From Leucoraja erinacea (taxonomy: Eukaryota): a DNA stretch of 64,000 bases. Positions within the stretch are counted from its first letter, which is position 1. Each line of letters opens with the position of its first letter. A program made the position numbers and the translations under genes. Positions 1 through 64,000 of this stretch are shown piece by piece. A model generated the notes under the pieces. It did no database searches. It was not told the origin of the DNA and was given only the letters and a program-made list of their open reading frames with translations. The stretch covers positions 32,302,001 to 32,366,000 of the forward strand of contig NC_073396.1 in NCBI RefSeq assembly GCF_028641065.1, in the 5' to 3' direction.

Positions 1-218
1 TACAGCCTAACCAAAGTCCTATAAAGCTGCATGACCACTTCCTGACTGGTGCTGTTTCCCTTAATGCCACTTTCTTTGTTGATAATCTGGGATTCTCTGC
101 TCTCAAAGGTTCCATTACCGTTTGCTTTACCAACTGAGCGAGTTTTCTGGATTGATGAAGAACCTGTTTTGTGAAAACATTACTTTGTTCAACTTTGCCC
201 AAGGCACTGCTTTCAATG

Positions 219-427
219 GTTACACAAAAAAGCTGGAGAAACTCAGCGGGTGCAGCAGCATCTATGGAGCGAAGGAAATAGGCAACGTTTCGGGCCGAAA
301 CCCTCAAGGGTTTCGGCCCGAAACGTTGCCTATTTCCTTCGCTCCATAGATGCTGCTGCACCCGCTGAGTTTCTCCAGCTTTTTTGTGTAACCTTCGATT
401 CTCCAGCATCTGCAGTTCCCTCTTAAA
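219..427. mobile_element. Palindromic Penelope-like (PLE) terminal-fragment insertion
   Basis: Near-perfect fold-back centred near 305; flanked by the 14-bp direct repeat CACTGCTTTCAATG (205-218, 428-441). Confidence 0.8.
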
Positions 428-654
428 CACTGCTTTCAATGTTGCTCTGGTTTTGAGTGATTCCAATTGCATACCAACAATTACATACCAATTAGCATCC
501 AGTGTTCGACTGGCATAAAGACAATAAACTTTTGAATGTGAATTGTGAGATTCTACAAAGATGGCAGGAATGAGAATAGTTTTGAGCAGTTGAGCCGGGA
601 GTTAAGGTGAAGAGAGAGGAGACTGAAGAGGAGTTTATTCTGACATTAAGGCTT

Positions 655-945
655 TGTGTAGTTTAGAGATACAGCGCGGAAACAGGCCCTTCGGCCCACC
701 GAGTCTGTGCCGACCACCCATTCCTGCACACTAACACTATCCTACACAATAGGGACAATTTCCAATTCCTACCAAAGTCAATTAACCTACAAAACCTGTA
801 TGTCCTTGGCATATGGAAGGAAACTGGAGTACCCGGAGAAAACCTACGTGGTCACAGGGAGAACGTACAAACTCCGTACAGACATCACCTGTAGTCATGA
901 TCGAACCCGGGTATCAACTCTATCACTGCATTACCGTGCCACCCT
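655..945 (-). mobile_element. tRNA-derived SINE (HE1/V-SINE-like)
   Basis: Reverse complement of the V-domain-like core (GGAAACTGGAGTACCCGGAGAAAACC) and B-box-like GATCGAACCC; same family as 9010-9312. Confidence 0.7.
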
Positions 946-1019
946 TTGATAGACACAAATTCTTGGGTGTGACGTTTTAATTGTAATCTCTAATTGCATT
1001 TGTATTTTCTCTCCTGTAG

Positions 1020-1083
1020 AAATGCTCTGGTGGTGATACTGGCAGGTTTCCTCATAGACAAGCTGGGAAAATAAAAAACCGCG
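1020..1083 (+). pseudogene. copy A exon 4 (disrupted): NALVVILAGFLIDKLGK*
   Basis: AG at 1018-1019, GTGAGT at 1084; GGGAAAATAAAAAACCGCG versus GGGAAATCGCG in copy B. Confidence 0.85.
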
Positions 1084-2472
1084 GTGAGTCTGAAGAACTG
1101 TATGAACGTTCGCAAGGAGGCCAATAAATAAGCCATCTGCGTGGTGCGTGAATTCCATAGGGAGTTCCTCTTATCCACAGCACAACAGGTTCTTCAGCTT
1201 ATAATAAATCAGAAATAATTCAGCAGGCACATGTTGTCACAATAACCTGAGTGTTGAGCATGCTGATGTTAGTTTGGGTGTGTCTGCGAAGACAGCTGCA
1301 TGATTCCTGGGATGTTGTCTTTAGGTGGATAGACACTTCTAGAATTTAGAAGATTGAAGGGGCCTAAGAAACTTACATTTGGGCTAGAAGAAGATTGCCA
1401 TGTTTTCCTATAAACTGAGAAGAACTTTTCTCACGCAGAGAGTGGTGAATCTCTGGAACTCTCTTCAGGAAGTTCATTCTATAATCTAGATGTGCCCGCT
1501 GATTCAGGGGGTATGGAGAGAAATCTGGTTCATCCATTATTTGCAGGCTCGAAGGGCCGAATGGCCTACTCTGCACCTAATTTCTATGTTTCTAGTAATA
1601 ACCTGAGGTTGAGCATGCTGTCCAAAGGCAAAATGTTTGTTTTCTGCCTGTGTTGGGAAAGCGTCATTTTATAACTGGAACTCATTGTACCGCTATATCT
1701 ATGCCACTGATTCAAATCTGGTTCACCAGTATTTCACTGTACTAATCACAGGTCCCGACCACGGGGGGAAATGGAGGATGTGATTTTGTGCCTTCCACCA
1801 CAGTGAAACTGATGTTTGTGTAAATTTGTGTATTGTTTTTGTGTGTTCTTTATCAATGCTATCTATACACACAATGTGACGCCTGATTGTTGAATATTGT
1901 ATCCATCTCTGCCTTTACTACTACACAACCTTCTGAGGCAAAGAATTCCACAGATTCACCATCCTCTGACTAAAGAAATTCCTCCTCATCTCCTTCCTAA
2001 AGGAACATCCTTTAATTCTGAGGCTTTGACCTCTGGTCCTAGACTCTCCCATTACTGGGAGTTAATTCATTTGTGTTCAATTTGTGTACCAACAGCATCA
2101 GTATGCTAACGAAAGATGGGGGAAAAAAGTAAAATATTGATGGGATACACTAGGACAAAAGATGACTAAAGGTTCTACTCCAGTGTCTACCAAAACAGTT
2201 GTGTACATGTTTAGTCTGAGATAAAAAAAACCTGAAATAATTTTTCAAGTAAACCCAAAGAGGTTGAAAGAAGGGAACTACAGTCATTTTAAAAATGGGT
2301 TATTGAAAAGGTTAATTGATCAATGGGATAATCTCCCAGGAAAAAAATATTTGGAACATTTAAAAACAAATTGGCATCTTGGGGTATATATGTTGATATA
2401 TTAAATGTTCTAATTTTAATCATAAGGTAAATCTTCTCTGGTTAAAACCGTTTGATGTATTTTCCCCTACAG

Positions 2473-2616
2473 TTGGTGTCCTCGTGTTCTCCTTTCTTAT
2501 TGTGCTGGGCTCGGCCACCTTTGCTTTGGGATCTCATTTCAAGGGGACCCATTACCTATTGCCTCTGATGCTCATCGGCCGACTTATTTTTGGCTCAAGC
2601 AACGGGTCACTCATGA
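2473..2616 (+). CDS. copy A exon 5 (VGVLVFSFLIVLGSATFALGSHFKGTHYLLPLMLIGRLIFGSSNGSLM)
   Basis: cctacAG / GTAAGT, 144 nt, open, near-identical to 38318-38461. Confidence 0.85.
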
Positions 2617-3639
2617 GTAAGTATTAGTTCAATTTCTTGGCACCAGACTGAAAGGAAAAGGCCAGGGCTTAGAACATTGTCTGAACTGTTCAATCATTCA
2701 TTCATTTAATGTTGCTCATTACAGCACAGGAACATGCCCTTCAGCCCATGATATCTGTACGACTATGATGTGAATTGAAACCAATCCCATCTGCTTGCGC
2801 GTAGTCCATCTCTCTCCATTCCCTGTCTATTTAATCATGTGCATATCTGAATGCCTCTTAAATGTTGCTATTATTTAACAGCCACTGTTGCTTTTTCACC
2901 ACTTCCCCTGGTAGCACATACAAGACACCTACCACCTTGCATGTGAGGGGGGGGGGGGAAACTTTCCTCATAAATCACCTTTAAATTTGCCTCATGAATT
3001 TCCTTGTTGTTCACCATCCAGGACAATGTGCATTTTAGTTAATATTCCATGTTGAATTATTCCCTTTCTTCCTCAAGGATTGAATGAATATGCATTTCAG
3101 TCTTCGATCTTTGTGAAATGAAAACGTTGGAGTTTTGTTTTCACAATTGATAGAGGTCTTTAGGATACTGGCATTGCTGGTGAGGACAGCAATTATATGT
3201 ACCACTGTCCTCCAGAAGATGATGGTGAATCTTCTTGAAGTGCAAGTGTACAAAGTCCTGGAGAAACTCCAACTGGTCAGGCAGCATCTGGGGAGGGAAT
3301 GCACAGGAGACATTTCAGGTCAGGACAGTTCCTCAGTTTCTTTCTGGTGAATACAGAAAGGGCTGGCAATCTGGCATTGTGACAGATGAAACAAATCTCC
3401 CCAGTCTGTCAATGTGAGTGATGTGGGAGGAAAGGACAGTGTATGAGCAGCAAACCTGTCCATCATCACTCTGTCATTCAGCAGATAGGGGCTGGAGGTC
3501 ATTCTGTTTCTTGACTCACTTAAGCTTGGATTCTCTGTTAATTCTGTAAGGTGCAAGCTTAAACTAATCAAGAGCTTATTAGTTAGTGTGAATACCAAAT
3601 TTCTCAACTTCACCCGAACCAACAGTCTGTTTGTCCCTT

Positions 3640-4195
3640 CTTTATTGTTTCTTTGGATGTGTTAAATGTATTTTTTAGTGTTTTTTTAGCTTGTTTTATG
3701 TGGGGGGAAGTTGGGGGATCTTTTTCTTATCTCTTACCTCGACAGAGATGCGATTTTTTTCCCTATCGTATCTCTGTCTACACTGTGGCCCAACATCAAG
3801 GAGTAGGCGGCCTTTGCTGGAGACCGACTTCGAGAGCTGTTAGCGGTTGCCTGCTGCCTTTAACATCGCGGAGCTTGTTAGAGACCGACTTATGGGAACG
3901 ACAAGACGTGGGAGCTTCGATCGCCGTAACGGGGGGGGCTTTGACCGCCGGCTGCGGGATCTTCGATCGCCTGATTGTAGATGGTTCGACTGCCCCGAAC
4001 CTGGGAGAATAAAAGAGGAAGAAGATTGGACCATTGCCTTCCATCACAGTGAGGAATGTGGGGAATCTGCTGTGGTGGATGTTTATGTTAACTTTTATGT
4101 TGTTGTGTGTCTTTTTTTTTAAGTATGTCTGTATGGTAATTCGTATTTCACTGTACCTTCTTAATAGGTCACATGACAATAAACTGACCTTGAAA
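3640..4195 (+). mobile_element. CpG-rich non-autonomous retroposon with Rex1/L2-type 3' tail
   Basis: Ends in TTTCACTGTACC...CACATGACAATAAA, a tail shared with other repeats in the window; related piece near 1750-1850. Confidence 0.45.
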
Positions 4196-4547
4196 CCCAT
4201 GAAACCTGTCGCTGTATTGTATTGTAGATTTGGCATTTATCTGTTGTATGCAAGAGGGACCCGGCGCGGGGAGCAACTGAGAACAAAGAGCGACTTGTGA
4301 GGACCGTGATGAATACTTTGTAACTTTGTTGGCCCCTCTACTTTGCGACTATTTGCATGGTATATGGAATGGTATATACACAAAAGAGAGAATTTCACTG
4401 TGACATGTCACGTGTTAATGAAGTATCTATCAATCAAGTATGTTAAATAGTGCCTTTTCCCAGTTTGTGTGTGTGTGTGTGTTCTTTTGTGATGTGTGTG
4501 AATCCATTCATTCACTTTCTGTTCCTTCTCTCTCTCCAAACTCTCAG

Positions 4548-4706
4548 TTGCACAAGATCGAATCGTTGCTTTCTGGTTCAAACGCAAGGAGCTGGCTTTG
4601 GCTTTTGGGCTGATAATGGCCTTCTCTCGTTTTGGCAGTGTCCTCAATTTCTTATTAACCCAGTCTTTAGAGGCACGTTTTGGGATTCAGTGGACTCTTT
4701 GGGGAG
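4548..4706 (+). CDS. copy A exon 6 (AQDRIVAFWFKRKELALAFGLIMAFSRFGSVLNFLLTQSLEARFGIQWTLWG)
   Basis: ctctcAG / GTAAGC, 159 nt; MFSD1-family WFKxKEL motif. Confidence 0.85.
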
Positions 4707-5851
4707 GTAAGCATGGATATGAAGAATTTTTGTTGAAGGCCGTGTATTTGAAAAATATTTGTGTGAGGAAAGTGAAACCAGTCCTGTGCTGATTATTGTA
4801 TCATAATTGGAGTCTATGGGAATATTATACTCTGATTAAAGATGCTAAATTTGTCTAAGATATTGGTCTTGTAATTAATTTTAACCAGATTGTACTTTAA
4901 GGAAAATTCTTCCATCAATTAACTCAAAAAGACAAACCCGAACAGACATTTGTAGAGCTGCGTTTCACTGATAGATAATTAAATTAACTGGTTTAGATAT
5001 TCATGCAAATTCTGTTTTGGCATCACTGGACATAGAACAAATAAATTGAAATGTGCATCAGAATCTTAAGGGGCTCAGTTACTTGTGGTGCTTTAAGCCT
5101 TTACCTTCTGGCCTCCTACTGCATAGAATTGTATTCAAATCTCATCACAACAGGTTTAACTTAATTTAATTAAAGATATTTGGAATTAAATACCAGAATT
5201 AAAATGAAGCTGTCAGATTGTTTAGCGAATCCACCAGGGTCACTAATATCCTTCAAGATTTTTAGGCAACGCTGGTCTGTCTGTCTGTGACCTCAGACCA
5301 TTCTGCAATGTAGTTGAACCCTACCATGCCCTCTGAAATGGAGTAACAAAACAATTTATTGTACCAAACCACAAATAAATATCATGTGTACTAGAATCAT
5401 AAAGGGTGGTATGAAATAGGCAAAAATTACTGATCTTGCCAGTGATGTCCAGATCTCATAAATAAATTGTCAAATATTTAGCCTGATTTGTTAATCTTTA
5501 CGTTGGCGTTCCACTGCAATATGTGGAAGAATGTGCTCGGATCATTACTGCATCTGGTTTTGCCTTGCCTTCTTCATTCCTCCCCTCCTCTCCTGTGCAG
5601 CAAAGCTCTGACCTGTCACGTTACTCTCTGTATGAAGCCGAAACAGCGTCGCTGAGTTACTCCAGCTTTTTGTGTCTATCTTCAATTTTATTTAATGTTC
5701 TTTCCAAGGGTGAATCTGTGATATAAATGCAAGAGGCTGCACTTGGCTGATGAAGTTCTGACTGTCACTGGTGGGACCATCTCATTATCCCTGTTTGTTG
5801 CAGCGTATTCTTTGCCAGTCATGTAGGCTCTCCTGTGGTTCATTTCTTCAG

Positions 5852-5967
5852 GAACTTTGCTGTGTGTTCTTAGCTTTGTGTCGGCCATCATCGTTGGCAT
5901 CCTGGATGGGAATGGAGCAAAACAGTTGGGACTAGATGAAGTCCTTCAGCAGGAATCCAAGAAAGTG
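5852..5967 (+). CDS. copy A exon 7
   Basis: AG / GTAGGT, 116 nt, TLLCVLSFVSAIIVGILDGNGAKQLGLDEVLQQESKKV. Confidence 0.85.
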
Positions 5968-6162
5968 GTAGGTAGATTCATGGACATTGGATTTAATCTT
6001 CCATAAACTATTGCTTCTGGATTCAGAATTGATTATCTGTTATAGCCAGTCATTGTAGAGAGTAATCCTTGGTCTTTGATGTAGATCTCTGGAAGTTGGG
6101 ATACATAAGTTCAGCTTACAATACTTTGGCTAAATGGGACTTACTCCGTCTTCCACTCCCGA

Positions 6163-6193
<31 letters not shown>

Positions 6194-6228
6194 CCTCTTG
6201 TCTGACTTTATTGTTTTTGTTCTCATAG

Positions 6229-6329
6229 AAGCTACAGGATATTCGCCACTTGTCTCTCCGCTACTGGCTACTGGTTCTCACCGTCATGTTCTTCTATAAT
6301 GGAATGTCCCCATTTATTGCAGATGCCAG
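6229..6329 (+). CDS. copy A exon 8
   Basis: tcatAG / GTTAGT, 101 nt, KLQDIRHLSLRYWLLVLTVMFFYNGMSPFIADA. Confidence 0.85.
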
Positions 6330-6538
6330 GTTAGTAGAGTTTGTCATTATCTAAAGTGCCTCTACCACAGTCCTAAAGTTTCTGCATTACAGGTTATGTT
6401 TATTACAACCGTTGTGAAACGCTCCATTTTTTTATTACACTTCCCGCTGTCCTTATCTTTAATGTATAACCGTTCTGTAATGAGGCAACAGTCAATTTCT
6501 CTGCCAATTTTTGTCCTCTGTCGCATGCAATAAATATA

Positions 6539-7744
6539 CGATAAACTCTCACTGTAACAGACCGGTTGAATAGTAAGGGTGTTGGGGGTTATGAGGCAAA
6601 GACAGGAAGAAAGGGGTTGAGAAAAAAAGATAGATCATCCATGATTGAATGGCAGAGTAGACTTTATGGGCTTTATTCTGTTCCTAGAACTAATGAACAT
6701 GAATCATAGGGGGAGGGAGAATGGTGTCCATTGTGCCGATTGTTCGTTATAATGGAACGAGGCAGGGGCCTGGGCTCCGTGTCAGAATCCTGGAGCCCCA
6801 TCACTGAGGGTGCAGTTGGACCTCCCTCACCACACGGGGGGCTGCAGCACAAGAAGGCTGCCCGGCACCACCTTGACCAGAAGAGCTGGGGAACGGCAAT
6901 AACTGCTGCCCCTCTTGCTGATTCTCACAGTCAGAGATTAAGAGCAAAATGGGAGGTCTGGGGGTTGGCGTGGCGGGATAAGGAAACCTTGTCCCACTCC
7001 CAACAGCCACGGCTGTTGTTGGGGTTAGCATTGTTGCCCCTCCCGACAGCGATTTCTCAGGCTGTTACCACCGATGGGACACGCTTGGTCATCATGGGGC
7101 TCTCTCCCTCCTCACCAGCTTCTTCCTGTCGGCCATTGTTTTGTCCGCTCCACCGCCGTAGCTTCTTTCGCCCGCCACTTTGTCCACTCCTCTGCTCCCT
7201 CCTCAATTGCCACCTCCTCCCCCCCCTAGAGTCGCCGACTCCGAGGTGGAATATGTCAGTGACTCCGGGGAGAAGGAGGAGGGGAGATTATGTGTTCAGC
7301 ACGGACTAGAAGGGTCGAGATGTCCTGTTTCCGTGCTGTAATTGTTATATGGTTATATGGGAGGGGCAGAGGTGTGAGATGGGAAGGGAGGCCAAGTGGA
7401 AAAAGTGAGAGGAAAAGGAGCAGGAGCAGGAGGAGGGAGCAGACAAAGTGACGGCCGACAGGAAGAAGCTGGTGAGTGGGGGGAGAGCCCCATGATGACA
7501 GAGCGCGTCCTGTTGGTGGCGGCGCCCTGAAGATAGCGCTGTCCCCAGGAACTGCAACGTGGGCCCTAAAAGCAACCGTGTCAACTGGACCGTGCAGTGG
7601 GTGAAGTAGGGCTTGCTGGTTGGTACACCTTGGTGACACCGGCAGGCGGAGCTGTAAGAGACCAGGAAGGTGGTGTGAGCCAGGGTGGCATCCGCTATAA
7701 CCAAAATCTGTTTTAAAAGGGTCCGTTAAAATGAGGGTTTACTG
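6539..7744. mobile_element. Non-autonomous Tc1/mariner (pogo/Tigger-like) DNA transposon in copy A intron 8
   Basis: Degenerate TIRs (CGATAAACTCTCACTGTAACAGACC versus reverse complement CAGTAAACCCTCATTTTAACGGACC) flanked by TA on both sides; GC-rich interior; absent from copy B intron 8. Confidence 0.55.
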
Positions 7745-7850
7745 TATTTGACACCATCTCCAGGAATATGAATAAAATTACAAAATGAGAAAACCACACA
7801 CCAGTGATCTTTGACATTGTATCGTTTACATCTTGCCATTTATTTTTCAG

Positions 7851-7962
7851 CAAGTTTATACAGGATAAGTATCCGGGCTACAGTCAGCAAGAAGCCTCGT
7901 ACATCACTGGTGCTGTGTTCGATACCTCGTTGATTCTGTTACCCATAGCTGGAATCCTCATT
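7851..7962 (+). CDS. copy A exon 9
   Basis: tttcAG / GTGAGT, 112 nt, KFIQDKYPGYSQQEASYITGAVFDTSLILLPIAGILI. Confidence 0.85.
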
Positions 7963-8145
7963 GTGAGTAGTTTGGTTTGTGCTAACTGCAAGACTGGGAA
8001 CATCCTTGTTGTGGATATTAACTATATTGAGCTCAGACTGAACATTAAAAGGTGGGCTGCAGTGAAGTGTGAACCTTGTTTGATCCTCCCTATAAGCCAG
8101 CAGATAGCAGAATGATCTGAATTGCATTCCAACAATAATAAAGGT

Positions 8146-8274
8146 CTGAAGAAGGGTTTCAGCCCGAAACCTTGCCTATTTCCTTCGCTCCATAGATCCT
8201 GCTGCACCCGCTGAGTTTCTCCAGCATTTTTGACTACCTTCGATTTTCCAGCATCTGCAGTTCCTTCTTAAATA
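8146..8274 (+). mobile_element. PLE 3' terminal fragment with hammerhead-like core
   Basis: CTGAAGA-A-GGG..CCC-GAAAC followed by the family terminus; direct repeat AATAAAGGTCT at 8137-8147 and 8275-8285. Confidence 0.75.
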
Positions 8275-9009
8275 AATAAAGGTCTCTTCTCCCCTTAAAG
8301 AAGAATATTTTGTATCAGTAAAGTTCTGAGGCTTGGGAGGGATTGTTTAGCAGGTGACATGTTTACTTTTTAGCAGATGAACTTTGGTTCATGATGTCAA
8401 TGACACATTCATTATGTTAATCCACATTTTCAAGCATTCTTCTCAATCCAAGTTTCTGTTGGGAAATGTCCTTTCTTGGCATTATCCTTCTCAGGATAAT
8501 TCCATCTCAGCTACTTCCCATGTTTATTGATTTCTCTTTTCTCCGTATAACCTCCATGCATGCTATTGTACACAACTCCCTACTGCCATCCCCACCAAGT
8601 TCATGATCACTGCTCTCATGGTCCTGATCACCAACAAAGCTATCTCCGATCATGTGCTTTTCTCCACTATTGTCCACATCTGAGACTACCTTTCCATTCC
8701 GGTCGTCTCTTATTCTATTGATAAAACATCTCCCCCAGGTTGTGCACGACCCGCGTTTAACCGTGTACAGTTACTTTGGTCTTCCATTTTCCACAGTCCC
8801 TCTACAGCTAATGAACTGGTCTTCAACAACTCTTCCACCAAGGTCTTTGTCCCTTCTGTATTGTTCCGTCTGGTATGACCTTCCCCAACCTGCATCGTCA
8901 CCACAAATAATTCTGCCCTGCAGCTGGTGACATTATTCAGTTCTGGCTGTGTAGCAAGGGATGACCTAATGATTCATGCACTTCACAGAAAAGCAAGAAG
9001 AAACAAACT

Positions 9010-9312
9010 GCACAGTGACACAGCTGCTAGAGCTGCTGCCTCACTGCGACGGAGACCCTGGTTAGATTCTGACCTTGGGTGCCGTTTGTATGGAGCTTGC
9101 TTCTTCTCCCGTAGGTTTCCTCTGGTTGCTCTGGTTTTTCCTCTCGCATCCCAAAAACCAGCTGATTTGTAGGTTAATTGGCCTCTGTAAATTGTAGGGA
9201 GTGGATGAGAAAGTGGGATGCTATAGAATTGGTGTAAAAGGGTGATCGGTGGTCAGAGTGGACTCGGTGGGCTGAAGGACCGGTTTCCATGCTGTACCTC
9301 TAAATTAAACTA
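9010..9312 (+). mobile_element. tRNA-derived SINE (HE1/V-SINE-like)
   Basis: tRNA-like head, GGTTTCCTCTGGTTGCTCTGGTTTTTCCTC central domain, CR1-like tail ending CTAAATTAAACTAAA. Confidence 0.7.
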
Positions 9313-9566
9313 AAATGCTAACAAAATATAAAATGGGAGGATGGTAAATACTAAAAATCCATTCAGGATCCGAAGCATCTTTTCAAAGAACAACTCCGCA
9401 GCCTAAAGCCAAATAGAAAGGAGAATTAAAAGGAAGGAGTTGGGTGGTTTGTCCGGGTGCCTGAACCAGGACACACCCAACACCCAGCACTGACCTCAAC
9501 CGCTTTGATAATGTACATACGCATATCCAAATGAAATCATGAAATGTTCTTTTGATCTTTTTTCAG

Positions 9567-9704
9567 GATCATGTAGGATTGAGAGGAGTATTTGTCACAA
9601 CGTGTGCTGTGTTGACAGTCCCGGTTTTTGCACTCTTGGCGTTTACCTTTGTACCACCACTGGTTTCTATGATATGGCTGGGAGTCACCTACTCATTTGC
9701 TGCG
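9567..9704 (+). CDS. copy A exon 10
   Basis: tttcAG / GTAAGG, 138 nt, DHVGLRGVFVTTCAVLTVPVFALLAFTFVPPLVSMIWLGVTYSFAA. Confidence 0.85.
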
Positions 9705-9960
9705 GTAAGGTGTTTGCTTTATTTTCTCTCAGCTGATAAGTAACTTAATTCTTTCATTACCCACATATGTAGAACTGGCATGAATGTATATGTGCTGAGA
9801 ACCATTAAAAAAAAAAAACATTTTCAAAGTATTCTGGCATTTTGTGTAGTGAACCTGTGCTGAACCCAGCAAGGGCATATTGTGACAAATCTTGGGAATC
9901 ATTTTCTGAATTAGGTACTTTATCATTGTCTTTATATGTATATTCTGCTTATTTCCTCAG

Positions 9961-10100
9961 GCAAGTTTGTGGCCATCAATCATCTTGGTCGTTCCTCTGG
10001 CAAATCTTGGAACCGCTTCAGGAGTCGCAACCTCAGTGCAAATGATTGGTGTTGGTGTTTGCAACCTGATAGTTGGACAGATCCTTGGAAGCAAAATCAG
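9961..10100 (+). CDS. copy A exon 11
   Basis: cctcAG / GTGAGG, 140 nt, ASLWPSIILVVPLANLGTASGVATSVQMIGVGVCNLIVGQILGSKI; matches MFSD1 ALWP...VP...LGTA. Confidence 0.85.
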
Positions 10101-12739
10101 GTGAGGTTTTTTGCTTAGTAGTAGCCACTGGAGAGAAAGGTATTGTAATGTGAATTGAGTGCTTTTATTTTATTTTATTTTGATAGTTGTATTATATCTG
10201 TTGTCTTGTCTTGTATGATCTACCAACTGCAGATTGAGAACCTGATCTGGTGAAAGCAGTTTATATATGGCCTGGTGACAATAAAAATGCTGTGCATTGA
10301 AGACATGTCCAGGTTGCTTGATACATCTTGATGTACTTATGTGACACAAAGCATAACTTAAAATCAATTGAATGATGAACCATGATGATATACCATAACT
10401 TTACAAAGACAAAAGTGTATTGATTGAAATCACATGGTCCACAATGAACATCAGTTAAACTAGATTTAAAATTGTGTTGACAATTTCAAATGACAACATG
10501 GAATGTTAACACCCAATGTTGTCGTGCAATGACCTGCTCAAAGGCAGTTAGGGATAGGCAATAAATGCTGGCCTCGCTAGTTAAGCATTAACTAGTTAAG
10601 AATTAATGCTAAGCATTAGCATTAATGTTCAAGCATTATTGTTAAGCATTAATGCTCCAAAATTTGCACGTGGAGAATACTTTTAAAAATTGAAACAAGA
10701 AGTCTTTGAATGTACTTGAAAAGTCCATTAGATTATGACCATATGGAATATGGCCTGCGAATATTTAAGTCACCAATTCGTTTTGGAATCTCCTACGGGA
10801 ACGTTTTAGTAGTGTTTTGGCAAGAAATAAATTACCTGAAGTAGTTCCGCCATCAGCTTTAAAAGTTTAAGTAGTTCCAAGTTTAAAACGTTAAAAACAT
10901 GCAAGTTTTGTTGTGTTTAGTGTAAAGAAAATGTCCTTATGTTTGGCTCCTATGTTGATTTCACATCTCAGGCAATTGTCCGACTCTAAATGAAAGACAT
11001 CTCTCATCGTCCCCAAAAAATAACTAAGTCTAAACAGCATGCTCTCTGTCATGTGAGGAATCTCATGTTGTCTCCAAGGTCAGATTAGATTTTTAAAGCC
11101 ATCTTTATAGCATGTTTGTATCTTCTATTCCATACAGGTCTGTCTTCTAGCATATTTATAAAAAATTCATACACTTGGGCAACTTTTCATTCTCCATTTC
11201 TTTGTTGATAACATGACATTCTGTGTAATTCTTTGCCACAGAATGCTGTGGAGGCCATGTCAATCGATATTTTTAAGGCAGAGATAGATAGATTCTTGAT
11301 TAGTGTGGGTGTCGGGGGTTATGAGGAGAAGGCAGGAGAATGGGATTAGGAAGGAGTGATAGATCAGCCACGATTGAATGGCAGAGCAGATTTGATGAGC
11401 CTAATGGTCTAATTCTGCTCCTATCACTTATGACCTTATGAGTCCCCAGTCTCCTGCCTTATCTTGTCAAATGTATGCCTTTTGTAGGAAATGCTTTTGA
11501 ACCATTGACGGCACTTGTATCCACTCGCTTCTTTAGCCCAATTGGAATAAAGTTCACAAACCTCCACACCTATTACAGTAAGAAGAATTAATAGTCAGTC
11601 TACTTCTATTTCCTGCTTTGGCTTCATTGCTATAGCAATGTTTTGACAAACTAATTTGAGTATCTTCCACTTTCCTGCAACATTTACTTCATATATTTCA
11701 AGAGCCTGTGGTGATGACAGAATATTTCCCCGACATCTCAACATACACCTTGCAAATATTTTTTTAACAGCATGGCCATCTCCAAGATGTTCACTGAAAT
11801 AAAATGCACTGATTTCTCCCTGATCAATATGCTTCCCTGTGGATTGCTCCTCAGGATTAGAACACTTTTATTTTAAAGCAGAATCGAGGGTTGGATCATT
11901 TGATCTGCAGATCTATGATCATGCTACTAACCTTTCGATGTGCTCCCTGTGTCAATCTGGTTCAGTAGAGGAGAACCAGGGAACTGCAGGTGCTAGTTTT
12001 GAAAAAAAATGACTCAAAGTGTTGGAGTAACTCAACAGGTCAGGCAGCAGCTCTTGAGGACCATCTAGGTGTTTAATTTGGATCGGGACCCTTCGTTATA
12101 CTGAGTTGTGGAGGTGTGAGAAGAGCATTTTAGGTCTATTTGGCAAATTGTGGCAGTGTAATTGCCTAATCTGTGCAACCCCTTTTACATGGTCAAACTC
12201 CATCAAGGTTTTCCAGGATTTATAGACTGTCAACTGAATAGAGGTCTCTGCTGAGTGAGACCCCAGGATTGGCTGTCTGGGAGGCTATGGGTGGAAAGAC
12301 AGAATATCCATGTGGGGGGGGGGGGGCGGGGAGGGGGGGGGAGGGGGGGGGGGGGGGGTGAAAATGGAGGGATCTAATGTGGGAGTCAGGGAACTAATGT
12401 TGCAAGAAAAGGACACATTGCATTGGGGAAAGGTGAAGGATAGAGAATATTGATGGACTTTTGCAGAGAGCAAAGAAGGCTGCAAAAATAATTTCTTTAC
12501 ATTTTTAAAATATTTTGTTATTCAAAAACATTTCTAGGCCAAATACTGCTGATGCTGGACGTCTAAAATAAAAAACAGAAATGCTGGAAATACTTAGCAG
12601 GTCATGATGCACCGATGAGGAGAAAATACTGAGTTAATGTTTCGGATGAAATGGGAGTCCTTAGCAAGTTTTTTTTTTAAACCATTCCCTTGTTTGAATC
12701 ATCTTCGGGTTAGATTGAATTGAAAGATTCAATATAGTA

Positions 12740-13200
12740 ATGTGACCTTTGGCAGACAAAGTCCGTGCTGTCCATCAATCATTGTTCACACTCACACTTT
12801 CTCATTCACTCCCTACACACTAAGTGCATGTTTTTTACAGAGGTCAATTAACCTACAAACTTGCACATCTTTGGGATGTGGGAGGAAATCGGGGCACCCG
12901 AGGGAAACCCACGTGGTCACAGGGGAAACCTGCAGATTCCATACAGACAGCACCCGAGGTCAGGATCGAACCTAAAGAGCCTGTCCCACGGGCGTCATTT
13001 GCGCGTCACGCAGATGGCGTGCAAAGATTTTGTACATCCCAAAATCCCAAGGGGCGCGTCACTGCCTACGTCACCATGCACGCATCGCGCATTGTGACGC
13101 GTAAATGATGTTGCGTAAATGACACTCAAATGACGCCCAAGTGGGACAGGCCCTTGAGTCTCTGGCACTGTGAGGCAGTGGCTCTACCAGCTGCACCACT
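12740..13200 (-). mobile_element. tRNA-derived SINE interrupted by a MITE
   Basis: Same SINE family, reversed; split at 12973-13157. Confidence 0.7.
12976..13154. mobile_element. PIF/Harbinger-type MITE
   Basis: TIRs AG(A/G)GCCTGTCCCAC..GGGCGTCATTTG at both ends; 3-bp TAA/TGA flanks. Confidence 0.75.
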
Positions 13201-13519
13201 CTTGGATCCTCGGCTCTGTCGTATTAACTGTTTTCACCACTGAAATAATATTGCAATTGGATAACTTTGCAGCAGAACTGCTCAATCGTCTGAAAATGAT
13301 GAATGTGGTTTTCCAGTTCCTGAAACTATAAGGTTGAGCTTTGTTACAATAGTGTAGGAGGCCACAGATAGGTCAGTGGGAGTAGGATAGAGAATTAAAC
13401 AGACGGGCAACTGGCTCAGGGTCACCCCCAAGCTGCTTTAGGTTTTTCCAATGTATGGCAGACAGCATCAGTGCAGTAAAATAAGTCATGTAAATAGGTC
13501 ATGTAATAGGTCATGTAAT

Positions 13520-13792
13520 AGGGGATGTGAAAAACATTTTTCACACAGAGAGTGGTAAATCTCTGAAACTCTCTGCCACAGAGGGTAGTTGAGGCAAGTT
13601 AATTTGCTATATTTAAGAGGGAGTTAGATGTGGCCTTTGTGGCTAGAGGGATCAGGGGGTATGGAGAGAAGGCAGGTACAGGATACTGAGTTGGATGATC
13701 AGTCATGATCATATTGAATGGCGGTGCAGGCTCGAAGGGCCCGAATGGCCTACTCCTGCACCTATTTTCTATGTATCTATGTATCTATGTAA
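13520..13792 (+). mobile_element. CR1 LINE 3' fragment
   Basis: Closely matches the 3' end of the CR1 at 18621-19784; (CTATGTAT)n tail. Confidence 0.8.
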
Positions 13793-14467
13793 TTGGAAAC
13801 TAATGTGCCAAGAAAAGGACACATTGCGTTGGGGAAAGGTGAAGGCTGGAGAATATTGAGGAGGATAGAGAATTAAACAGACGATCATGTGATCTCGATG
13901 AACTAATGCCGATATTTATTTGATGATGCCATGCATCTCACAGGTCAGTGGGAAATGCTGTTTGGGGCACTAGATTTCTGTGCAACTTGCAGTTATGTGG
14001 TTGTTCAGCATAAAACTGGATTACAGGTGCAGGAGGAGCAGCTTGGTCTGTGCTGGACAACTGTGGAGGGTGATTTTCTTTTGTAAAAGGATAAACAAAT
14101 ACTATGGACAGACAGGGTGACGATTCTGGTCGGGACCCTGCTTCAGAAACATCGCCTATCTATCTTCTCTGGGGATGCTGCTTGACCTGCCGAGTTATTC
14201 CATCACTTTGTGTCTTTTTTTGTAAACCAGCACTTGCAGTTCTTTGTTTCGACCATGGGCTGGCAGGGAAAAGTGTTTTGTTGAATTCCTGACCAGATTT
14301 TTCTCAACAGCAGATGAACATTTTAACATGATGTCCACTCACCCTGATGTCTGATTGAAGTCTCCTGCGCACGTGCTTATTTAGCCAAATGAACCAAAGG
14401 CGGATTGGAGAAACTGTCTTTCCATTGCTCAGTTCCTTGTTACTAACACTTTGGGTTTGACACGCAG

Positions 14468-14579
14468 TGACGTGAAGATCCCAGTGTGGCGCTGGCAGCA
14501 GGTGATGACCTTCATGCTGGCCAACACCATCTGCTGTGTGGTCGTCTCCGGCCTTCTCAATATAGTGGACAGCAGACAG
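14468..14579 (+). CDS. copy A exon 12
   Basis: acgcAG / GTAAGA, 112 nt, DVKIPVWRWQQVMTFMLANTICCVVVSGLLNIVDSRQ. Confidence 0.85.
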
Positions 14580-14808
14580 GTAAGAGGCTCACTTTGAGGC
14601 AAAGGTAAATAGAGTGAATATTGAAAAGGAATGTACACTTTTCGTCATTAAACGGTGCCACAGGATGATCATGAGACTACTGCAAAATGGAAACATGCGC
14701 TGGAATCATTTGTTTCAAGTTCTGAAGACATGTTGGTGTGGGGTTCTGCTCACGTTACTGGCCTCTTATGGAGCTGTAGTCTGACTCGGATGCTGACCTT
14801 TTATCTCA

Positions 14809-15379
14809 AGAAGTGTTCAAGAAGGAACTGCAGATGCTGGAAAATCGAAAGTAGACAAAAATGCTGGAGAAACTCAGCGGGTGCGGCAGCATCTATGGAG
14901 TGAAGGAAATAGGCAACGTTTCGGGCCAAAACCCTTCTTCAGACTGATGCAGGGTGTGGGGGGGGGAAGAAGAAAGGAAGAGGAGGAGCCAGAGGGCTGA
15001 GGGAGAGCTGAGAAGGGGAGGAGACAGCAAGGGCTATCGGAAATTGGAGAAGTCACTGTTTATGCCACTAGGGTACAGACTGCCCAGGCGGAATATGAGG
15101 TGCTGCTCCTCCAGTTTCCGGTGTTGCTCACTCTGGCAATGGAGGAGGCCCACAACAGAAAGCTTGAACATTGACTTCTCCAATGTCCGGTAGCCCTTGC
15201 TGTCTCCTCCCCTTCTCAGCTCTCCCTCAACCCTCTGGCTCCTCCTCTTCCTTTCTTCTTCCCCCCCCCCCCCCCCACCCTGCATCAGTCTGAAGAAGGG
15301 TTTCGGCCCAAAACGTTGCCCATTTCCTTCGCTCCATAGATGCTGCCGCACCCGCTGAGTTTCTCCAGCAATTTTGGCT
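14809..15379. mobile_element. Inverted Penelope-like element remnant with GIY-YIG endonuclease C-terminus
   Basis: ~215-bp inverted arms (14849-15061 / 15167-15383); minus frame encodes GLLHCQSEQHRKLEEQHLIFRLGSLYPSGINSDFSNFR*; direct repeat ACCTTTTATCTCA at 14796-14808 and 15380-15392. Confidence 0.8.
14915..14942 (-). ncRNA. Minimal hammerhead ribozyme core (PLE-associated)
   Basis: CUGAAGA-A-GGG(UUUUGG)CCC-GAAAC-GUU. Confidence 0.6.
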
Positions 15380-15817
15380 ACCTTTTATCTCAGAGTTATG
15401 GGTAGAAATCGAACTATGGAAGGTGGAGGGAATGAATTTGGATAATTTGTCTTGATTCAGTTCTTTTTGGTCACCAGTGTCACTCGCAACCATTGAGGTT
15501 GTGGGGAAATACAAATGCTACATTGCAGAGTCACTTCGGTTTGTACACAGAGTGGATAGAGATTTACTCTGCACAGCTCTTCTGCATCCTATCTCGAAGA
15601 CAAGACAACGTTTCCCTTGATTTTGTTTCACTTTTTTCCCCCTTATTAACCTTTCTTTACCTTTCCGCTCCCTCTGCTTTTCTTTCTCTTACTTTAAGCC
15701 GAACGGTGTCACCTTTCCTAATTCATATATTTATTTGTTCTCAATTGTCTAACCATTTCTTTTAAAATGTCAACAGCTCCAAGTGAAAATGACATTTCAT
15801 TCCCTCTCTGCTTCCAG

Positions 15818-15934
15818 GATAACATTTTGAACAAAACCACCAAGCATTCTGAAGCTACAAAAGAGGAAAATCAAGAACCATCAGAGACATCCTCTCTGCT
15901 AACAGATAGCAGCAATGAAAACATAATTAATTGA
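15818..15934 (+). CDS. copy A terminal exon 13
   Basis: ttccAG acceptor; DNILNKTTKHSEATKEENQEPSETSSLLTDSSNENIIN*. Confidence 0.8.
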   Translation, partial: DNILNKTTKHSEATKEENQEPSETSSLLTDSSNENIIN

Positions 15935-17935
15935 AGAATAATTTGAAAGTCAGTGCAGCAGATTTGGAGAGAAAATGGACCAAATGCCATGCCTTTTTTT
16001 AAAAACTGAAGTTGTTCTGCCAGTATGATCATTTGTCAAATGCCAATCATCTCAAACAAATAATGGTTTCTAACTGAACTCGAGACAATCTTCTTACAGT
16101 TTGGGTGTTTGCACTCTATGTTCCTGAATATTGTAATTTGTTCAATTTCACATTGTGTCTGCATGTTGTTCAATAGTCCTGCAGTCACCGACTCACGCGA
16201 GCTACTAGTTTGACATCTACTGAAAGAGAGATTAAAGCTAAACCCCAATACCCGCAGACTGTTGTGAAGCAAACTGGAATAGAGCTGTTCAATCTTTGCA
16301 AATACTGAATGCAGGCCATTGCTTCTATTTCAGACTGGATAATAATACTTGCCAATATCTATATTAAAGATACATGCAGAAATCAGAATGACTCTGATAA
16401 TGAAATTGTTTTCTTAATTCTGTTTAAGGAACCAAGAATTGATCTCATTGGGTTAGGGGAATAACAATTAATTTTTAAACTTTAGTATAAAAATGCTTTT
16501 TCTTATTATAGATTAGTTGCTGGGATTGTGATAGATAGATATAGATATGCCATTTATTGTCACTATACATGTACAATGAAATTAAAAGCTGCTCGTACTC
16601 AGTGCATACATATAATTTAGTACAAAAAACAAGAAACAGAAAACAAAAACAGAAGGGGGAAGGGGGGGATAGGTGCACAATTCTGCGGCGCTATATACAT
16701 ATATACAGATGGAAGTCCGGGTGTTGGGCTGTGAAGTCAGTGCATGTGTGAATTAAGAGTAGTTATAATTTTCGGAAAACAACTATTCCTGAGTCTATTT
16801 GTCCTGGATTTGATGCACCTATAGCGCCTTCCAGAGGGCAGCAGGTCGAACAGGTGTATCAGATTTTCAATGCTCTTTCACATTTCCCCTGAAGTAATTG
16901 GTGACCTGCTTCTTAAACCAATACAATTCACCTGGACAAACTATTTCCACAGAATTATTAGGGTGTTTGTGGATTTGATCTGATGATTAAAAGAACAGCA
17001 ATATATTAACAAGTGAGAATTAGGTTTTAAAATGGATGGGTTACATGTGAATGGTCTACTGCTTTATTCTTCAAAGTTACAAAAAATGCTGGTTTGGTGG
17101 GTAGTAATTGATGAGGTGTAACTTGGCCCAATAATGGGCTGCTTTGTCAGGAATTATGTTGAGTTCTTCTGGGGTTGTTGGCACCATTTTGGAGGATGTG
17201 AAGTCCACAACCAATATAATTTAGAGAAACAGCAACCTTCGGCCCACTGAGTCTATATTAATCAACGATCACCCGTGCACTCATTCTCTGTTATCCCAGT
17301 TTTGCATCCCACACACCACACACCAATGTGGAATGTGGGAGGAAACTGGGGCACCTGGAGAAAACCCACCTGGTCACAGGGAAATGTGCAAACTCTGTAC
17401 ACAAAATGCTAGAGTAACTCAGTGGGACAGGCTGCATCTCTGGAGAAAATGAATGGGAAACGTTTCAGGTCGGCATCTTTCTTCAGATCCCGCTTGGGTA
17501 GCTTACACCTAATGGTACGAACATTAAATCCTCCAGCTTCCCCCAGCCCAACTCTGGTGTGTTCCCATGTCCCCCACCATCTCCCAACACTCCAGTCATT
17601 CTGCTCCTTTCGCCTCCTTTGTACACTCATCTGCCATCCCAGAGTCCCATATTTCCAATTTATTCTCCCTTCCTTCACACCCCCCCCCCCCTTATCCCCT
17701 TCCCTCCAGTTTTACATTTAACTCCTCCTGACACCCTTCTGTCTCCTTTTCACAGCCGATGTTTGTCACTTAATTCATTAATCTGCCAATCCATCCCTCC
17801 CCCCACCAGTATGCACCTATCCATGGCCGTCCGTACCTCCCCTTTTTCCCCCAGAATAAGAAAAAATCCCGAGGGGAACAAATTGTTTTTTTTTAATCGG
17901 GGGGAAAAAAAAAATTCGGAAAAAAAATATCTGTT

Positions 17936-18110
17936 TGGGCCCACGCCACCCCCGCTTGGGCCCACGCCACCCCCGCTGGGCCCACACCACCTCACTGTGC
18001 CCAAGCCACCCCCGCTGAGCCCACACCACCCCCGCTGACCCCCACTGGGCCTACGCAACCTCCTCTGACCCCACTGGACCCCCGCCGACCCCCACTGGGC
18101 CCACGCCACC
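17936..18110. repeat. GC-rich minisatellite, ~20-bp unit (TGGGCCCACGCCACCCCCGC)
   Basis: About 8 progressively degenerate tandem units. Confidence 0.8.
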
Positions 18111-18489
18111 TTCACCTTCAACCCCCCCTCCGGCAGAAAGTGGGGGGGGAGATGTGGGAGTGGGAGATGGGAAGGGAAGAGGGAAAGGGGGATTATTTTT
18201 CGTGATTGCAAAATTAAGTTAGGTTTTAGAGCTATTATATTTTCTCCATATGAATAATTTTAAACAATATCAAATAATATCAAACAAATGGAACTGCTTT
18301 CTTTTCCTTGATAATAATACTGAAAAATATGAATTCCATAGTTTGTGACATAAATATTCATTTTAATGGGATCATTATATACAGATGTAACATTTCCATT
18401 TCGAGATCGGGGAGGGGGGGGGTGGGGGTGGGTGGTGGAGGCAAATATGCTTCAAGCCGATAGCCTAATCGTTAAAGAGTTAAAAGATA

Positions 18490-20660
18490 GCCTAATCGAT
18501 AAAGAGCTGAGAAGAGGAATCGGAGCTGCCATGGAAGGCACTCTGAGAAGTTGAGGAGCAAGTTCTGAAGACTCTTCTTCAGTTTGGAAGGGCATGCAAG
18601 AAATCACCAGCTTTAAGAGGTCCCACATAAAAAATTAGTATACAAACTTAAAGCACAAGGCATTGGGGGTTCAGTATTGATGTGGATAGAGAACTGGCTG
18701 GCAAACAGGAAGCAAAGAGTAGGAGTAAACGGGTCCTTTTCACAATGGCAGGCAGTGACTAGTGGGGTACCCCAAGGCTCAGTACTGGGACCCCAGCTAT
18801 TTACAATATATATTAATGATCTGGATGAGGGAATTGAAGGCAATATCTCCAAGTTTGCGGATGACACTAAGCTGGGGGGCAGTGTTAGCTGTGAGGAGGA
18901 TGCTAGGAGACTGCAGGGTGACTTGGATAGGCTGGGTGAGTGGGCAAATGTTTGGCAGATGCAGTATAATGTGGATAAATGTGAGGTTATCCGTTTTGGT
19001 GTCAAAAACAGGAAAGCAGACTATTATCTAAATGGTGGCCGATTGGGAAAGGGGGAGATGCAGCGAGACCTGGGTGTCATGGTACACCAGTCATTGAAGG
19101 TAGGCATGCAGGTGCAGCAGGCAGTAAAGAAAGCAAATGGTATGTTAGCTTTCATTGCAAAAGGATTTGAGTATAGGAGCAGAGAGGTTCTACTGCAGTT
19201 GTACAGGGTCTTGGTGAGACCACACCTGGAGTATTGCGTACAGTTTTGGTCTCCAAATCTGAGGAAGGACATTATTGCCATAGAGGGAGTGCAGAGACGG
19301 TTCACCAGACTGATTCCTGGGATGTCAGGACTGTCTTATGAAGAAAGACTGGATAGACTTGATTTATACTCTCTAGAAGTTAGAAGATTGAGAGGGGATC
19401 TTATAGAAACTTACAAAATTCTTAAGGGGTTGGACAGGCTAGATGCAGGAAGATTGTTCCCGATGTTAGGGAAGTCCAGGACAAGGGGTCACAGCTTAAG
19501 GATAAAGGGGAAATCCTTTAAAACCGAGATGAGAAGAACTTTTTTCACGCAGAGAGTGGTGAATCTCTGGAACTCTCTGCCACAGAGGGTAGTTGAGGCC
19601 ACTTCATTGGCTATATTTAAGAGGGAGTTAGATGTGGCCCTTGTGGCTAAGGGGATCAGGGGGTATGGAGAGAAGGCAGGTACGGGATACTGAGTTGGAT
19701 GATCAGCCATGATCATATTGAATGGCGGTGCAGGCTCGAAGGGCCGAATGGCCTACTCCTGCACCTAATTTCTATGTTTCTATGTAAGAGGAAAGCCCCC
19801 CGCTCTTTGGACAATCGTCAGCTGACGAATGGCCTGAATGAGTTTTACTGCAGGTTTGAAAATCAGAAACGTAACCCTGGTACCCCCTCCCCAACAAACA
19901 CAGCCAGACCCCAGTCGGTAAAGAATGGACCCTGCAGCCCTCTCCTTCCCATTCACCACCTCACACCTACTTAAGGCAAGACTCCAGTAATGAAAAGAGT
20001 GGATCCTTTCCCACCCCCACCAACACTTCACACCCAATTACTCATTTTTAACCAGTACCTGCAAAGATGCACTGTCCCTGCCTGCTTCAAAGTCTCCACT
20101 ATTGTCCCTGTACCCAAAAAGGTAAGGATTACTGGTCTTAATGACTACAGGCTTGTCGCACTGACCTCTGAGTCATGGAGACTGTTGAAGGGCTTGTGCT
20201 GGCCAAGCTGAAAAATATCACAATCCCTCTGCTGGACCCTCTGCATTTTGCATATTGGGCCAATAGATCTGTGGATGATGCAGTCAATCTGGGCCTACAC
20301 TTCATCCTCCAGCACCTAGACCGCCAGGGGACCTATGCGAGGGTTTTGTTTGTTGATTTTAGCTCTGCATTCAACACCATTGTGCCAGAGCTACTACGCT
20401 CCAAACTTTCTGAGTTGACTGTGCCTGAACCCCTCTATCGGTGGATCACCAGCTTTCTGACTGACAGGAAGCAGCATGTGAGGCGGGAAAGCATATCTCG
20501 GATCTGCAAACGCTCAGCATAGGAGCATCGCAAGATGCGTACTCTCCCCTCTCCTCTACTCTCGCCACACCAATGACTGCACCTCCACAGACATCTCTGT
20601 CAAGCTTCTCAAGTTTGCGGACAACACAACACTGATTGGACCGATCTAGGATGGGGATCT
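18490..20660 (+). mobile_element. Rex1/Babar-type non-LTR retrotransposon RT fragment (host of a nested CR1)
   Basis: Frameshifted peptides [62 protein letters not shown]. Confidence 0.8.
18621..19784 (+). mobile_element. Young 5'-truncated CR1 LINE (RT C-terminal half, uninterrupted 338-aa ORF 18677-19693)
   Basis: GVPQGSVLGP, KFADDTKL, LVRPHLEYCVQFWSP; (CTATGTTT) tail; TSD TAAGAGG at 18614-18620 and 19785-19791. Confidence 0.92.
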
Positions 20661-21689
20661 CTGTACTCTTTTCAATTTGACATCTTCCCTATAACATGGT
20701 GCCCAGAACTGAACACAATATTCTAAATGCGGTCTCACCAAAGTCTTATACAACTGCAACATGACCTCACAACTTCTGTACTCAATACTCTGACTGATGA
20801 AGGCCAAAATGCCAAAATACGTTTTGACCACCTGATATACCTGCGACACGACCTTCAAGGAACCATGCAACCATCAACCATTCCTCTGCCCACCTGGCTA
20901 ATTGATCCAGATCCTGCTGCAATCTTTCACAACCATCTTCACTATATGCAAGACCACTCACATTTGTATCATCAGCAAACTTGCTAATCTTGCCCTGTTC
21001 TGTGACGTTTCACAGAGTGCTGGAGTAACTCAGCGGGTCAGGCAGAGTATGGAGGTTGGGAGGTCATGTTGCAGTTGCATAAGAAGGTGGTGAGTCCGCA
21101 TTCAGAGTATTGTGTTCAGTTCTGGGCACCATGTTATAGGAAAGATGTCATCTGTGACATGTCATCTATCCATGTTCTCCATAGATGCTGCCTGACCTGC
21201 TGAGTTACTCCAGCATTCTGTGAAACGTCGCCTATTCATATTCTCCGCAGATGCTGCCTGACCCACTGAGTTACTCCAGCACTTTGTGTCTATTTTCCCT
21301 TCACCCATCTGCCCAAGCCCACTCTCCCCCCTCCCTTCCTATGTTCCTTTCCACCCATTAACTTCTCTCTGCCTTTACATTTCACTCCTCTTTCAAATCT
21401 GCTCTACTTATCTACATTCATTTTTCTTCTTAACGTTTTAGCCATTGAATGATGCAGTGTGGAAACAAGCCCTTCAGCCAAACTTGCCCACACCGACCAA
21501 CATCTCCCATCTAAACTAGTCCCACTCGCACGCGTTTGGCCCATATCCATCTAAATCTGTTCTATCCATGTACGTGTCTAAATGTCTCTTAAACATTAGG
21601 ATAGTCCCAGCCTTAACTACCTCCTCTGGCAGCTCGTTCCACACACCCAGCACCCTTTGTGTGAAAAAGCTACCTCTCAGATTCCTGTT

Positions 21690-21933
21690 AATTTCTGAAA
21701 TATTGGACATAAATTTGGTGCAAAAATGTTCCAAAATAAGGCTCAGGATGCATCAGAGAGCATCTAAAACCCCAGAGCTTCCAGGGCCCTTAAGAGGGCC
21801 CTGGACCCTGGCATCGAGGGACTTCACGCTTCGCGCTCGTGATGTGCGCAGCGCGTACATTATTTCACATTAAGTTTTTTGTAATCCTGTCGTGCCACCC
21901 ACCCCCCTTTTTGAAAAGCTTCGTACGGGCCTG
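21690..21933. mobile_element. One end of a hAT-like non-autonomous DNA transposon
   Basis: CpG-rich block ending GCTTCGTACGGGCCTG (reverse complement CAGGCCCGTACG); partner TIR not found. Confidence 0.35.
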
Positions 21934-22070
21934 GTATAATTTGCCAGGCATTGGCTGCCCTCACCTCTCTTACCCAGCTTTATCTCCCCTACTCCAATCA
22001 ATCTCAAGAATGGCAGTGTGACTGGCTTGATTATAATCATGTATTGTCTTTCCGCTAGCTGATTAGCACG

Positions 22071-22333
22071 AAAGGGGAGATGTGATGTAATTAAAGTGAA
22101 GGGGGAAATGTGATGTATATGTAATATAAATGCCAGCGCCCCTTGAGGCCAAAAGCAGAAGCAGGCAAATGTGCCTGTGCCTCGTGCCTGAGGTCAGGTG
22201 ACCTTCTGGAAGTTTCCGTTGGTTGTTCAGATTAAATCTTTCTTACAAGGTGGAGGACGTGTATTCATTGTGCTGGTCACAACCAACGCTCTAAGATCTT
22301 TGGTCACAACAGAGTCTTACAGCAGACATTACA
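22071..22333 (+). mobile_element. Solo LTR-like insertion with attached polypurine tract
   Basis: AAAGGGGAGA + TGT...ACA, TATAAA and ATTAAA inside; 4-bp TSD CACG; splits a LINE 3' tail. Confidence 0.6.
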
Positions 22334-24239
22334 CACGCAACAAAAGCTTTTCATTGTACCTCGGTACACATGACAATAAACTAAACTAATCTAGAATGGA
22401 CTAGCCCCTGTTGCTTTTCACAGAATTGTTAGTGTCATTGTGCACGTTTAAGGAATTTCTATCATTAATCAACCATAATTAGCAGTTGAAAAACAAGGTT
22501 TCCAAAGTTTGGAGTTACCAAAGGAATGGGGCTGGATATATTCAAGAAAGTACGTTTACTTGAATTTGGTGAACGATTTGCATGTAGCACTGAGATCACA
22601 GTGCAGGTTTTGGATTATATCACGGTGTTTATATCTGGAGATCTACACCCTGTGCAGCAGAGGACATGCCCCACCTCCTGTCTGTGGAGCTGGAAGCTGA
22701 ACTTAACCATTTGCATTCAGCAGCGATGCAGCTGCCGTCATGTTGCATGCCTCAGGGCCAGTGTGTAAACATGGCTGGGCAGAGGTTCCAGTTGCAAAGC
22801 CACACCCCTTTGTCAACACGAGCATCCGGAAGCTCAACAACACATGTCCTTGTCCACAATTGCTTCTTAGATTAAGTGACATTTTACAGGTGGAACCTGC
22901 GAAACTAAGTGTTATTTCATCCTTGCTTAACTCCTACCCTGTACTGTTCTAACTTACACATCTCCTCCTTCAAATCAGAGCATGGGGGACTGATCAAAGT
23001 CAGCAATAACAGTATCCTGCAGGGTACAGACTTTAGCTTGATGATCAATAATGGTGCCATATGAACCTTTGAAAAGATCAGTATGCTTTATAAAGAACCC
23101 ATCCAAACCTGAATGCACAATCCCTACACTGATTGTTGGTCAAGTTAAAGCACACTTTCCTTTATAAGCCCACATCTTAACACTGAACGGTGCTTGTACT
23201 TTGCCACAACACTAGTTCTGTGCGTTGCTCATCGCAGAGCCCTGCACCTTGGAACGTGCAAATCACCATTGACACTGGAAGAAAGGCAGGTTTGGATGGA
23301 GCAAAGTGCATCCTTCACTGAGTTAATCATCCTCCAGCAAGAGCAGAGAATAGAGCAGGGTCCTGCATCTACACAGCTGCACAAGATGAATCTCAACGGG
23401 TCTAACTTACCAGGTGCACGGCAGGGAGCATATTGGCTGGTTGCATCACAGCCTTGTTTAACAACTCGAATGCCCAGGAATAAGTAGTGGACACTGCTCG
23501 TTCCATCACCGGTACTGACCTTTGCACAATTGAAGGGATCCAAAAGAGGCATTGCCTCAAAAGAGCAGCACGTATCATCAAGGACCCACACCTCCCTGGC
23601 AATGCTCTCATTTAACTCCTGCCATCAGCAAGTAGGTATAAGAGTCTGAAAATTGTGACCTTTAGATTCAGGAACACCTTTTTCACAATGGCCGTCAGGC
23701 TATTGAACACTGCAAATACCAACTAAATTCCAAACTACGAACCCGCTTTGTTGCACTAGGGATTTGGTTTTTATTTTACATTAATATCGTTTTTTATTAA
23801 ACTTTTTTGCTTGTTTTTATTATGTTATCTATTCAGTGCTATCAGACAGGTTGTGCTGCTAAAAGTACAAATGTCATTGTTCCTTTTCGATACATATGAC
23901 AATTAAATGCTCTTGACCACTGCGTTCAATTCCAGACTTTCTTGGCAAATGTGTATTCCCAAAGTAGATGGAATGGTGCCCGATTCCTGGTGTGGCTGCA
24001 TCAAGCGGTGGGACAGAGTCCTGTTGATGAATCAGGCAGGGTGTGCCCTTTTCACCACCACCCCCATCCAGACAGTCCGATCTAAACTGAAGCTTGGCAG
24101 AAGTGGCTACCGATGCTGGTAGTTGGAGCGAGAATGGGGGACTGCTGGAGGAATGGCAGCATCTAGGAAGGGTGATGGTTATGTTTGAAAGCAAAGATCC
24201 TCTATAATCTTTGTTTGAAAGGGTAGAGGGGACATAGCC

Positions 24240-24760
24240 AGTGGAAACAGGTGGGCGGAGTTCTGTATGGTGACGCCATCTTGCCAGGGGCGCAATGACG
24301 TCACCATTGCAAGGGCATGATGACGCCATGTTGTCAGGGGGTGTTTACGACGTATGTTGTTGCCAGGGCGCGATGGCGTCACGTTGCCTGCGTGCCGTCA
24401 TGCGTTAGCAGCGGCGCGGTGACGTCGACGCGCAGTCGCTGAAGCTGAGACCAGCGGCTAGGGCTCCGATCCCACAGGGGGCGGCAGGGGGCGGAGTTCG
24501 TATGGTGACGCCATCTTGCCCCCCGACGTCCCCGCATGATGACGCCCCGACGTATGTTGTTGCCAGGGCGCGATGGCGTCACGTTGACCCATGCGGCTGA
24601 CCACGCGCGCTCCAGCTCCAGCTCGTCCCACAGCTCGAGACCTCCGACGCTCGGCTCCGGCCAACGGGGCATCTCCGACATGACTCCGCCAGCAGAGAGA
24701 GGTCAGCGTTGGGCATGTTTACATCGTTGATATGGCGAGTCGGAGTGACTGACTGACCTC
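24240..24760 (+). promoter_or_regulatory. CpG-island promoter and 5' region of copy B
   Basis: Sharp CpG-rich island in CpG-depleted surroundings. Contains GGGCGG boxes, a full CRE TGACGTCA (24296-24303), repeated YY1-like CGCCATNTTG motifs and the ATG at 24680. Confidence 0.8.
24680..24701 (+). CDS. copy B exon 1 (MTPPAER)
   Basis: ATG inside CpG island; AG|GTCAGC donor; phase 1 joins exon 2 as GCC (Ala). Confidence 0.7.
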
Positions 24761-27700
24761 TTTCTGCTGTGTAAAGGGAATCTCAGTCAAGTGTGTGGTT
24801 GAGGAGCGTTGTTAATGCGACAGACATCGAATACCAAACACAAAGCTCGGTCTTCTGCTTTAACGGTAGTCGAAAAATACCCAGAATACGAGAATAAGAA
24901 AACTCGTAGATAGGCAAAAATGCTGGAGAAACTCAGCGGGTGCGACAGCATCTATGGAGCGAAGGAAATAGGCAACGTTTCGGGCCGAAAAAAAACTTGT
25001 CCAAGCTTTGTTTATGTCCTTTCCAAAAATAAGAAGCGCGAATATAATTCTCGGACTTTGATCATCTGAACCATAAACCCTGTGTTCTTTACCCTGCCAG
25101 GTGGAGGTCCAATGACTGAGTGTAATCTTTCTCCTAGTGTATGTGTGTGTGTCGTAAATCATAAAATCAATGTAGAATTACAAGAAATTATTTTGAACAT
25201 CGATGTATGAAGTCTGCTTGTACATAATCAGACGGGACGTTTCTCTATTATTTCAGCAATTCCAAACTTTCTGTCTTTTTCTAATCACCGTGTATCTGTC
25301 CACTAAAGATCAACCCACTCAGGGAAGCTCACATCTTCAGGCAAATACAACTTGCCATTTACCTATGGTTATGAAAATGTGTTGGGATTTAGATCCGATT
25401 TGTAGACGGGACGTGTTGCAGCAGGTTGGCAAAAATGGGAACTTGGAAGAATTTGAATGTTTTTGACATAGTTGGATAAGAAGCTGATGGATGTTGCTAA
25501 GAAGAGGAATATTATTAAAATGTTAAGTAAGAAAGTGTAGGGCTGATGATGTTTCCAAACAGTTAGTAAGAGATGAATTTCTGCAAAGCATTTGACAAGG
25601 TTCCACATGGTAGGCTGCTCTGGAATGTTAAATCACTTGGGATCCAAGGAGAAACAGCTGTTGAAAGGAACTGCAGATGCTGGTTTAAATTGAAGATAGA
25701 CACAATGCTGGAGTATCAGTGGGATAGGTGGTATCTCTGGCGAAAAGCAATTGTCGTTTCTGGTCGAGAGATAGGTGAATGGATAGAAAATTGGCTCAAT
25801 GGAAGGAAGCAGAGGGTGATGGTGGAAGGTTGCTTCTTGGACTAGAAGCCTGTATTTTTCACGGTTTGGTGCTGGGCCCATTGCTGTTTGTCATCTATAA
25901 CTATGATTTGGATGGATGAGAATGTATATGACAAGTGGATGGTGTTGCAAATAGTGAAGATGGCTGTGAAAAATTGCAACAGGATTATGATGGGTTAGCC
26001 AGGTGGGCTGAGGAATAGACAATAGGTGCAGGAGTAGGCCATTTGGCTCTTCGAGCCAGCACCAGAATGGTTGATGGTAATTAATACAGAGAAATATGAG
26101 GTTCCATTTTGGAAAATAACGTGGGCAAGACACATGCAGTGAATGGCAGGGCTCTGGGAAGTGCTGTCGAGCAGAGGGATCTAGGAGTATAGGTACATAG
26201 TTCCTTGAAGGTAGCATCACACGTAGATGCGGTGTGTTGTAAAAGGCTTTTGGCACATTGGCTTTCATCTGTCAATAGCATTGTATAGAAGTTGGAAGGC
26301 CATCTTTCAGTCATATAAGGCATTGGTGAGGCAACATTTAGAGTATTGTGTTCAGTTTTGGGCACCATGTTATAGGAAAGATGTCAAACTAGAAAGGGTG
26401 CGGAAAAGATTTACAAGGATGTTGCTAGGACTCTGCGCGATAGGGAGAGGTTGAACAGCCTGAGACTCTATTCCCTGGAGCACAGGAGGATGAGGGATGA
26501 TCTTATAGAGGTGTATAAAATCATGAGAGAATTAGACTGGGTGAATACACGGTCTATTGCCTAGAATGCGGGAAGCAAGTACCAGAGCATAGGTTTAAGG
26601 TGGAGGGGGAAAGATTTTATACAAATCTGAGGTCACTTATTCACACAAAGGGTGGTGGTTGTATGAAACAAGCTGCCAGAGGAGGTAGTTTAGGCTGGGA
26701 CTGGCACCGTGGGCAGAATGGTGGTACAGTAGTAGAGTTGCTACCTTGCAGCGCCGGAGACCCGGGATCAATCTTGACTATGAGTCTGTCCGTATTGGTG
26801 GAAGTGTGTCAGCTTTGATAACAATCAGCACGAGAGCACCTCAAGGCTGCGTGCTCAGCCCCCTGCTGTACTCGCTCTATATTCATGACTGCGTAGCCGG
26901 TCATAGTGCGATGCGTGTCATAGTGTGTGGGACGTATCACTGATGGAGATGAGTCAGAGTATAGAAGTGAGATCGACCGTTTGGCCAAATGGTGCCGGCA
27001 CAATAACCTGGCTCTCAACACCAGCACAACCAAGGAACTGATTGTGGGCTTTGGAAGGGGTAGTATGGGGATCCATAGTATTGTTTATATCAACGGGTCG
27101 ATGGTGGAGAGGGTCAAGAGCTTCAAATTCTTGGGCTATCACTGAAGATCTCTCCTGGTCCGAGAACATGGATGCAATTATAAAGAAAGCACATCAGCGC
27201 CTCTACTTCCTGAGAAGCTTACGGAGAGTCGGTATGTCAAGGGGGACTCTCTCAAACTTCTACAGGTGACCGGTTGCATTATGGCTTGGTTCAGCAACTT
27301 GAGCTCCCAGGAGCGTAAAAGACTGCAAGAAGTTGTAAACACTGCCCATTCCATCATTGGCTCTTGACATCCCCACCATCGAGGGGATCTATCGCAGTCG
27401 TTGCCTCAAAAAGGCTGCCAGCATCATCAAAGACCCATACCATCCTGGCCACTCACTCATCTCCCCGCTGCCTTCAGGTAGAAGGTACAGGAGCCTGAAA
27501 TCTGCAACATGCAGGTTCAGGAATAGCTTTTTCCCCACAGCCATCGGGCTATTAAACTCAACTCAAACAAACTCGGCAAGTATGACCTGTGTAGATGGGT
27601 CATGTTGGTTGGTGTGGGCAGGTTGGGCTGAAGGACCTGTTTTCATGCTGTGTGACTTTAGAATTGGGGAGACTTGCTTTTAAAAAAAAACAAACAAAAG

Positions 27701-30700
27701 ACACTACAAATGCTGGAAGAACATGGCAGATTGAGCAGCATTTGGGGAAACAAAATGTGCCAGTGGATGTCTATATTCAAGACAATGCATCAGTACAGGG
27801 AAGAGGTCTTGAGAGCAAATATCACCAACAATTTGTCCTAGACCACCTTTGCTCCCATTTGGATGAGAACATACAGGGCACGATTAGAAAGTTTGCTGAT
27901 GATACAATAGTTAGTGGTTTTGCTGATAGTGAAGATGGTTGTGAAAGATTGCAGCAGGATCTGAATCGATTGGCCAGGTGGGTGGAGGAATGGTTGATGG
28001 AATTTAATACAGAGAAGTGTGAGGTGTTGCATTTTGGGACGTCAAACAAGGGCAGGATCTACGCAGTAAATGGTAGGCTTCTTGGTAGTGTTGTAGAGCA
28101 GAGGGATCTAGGAGTACAGGTGTATGGTTCCATGAAGGTCGAGTCGCAGGTAGATAAGGTGGTCAAAAAGACTTTTGGCACTTTGGCATTTATCAGACGG
28201 AGTATGGAAGGTGGGATGTCATGTTACAGTTGTATAAGTTGTATAAGACGTGGTCCACCCTGTTTCAACGAATGCAATCAACCTGGCGTGCACAAACAAA
28301 AGATCAAACAGAACAAGTTGTCTTACAACTTTAGGCTGTACATGCCATACGCAAGAAGAAGAAGACGTTGGTGAGACCGCATTTAGAATATTGTATTCAG
28401 TTCTGGGCACCATGTTATAGGAAAGATATTGTCAAGCTTGAAATTGTTCAGAAAAGATTTAGGAGGTTGTTGCCAGGACTTGAGGGTGTGAGCTATGGGG
28501 AGAGGTTGAGTAGGCTGGGTCTCTATTCCATGGAGCGTAGGAGGATGAGAGGAGATCTTATAGAGGTATACAAAATCATGAGAGGAATAAATCGGGTAGA
28601 TGTACAAAGTCATTTACCCAGAGTAGGGGAATCGAGGTCCAGAGGACACAGGTTCAAGGTGAAGGGGAAAAGATTTAATAGGAATCCGAGGGGTAGCTTT
28701 TGCACACAGAGGGTGGTGGGTATATTGAACAAGCTGCCAGAGGAGGTAGTTGAGGCTGGGACAATCCCATTGTTTAAGAAACGGTTGGACAGGTACATGG
28801 ATAGGACAGGTTTGGAGGGTTATGGACCAAGCGCAGGCAAGTGGGACTAGGGTAGATGGGGCATTGTTGGCCGGTGTGGGCGAGTTGGGCCGAAGGGCCT
28901 TTTTCCACGCTGTATCACTCTGACTCTATGCCTCTTTGTGAAACTAATTACTCCAGTGCACATTTCCATCTAACAGCATGCCTCATGACTATCCCCAGCA
29001 ACATTTAATAAAGAGGAAATGCTGGGAGAACTCAGCTAGTTAAGCAGCATTTGCGGAACGAGAGACCAGTTAATGTTCAGACCAGGGCCCTCAGAACCGT
29101 GGGAAGAATGGAGAGTTGTCAGATTGAAAGCAATGGGGGTACGATTAAGGTGTAGAACAATGGTTTAATCTGAAGATTGGTTGGATGGGACAGGCAATAA
29201 AGAGTATGAATACTGATCTGGAGACACTTTATAAATACAGATGAGAAAGGAACATAAGCATGGTTATGAGAAACAACAAGGGCAATTTACTTGAAATTGG
29301 AAAATTCAATGATCATTGCAGAAGATTGCACAGTGCCCAATGGCAGGTAAAATTGCCAGTTCTTCCAGCATTTTGTTCAAAGGTCTGTTTATTGTCACTG
29401 TGCCAATTAAGGTACTGTGAAAATATTTTTGTTCAGATTCTAGTATCTGAATATTTTGTTGTTTACCAAGTAATATGTTTATTTTTTGTATAATTGTCAG
29501 ATAATTATTAATATTTGTGTTTTATTGTTTCTTTGTGTTTTCCATCCCCCTCTCTCCTTTTAGCCTATTACAGGTTCCTGTTACTATTTTTCAACTGCCT
29601 GATGACTTTTGGTTCCTATTTCTGCTTTGACATTCCCAGTGTGCTTCAGGAGCAGTTCCAGGGGGTGAGTACTGGATTGTCCATAGGATAAACGTGTTTC
29701 CGAGTTGGCCCCGAGGTAATGCAAATCATTCGCTATGTTAGAACCTGTCTCTCTTTCCAAGGAACACCTTGTATTGCATTATTTCTGTTGTATTTTGGAC
29801 ATTCGCAGCATGCTTGACCAACATGTAGCCATTAGAGAAAAGAGTCCTACAACACAGCTTACAACACAGCCAAAGTCCCCTTGGCTCAGTAAGTCACAGT
29901 GCCCGTCAAACACCAACCTATTTTTGTCATACATTAATTCAATTTTATATTTCTCACAGCTATTCCTTTATTCCTTGAAGCACAGGAGGTGATCTTATAC
30001 AGGTGTGCAAAATTATGAAAGAAACAGATTCGATGAATGCACAGAGTAGGGGAATCAAGAACCAGAGGACACAGGTTTAAGGTGGGGAGGAAAAGATTTA
30101 ATGGGAACCTGAGGATAACATTTTTGACACAGCTTTAAAACATAGAACAGTGGTGTAGAAAGCAACTGTGAATGCTAATTTATACCGAAGATTGACAGAA
30201 AATGCAGGAGTAACTCAGGGGTTAGGCAGCATCTCTGGAGAAAAAGAATGGGTGACGTTTCATATAACAGTATAGCACAGGATAAGGCCGTTTAGTCCAT
30301 GATGTACGTGCTAAACATGATGTCAACTTAAAGTATTACCTTCTGTCTGCGCATGATCCATATCCTTAATTTCCTACATATACTTGTGTCGCTCCAATAG
30401 CCTCTTAAATGCCACATTTACGTCTGCCGCCACCACCACTCTTGACAGTAGGTTCCAGGCGCTTGCCACTGAAGCGCATGTATTAAAGTAAAATGTCACA
30501 AAGAAAATAATATCCCTAGTATCAAAGCACTTCTTTCTGCCTCTCCCATCTGTAATTTAAGGGTTAAACAGAATGTCAGCTCAAATAGAGTTGTCAGCTA
30601 AATTAACAGCACCACTGGTCAACCTGTGCTAGGAAAATAATTAGATGTTTTGGAAGAATGCTTAGGCTAACTTAGAAGGACCAGTAAGTAATGAAGCCAC

Positions 30701-33700
30701 CTGCAAGGTCACTACCTCGCCGTCTGATATGACAAATAACTCTTAACGTTGCCACAAAGGAGGACAGCTAGTTTTAAAACATAGTTATTATAAACATAGA
30801 CCTGTTATTGTTAGATTAGGGTAGAAACACAGGTTTATTTGATTATATATGTGCATGCTTCAACGGAGCTGTTGCAGTCTTCACCTGTGGAGAGAGAGAG
30901 AGAAGGAGCTTTCCTTTGGAGAGGGGGAGAGAGCTTGGACTTTGGTGAGTGCTGGTGTCAGGACATTCGGGGTCTCCGGGCCTGCTGTGGCAGACAGGAG
31001 ACTCGGATGTGCAGAGGGGTGAGAGAGGTTGATTTATTATTACTTTTCCTGTAATAAACACTGTTGTTTGCACTCTTCTAAATGTTCCTTCTCCAGTCAT
31101 TTATCCAAATCTCTAAAATCTGCTAAAACTTTGTAACACTACCCAGGTCAATCTGTTTATCTTTTGGCCCTTTGAGGAGCTTCTCAAAATTTCAGTTATT
31201 TCTTTGAGTTTGTGAAAGTTACATCTGATGTCATGTGAATGAAGACAATTCCACTGGGGATAGTAGATCCTGACTAGATACACAGTATGGCTATGAAATG
31301 TATCCGATAAATTATGTTCAATGCTGCATCCTCTGTCTGACACTGTTGTGGCCTGTTCCCTTCCAGAATCTCACTTGTCTTAATTCTAACGTAACTAATG
31401 GGACAACAGATTGTGTGGAGGGACTGGGAATGACCCCGCAGCAGTACAACCTTCTCTATGCTATCTATGCGTGGACGTAAGTATCATATTTAAGAAAATG
31501 TGCACTTTCACATTGTCCTCAGCATTTTGTATCTTTCCTGAGGCATCAAGCTATGTAATGAATTACAGTACAGTAGTCAATTCCAACCACCCCCTTTCCA
31601 AAATGTTAGTACATTTATCCGTTTATCATCAGTAACATCAAACCATTGGGACATAGTATATCTTGATAATTCCACCCAACCCAGCTGGGTTTTGTATTAT
31701 AGCCATGTTCATGAAATTTCTTGTAACTCTCCAACCACTATCTAGCATTTGAACTGGCTGCACAACTCTTCTCTACATTTTGCTTGCGTTTGGCTTGATT
31801 TTGTTAATTTTAGTATTATCTGATTTGATTTGATATGCAAAAATGTACCTCATCAAACGTGACAATAATAACAACTTAAACCAAAATCTAATGCTATTTC
31901 TACTCTAGGCCATCACCTGCACTACCATGGACTTGTTGCTAATTTATTTGTTTTTACACTAATGTTTTGTTTTGCTGTCTGCAACTTTCCCTGTCTGTGT
32001 ATAATTTATGTTATGTGTGTTGTTTGAGTCTGTCCCCATGATGCTATGGCAAGTACGATCTTCATTGTACCTGTACCTCTGTGGACAAGTGACACAACTT
32101 GAGACACAAGGAATTGCAGATGCTAGAATCTTGAGTAAAAACATAAACATAGAAAATAGGTGCAGGAGTAGGCCATTCGGCCCTTCGAGCCAGCATCGCC
32201 ATTCAATATGATCATGGCTGATCATCCAAAATCAGTACTCCGTTCTTGCTTTCTCCCCTTATCCCTTGATTCCGTTAGTCCTAATAGCTGTATCTGACTC
32301 TCTCTTGAATACATCCAGTGAATTGGCCCCCACTGCCTTCTGTGGCGGAGAATTCCACAGATTCAAAAAAGATTTCCCTAAATGACCTACTCCTTATTGT
32401 TACGCTGTGACCTTTGGTTCTGGACGTGCTGGGGGAACTCAGCAGTCAGTCAGCTGCTGTGGAGGGGATGGATAGATACCATTTTGGGTTGGGACCCTTA
32501 TTCTGACTGATTATATTAGGGAGGAGAAGTCTGGGGGTTAAAAGGTGGGGGTTGGACAAAGCCTGCAAGTAATAGATGGATACAGATGTAGGGGCTTTGA
32601 TTGGCAGATGGGTGGATAAAGACTAGAGATGAAACAAATATAAAAAGAGGCATGAAATGTAAAACTAGAGGGAGGGATATAGGTGAAGGGAATGGGGGAG
32701 GGTGGAAATGGGGGCAGGTGGAGGGATGAAACCTAAAACTGGAGAATTCAATGTTCATTCTGTTGGGTTGTATGCTACCCAAGCTCAATACAAGGTGTTG
32801 TTCCTCCAGTTTGCCTGTGATCTCACTCTGGCAACGAAAGAGGCCCAGGACAGACAGATTGTTATGTCAATGGGAAGCAAAGTTAAAATGGTTAGCAATT
32901 GGGAGAACCAGCAAGCCTTTGTGGACCAAGAGCAAGTGCGTGGTGAAACAGTCGCCAAGTCTATGCTTGGTCTCACTGACGTAAGGGAGGACATATCAAG
33001 AACACCGAATGCAGCAGATGCAGTTAGAGGGGGTGCATGTGAACTTCTCTCTCTGCTGGATTGGTTGATGGGGTGTCTGGATGGACGTGAGGAGTAGATG
33101 TAGAGTAGTTAAATTTCCTGTGGTTGGACTCAGACTGTAGAGACATGTTGTCCCCACTTTGTTTTGCATCTGTTTGTGGTAATTTACATTCTGCCTCAAT
33201 GTGGTGCTCCTAACATGCTTTTATATTAATCAAAAAATGGTGTTTAAAAAAAAAAAAAAAAATTTGTTAAAAGATACAGGGAATTAAAAAAGGTCCATTT
33301 GACTATGTTTGCTGCTACCCTGATGTGGGCAGCTTTGAAGCTTTTGTGGATGGAGGGAATAATTAAAAAGGTCCATGGGGGGGGGGCTGCTTCCCTGGGG
33401 GGGCATGGGTGTGGATGGAGTGAATTGTGGGGGGGGTTTGGGTTGTGTGATGGACTTTACTACATCCACAAAACTCTGAAACGGTGAATCTGTCGAAGTT
33501 GGTAAAAGATGCTGGAGACATGCAGACTTTCTTAGTTTTCTGAGGAAGTAGATTCGTTGGTGTGTTCTCTTGGCCGTTCCTTAATGTTTAGTCCAGGACA
33601 GATTGTTGGTGAGAATTATGCTGATTAACTTGAAGCTCTCAACCATCTCCACTGTTGCATTGTTACTGCTGAATGGGGCATGTACACCACCTCACATCCT

Positions 33701-36700
33701 GAAGTCAATAATTAGCTCCTTCATGTTGCTAACATTGAGGGAGAAGTTGTTGTCTTGATATCCTGTCACTACGCTCGGAGTTTTCTTGTACTACATTTTG
33801 TCATTGTTTGAGACCACTATAGTGGTATCACCTACAAACCTGTAAATGAAATTGGAGCAGAATTTGGCTGCACAGTTATGAGTGCATAGGAAGTATAATT
33901 AGGGTGTGAGAACGCATTCTTGTAGGGGTACGGTGTGGAGAGTTATCATGGAGGTTGCTTTGTTGCGTAACTTCACTGATTGTGGGTCAAGATCCTGCTG
34001 CAGAGAGGGATGCTGACTCCTAGATCCAGGCAATCACAGCAGAGACACCAGCTCAATGTTTTGTTGTCACTTTTCACTTTAAACGCACTGTTTTCTACCC
34101 TGATCTCACACCCTTTACACATAAATAACCTGGGACTATATGGTCTTATTGGTTTTTTTTCAACTGAGAAAGCTTTCTTGATTGGAGAAGAATGTCTTTT
34201 CTAAAACCATTACTCTATTCAATTTAGTCCCAGGCTCAGCTTTCATTGAATAAGAGTTCCTGGTTTGGTTAGTTGATTCCAATCATAAACTTGAGAATGA
34301 TATCTAGATTTTTAGCACAAAGCCTCTCTACATTTACATGGGTTATATAACATAGCAGATACCACAAAGATGGCAAAGATGCAAATTGCTGTCCGCAGTT
34401 CAGCTGGGTGGAGGCGAGAGGGAGTGGAAGTTCATTTACAAACCAAATGCTTTGAAAGGTACAACACCCTTGGGTCTTTTAAGTTTTGTTCCTTATTTGC
34501 ATTTTCTCTCCTGCAGAAATGCTGTGGTGGTGATACTGGCTGGTTTCTTCATAGACAAGTTGGGAAATCGCGGTGAGTCTGAGGAGCGGTATGATCTATG
34601 ACAAGGTGGGCCCAGCCCATGAATCAAGTCTAATTCTGCACTTTCCACATTGCTTAGGATTTCCATTGGGAAATCCTCTTCTCTGCAGAACAGCAGGTCT
34701 ACAGCCCGTAGTTAACTGTGTAGAGAGAGAGAAAATGCAGGAGTCTGGAATAAAAAACAATGTTGAAAGGACTTAGTAGGTCTTCTTTGGAGGCAATAGG
34801 GCTAAGTAGATATTTTGGGTGGAGATCCTGCATCAAGACTAATGTAGAATATCAACCTGAAATGTTGACTAATTGCTCTTCCCACTACCCCCCCGGATGC
34901 TGCTTGACGTTCTGATTTTTTTCCAGCATTTTGTTTTTAAAAAGGAAGAAAATTCAGCCTTAGTTTTTGTTCACACGAAGACCATGCCAAAATTATTTGG
35001 ATGGGTTTGCGGAATTGTGAGTTTGCTGTGTGCACTTCAGCAGCTGAAGCATTTGGATACCTTGTTATTTCCCATAAGTATAATACTTCCTATGACTGGC
35101 ATGAGTCAGGATGCCTCGTACATTTAGGCCATTCACATCTTTCAAACTGGCACAGTTTGGTTAAACGGTGTGTAGCATTGATTTTTGATCAGATAATCAA
35201 TGCATATTTGGCAAAACAAAGACATTTACCAATCTTCCTTAGTATGATGACCATCTTCTCTGCACTCAGTCCAGTTTAACAACATACTTCTTATAGCACG
35301 GTGACCAAAATTGAACTCAATAATCCAAATGCAGCCTCGCCAACTTCTTGTACAACTGTAAGAGAACATCCCAACTTATATACTCAATACACTGACTGAT
35401 GAAGAGCAATGTACCAAAAGCTTTCTTGACCACCCTATCTACCTGTGATGGAGCTTTCAAGGAACTGTGCACCTGTACTTCTAGATCCCTCTGCTCTACA
35501 ACAGTCCCCAGGTCCCTATCATTCTCTGTGAAGGTCCTGCCCTGGTTTCCAAAATGCAACACCCCATACTTATCTACATTAAACTCCATTAACCATTCTT
35601 CAGCCCACTTGCCCAACCGATCAACATCCTGCTGTAATGTTTTATAACCATCCTCATTATCGAGGATACCACCCACTTTAGTGTCATCTGCAATCTTACT
35701 AATCATGCCATGTACATTCTCATCCAAATCGATGGTATAAATCACCAACAGCAATGATCCCTGAGGCACAACACAAGTCATGGAGTCGTACAGCGTGGAA
35801 ACGTGCCCTTTGGCCCAACTTTCCTACCCCGACCAACATGTCCCATCTACACAAGTCCTACCTGCCTGCGTTTGGCCCATATCCCACTAAACCTGCCCTA
35901 GCTATGTACCTATAGTCTTATAATCGAACAAAAGTAATTAACAAAGCACATGGTTGGACTTTGGGCACCATCTGCAAAAACTCCTTAAGTGGTAACCTGG
36001 GATTGTGCTGTGACTTTAATCTTTGAGTTCACTGTTGTCCACGGACTTTAGTATTATCTGATGTCCTTGATGCCAAGCATAGTCAAATGCTGCCTCGGTG
36101 TCAAGGGCAGTAATTCTCACCTCATTTCTGGAATTCAGGATTTTGGTTCATCGATTCATAGAGCCAACATGGAACTAGGCCCTTCCACCTAACTAGACCA
36201 TGCTGACCAAATTGCTTAGCTGAGCTAGTCCTATCTTCACATTGGGCCAAGGATGGGTGAAATTCTGGACTCTTCCGATTCAGCTGAAAACAAAATTGAT
36301 ATCAATTTTTTGAGGACTATGGTGTCACTTGAAAGTACTGTTGGCAATGCCAACCATCAGTTTGCCGATGATTGAGAATAAACCTGTAGGGTGATGTTTA
36401 GACAGATCGAGTAGGTTCTGCATTTTATTGACAATACTCGCCTGAGCAATTTTCCGCATTGTGTGTTAAATGTCAGTGCTGTAATTACCAGAATAATTAT
36501 GATAGAAGCACTAAGTTCTGGAGGGCAAGTTGTTGGTACTATAATTGGGATGATATCTGATCCTATTGCCTTTCCATCAGAATAGGCTGAGAGTACTGGA
36601 TACAGAAGAGTATTTGGCAGGACTAGCTTCTGTGATGATACTATTCTCAGGGGGAAGATGGTCACCTTGATTTTGGCACACACATGCTCTCATCATAAAG

Positions 36701-39700
36701 GATAAAGATGTTCTTGGGGCTTGCACCTGTTAATGCTTTAATCATGGGTCACCATTTCAGATTATATGTGACAATGCTGTAGAGCTTTGATCTAATCATT
36801 TGGTTATGGGATCACTTCATTGTGTGCTTTATTTCACTGTTTGGCACGCGTAATGTCCAGAGTTACAACTTGGATTAGTTGGAACCTCGCTTTTAGCTAC
36901 GCAGGGTGCTGGTCCCAGCTGTGCCAGTCATCCAGTCATTGAAGTTGGGTAAAGATCTGATCAGATTTGTAATTGTCATATATACCAATGTGCAATGAAA
37001 TTCCTTGATCATCTGAAGCTCACAGAATAAACAGTATACCTACTGTAGTGATAAATACAACAATTAGCACAATGACGGATGCAAAAGAGCAGAATTGTGC
37101 AAAATAAAGTGTAATAGTGGAATAACTACAAGAGATAGAGTTATAGGAATACATGACAGCATCTCTGAAAAGTGGGTGTAAAATAGTTGATTGGTTCAGG
37201 AGTCCGACAGCATTGTGGAAGAAGCTGTTCTTATGAATTGATGTTCATCCTTTAATATTCCTGTATTTTCTCCCAGAAAGTAGAAGGGAGAAAAGGGAAA
37301 GGCCAAGGTGGTAGGCGTCCTTGATGATACTTTAGTCCAGCCTTCCAGATGAAACACTACATGAAGATGCACTGGATGGAAATAAGTGATAAACCTGTGA
37401 TGGACTGGCCTGTGATCACCACTCTGAAGAAGGATCTCAACCCGAAACGTCACCCATTCCTTCTTTCCAGAGATGCTGCCTGTCCTGCTGAGTTACCTTT
37501 GATTTAAACTAGCATCTGCAGTTCTTTCTTACACATCATCTCTCTCTCTGCAGTTTGAGGCAGTCAAGAGCAGAGCAGTTGCCATACCAGGCTGAGATAC
37601 GTAATATTAGAATATTTTCTGTTGCACATTCCTACAAGTTTGAGAGAATCCTCAAGGATATGCTGAATCTTCTCGGATGCCCAACAATTGAAAAATGTTG
37701 CTGTGTTTTCCTGATCACTGCATCATTGTTTAGGGACTATTTAGGTTCCTTGTGATAGGGATACTGAGAAATATGAAGCTGCACGGCAACTTTGTTGATG
37801 AGGACAAGGTTTTATTTGAGCCCTTGCTTTATGTCAATAACGTGCACTTTTGGTAACATTAAGGGCTAGGTTACTGACATGTTTGTAACCCGTTGATTGG
37901 TGCATAATTACAGAAGCCGTCCAGAGACTCCTTTCAGATAGTTCACTTTCCAGAGGTTTATTTACCCTTGTGAAAGCAGATCTGACAACTGCCAGTGAGA
38001 TGTATGGGTAGAGCAGTGGGGGATGGGGGGATGCACCTCAGTTGAATTTTGTTCAAATTGAGCGTAAAATACATTGAGCTCATCCAGTAGCAGTGCTTTG
38101 TTGCTGCAGACCCCCCCCCCCCCAGTTTCAGCTTGTTGCCCATGATTATATTCAGGCCCTGCTGCAGTTGCCTGGCATCTGCTGGATTGAATTTAAAACA
38201 AAACTAGCTATTTTGTTATGCATATTGATGCATTGAATGAGCGTTTGATTGTAGTCATAAGGTAAATATTCTAAAATCTCCTCTGGTTAAAACCATTTTA
38301 TTTATTGCCCCCTACAGTTGGTGTACTCGTGTTCTCCTTTCTTATTGTGCTGGGCTCGGCCACCTTTGCTTTGGGATCTCATTTCAAGGGGACCCGTTAC
38401 CTATTGCCTCTGATGCTCATCGGCCGACTTATTTTTGGCTCAAGCAACGGGTCACTCATGAGTAAGTATTAGTTCAACCTGTGGGGACCAGACTGTGAAG
38501 AAATGCCCAGAGGCTTTGTATTAATATTCTTCATTGTTTAAATCAGTCAATCACTCATCCAATGTTCACTATCCAAAATATTCCAACATTTTATTGTTTT
38601 TTTTTTAGTTAGTTAGCACCCTTCTTGATTAGTATGGGTGCCAGGAGTTCTGGGGGAGAAGGCAGGAGAATGGGGTTGAGAGCGTAAGATAGAGCAGCCA
38701 TGATTGAATGGCGGAGTAGACCTGACAGGCCGAATGGCCTAATTCTGCTCCTATGACATGAATTTGTTATAGGGCTGATGAAAATGTCCACACTTTCTTC
38801 TAAAGCAGACAGATCTAACAGTAGATTGAAACAACACCATTTCCCAGTTGTGTGTTCTATTTCCAAGAACACGTCACTCACATTCTGTTCTTTGTCTCTC
38901 CAAAATCTCAGTTGCTCAAGATCGAATCACTGCGTTCTGGTTCAAAAATAAGGAGCTGTCGTTGGCCTTTGGGCTGAAAATGGCCTTCTCCCGTTTTGGT
39001 AGTGTGCTCAACTTTCTATTAACCCGGTCCTTTGAGGCACACTTTGGGATTCAGTGGACACTTTGGGGAGGTAAGCATGAATTTGAGGAATTTGATGAAG
39101 GCACTGGAATTGAAAAATAGTCTTGCAAGTGAAATCAATCCCGTGCTGGACTATTATTGGAGAACATCAAAGTATTAAATACGGTGTCAAGATCTCAATT
39201 CATTCAAAGGGATTAATTGTATAATTAACTAAATTGCATTTTTCAGATAATGCTTACATCAATTAACCAATAACTTAAAAGTCAGAGCCAAATAGAAATT
39301 GGAAGTGCTAAACGTCACAGACTAATTTTGTGATTAATGATAACTGATAGCTGGTTTTGATATTGGTGCAAATCAGCCTATCCAGTCATTCCTCATTACA
39401 CAAGCCCTTCAGTCCTAGTATTATCCTTCTGAATCTTTACTGAACAGCGAGTTGAGTTGTGTTTCATAATCTTAAGGGGCACATGTCACCTGGTGCTTTA
39501 AAGTATGTGCCTTCTATTGCAAATTATTGAAATATCTCAACTTTAATTAAATATATTTATTGAATAATAAATGTGGCCCACCATCATAAATGTGGCCCAA
39601 ATCGTGTTCACGCTAGTTCTACGTTATCCCACTTTTGCATCTACTCCCTACATGCTTGGTGCAATTTATAGTGGGCAACCTAGAGGGTAAACTCCACACC

Positions 39701-42700
39701 GGCAGCACCCAAGGTCAGGATCGAACTTGGATTTCTGGTGCAGTGAGACAGACCAGCTGTGCCACTGTGTGGCCAATTTATTTAAAGATACATTTGGAAT
39801 AAAATGCCAAAATGACAACAAACCATCAGAATAAGGTAAAATCCATGTTTCTCTCAACAAGGGAAACAGATTGCTGGATATATAGAAAATACAACGTGCC
39901 CCCTTCTCAACAGTTTCCTATTATGGCTTCACCTCTCCCTACCCCTGTAATTTCCTCCAGAGTTATAACCTACCCATGACATGCCATGTTGCCTCAATCT
40001 CATTTTCGGTTACTTCCTGTTCTCTATCTCCTTTGCGTCCTTTTCATACCATTTTTAGACAGTATCTACAATAAAACTGATAATCTGCTGTACAACTGTT
40101 CTACAACCCTAATGCCTTGTCATCAGATGATGTTTGCTCTTTCCATTCACTGGGTTCCATGCTCCCTTTAAACACAGTTGGTTCACTGGGAAAAGTATGT
40201 AATACCGTGTATCATCCAAAATCATAATAGTTATTCAGTATGGAAACGGGTCCTTTGGCACAACTCATCTATGCCAACCAAATGAGCTTATCCATGTAGA
40301 AGCATAGAAAAATAGGTGCAGGTGTAGGCCATTCGGCCCTTCGAGCCATTCATTATGATCATGGCTGATCATCTAAAATCAGTATCCCGTTCCTGCTTTT
40401 TCCCCATATCCCTTGATTCCTTTAGCCCTAAGAGCTAAATCTAACTCTTGAAAACATCCAGTGAATTGGCCTCCATTGCCATCTGTGGCAGAGAATTCCA
40501 CAGATTCAAAATTCTCTGGGTGAAGAGGTATTTCCTCATCTCAGTCCTGATTGACCTACCCTTTATTCTTAAACTGTGACCCCCCCTAGTTCTGGACTCC
40601 TCCAACATCGGGAACATTTTTCCTGCACCTATTCTGTCCAATCCTTTAAGAAGTTTATATGTTTCTATCAGATCCCTTCTCATCCTTCTAAATTCCAGTG
40701 AATAAATGCCCAGTCGGCTCATTCTTTGATCATATGTCAGTCCCGCCATCCTGAGAATTAATCTGGTAAACCTTCGCTACACTCCCTCAATAAGCGAGTT
40801 CGGTATTCCGACTGCACAAGCCCAGGTCATAGGTCACAAGCGAAAAACAGTCTCGGCAACGATGGTGCTGCGTAGTGCGCATGCTTGCATTTCGTCCGTG
40901 GTCGGTGTCGGCTCTCCGTCGCTGCGGGTTCTGTTGAGTTGCTGGTGGGCCGTCCCCGTCCCCTCCCCGGTGTCCCGTCCCTGTCCGGAGATGCCTGCGG
41001 TGACCCTGGGCTGGCGGAGCGGCCCCGGACTTGCAGCCGGTGCTGCAGCCGCTGGCACCAGCTCGGGTCTCTCCTTGTCCTGCCGGGTTGGCCGGCAGCC
41101 CTCCTCCTCCACCCCGCCCCTCCCCTCAGTCCGACACCGAGATCCTGCTGAAGATGGGCAGCCGCCAATCCTGCTCGAAGAAGGGTGACTCGGAGCTGCT
41201 GCTGCTGGAGTCGTCCTTTTCGGAGAGAGAGTCTGTGGACAGGCACCTGCCGGGTGCCCGCTGGAGCTGCTGGTGCTGTTGGTGGTGCTAGTGGCAGCAG
41301 CTCCAGCACAGGGCCGGTCCAGTGATGGCAAGCACCGCCGGGGTCCGTATATGCGCGGCTGCTGAGTTACTGAGTATGTTTATCGTGAGTGACCTATGAC
41401 CTGGGTATGCGCAGTCGGAATACCGAACTCGCTTATAGCAATAATGTCCTTCCTCAAATTAGGAGACCAGAATTGCATACAATGCTCCAGGTGCTGTCTC
41501 ATCAGGGCCCTGTACAACTGCAGTAGGACCTCCTTGCTCTTAAACTCAAATCGCTTTGCAATGAATGCCAACATGCCATTAGCTTTATCCACTGCCTGCT
41601 GTACCTGCATGCTTACGTTCAGTAACTGATGTACAAGCACACCCAGGTCTCATTGCACCTCCCCTTTTCCAAATCTGTCACCATTCAGATAATAATATGC
41701 CTTGTTCTTGCCACCAAAGTGGATAACCTCACATTTATCCACATTATACTGCATCTGCCCACTCACCAAACCTATCCAAGTCATCCTGTAGCCTCATAGC
41801 ATCCTCATCACAGATCACACTGCCACTCAGCTTTGTTTCATCCACAAACTTGGAGACGTCACATTCTTCATCTAAATTGTTAATATATATTGTAAATAAC
41901 TGGGGTCCCAGCACCGAGCCTTACGGCACCCCACTAGTCACTGCCTGCCATTGTGTAAAGGAGCCGTTAATTCCCACTCTTTGCTACCTGTCTGCCAACC
42001 AGTTCTCCATCCATGTCAAAATCCTACCCCCAATACCATGTGCTCTAATTTTGCACACTAAACTCTTGTGTGGGACCTTGTCAAAGGTTTTTTTGAAAGT
42101 CCAGATACACCACATCCACTGGCTCTCCCTTATCCATTCTACTTGTTCCACCTCAAAAAATTACTGAAGATTAGTCAAGCATGATTTTCCCTTCATAAAT
42201 CCATGGTGACTTTGACTGATCCTGTCATGCTTTCCAAATGCACTGCTATAATTCCCCATTTTCTCTCTCCCTCCTTTCTTAAAAATTGGCTACCCTCCAG
42301 TCCACAGGAACTGATCCAGTTGAGAGAACATTGGAACATGATCACCAATGCATCCATGATTTCTAGGGCCACCTCCTTGAGTACTCTGGGGTGCAGACCA
42401 TCAGGCCCTGGGAATGTATCTGCCTTCAGTCCCAACAGTTTAACAAATACCATTTCCTGACTAATGTGGATTCCCTTTCAGTTCCTCCCTCCCACTAGAT
42501 CCTCGGTCCCCTAGTATTTCTTGGAGATTGTTTGTGTCTTCCGTAGTGAAGACAGAACCAAAGTACTCCGTTAACTGTTCTGCCATTTCTTTGTTTCCCA
42601 TTCTAAATTCACTTGTCTCTGATTGTAAGGGACCTGCATTTGTCTTCACTAATCTTTTCCTTTTTACATATCTAAAGACGCTTTTAGTCAGTTTTTATAT

Positions 42701-45700
42701 TCCGTGCAAGCTTTTTCTTGCATGCTCCCCCCCCCCCCCCCCCCCTTCCCTCTTAATTAACCCCTTTGTCCTCCTCTGTTGAGTTCTAAAATTCTCCCAG
42801 TCTGGTTTACTGCTTCCTCTGGCCAATTTATATGCCTTTTCCTGGGATTTAACACTATCCTTGATACCCCTCGTAAGCCACGGTTGTGCCTCCTTCCCTG
42901 TTTAATTTTTTCGCCAGACAGGGATGAACAATTTTTGGAGTTGATCCATTTGGTCTTTAAATCTTTGCCATTGCTTTTCCACCGTCAACCCTTTAAGTAT
43001 AATTTGCCAGTCTATCCTAGCCAATTGCCGTCTCATTCCTTCAAAGTCTCCTTTCTTCAAGTTCAGGACCCTAGTCTCTGAATTAACAATGTCACTCTCC
43101 ATCTTAATGCAGAATTCCACCATATTATGGTCACTGTTGCCCAAGGGGCTTTGCACAACAAGATCGCTAACTAATCCTTCCCCATTACACAATACCCAGT
43201 CTAGGATGGCCGGTCCTCCAGTCGGTTCTTCTACATATTGGTTTAAAAAAACCATCCCGTATACATTCCAGGAAATTCTCCTCCTCAGCTACCAATTTAG
43301 GTGGCCCAGTCTATATGTAGATTAAGGTCACCCATGATAACCGCTGTACCTTTGCTACACGCATCCCTAATTTCGTGTTTGATGTTATCCCCAACCTCCC
43401 TACTGCTGTTTGGTGGTCTGTATACCACTCCAACAAGCGTTTTATGCCCTTGGCTATTTTGCAGTTCTATCCATACCAATTCTACAGCATCCAAGCTAAT
43501 GTCTCTCCTTGCTACTGCATTAAGCTCCTCTTTAACCAGCAATGCCAACCCACCTCCTCTTCCTTTCTGTCTATCCTTCCTGAATATCGAATACCCCTGC
43601 ATGTTTAGCTCCCAGCCTTGGTCACCCTGGAGCCATGTCTCTGTAATTCCAACTATATCATATTCCTTAGCTACTAACTGCACATTCAATTCATCCACCT
43701 TATTACGAATGCTCCTCGCATTAAGGCACAAAGCTTTCAGGTTAGTTTTTCTTATCTCCCTTTTACCTTTTGCTTCTGTCCTCCTTTTATGTCCCTCTGT
43801 CTCCTTGCATTGGTTCCCATCCCCCTGCCCAGTTAGTTTAAACGTGACCTTTTCCTACACTCTCCCGTTAACTGCATGCAGACTCTTCCACGTTGTTGAC
43901 CCCACCCGCCACTGTTTAGTTTAAACCCACACATGTAGCACTAGCAAACCTGCCTGCCAGAATGTCGGTGCGCTCCAATTACGGTACAACCCGTCCCTTT
44001 TGTACAGGTTACCCCTGCCCCAGTCGAGATCCCAGTGATCTAGAAATCTGAATCCCTGCAGCCTGCACCAACTCCTCAGCCACACATTCAGATATCCTAT
44101 CTCCCTGCTCCTACCCCCACTAGCACGAGGTACTGGAAGCAACCCAGAGATAACCACGATAGAAGTCCTGCTTTTCTGCCTCCTACCTAGTGCTGTATAC
44201 TCGCGTTGCAGAACCTCCTTCCTCTTGTTACCCACGTCATTTGTGCCTCCATGCACAACTACTACCGGCTGTTCACCTTCCTTCTCGAGGATGAGAGGGA
44301 AGACGGTCTGAGACATCTAGGACCCTGGCACCAGGGAGGCAACACATCTTCCTCGAGTCTCACCTGTCACCACAGAATCTCCTGTCCGCACCTCTGATAA
44401 TGGAGTCACCCACTACTATGGCTCTGCCTGACGTTGGTCTTGCTGGTTGAGCCTCAGCGCCAGGATTCGAGTCGCAGACCTATCTGCCGCTCAGTGGACT
44501 GGAAGCGTCGTCTGCCCCAACAGCTCCCAAGAGGGTGTACCTGTTTTCAAGAGGTACTTCCACCGAGGTCTCCTAAACTAATTTCATCCCCTTCCTTTCC
44601 ATCTCTAACATGTCACACCTCCTGCACTCTGTGGAGTGACGACCTGACTGTATGTAGGTCCTGTCCAGCTTTTGTCTTCCCAGATGGACCGCAGGTCATC
44701 CAGCAGCTGCTCCAGTTCTTTAACTCAGACCTTGAGGAGCTGCACCTGGACCCAGTTCCTAAAGGTGTAGTGGTCAGTGACACCAGCAGTGTCCCTGACT
44801 TCCCACATCCTGCAGCAAACGCACTGCTGTAATATTCCTGCCATCACGTCAATAAGTTAAAAAAAATTAAATTTAATTTAACACACAACTAATTAAATGT
44901 AAGGTACACAAAATTGCTGGAGAAACTCAGCGGGTGCAGCAGCATCTATGGAGCGAAGGAAATAGGCAACGTTTCGGGCCGAAACGTTGCCTATTTCCTT
45001 CGCTCCATAGATGCTGCTGCACCCGCTGAGTTTCTCCAGCAATTTTGTGTACCTTCGATTTTCCAGCATCTGCAGTTCCTTCTTGAACACTGATTAAATG
45101 TAGCCTCCTCGCTGAAGGCTCTTGAGCCAAAGACTACACTTTACCTCTCCAAGGCTCGCCACTCCCAACAAGCTAACCTGCACTTAATTTTATCTAACCA
45201 AGACAACTATCCACTCAACTAATTAGGATGTCTCAGTTAATCCACTCCCTCGCTGGTCTGGCTGCTGCTCCTCTGTGACCTTCACCTGAAATTTGCCTAC
45301 ATTTGATCCATATTTGCCTGCATCTAAACATTCCTTTCCACGTATCTGCCTAAATGTCTTTTAAACTTCACTTCCTCTGCAGTCCGTTCCATATAGTCAT
45401 CACCCTCTGTTACCCTACTTGTCCCCTGGAAACCTTTCACCTTGAATCTATGCCCTCTCATTTCGGACTCCACAACCTAGGAAAACGACTGTGATCATTC
45501 ACCAACCTATACAGTCACTACTCATAACTGAAGCCCTTCCGTCCCTGTAATATCCTTCTGAATCTTTCTTGTACCTTTTCCACCGTAATGACATCCTTTC
45601 TACACCAAGGTAACCAGAAGTGCACACAATACTCAAAGTATGGACTTGCCATTTCCACAGATGTATCATGACCTCCCAACTCTTGTACTCAGCGCCCTGA

Positions 45701-48700
45701 CCGATGAAGGGAAACATATCAGATGTTTTCTTTAGCACCCTGTCCAACTGTGTCGCTACTTTTGGAGAACTCTGTACTTGAACCCCTAAGTCTTTCTATT
45801 TTACTAATTTATTGTGTAAATTCTATGCTGGTTTGCCAAAGGGCAACACTTTGCATTTGACATTAAATTCTATGTTGACCCAAAGAAAGTGAATTAAAAA
45901 TGAGTAACATGCAAATTTAATATGAATTAAATGTGAATAACCTTAGCACCAGATTATTGTGGTTTTGCTGTAATGGACACACATTTGAAACTTCAAACGG
46001 CGGAGATAGAGTGGATAGAAGGAACTGTTTCCACTAACCGAGAGGTCAATAATTAGAAAGGCCATATTTAAGAACATTCTAGAGAATTAGAGAACAACTG
46101 AGAATCTATTCATGCAGAGGTCGGGAACTTGATCAAAGGGTTTTGAAGGCCACAACTTGCATCACGTTGGAAATGTAACAAAGGAGGGCTAGATGTAGAC
46201 AATTTCAAAAACTGGGAACTGTCAACAGTTTTTTGGGCTGGAATTGATTGGTAAAATAGCCTGCAGATGTGCCAAATAATTCTGATTTACCTCTAATCTT
46301 GGGAAAAGTAATTTCTTGGACCATTTTTGACATTGCTTTGAAGAACGTTTTATTGCATGTTCCATCCATCTGTGCCATGTGACAAGAAGCCGCACTTGGA
46401 TGCAGAAGTTCTGTCACAGGTGGGACCATGTGATATTCCCGTTTGTTGCAGCGTATTCTTTGCCAGTCATGTAGGCTCTCCTGTGGTTCATTTTCTCAGG
46501 AACCTTGCTGTGTGTTCTGAGCTTTGTGTCGGCCATCATTATTGGCATCCTGGATGGGAATGGAGCAAAACAGTTGGGACTAGATGGAGTCCTTCAGCAG
46601 GAATCCAAGAAAGTGGTAGGTGGATTCATGGACATAAACTATTGCTTTTGGGTTCAGAATTGATTATCTGATTATCAGTCGTTATGCAGAGTAATCCTTG
46701 GTCTTTGAAGTAGATTTCTGGCAGCTGGGATCCATAAGATCAGTTTGCTTTACTTTCACTGAGTCGGATCTAACTCCACCTCCCCAACTCCCCAATTCCA
46801 CAATATCTTCTCTGACTTTTCTGTTCTTTTTCCCCCAAAGAGGCTGCAGGATATTCGCCACTTGTCTCTCCGCTACTGGTTGCTTGTTCTCACCATCATG
46901 TTCTTCTATAATGGAATTTTTCCATTTATTGCAGATGCCAGGTAAGCAGAGTTCATGATATTAGTTCTCTAAGGTTCTTATTACCATATTCCTAATGGTC
47001 CTATATGACTGATTATGTGTAGGGTCTGGTTTAAACTGAAGATAGACACACAAAACTGGAGTAACTCAGCGGGTCAGACACCATCTCTGGAGAAAAGGAA
47101 TAGGTGATGTTTCGGGTCGCGTCCCTTCTTCAGACTGAGAGTCAAGGGAAAGGAGAATGAGAGATATAGATGGCACATAGAACAAAGAAAAGAAAGATAT
47201 GCAAAAAGCAACGTTGATCAAGGATAGGTGGAGCCCACAATGGTCCATTGCTGGCTGTGGGGGTGGTGATAACAAGTTATACAGACAGTGACAGTGAAAC
47301 TAGTATGACGACGAGGGTGGGGGAGGGACACACAGAGAGAGGGGATGTAAGGGTTACTTGAAGTTAGAGAAATCAATATTCATACTGCTGGGTTGTAAGC
47401 TGCACATGCAAAATATGAGGTGCTGTTCATACAATTTGCACTGGCCCTCACTCTGACAATGGAGGAGGCCCAGGACAGAAAGGTCAATATGGGAATGGGA
47501 GTTAAAGTCTTTGGCAGGAGTTCAGCGACCCAAAACGTCACCCATTCCTTTTCTCCAGAGATGCTGCCAGTCCTGCTGAGTTACTTTAGCTCTTTGTGTC
47601 TATCTTAGCATTGATAGATTGTTTGACTGGCGTTATATGAACAGAAAGTAATGTAGGCATAAATAAGCTCTAAGAAATATTGTTCTAATGGTGTGATCGT
47701 GTTATTTAGGTCACAATTGAAGTCTGCTAGTTTATATAGTAATTATCATGGCCTGTTGTTATAGTTTTAAGCGTTGGTTAGTTGTATGGAACACTTCTAC
47801 AGGGTTATTAATAAAATTATAAAATAGGAAAATCAAATACTAGTTGCCATTACATGTAATGAAGGCATTTATTTTTCAGCAAGTTTATACAGGATAAGTA
47901 TCCGGGCTACAGTCAGCAAGAAGCCTCGTACATCACTGGTGCTGTGTTCGATACCTCGTTGATTCTGTTGCCCATAGCTGGAATCCTCATTGTGAGTATT
48001 GTGTCATTTGCTTTAACTGCAGGGTAGTGTGTGATCACTGGGAATATCAGGTATCCTTGTAGTGGATATTATGTGGCATTGAGCTCACGGTGAACCTTAA
48101 AGAATGCACAAAATTGAGTCTTTTTAATCACTTTTATATACTGGAGGATAGCAGGGAGGTTTGAGTCACATTCCAACACAAATTCCCCCTGAAGAAGGGT
48201 CCCAACCCGAAACGTCACCTATCCGTTTTCTCCAGAGATGCTGTCTGACCCGCTGAGTTACTCCAGCATTTTGTTTCTATTCCCTCATCATGTTGCCTAT
48301 TCTCTCATAATTTCTCTGCTTCAATCTACATCTTTGACAACCGTTTTAATGTGGTCTCCTCCAATTCTGAAATGAGAAAATAAAAATCTCCAGGTTGTGT
48401 AGAATCCATGTTTGAGCTTGCAGCTCTTCTATTTTTCTCAACCACCTGCTTCTTCTGCCTTATCCTTGTCCCATCTTTCCTTTGTGCCTGGTCTGACCCT
48501 CTCCAGCCTTTCTTCATTGCTGCCATGAGTACAATGTATGAAAACTAGAACAACTCTACCACGCAGCTGGTGACATCATTCAGATCTGGCTGTGTAGCAG
48601 CCTAGCCCATGTGACATACGTGAGTCATATGCTTTCATGGAGGGAAGAAGCAGTAATAAAAATATAAAATAAATTGTATTGTAAAGACAAAAATTAAGTC

Positions 48701-51700
48701 TGGAAACAAAGCATACTTTCAAAGAATAATTTGCCAATCTAAAACCAAATAGAATGAAAGATCTCCCTCGGATGGTCACGTCGCACAGACACATCTGCAC
48801 TTTAGCCTGTTGAACTGTTTTGACTGTTTTACTGTTCTTTTTACAATCCATGTTCTCGGGATATCTTAATCCAAATTTTATTAGTTATTAATGTTATGAC
48901 ATTGGACGGAAGTTGCATACCAAATCTCGTTACGCTTATGTGCAATGACAATAAAATATATTATTATTTTTATTAGATTTAGGAATTCATTGAATGGTTT
49001 GTCAGGCTGACGGAACCAGGTCACCACCCATCACAATTTCTTTAATGATGTATTTACAAATTAATCCTTTCATTGTTCCTGTAATCTTATTTCAGGATCA
49101 TGTAGGATTGAGAGGAGTATTTGTCACAACGTGTGCTGTGTTGACAGTCCCGGTTTTTGCACTCTTGGCGTTTACCTTTGTACCACCACTGGTTTCTATG
49201 ATATGGCTGGGAGTCACCTACTCGTTTGCTGCGGTAAGGGGAACATTTTATTTTCTCTCAGCTTTAAGTAACTGCCATCACTTATGCATCCATTATAAAA
49301 GGATTCTGAGTTGTTTCCAAAATACACTTTCAAAGAATTCTGGTAGTTTGTGAAGTAAACTCATGCTCGAATCCTGCAATAATATTGCGGTGAATCCGGG
49401 GAATAATTCTCTGATTTTGGTACTTTATTGTTCGCTTTATAGGTAAACTCTGCTTATTTCCACAGGCAGCTCTGTGGCCATCAATCGTCTTAATCGTTCC
49501 TCTGGCAAATCTTGGAACAGCTTCAGGAGTCACAACCTCAGTGCAAATGATTGGTGTTGGTGTTTGCAACCTGATAGTTGGACAGATCCTTGGAAGCAAA
49601 TTCAGGTGAGGTGTTTTGTTTAGTAGTGGTCACTGTAAAGAAAGGTATATTAATGTAAATATAATGCTCTTATATTCTTTTATCTTGATTGCTGTATTAA
49701 TTATCTTGTCTTACTTGATCCACTAACTCTACAGACTGAGAACCTTATCTTTACTGACAGATGCAATGTACACACTACTGGTGATAATGAAAATGCTGTA
49801 TATTCAAGATAGGCACAGGTTGTTCGATACATCTAGATGTAATTATGTGACACAGAGCATAAAAGGAAAACAACCTATGTGACAGAATGCTGAACTGTAA
49901 CTGATAAAGAGAAACAAGTAGAAATGATATGTACCACAATGCACAGCTACCACAAGTAGAGATCAGTCCTGAACTAACTACCTCTTTGATGACCCTCAGA
50001 CTTTCTTTGATTGAACTATACTGGCTTTACTTTCTTCTAAAAGTTACTCCATTACGTATCTGCACACTGAATGACTTGATTGTAATCACGTAATGTCTTT
50101 CCGCGGACTAGTTAACACGCAAAAAATGCTTTTCACTGTGCACGTGACAATAAATAAAATAAATTGAATGCAGCAATTGAATTAGATTTAAAATATATCA
50201 AAACCTACTGTAGATCTCAAATGCGAATGCAGAATATTGACACCCAGTGTTAGGGTGCAATGACCAGTTAAGCATTAAAGCTCCACAATTTGCACATGGT
50301 GAATATCTTTTTGTTGAAGCAAGAAAAAGTCATTGAGCCCGTGAATGTACTTGAAAAATCAATTAGATTATGACCATTCTATTAAAATCACTAGTCACAT
50401 TCGTCACCAAGAAATGTCCTGAAGGAACATTTAAATTTTGTTTTTCAATGAAATAAGTGATCTAGAGTGTCTCCACCATGATCTTTAAGCAGTTAGTTCC
50501 ATCATAGGGAAGAAAGGGAATTCCATTACATTCGACTGTTTTTGTACTTCACACGTATTGTGTTGACTCTATGTTCTCTGCCACTTGAGAAATCTCACCT
50601 GCATTATCTAAGGTCAGATTTATTTTAGTAAAGCAACCTTTCTTGCAGCCTTGAGTCCTCTATTCCATACAGGTCTGTCATTTCTTCTGGCACAATTGCA
50701 TGACATTTATACCCATTGACTTTTTAGTTCTATCCTGGCAACATACCTCACCAGCCTCCTGTTTATCTTGTTAAATTTATACCACCTGAAAAGGATGATT
50801 TTGCACTGTTGGCAGGACTTGTGGTGTTACTCTTGGCCAAATTGGAGAGGCTAGGACACTAAAGCTGAGGAAAGGCTTCTGGGCTGCTAGGCCATTTGGT
50901 CAATTTAAAAGTGCTTTCTGTAGAAATGGGACAAGCTGCAGAATAGTGCCAGTTTGTCTAGAGCCTAGATAAGTACTGCAGGAAGAGATGGGAACATCTG
51001 CAGACTCTGACAATTAGGTGCAAAATGCATAGAATGGATTGGCAAACCAGACATACACATGGTAAATAATGTTACAAAGCTTTACTTTGCTGGATGTTGA
51101 TTGGATTAAGTATTGAGCCTTGTCTGGTTTTCTTGCATATCATATGTTGCGATGTTCGTTTCCTCTGAGAAACACTGTTTGAATACAATGTATTATCCAC
51201 TATATTGGGTTAGGGAAATGTCTGTCATGTATGGGGTTAATTGATATTTGGTATTGGACTGTAAAGAAACCACCCCCATGTGGTTCGGCCGCTCGAGGTC
51301 TGGGGACTTATAAACGTTCGCTCCCACGAGGTCCTGTGTCGATCTTCTGGGAGAGCGCTTAGGACTGCGTGACCTTCTGGAGTGTCTCTGTTTGAGCGAG
51401 ACCAAGAGGGCTTGATCAGGCAGATACGAGGATCAACCCGCGGTGGTTAGGTACAGTAGTGGGAACCGTAATTGTGTTTTGTCAAAATAAAGTTTAGATG
51501 CGCAAGTGCTTGACTCAGTGATTTTTTACTGGAACTAGACTGGGGGGAAGCTTAGAACGAGCAATTTACAGTGGCAACATGCCTCTTTTGCCAGTCTAAG
51601 CAAATGGAATAAACTTCACAAACGTTTGTACCTTTTGCAATAAGAGGTATTGCTTGCTGGTCTGGTTCTATTTCCTGGTTCAGCTTCATTACCACAGTGT

Positions 51701-54700
51701 TGTTTTCGCAAACTAACTTGAATTCAAGAGTCAATGGTGGTGGCAGATTATTTCCCCCACCCGTCACGCACAGTTAACCTTGCAAACAATTCTTAAACAA
51801 TGTGGCCAGTTCCAAGATGTACATCAAATTAAATTATGAAACATCTTCCAGACACGATCTGTAGATAAGCATATTATTTTAATGGTAAATATAAGAATTA
51901 TGGAACTACTGACGTTCTGATTGCGCTCCTTGTGAATCTAGATTAGTTGAGTTGTGGATGGAACTCTTTGGTCCATCGGGCCGGCAGTGGCAGTTTAAGT
52001 AGGGATCTGAAATGGAAATGAAGGGACAATGGAATCCAGGGAGGTTTTCTGGAAAAGGTTTTCCCTGGAAGCCATCTTGGAGGACCAAGTAATCATGTCA
52101 TCCACATTCACCAGACCAGTCCGGTGGCTCATAGTCATAGTCAAACAGTGTGGAATGAGGCTCTTCGGCCCAACTTGTCCTCACCAACCAACATGTCCCA
52201 TCTACACTAGTCCCACCTGCCTGCATTTGCTCATATCCCTCCAAACCTATCCTATCCATGTAGAAGTCTGAATGTTTCTTAAACGTTGCCATGGTATCTA
52301 CCACAACTAAATCCTCTGGCAGCTCGTTCCATACACCCACCACCCTTTGTGTAAAATAAGGCTACCCCTCGGGTTCCTATTAAATGTTCTCACCCTTGCC
52401 TCAAACCTGTGTCCTCTGGTCCTCGATTCCCTTTATCTGGGAAAGGGACTGGGTATCAATCTTCTTGGTCGATGCTTCAATATGGGTGGACCAGGAGATG
52501 TTGTTGGTGGTATTGACTTCGAGAAATGTAAAGATTTTGACCATCTCTACTTCGGCACCGTCAATGCACACTCCCTGAAGTTGATCACTATCTCCTTTGT
52601 CTTGCACATGTTGAGAGAAAGGTTGTTGTCTCGACACCGGGACACAAGGTTCTCAATCTCCTACACAAGGTTGCCAATCTCTTACACCAGGACACACGGT
52701 CCTCAGTCTCCTGAGACCAGAGCTGCCCAGTTTACAAAGGGATACACAAAGTTGTGAAAGGAAGGTGAGACTATTGCTGAAATCTGAAACCAAAAGGAGA
52801 ATGCTGGAAATACCCAGGTTGTATCTGTGGAAAGAAAAATACTTAGTTAATATTACATACGCATAACCTTGCAGCATAAGTGGCATGTTATCTAAAAATG
52901 TTGCATTCAATATTTCGTTCTTAAGGCTGCAAAGTGCCCAGACAGAAGATTTAAATGCCAAACCGTATGTTTGGTTTTGATATACAGCGTATAATAAAAC
53001 CTCACAGAGAGGTCAGTGGGAATGGGGTTGAGAATTGAACAGTCAGGTAAATAGTTCGGGGTAAGCCTTGCAGACTTAAATGGGATGTTCTCCAAAACCA
53101 CATTTTGTGGTTTCAATGTAGTGGGACTATATCAAGAGTTTTAAATGCAATACAATAGACTGGAAGAAAGGCTAGAAAATGTAAATACATAACTGGATTG
53201 TGTGACCTCAGCACCCAATGCCTGCGACATGATAAGTTGCATCGTTGGTCAGTAGGAGATGGTGTTTGGGTCTCTTTGGACGGTTATGAGATCCTGTGGT
53301 TTTCCAGCATAAAACTCAATTACTTACGAAGAACACCTTGGATGATGGAGAGGCATTTTTTGTTAAAAGGGGCAAGACAGGTTTTCTGTTTTTTCCCCAG
53401 GATTTTTATTTTCATTTCAGATTTGCAAATGTAAAAATTTGGAATTACTGTTGGTATTTTCATAATCCATTTTTTTTTTTTTTTTTAAGTCAAATGAACC
53501 AAAGGCGGATTGGAGAAACTGTATTTCCATTGTTCAGTTCCTTGTTACTAACACTTTGGGTTTGACACGCAGTGACGTGAAGATCCCAGTGTGGTGCTGG
53601 CGGCAGGTGATGATCTTCATGCTGGCCAACACCATCTGCTGTGTGGTCGTCTCCGTCCTTCTCAATATAGTGGACAGCAGACAGGTAAGAGGCTCACTTT
53701 GAGGCAAAGACTTAAATGTGGTGAAAAGTTCACATTATTCCTTAAATATTGCTGGGGATGGTCATGGGGGTTGGTGCTATATAAAACGCGTGCCGGAGAA
53801 AATGTTTTCCTGACCAAGGAGGGGAGCTGGTGCAGTCCTGTTCATGCACGACTGTGGTCTGACTTAGATGCTGACCTTCTTCTATGTCTGGGTTGACGGT
53901 AGAATCTAGAGCAGATGAAATGAAAGTCTATGAAGGATCTCCATGAAGCAGGTGTGTACAATTGGTCTTGATCCTGGTTCATCTGGACACCATGTGCAGG
54001 GAGGAACTGCAGATGCTGGTAGCGAAGATAGACACAAAATGCTGGAGTAACTCAGCGGGTGAGGCAGCATCTCTGGAGAAGGAATGGGTGACGTTTCGGG
54101 TCAAGAGCCTCTAGTTCTAGTTTCCCTCGCCCCTGACTATCAGTCTGAAGAAGGGTCTCAACCCGAAACGTCAGATTCCCTCTCTCTCGAGAGATGCTGC
54201 CTGACCCTCTGAGTTACTCCAGCATTATGTCTATTAATAAGACATTATTTGGTAGCATCTCAGATGTAAGGAAAATTGCTACTTGCTGAAGTCATATTGG
54301 TATTATATTCCAAACAAAGTGGATAGATTTATTGTGCTTTGCCTTTTCTCTCTTACCTAGATATTGTGTCCATAAACAGACATAGTTATTTTTCTCTTTT
54401 CTCAATCCCTTTGTTCACTTTTATTAATCTTCCTTTCTCTTTCCTCTTGCCATAGGTTTTCCACTTTCTCTCACAATTTAAACCACACTTTGCCATCTTT
54501 CTCAACTCGCATGATAATTGTTCATGTTTTTTTATCGCTGGAAGAACCATGATCGTATTCTATAATAAAAGTGATATTTAGTTGTTTTATCTTAACCTTG
54601 CTCCTGCCTATCCCAACTATAATGTTGACGATGTTGACTCTTTGCTGGCAATGATCCTTTCCAATCAGAAGCTGTTGAGAATGAGTGCTGACAGTCCGCT

Positions 54701-55017
54701 ATCTACAAAGGAGGTGTGACCTTGTTAAAACTTCCCTCGTCTTTGCAAAAACATTTAAAGAGTCATAGAGTACAGCATAGAAACCTTTAAACCTCCTCCG
54801 GCCCACCCCAATCATTGGAAAATGTTGTTATCTTTGTACTCTGACCCATTGACTATTTTTTAAAGCATCATCAACTCCAAGTTGAACTGATATTTCATTC
54901 CCTCCCTGCTTCTAGGATAACACGTTGAACAAAACTACCAAGCACTCTGAAGCTACGAACGAAGAAAATGAAGAAACACCTGAAACATCTCCTCTGCTAA
55001 CAGATCGCAGCACTTAG
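24680..55017 (+). CDS. MFSD1-like (major facilitator superfamily domain-containing 1-like) lysosomal transporter, copy B; 13 coding exons, 1413 nt, 470 aa
   Basis: Join 24680-24701, 29564-29664, 31367-31476, 34517-34572, 38318-38461, 38912-39070, 46500-46615, 46841-46941, 47880-47991, 49096-49233, 49466-49605, 53573-53684, 54916-55017. All introns GT-AG, phases consistent, no internal stop. FGSYFCFD, GFFIDKLGNR (MFS motif A), WFKNKEL, ALWP and LGTA match the MFSD1 family, but the protein is too divergent to be the MFSD1 orthologue. Confidence 0.9.
25570..26700 (+). mobile_element. Degenerate CR1 LINE RT fragment
   Basis: KAFDKVPHGRLL, WIENWLNGRKQRV, LVRQHLEYCVQFWAP in shifting frames. Confidence 0.8.
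26790..27570 (+). mobile_element. Rex1/Babar 3' fragment
   Basis: APQGCVLSPLLYSLYIHDC, KAHQRLYFLRSL, LPSGRRYRSL..RFRNSFFP. Confidence 0.8.
27860..28930 (+). mobile_element. CR1 LINE 3' fragment
   Basis: KFADDT, RLQQDL, VRPHLEYCIQFWAP, RRMRGDLIEVYKIM; 3' UTR ending CACTCTGACTCTATG. Confidence 0.85.
28252..28361 (+). mobile_element. Short 5'-truncated retroposon with (AAG)n tail nested in CR1
   Basis: TSD AAGACGT at 28245-28251 and 28362-28368; ends CCATACGCAAGAAGAAG. Confidence 0.65.
29564..29664 (+). CDS. copy B exon 2 (YYRFLLLFFNCLMTFGSYFCFDIPSVLQEQFQG)
   Basis: Long polypyrimidine tract + AG / GTGAGT; TM1 motif FGSYFCxD. Confidence 0.9.
30803..31138 (+). mobile_element. Probable solo LTR
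   Basis: TGTTA...TAACA termini, internal AATAAA near 31053; flanks AGACC/CTACC match only partly. Confidence 0.5.
31367..31476 (+). CDS. copy B exon 3 (NLTCLNSNVTNGTTDCVEGLGMTPQQYNLLYAIYAWT)
   Basis: ttccAG / GTAAGT, 110 nt. Confidence 0.9.
32425..33100 (-). mobile_element. Penelope-like element 3' portion (GIY-YIG endonuclease remnant plus terminus)
   Basis: Minus frames give FTCTPSNCICCIRCS, ETKHRLGD and LGSIQPNRMNIEFSSF, followed by the same terminus seen in the palindromic repeats. Confidence 0.75.
34517..34572 (+). CDS. copy B exon 4 (NAVVVILAGFFIDKLGNR)
   Basis: ctgcAG / GTGAGT, 56 nt. Confidence 0.9.
35240..35780 (-). mobile_element. CR1 LINE RT fragment
   Basis: ORF 35317-35781: VPQGS..KIADDTKVGG..LQQDVDRL. 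Confidence 0.8.
37424..37451 (+). ncRNA. Minimal hammerhead ribozyme core (one stem II mismatch)
   Basis: CUGAAGA-A-GGAU(CUCA)ACCC-GAAAC-GUC. Confidence 0.5.
38318..38461 (+). CDS. copy B exon 5
   Basis: ctacAG / GTAAGT, 144 nt. Confidence 0.9.
38912..39070 (+). CDS. copy B exon 6
   Basis: tctcAG / GTAAGC, 159 nt. Confidence 0.9.
40297..44880 (-). mobile_element. Near full-length decayed CR1 LINE (ORF1 SGNH esterase, ORF2 APE endonuclease + RT) in copy B intron 6
   Basis: VVVVHGGTND..DGLY (ORF1); CLNARSIRNKVDEL..ITETWL..VYRPPN, SDHNMVEF (APE); PGPDGLHPRVLKE and RT/3' tail; many frameshifts. Confidence 0.88.
40792..41434. mobile_element. 643-bp CpG-rich TIR element (MITE-like) nested in CR1
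   Basis: ~70-bp TIRs AAGCGAGTTCGGTATTCCGACTGC..CCCAGGTCATAGGTCAC; removing it with one AT restores CR1 sequence CCCTCAATAGCAATAATG. Confidence 0.85.
44902..45088. mobile_element. Palindromic PLE terminal-fragment insertion
   Basis: Near-perfect fold-back centred near 44978; direct repeat ACT(A/G)ATTAAATGTA at 44888-44901 and 45089-45102. Confidence 0.8.
46500..46615 (+). CDS. copy B exon 7
   Basis: tctcAG / GTAGGT, 116 nt. Confidence 0.9.
46841..46941 (+). CDS. copy B exon 8
   Basis: ccaaAG / GTAAGC, 101 nt. Confidence 0.9.
47028..47607. mobile_element. Inverted PLE remnant with endonuclease C-terminus in copy B intron 8
   Basis: Inverted ~80-bp arms; minus frame GLLHCQSEGQCKLYEQHLIF..LQPSSMNIDFSNFK; hammerhead-like core on minus strand at 47106-47133. 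Confidence 0.75.
47880..47991 (+). CDS. copy B exon 9
   Basis: tttcAG / GTGAGT, 112 nt. Confidence 0.9.
48189..48216 (+). ncRNA. Minimal hammerhead ribozyme core (PLE-associated)
   Basis: CUGAAGA-A-GGGU(CCCA)ACCC-GAAAC-GUC. Confidence 0.65.
49096..49233 (+). CDS. copy B exon 10
   Basis: tttcAG / GTAAGG, 138 nt. Confidence 0.9.
49466..49605 (+). CDS. copy B exon 11
   Basis: ccacAG / GTGAGG, 140 nt. Confidence 0.9.
51223..51579 (+). mobile_element. Probable solo LTR
   Basis: TGT...ACA termini, internal TATAAA and AATAAA, elevated CpG; flanks TGTC/TGCC. Confidence 0.5.
53573..53684 (+). CDS. copy B exon 12
   Basis: acgcAG / GTAAGA, 112 nt. Confidence 0.9.
53999..54232. mobile_element. Palindromic PLE terminal-fragment insertion
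   Basis: Inverted arms GCTGGAGTAACTCAG..GCAGCATCTCT / AGAGATGCTGCC..GAGTTACTCCAGC. Confidence 0.75.
54145..54172 (+). ncRNA. Minimal hammerhead ribozyme core (PLE-associated)
   Basis: CUGAAGA-A-GGGU(CUCA)ACCC-GAAAC-GUC. Confidence 0.65.
54916..55017 (+). CDS. copy B terminal exon 13 (DNTLNKTTKHSEATNEENEETPETSPLLTDRST*)
   Basis: ttctAG acceptor; TAG at 55015-55017; homologous to 15818-15934. Confidence 0.85.
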   Translation, partial: DNTLNKTTKHSEATNEENEETPETSPLLTDRST

Positions 55018-55434
55018 AAACAAAATCAACTAAAGGATATCGGGAAGAACAATGTAGCTGTAAAATGGAAACGGGGAACTCCAGGTACACAAGGCTTTGG
55101 TCAGGCAAGCAGCAGGTCTAGAAGACATATAGAGATGACGTCTTGGGTCAGGACCTTTCTTCAGACTGAATGTAATGAGTGGGGGGGGGGTGGGCGGGGG
55201 CAGAAAGCAGGAAAAGAGGATGCCACTCTCTGCAGTTCCTTGTGCATCCATTTTATGGCTCCACTGCAAAATCCCCTCAAAGCATGCCTACTTTGAAGAA
55301 GTTCTCCTCACTGATGGGAGTTCTATGAGACCTCTCTCACTGCTCCGCCTCTGTGATTCCTGCTGCTCTCCGACCTTGTTCTGACCTAGCCTCGCTGGCG
55401 CAGCCGCATGCGTTTCCTCAACACTTACCTGCTC

Positions 55435-55435
55435 C

Positions 55436-55469
<34 letters not shown>

Positions 55470-56515
55470 GACTTTATTGTCATTCAAAAATACACCAACA
55501 AATGCAAGTCTGAACAAAATTTTGTTGCATCTGGCTCACTGTGCAACTTAAAAAGATAAAATAGATAATAGATGTGGCACATTATATGGAATTCAAGAGT
55601 CTGATGGCTCGGGGGAAGAAGCTGTTGCAAAACCTGTCCATTCTGCTCCTTATACTACGATACCTTTTGCCCGAGGGCAGCAGAGTGAACAGTCCATGAT
55701 GGAGATGTGTGGGGTCTTTTATAATGCTGTTGGCCTTGGACAAGTAACGTTTGCACGCAATGTCCCGGATTGAAGGAAGAGAAGTCCTGATGATTTTTTC
55801 AGCCATCCTCACCACGGACTTCCAGTCGGAGGCTTTGCAGTCCCCAAACCAGACAGAGATGCGGCTGGTCAAAATGCTCTCTGTAGAAAGTGGTGAGGAC
55901 GGGATGGGGGAAGGCGAGCTCTTCTCATCCGGCGCAAAAAATGCAAACGCTGCTGCGCTCTCTTAACTAGTGATACGATGTTTTGTGACCAGATCAGACT
56001 GTTTGTGATCTGCACCCCCAGGAACTTAGTGCAACTGACCAACTCCACATTGATGTCATTAATGTGTAGTGGTGTGTGACTGTGCCAGTATCTCCTCAAG
56101 TCAACGATGACCTCCTTTATTTTGTCAACATTCAGGATCAGATTGTTCGTGTTGAACCAGTCCACCAGTCTCACCTCCTCCCTGTAAGCCAGTTCATTGT
56201 CGTCCCGGATAAGGCCCACCACTGTTGTGTCATCTGTGTACTTCATGATGTGGTTTGTTCTAAACCTGGCACAACAGTCGTGGGTCATCAGGGTAAACAG
56301 CAGTGGACTCAGCCCTGAGAGGAACCGGTGCTCAGAGAGATGATGTTGGAGGTGTTCTTTCCAACCCGCACTGACTGGGGTCTGTCAGTGAGGAAGTCCA
56401 GTAGCCAGTTACATAAGGGGGTGCTGAGGCCCAATTAACCCAATTTGCTTACTAAGTGCTGAGGGATGATTGTATTGAACGCTGAACTGAAATCCACGAA
56501 CAGCATTCGCACATG
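55435..56515 (-). mobile_element. Rex1/Babar 3' fragment with (TTGA)n tail
   Basis: KYTDDTTVVGLI, KRAQQRLHFLRRM, LPSGKRYRSIR..SFFP; (ATCA)n microsatellite at 55435-55467. Confidence 0.85.
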
Positions 56516-56559
56516 TCACGGACTGATTGCGGGGCATCCTCAAGGGGGAAGGTGAGAAG

Positions 56560-58720
56560 CCGGAAGTCAGCACAAAATGACGTTGGGAAGACAAGGAAAG
56601 AGATTCTGCAGCATGTCTTCAGTGAATTCAGATAAGGCTGAAAAGCAGGACCTCCAGGGTGGTTATCTCCGATTTGCTTCCAGTTCCTCGTGCTGGTGAG
56701 GGCAGGAACAGGGAGATGGGGGATCTGAATGTGTGGCTGAGGAGCTGGGGGTGGGGATTTAGATTCTTAGACCATTGAGATCTGTTTTGAGGTAAGAGTG
56801 AATTGTACAAAAGGGACGGGTTGCATCTTAACAGGTGGGGACCAGCATTCTGGCAGGCAGGATTGCCACTGCTACACAGGTGAGTTTAAACTAAATATGG
56901 GTGGGGGGGGGGGGGGGGGGGGGAGAAGACAAACTGGAAATATAACTGGAAAGCTCACGAAGGGATAGGAGAGTATGACTAATTGAAATAGGAATCGATG
57001 TGAAAGGTGAGGTAAGTAATGGATTAAAAGTATTAAATATGAATGCACAAAGTATAAGAAATAAAGTGGATGAGCTTGAGGCTCAGTTAGAAATTTGCAA
57101 GTATGATGTAGGAATTACAGAGACATGGCTGCAAGAGGACCAGGGCTGGGAACTGAATATTCAGGGGTTACGTCCTATTGAAAAGACAGACAGGTGGGCA
57201 GAGGGGATGGGATAGCTCTGTTGGTGAGGAATGAAATTCAGTCCCTTGCGAGGGGTGACATAGAATCAGGAGATGTTGAATCAGTATGGATAGAACTGAG
57301 TAATTGTAAGGGTAAAAAGACCCGAATGGGAGTTATCTACAGGACCAGTAGCCTGGATATAAGGTGCAAATTGAATCAAGAGTTAAAATTGGCATATCGT
57401 AAAGGTAATGCTACAGTGGTTATGGGAGCTTTCAACATGCAGGTAGACTGGGAAAATCAGGTTGGAACTGAACCCCAAGAAAGGGAGTTTGTGGAGTTCC
57501 TCCAAGATGGATTCTCAGAGCAGTTTGTACTGGAGCCTATAACGGAGAAGGCAATTCTGGATTTAGTGTTGTGTAACGAACCAGATTTGATAAAGGAAAC
57601 TCGTAAAGCAGCTATTAGGAGGTAGTGACCATAATATAAGTTTTAATCTACAATTTGAGAGGGAGAAGGGAAAATCAGAAATGTCAGTATTACAGTTGAA
57701 CAAAGGGGACTATGGAGCCATGAGGGAGGAGCTGGCCAAAGTTGACTGGAAAGATACCCTGGCAGGGATGACAGTGGAACAACAATGGCAGGTATTTCTG
57801 GGAATAATACAGAAGGTGCAGGATCAGTTCATTCCAAAGAGGAAGAAAGATTCCAAGGGGAGTAAGGGGCGACTGTGGCTGACAAGGGAAGTCAAGGACA
57901 GTATAAAAATAAAAGAGAAGTATAACATAACAAAGATGAGCGGGAAGCCAGAGGATTGGGAAACTTTTAAAGAGCAACAGAAGATAACTAAAAAGGTAAT
58001 ACGGGGAGAAAAGATGAGGTACGAAGGTAGGCTAGCCAAGAATATAAAGGAGGATAGTAAACGATTCTTTAGGTATGTGAAGAGGAAAAAAATAATTAAG
58101 ACCAATGTTGGACCCTTGAAGACAGAAACAGGTGAATTTATTATGGGGAACAAGGAAATGGCAGGCGAGTTGAACAGGTACTTTGGATCTGTCATCACTA
58201 GGAAAGACGCAAACAATCTCCCAGATGTACTAGTGGCCAGAGGACCTAGGGTGACAGAGGAACTGAAGGAAATTCACAGTAGGCTGGATATGGCGTTGGG
58301 TAGACTGATGGGATTGAAGGCTGATAAATCCCCAGTGCTGCATATCAGAGTACTTAAGGAAGTGGCTCTAGAACTCGTGGATGCATTGGTGATAATTTTC
58401 AAATATTCTATAGATTCAGGATCAGTTGCTGTGGATTGGAGGGTAGATAATGTTATCCCACTTATTAAGAAAGGAGGGAGAGAGAAAACAGGGAATTTCA
58501 CCCAGAGAGTTGTGAATCTGTGGAATTCTCTGCCTTCTGTAGTGGAGGCCAATTCTCTGGATGCTTTCAAGACAGTTAGATAGAGTTTTTAAAGATAGTG
58601 GAGATATGGGGAGAAGGCAGGAACGGGGTACTGATTGTGGATGATCAGCCATGATCACAGTGAATGGCGGTGCTGGCTCGAAGGGCTGAATGGCCTACTC
58701 CTGCGCCTATTGTCTATTGT
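56560..58720 (+). mobile_element. CR1 LINE (ORF1 end, APE, internally deleted RT, 3' tail)
   Basis: NMNAQSIRNKVDEL..ITETWL; 300-aa ORF 57681-58583 jumps from GGREKTGN directly to FTQRVVNLWNSL. Confidence 0.85.
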
Positions 58721-58839
58721 TGCATCTGCTCACAAGGCGAGGCTTTCCACTCTAGAATATCCGAGATGTTCTCCTTCTTTAGTGAACATAGTCCCGTTCC
58801 CCCCGCCCCTGCTGTTGTGGATGAATCCCTCACCTGTAT

Positions 58840-59860
58840 CACAGTGAGTTAAGGGTACAGTGAGTTAAGGGTGCAGTGCTTCATAGTAAAGGTACAGTTT
58901 AAAGGATTAAGATTTTTCTAGTGGGAGTGAGTTGATTTAATTTGGGGTAAGCCATGTCAGTTGAGATCAGCCCCGTGCATTGCTCATCCTGCAACATGTG
59001 GGAGATCAGGGATATTGTCGGTGTCCCTGGTGACTACGTGTGCAGCAAGCGTCCAGCTGCAGCTCCTGGCAGACCGCATTGAACGGTTGGAGCTGTGGTT
59101 GGATTCTTACTGGAGCATCCACGATGCTGAGAAAGTCGTGAATAGCACGTACAGTGAGTTGGTCACACCCCAGGTAAAGGTGAAGCGGACAGAAAGGGAA
59201 CGGGTGGCCAATAGCCAGTGTAGCAGCAGGCAGGTAATGCAGGAGTCCCCTGCGGCCATCTCCCTCCTAAACAGATATACCATTTTGGATACTGTTGGGG
59301 GAGATGGCTCATCAGGGGAAGGCAGCAGCAACCAAGTTCATGGCACCGTGGGGAGGAAAAAGAGTGGAAGGGCTATAATAATAGGGGAATAGATAGGTGT
59401 TTCTGCGGCCGCCAACGAGACTCCAGGATGGTATGTTGCCTCCCTGGTGCAAGGGTCAGGGATGTCTCTGAGCGGCTGCAGAACATTCTGGAGGGGGAGG
59501 GTGAACAGCCAGTTGTCGTGGTGCACATTGGCACCAACGATAGAGGTAAAAAATCGGGATGAGGTCCTACAAAGTGAATTTAGGGAGCTAGGAGATAAAC
59601 TTAAAAGTAGGACCTCAAAGGTAATAATCTCTGGATTACTACCAGTGCCATGTGCTAGTCAGAGTAGAAATAGGAAAATATTTCAGATGAAATATGGTGC
59701 AAGGGGGAGGGATTCAAATATCTAGGGCATTGGAACCAGTTCTGGGGGAGGTGGGACAAATACAAACAGGACGGTCTACACCTGGGCTGGAATGGAACCA
59801 ATGTCCTTGGGGGAGTGTTTGTCAGTGCTGTCGGGGAGGATTTAAACTAATGTGGCGGGG
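58840..59860 (+). mobile_element. CR1 5' portion (ORF1, SGNH esterase type)
   Basis: Cys-rich N-terminus, coiled coil, CCLPGARV..VVVHIGTND..IISGLLPVP. Confidence 0.8.
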
Positions 59861-60084
59861 GGTGGGAGCACGAGCAGAGAGACAGAGGCAGAGAGACAGA
59901 GGCCCAGGAGCTTGGAGCGGGCGGAGTTCCCAACTCTGCAATGTTCCATTCACGTTTCAAAAAAGTGGGCTTGAAGCCGCTGATTGGTGGAAGCGACAAG
60001 AGGAAGCAGCTGATTGGGAGTCAGATCCCTGCTGATTTCTTCCAGCACTTTGTATTGTATCCTGGGCAAGGGGGGAGAATGAGG

Positions 60085-62678
60085 ACCAGGAGTTTATTGT
60101 TCTGGATGTCAGGTGTGGGAGGTCATGGAGTCTGATAGCCTTCCAGGCGTCCACATCTGCGCCAGGTGCGTCGAGATGGGGCTCCTAAGGGACCGTATTA
60201 GGAACCTGGAGCAGCAGCTCAATGACCTCGGTCTGGTCAGGGAGAGTGAGGAGGTCATAGAGAGGAGTTACAGAGAGGTGGTCACTCCAAGACCACGGGA
60301 GGCAGACAAGTGGGTCACAGTTAGGAAGGGCAAGGGGCAGAGGCAGGGACTGGAGAGTACCCCGGTGGCTGTACACCTTGGAAATAAATACTCCTGTTTG
60401 AGTACTGTTGGGGGGGACAGCCTACCTGGGGGTAGTGACAGCGGCCGGGCCTCCGGTACAGAGACCGGTCCTGTTGCTCAGAAGGGCAGGGAAAAGAAGA
60501 GGAGGGCAATAGTAATAGGGGACTCTATAGTTAGGGGGTTGGATAGGCGATTCTGTGGACGCAATCAGGTGACCCGGATGGTAGTTTGCCTCCCTGGTGC
60601 CAGGGTCTGGGATGTGTCTGAACGTGTCCAAGATATCCTGAAATGGGAGGGAGAGGAGCCTGAGGTCGTGGTACATATAGGTACCAATGACAGGTAGAAA
60701 AAGAGAAGAGGTCCTGAAAGGAAAATTTAGGGAGTTAGGAGGAGTGTTAAGGAGAAGGACCAAAAAACGAACAATCTCAGGATTACTGCCTGTGCCACGC
60801 GACAGTGAGAGTAGGAATGGAGTGAGGTGGAGGATAAATACGTGGCTGAGGGACTGGTGCAGGGGGCAGGGATTCAAGTTTCTGGATCATTGGGACCTCT
60901 TTTGGGGAAGGTGTGACCTGTACAAAAAGGACGTGTTGCACTTGAACCCGAGGGGGACCAATATCCAGGCGGGGAGATTTGCAAAGGCTACTGGGGAGAC
61001 TTTAAACGAGAACGGTTTGGGGGAGGGACTCAAATAGAGAAAGCTAGTAGACAGTGTGTGAGGCAGGGGGCAGAGAAGGGAAGCACTCAGATCCAACATG
61101 TAGGGGAGAAAGAAGAAAAAGATCATAAACAGAGAATAAGAGGTGGTGGGTTTCTTAAATGTGTATATTTTAATGCTAGGAGCATTGTTACAAAGGTGGA
61201 TGAGCTTAGAGCCTGGATTGACACCTGGAAGTATGATGTTGTGGCGATCAGTGAAACATGGTTGCAGGAGGGCTGTGATTGGAAACTAAATATTCCAGGA
61301 TTTTGTTGCTTCAGGTGTGATATAATTGGAGGGGCAAGAGGTGGAGGTGTTGCATTGCTTATCAGGGAAGATATTACAGCAGTGATTTGGCAGGATAGAT
61401 TTGAGGGCTCTTCTAGGGAGGCTATTTGGGTGGAACTAAGAAATGGGAAAGGTGTAGCAACACTTATAGGGGTGTATTATAGACCGCCTAATGGGGAGCA
61501 AGAATTGGAAGAGCAAATATGTAAGGAGATAGCAGATATTAGTAGTAAGCACAAGGTAGTGATTGTGGGAGATTTCAATTTTCCACACATGGGCTGGATG
61601 GTTTGGAGTTTGTAAAATGTGTGCAGGATAGTTTTTTGCAGCAATACATAGAGGTACCTACTAGAGACGGGGCAGTGCTGGACCTCCTGTTAGGAAATGA
61701 GACAGGTCAGGTGGCGGAGGTATGTGTTGGGGAGCACTTCGGGTCCAGTGATCACGATACCATTAGTTTCAATATAATTATGGAGAAGGTCAGAACTGGA
61801 CCAAGGGTTGAGATTTTTGATTGGAGAAAGGCTAACTTTGAGGAGATGCAAAAGGATTTAAAAGGAGTGAACTGGGAGATTTTGTTTTGTGGGAAGGATG
61901 TAGAAAAGAAATGGAGAGCATTTAAAGGGGACATTTTAAGAGTACAAAATCTTTATGTCCCTGTTCGGTTGAAAAAAGGAAATAGTAATAATTGGAAAGG
62001 GTCATGGTTTTCAAGGGAAATTGGACACTAGGTTTGAAAAAAGAGAGAGATCTACATTAATTATAGGCAGCATGGAGTAAATGAGGTGCTTGAGGAGTAT
62101 AACGAATGTAAAAAGAATCTTAAGAAAGAAATTAGAAAAGCTACAAGAAGATGTGAGGTTGCTTTGGCAAGTAAGGTGAAAGTGAATCCAAAGGATTTCT
62201 ACAGCTATATTAATTACAAAAGGATAACGAGGGACAAAATTGGTCCATTAGAGAGTCAGAGTGGACAGCTATCTGCAGAGCCAAAAGAGATGGAGGAGAT
62301 ATTGAACAATTTATTTTCTTCGGTATTCACCAAGGACAAGAATATTGAATTATGTGAGGTAAGGGAAACAAGTAGAGTAGCTATGGAAACTATGAGTTTC
62401 AAAGAAGAGGAAGTACTGACACTTTTGAAAAATATAAAAGTGGATAAATCTCCAGGTCCTGACAGGATATTCCCTAGGACATTGAGGGAAGTTAGTGTAG
62501 AAATAGCAGGGGCTATGACAGAAATATTTCAAATGTCATTAGAAACGTGAATGGTGCCGGAGGATTGGCGTACTGCGCATGTTGTTCCATTGTTTAAAAA
62601 GGGTTCTCTCTAAGAGTAAACCTGGCAATTATAGACCAGTTAGTTTGACGTCAGTGGTGGGCAAATTAATGGAAAGGA
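60085..62678 (+). mobile_element. CR1 5' portion (ORF1 + APE + linker), 3'-truncated
   Basis: AIVIGDSIVRG..VVVHIGTND; YFNARSI..ISETWL..YRPPN..GDFNFP; SDHDTI; KSPGPDRIFPR. Confidence 0.88.
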
Positions 62679-62921
62679 ACCACCTTCAACTAGCATCGCA
62701 ACCGGCTTCGACTAGAAAATTACCGATTTTTAAAAAGGCAACCTATTATTAGTCGCGGCCGGTTTTGAATTTTTGTAAATAATCGCCGGAACATAGAAGT
62801 AGCGGAAACCACTTTGGACCTTTAGGGAGACTGACAATAACCTCCGGGAACCGCACGGAAACCTTGGGTGGGGCGCAAAGTCTCCAGAGATTTCCGTTCA
62901 GATTTCCTAAGTGGGACAGGG
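62679..62921. mobile_element. Right end of a Harbinger-like non-autonomous element
   Basis: CpG-rich block ending AAGTGGGACAGG, the same terminus as the MITE at 12976-13154. Confidence 0.5.
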
Positions 62922-62989
62922 ACATGTTTGGCACAGACTAGAAGGGCCGAGATGGCCTGTTTCCGTGCTGTAAATTGTTATATAGTTAC

Positions 62990-64000
62990 ATGGGTGCAAA
63001 ATGAGGGTAGAAGCAATAGGTAGTAAGGTGAAAAGTAAAAGTGGCAGGCAGACAAATCCAGGGCAAAAATCAAAAAGGGCCACTTTTCAACATAATTGTA
63101 TAAGGGGTAAGAGTGGTGTAACAACAAGCCTGAAGGCGTTGTGTCTCAATGCAAGGAGCATTCATAATAAGGTGGATGAGTTGAATGTGCAGGGTGACCA
63201 AGGCTGGGAGCTGAACATCCAGGGATATTCAATATTCAGGAGGAATAGACAGAAAGGAAAAGGAGGTGGGGTAGCGTTGCAGGCCAGAGAGAAGATTAAC
63301 GCAATAGAAAGGAAGGACATTGGCTTGGAGGATGTGGAATCGATTTGGGTAGAGCTGCGAAACACTAAGGGGCAGAAAACGCTAGCGGGAGTTGTGTACA
63401 GGCCACCTAACAGTAGTAGTGGAGTTGGGGATGGCATCAAACAGGAAATTAGAAATGCGTGTAACAAAGGTAAAACAGTTATAATTGGTGACTTCAATCT
63501 ACATATAGATTGGGTGAATCAAATTGGCAGGGGTGCTGAGGAAGAGGATTTCTTGGAATGTATGCGGGATAGTTTTCTAAACCAACATGTAGTGGAACCA
63601 ACGAGAGAGCAGGCTATTCTAGACTGGGTATTGAGTAATGATGAAGGGTTAGTTAGCAGTCTTGTTGTGCATGGCCCCTTGGGTAATAGTGACCATAATA
63701 TGGTTGAGTTCTTCATTAGGATGGAGAGTGACATAGTTAATTCAGAAACAAGGGTTCTGAATTTAAAGAAAGGTAACTTTGAGGGTATAAGACGTGAATT
63801 GGCCAAGATAGTCTGGCAATTAATTCTTAAAGGGTTGACGGTGGATATGCAATGGAAGGCATTTAAAGACCGCATGGATGAACTACAACAACTGTTCATC
63901 CCAGTTTGGCAAAAGAATAAATCAGGGAAGGTAGTGCATCCGTGGATAACAAGGGAAATCGGGGATAGTATCAAAACAAAAGATGAAGCATACAAATTAG
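62990..64000 (+). mobile_element. CR1 ORF2 APE region (runs off the window)
   Basis: CLNARSIHNKVDEL, VYRPPN, GDFNLH, GNSDHNMVEF; same subfamily as 40297-44880. Confidence 0.85.

Follow-up and report, generated by a model that had tools for sequence, protein, structure and literature searches.

The hammerhead-bearing repeats scattered through the window (the whole 64-kb stretch of skate DNA analysed here) are debris of the ends of Penelope-like elements, of an ordinary and already described kind, and not a new system. Very probably, they represent end repeats of Penelope-like retrotransposons that carry an endonuclease and likely belong to the Neptune type, and they likely arose as 5'-truncated, dead-on-arrival copies of uncut RNA. 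Their notable feature is that most copies begin within the ribozyme and not at its cut site. The sequence-only reading had presented them as a distinct, derived ribozyme-bearing family; this view is not supported, as the 5' ends are variable, at least two subfamilies are present, the anatomy is that of ordinary truncated insertions and the core is mostly part-lost.

Hammerhead cores and the terminus that holds them

All seven cores picked out from the letters alone were recovered at their positions and on their strands (table 1). Indeed, a covariance model built solely from hammerheads, 12 in number, of non-vertebrate-like metagenome Penelope loci unrelated to the window, ranks these cores first to seventh (E from 2e-6 to 9e-3, rough values). 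The CUGANGA, GAAA and NUH boxes, the extra base after A9 and the G10.1-C11.1 pair are found in six of them, the exception being the 15290 core, in which the announced G12>A substitution is present. Together with the palindromic helix III, the extra base and this pair define the minimal type I hammerhead of Penelope-like elements, as had been recognized. The ACGU palindrome is intact in five of the seven cores and kept in the majority sequences of both subfamilies (A and B, below), whereas the 8146 and 47106 cores read ACCU and ACAU, respectively; likewise, stem II pairing, described as largely kept, has one mismatch in the 37424 core. A strict descriptor leaves three intact cores out of seven (14942, minus strand; 48189 and 54145, plus strand); its one further match in the window, at 19822, was judged to be due to chance (shuffled windows average 0.26). 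Helix I is short, in line with the earlier description, with 2 bp (U-A or U.G, then G-C) in subfamilies A and B; it has 3–6 bp in most Penelope-like relatives (7/7 scored).

Hammerhead-like motifs were also detected 86–406 nt downstream of the endonuclease in 12 of 30 related metagenome loci (other strand: 0/30), the remaining 18 being without the motif by the descriptor used; locus L007 also has an inverted copy upstream. The relatives' hammerheads display compensatory changes in seven of eight pairs, a count that is partly circular because they were chosen by a pairing descriptor. An exact degenerate-pattern scan of metagenomes gave no match, and a search of the window against Rfam gave 13 matches at E<=1, from which the hammerhead family was absent and among which microRNAs were matched only below threshold.

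No direct-repeat family in the window is larger than that of the terminus holding the cores (D1, 11 copies), in line with its description as the most frequent short repeat. A profile of the terminus yields 31 matches at E<=0.01 in 64 kb, a very high density, and none in the reversed window; with the attached UTR and endonuclease pieces, it occupies 4,657 bp (7.3% of the window). The high copy number that had been proposed is borne out by 105,070 contig records over 381 bp in one public run. In the literature searched, no paper on this skate family came up. Copies in the window belong to at least two subfamilies, A and B, and to older ones. Between subfamilies A and B, none of the 16 core positions differs, as against 20 of the 94 positions downstream (p=0.04, a modest value), and their changes within stem II and helix I preserve pairing. 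Long blocks common to A and B exist in the downstream terminus as well, so that the core is not the sole constrained part. Young copies show neutral decay, changing at similar rates in core (2/74) and flank (7/330).

Endonuclease linkage and anatomy of the insertions

Remnants of a GIY-YIG C-terminus lie 5' of the terminus on the minus strand, at 15037–15165, 32732–33103 and 47357–47515, which substantiates the linkage suggested earlier; the core that follows the 32.7-kb remnant is degenerate. The first of these remnants is 80% identical over 41 aa to the little-skate protein P0006, and the best protein relatives of the window remnants come from the whale shark, the little skate and a stingray. 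Longer relatives (30–39% identical over the endonuclease) display RVT_1 together with GIY-YIG at the C-terminus. The nearest intact relatives match PF01541, mostly under its cut-off; a Pfam search with the broken endonuclease P0001 matched no family, and a word-based search for longer proteins gave one match. Neither a Penelope reverse transcriptase remnant in the 64-kb window nor a full-length element of the terminus family was seen. A CX2-5CxxC linker, shared by Nematis, is present in the four relatives inspected, in the skate/ray proteins P0004 and P0005 and in 31 of the 55 matches that are long enough. As the window remnants stop short of this linker, the likely assignment of the elements to the Neptune type leans on the relatives.

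In the order of parts, the endonuclease C-terminus is followed by a UTR rich in pyrimidines, the hammerhead core, a conserved terminus and an optional 36-nt tail. In fold-back insertions the arms are unequal and the position of the joint varies, and the tail of approximately 36 nt is carried by just one arm in all four clean examples (213, 14811, 44895 and 53993). Target duplications of at least 10 bp, with sizes of 11–16 bp, flank 5 of 16 units, as compared with 7 such cases among 500 pairs taken at random (p=1e-5). The inverted partner, the one-sided tail and the target duplications fit the published insertion unit, and thus indicate truncation debris rather than a separate family. Copies at matching sites of the two duplicated genes were rejected as insertions older than the gene duplication, as they differ in subfamily and the young ones among them are flanked by separate target duplications.

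Table 1. Terminus copies and hammerhead cores in the window (strand '.': inverted or composite unit).
Positions	Strand	Description	Listed core
205–443	.	Fold-back insertion, young subfamily A; 16-bp target duplication, 1 mismatch; arm 219–305 (−, short end) meets arm 306–429 (+, tail) inside stem II; both arms without the CUGAAGA half of the core	
3246–3336	−	Old solo copy; starts at C3 of degenerate core	
5650–5688	+	Short fragment; starts 35 nt 3' of cut site	
8137–8285	+	Solo subfamily A, hammerhead 5' edge to tail; 11-bp target duplication; helix III palindrome broken	8146–8173 (+)
11978–12115	−	Old copy; degenerate core and some upstream UTR	
12545–12646	−	Old copy; starts in stem II 3' strand	
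14102–14250	.	Old fold-back; minus arm ends at core 5' edge, plus arm from G12	
14796–15392	.	Best-kept unit, subfamily A; 13-bp target duplication; minus arm runs from endonuclease C-terminus through UTR, hammerhead and terminus to tail; plus arm is the inverted partner, 5'-truncated and without tail	next two rows
14915–14942	−	Minimal hammerhead core, intact; GUU triplet, 4-bp stem II, 2-bp helix I	14915–14942 (−)
15290–15317	+	Core with G12>A, buried inside fold-back hairpin	15290–15317 (+)
17392–17830	.	Inverted unit, partly by eye, right end approximate; degenerate core 17459–17486; minus arm from short end to core 5' edge; plus-strand piece resembles (by eye) last endonuclease codons and pyrimidine-rich UTR	
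21008–21299	.	Three pieces without core, two head to tail	
24904–24990	−	Solo subfamily A; starts in loop II	
25665–25769	−	Solo subfamily B; starts in loop II; tail present	
29016–29097	−	Old degenerate copy	
30156–30261	−	Solo subfamily B; starts at G12; tail; 11-bp duplication, 1 mismatch	
32427–33103	−	Longest remnant: P0001 (GIY-YIG domain of 123 codons, two stops), UTR, degenerate core, terminus	
34736–34937	.	Old degenerate fold-back	
37403–37535	+	Subfamily B; stem II mismatch in core, internal deletion, tail	37424–37451 (+)
44888–45102	.	Subfamily A fold-back; 14-bp target duplication, 1 mismatch; joint an imperfect palindrome within stem II/GAAAC; right arm alone has tail	
47017–47609	.	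Subfamily B fold-back; minus arm: endonuclease remnant, UTR, core with broken palindrome; plus arm begins in loop II	47106–47133 (−)
48189–48278	+	Solo subfamily B; starts exactly at C3; intact core, without helix I 5' arm	48189–48216 (+)
53993–54234	.	Subfamily B fold-back; intact core, 1-bp helix I; minus arm begins in stem II, has tail; plus arm includes 35 nt of UTR	54145–54172 (+)
55106–55183	−	Old copy; UTR and degenerate core	

Two of these traits, inverted termini and target duplications, are MITE-like, and Rfam recognizes no hammerhead; the repeats could then be MITEs or SINE-like units matching a hammerhead by chance. We find this extremely improbable: the arms are unequal, the joints vary, copies continue into a Penelope endonuclease, the independent model from Penelope loci puts the seven cores on top and the relatives show the (partly circular) compensatory changes. 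Taken together, the linkage to the endonuclease and the result of the independent model already refute this reading.

The biochemistry of a related element suggests how truncated Penelope ends of this form might be produced. The element's protein would nick both strands at an AT-rich site, the two nicks being staggered by 11–16 bp, reverse transcription would start at either of two sites of the terminus (the short end or the tail end), and the cDNA would mostly stop after 80–135 nt, within the hammerhead or at its 5' edge. If both nicks prime, the two cDNAs would be joined head to head via self-complementary words of the hammerhead, a step yielding a fold-back whose tail is one-sided. Within master elements, the hammerhead itself is probably under selection; there it would function only as a weak dimer of tandem transcripts, probably with help from protein, whereas scattered copies would be inactive in cleavage.

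5' ends of the copies and ribozyme activity

Most copies (19/31) start inside the hammerhead, 5' of the cut site, and 29 of the 31 start somewhere upstream of that site. Cleavage products, which start at +1, were rejected as templates: no copy starts there, and one lies within 3 nt. The copy record points instead to an uncut template and to synthesis ending at the ribozyme. In public runs, the depth summed over contigs is 9- to 10-fold lower beyond the 5' edge of the core (3/3 informative runs), a drop that is owing in part to subfamily-specific UTRs; relative to endonuclease bins, the excess is 2.4- to 5.6-fold. Loose contig ends accumulate at 14944/14945. Runs X15 and X17 are labelled as RNA by guesswork and are no sign of transcription; in X22, the only raw-read run, from an unrelated organism, four reads match.

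Random truncation does not give a boundary as sharp as that at the hammerhead edge, and a defined short template is therefore conceivable. Such a template could belong to a separate non-autonomous unit of approximately 135 nt, SINE- or retrozyme-like, running from the hammerhead 5' edge to the tail, with its own transcript and mobilized by the Penelope protein; the transcript might come from arrays repeated head to tail, which would undergo self-cleavage as dimers followed by circularization. This unit would account for the depth drop and the loose ends, and head-to-tail joints of a 135-nt unit are indeed seen in seven contigs of X1 and one of X15, with variants of 12 or 33 extra letters in X17. 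In addition, tandem retrozymes derived from pLTRs are described for the one chondrichthyan genome of bioRxiv 10.64898/2026.07.22.740005. We nevertheless regard a separate unit as unlikely. The 5' ends in the window are scattered from −29 to −1, with seven of the 31 copies extending into the UTR and four or five into the endonuclease; short and long copies have the same subfamily sequence; the tandem joints are few compared with 105,070 records; the depth drop comes partly from the UTRs; and only one of nine Xenopus dimers assayed cut, according to that preprint. Head-to-tail tandem units with a complete hammerhead each are absent from the window, and such joints are few in public contigs.

A pyrimidine tract ending in YCAG directly precedes the 5' arm of helix I in all seven UTR-bearing copies, whose UTRs are otherwise unrelated. 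With helix I shrunken to 2 bp and cDNA synthesis ending at or within the motif, the hammerhead could serve this lineage as a marker more than as a cutter. Acceptance of a splice, or the start of a transcript, at this point would give a defined 135-nt strong-stop-like cDNA and a SINE-like flooding of the genome; we put this forward tentatively, as a rather doubtful reading. If true, the 5' arm of helix I would be exchanged upon splicing, which would turn the ribozyme on or off. No GT..AG ends occur among the joints listed (53 more exist besides). An AG before helix I is found in none of 12 Penelope-like relatives, so that the splice-acceptor idea is not clade-wide.

As for activity, the idea that the units work as ribozymes is not supported, since most copies have part of the core lost and the sense core of fold-backs is predicted to be buried. 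Fold-back copies carry their two cores on opposite strands, which makes dimerization in cis impossible, the sense core being enclosed in the hairpin. The predicted probability of helix I is at most 0.03 for the seven window copies as monomers, relatives being low too, and computed dimer energies do not separate window copies from relatives; neither calculation counts as a sign of inactivity beyond the burial in fold-backs. A case might still be made that some dispersed intronic copies are active ribozymes, forming dimers across the pre-mRNA of a host gene and cleaving it, as the intact cores 48189 and 54145, both with ACGU, lie 6 kb apart on the sense strand of one transporter-like gene. However, helix I does not exceed 2 bp, the 48189 copy is without its 5' arm, the 54145 core is buried in a fold-back hairpin, the predicted helix I is as improbable as in the other monomers (though relatives are low too), young copies do not protect the core, and minimal hammerheads cleave poorly even as adjacent dimers in the published account (PMC4209133). 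Live intronic ribozymes are therefore very improbable.

Approximately 7% of the window is thus Penelope-end debris that repeat or small-RNA tools may wrongly annotate as MITEs, SINEs or microRNA hairpins. On the question of what the hammerhead does in Penelope-like elements, a copy-rich genome records the start and stop sites of cDNA synthesis. With such a record in many copies, skate-type genomes constitute a good data set for this question.

Relation to known systems

PMC4209133 reports minimal hammerheads in the pseudo-LTRs of metazoan Penelope-like elements, mostly as single dispersed motifs, with pairs lying 100–700 bp apart on opposite strands, and, in fishes, in elements of the Neptune, Poseidon and Xena types; no mention of cartilaginous fishes occurs in the portions available of its text and supplement. 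The window motif resembles these hammerheads in its type I core, the extra base between 9 and 10.1, the G10.1-C11.1 pair and the palindromic 15.2–16.2 without loop 3, but its helix II has 4 bp versus 7–8 and its helix I 2 bp versus 4–5. As a 2-bp helix I is published there for the Penelope of D. virilis, we take the window motif as that short variant.

In PAc, the green anole Poseidon, the two ends of the tail correspond to two start sites of reverse transcription, and uncut RNA is the main template, as stated in PMC11167929. The window family likewise has two 3' ends with the tail between them, targets rich in AT, a hammerhead upstream of the putative starts of reverse transcription and, probably, uncut RNA as template; PAc, whose ORF starts in stem II, belongs to a different clade. 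Animal non-LTR retrozymes share a pLTR-derived type I hammerhead with the window pieces, and the one chondrichthyan sampled has them, but they form tandem arrays with a whole hammerhead per unit, whereas the window pieces are dispersed and inverted (bioRxiv 10.64898/2026.07.22.740005).

Close parallels also exist with the insertion units of canonical endonuclease-bearing elements of the Neptune/Nematis type, as set out in the available part of PMC8557442. That account makes no mention of 5' ends clustered inside the hammerhead, and the density in the window is very high; otherwise, the strong 5' truncation, the adjoining inverted and 5'-truncated copy, the tail at one end (30–40 bp there), the C-terminal GIY-YIG and, in the relatives of the window elements, the CX2-5CxxC linker are common to both.

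Hammerhead cores within the terminus repeat

The end repeat that holds the hammerhead core (the terminus, approx. 130 nt) forms the window's largest repeat family, in agreement with the sequence-only reading, which had placed the cores in the most frequent short repeat, and all seven cores proposed there were recovered at their positions (see table). A terminus profile built from 11 copies retrieved 31 matches in the window, against none in the reversed window used as a control. The finer description held in part: the helix III palindrome ACGU, described as general, is present in five of the seven cores and absent from the remaining two, the core at 37424 has a mismatch in stem II, and the core at 15290 does carry G12>A.

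Three of the seven cores pass a strict hammerhead descriptor, and no hammerhead family appeared among the 13 matches of an Rfam search of the window. Their identity was tested independently with a covariance model: from the best 80 of 443 metagenome loci that encode Penelope-protein relatives, 12 hammerhead-like motifs were picked, window sequence being excluded, and among the 10 matches of this model to the window at E<=1 the seven cores occupied ranks 1-7, with further terminus copies at ranks 8 and 9. The feature is real, very abundant and of a known kind; it is distinguished by its helix I, rightly described as short, which measures 2 bp in both the young subfamily A and subfamily B versus 3-6 bp in seven relatives.

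Bases 1-4 after the cut site resemble the 3' strand of stem II (e.g. 14909-14926, 48205-48222), and the two co-vary between subfamilies (GCCC/GCCU in A, ACCC/ACCY in B). The copy at 8140-8179 possesses, by chance from the target sequence, a 4-bp helix I exceeding the family's own; its helix III palindrome is mutated.

Features of the window
Feature	Position	Strand or remark
Hammerhead core	8146-8173	+
Hammerhead core	14915-14942	-
Hammerhead core	15290-15317	+
Hammerhead core	37424-37451	+
Hammerhead core	47106-47133	-
Hammerhead core	48189-48216	+
Hammerhead core	54145-54172	+
Endonuclease remnant	15037-15165	element strand
Endonuclease remnant, longest	32732-33103	element strand; two stops read as X
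Endonuclease remnant	47357-47515	element strand
Intron insertion, subfamily A	8137-8285	
Intron insertion, subfamily B	48182-48284	
Duplicated transporter gene	~2350-15950 and 38190-55050	+
LINE-type reverse transcriptase fragments	18620-19490, 26100-28900, 35280-35770, 40440-42690	both strands
GC-rich minisatellite	17950-18120	units 10 and 20 nt

Linkage to a Penelope endonuclease

On the element strand, the endonuclease C-terminus is followed by a stop, a pyrimidine-rich UTR (90-230 nt), the hammerhead, approx. 65 conserved nt and, in some copies, a tail of approx. 36 nt. The three GIY-YIG remnants claimed earlier were confirmed. The longest has 585 relatives at E<=0.001, and the five best of these belong to whale shark, little skate and a stingray. 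Over 41 residues, one remnant matches a little-skate protein at 80% identity, so that a skate-type fish is the probable source of the window. In longer relatives, from echinoderms and metagenomes, the reverse transcriptase domain RVT_1 precedes GIY-YIG; no Penelope RT remnant was found within the window. The CX2-5CxxC linker, given in the available text of PMC8557442 as a mark of the Neptune and Nematis clades, occurs in all four of the relatives examined, as well as in 31 of 55 matches of testable length, while the window remnants end short of it.

Among 30 related metagenome loci with at least 300 nt beyond the endonuclease, 12 display a hammerhead-like motif on the coding strand, 86-406 nt 3' of the endonuclease, versus none on the opposite strand. 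At loci L003 and L073, loop II is the sole difference from the subfamily B core of the window; L007 has an additional inverted copy upstream. On the single contig of L035 and L036, tandem Penelope-like ORFs are separated by hammerheads with a 6-nt helix III palindrome and a 6-bp helix I, two of them 100 nt apart in a dimer-ready layout. Three annotated skate and ray proteins (P0004, P0005, P0006) end C-terminally in this endonuclease, fused to unrelated pieces (DUF4518, LINE RT), and are probably gene-model artefacts of the same Penelope debris.

No earlier description of the family was found in the literature outside Repbase and Dfam; Penelope goes unmentioned in the available part of PMC9605692, and parts of PMC6765202 and of a retrozyme preprint (bioRxiv 10.64898/2026.07.22.740005) were also covered.

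Decay, start points and spread of the copies

Copies are 90-95% identical in subfamily A and 63-88% in subfamily B. Between the two majority sequences, 0 of 16 core positions differ versus 20 of 94 downstream (Fisher p=0.04), and the differences adjoining the core are of tolerated types (GUU/GUC triplet, U.G/U-A in stem II and helix I); GUC would be cleaved faster than GUU. Across dispersed copies, conservation of the core beyond its flank was not borne out: departures from the majority are alike in subfamily A (core 2/74, flank 7/330) and stand at 8/127 and 71/576 in subfamily B (p=0.06). Because the subfamilies share an unchanged core while their copies decay in this way, the motif is maintained in master lineages and not in dispersed copies. 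The two cores of a fold-back occupy opposite strands, and the one in sense orientation is base-paired within the hairpin, whose computed energy is -130 to -454 kcal/mol.

Numbered from the cut site, 19 of the 31 terminus matches start at -29 to -1, two downstream (+25, +35) and none at +1; seven continue into the UTR, and for three old copies the start is ambiguous, at or past -30. Starts were called automatically, those at 14144, 21008 and 34840 being corrected or set aside by inspection. Relative to an even spread from -29 to +40, the upstream excess gives p=5e-6 by arms and p=5e-5 with fold-back arms counted once, values somewhat inflated since short copies are harder to detect. The start points cluster at G12 (-7 to -9), within stem II or its loop (-13 to -21) and at the 5' edge of the core (-27 to -29); no description of such clustering of 5' ends was found in the literature.

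Public sequencing runs agree with these positions. In X1, X15 and X17 (105,070, 6,981 and 6,551 contig records on 14790-15170), summed contig depth, which is not copy number, drops 9- to 10-fold across the core's 5' edge, partly owing to subfamily-specific UTRs, the excess over the endonuclease bins being 2.4- to 5.6-fold. Loose ends with unrelated flanks lie at 14944/14945 in all three runs, and none among those listed falls at the cut site. The terminus family is clade-wide, as the stretch is present in 20 of the 22 listed runs, which come from 13 studies and carry nine or more organism labels. Public contigs also contain a small number of joints between 135-nt units placed head to tail, which would be a dimer-competent, retrozyme-like minority.

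Insertion anatomy, putative mechanism and known Penelope units

Terminus copies are either solo or paired head to head, and each of the four clean fold-backs (at 213, 14811, 44895 and 53993) has its tail on a single arm. AT-rich target duplications of at least 10 bp accompany 5 of the 16 units tested, among them four of the five young subfamily A units, versus 7 of 500 random pairs.

A multi-exon membrane transporter gene, presumably MFSD1-like (one exon matches Pfam MFS_1, below cut-off), forms an old tandem duplication with an offset of 34-41 kb, its exons 86-96% and its introns approx. 75-80% identical. The two paralogs received independent terminus insertions at nearly equal intron positions and in equal orientation, where their intron similarity ends; this coincidence reflects a hot spot or chance. 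LINE-type fragments, which we take to be CR1/L2-like, are numerous.

To the observed anatomy, endonuclease linkage, decay and end positions, a mechanism may be fitted in which the target would be nicked with a stagger, cDNA synthesis would begin at either the short or the tail end and halt where the hammerhead is folded or bound by protein (or at the RNA 5' end, if the transcript begins there), and microhomology would join the halted cDNA either to the target or to another cDNA. The fold-back joints at 213 and 44895 coincide with self-complementary words of the core. In all seven UTR-bearing copies, YCAG lies directly 5' of the helix I 5' arm, behind the pyrimidine-rich tract, exactly the point before helix I where an intron ends in D. 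virilis Penelope, according to the available text (PMC4209133; intron PMC2377424). No spliced joint at YCAG was seen among the joints listed for public contigs, and AG occupies the matching point in none of 12 metagenome relatives. Base pairing is also predicted between the pyrimidine tract and the purine-rich 5' half of the core (14943-14975, 47134-47170; likewise L069:1110-1133 and L073:1925-1950), a possible off-switch in uncut RNA.

In the available portions of the published work, Cervera and De la Pena describe minimal hammerheads with an extra base and a palindrome, found en masse as single motifs and also in closely spaced pairs on opposite strands, with low activity even as dimers (PMC4209133). 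For the anole element, Frangieh et al. report cutting of both target strands, place two RT start sites at the two ends of the tail, and find that the hammerhead cleaves only with protein, the main template being uncut RNA (PMC11167929). The insertion unit of Craig et al., with strong 5' truncation, an adjoining inverted truncated copy and a one-sided tail of 30-40 bp, has, as far as that account extends, the same anatomy as the insertions in the window (PMC8557442).
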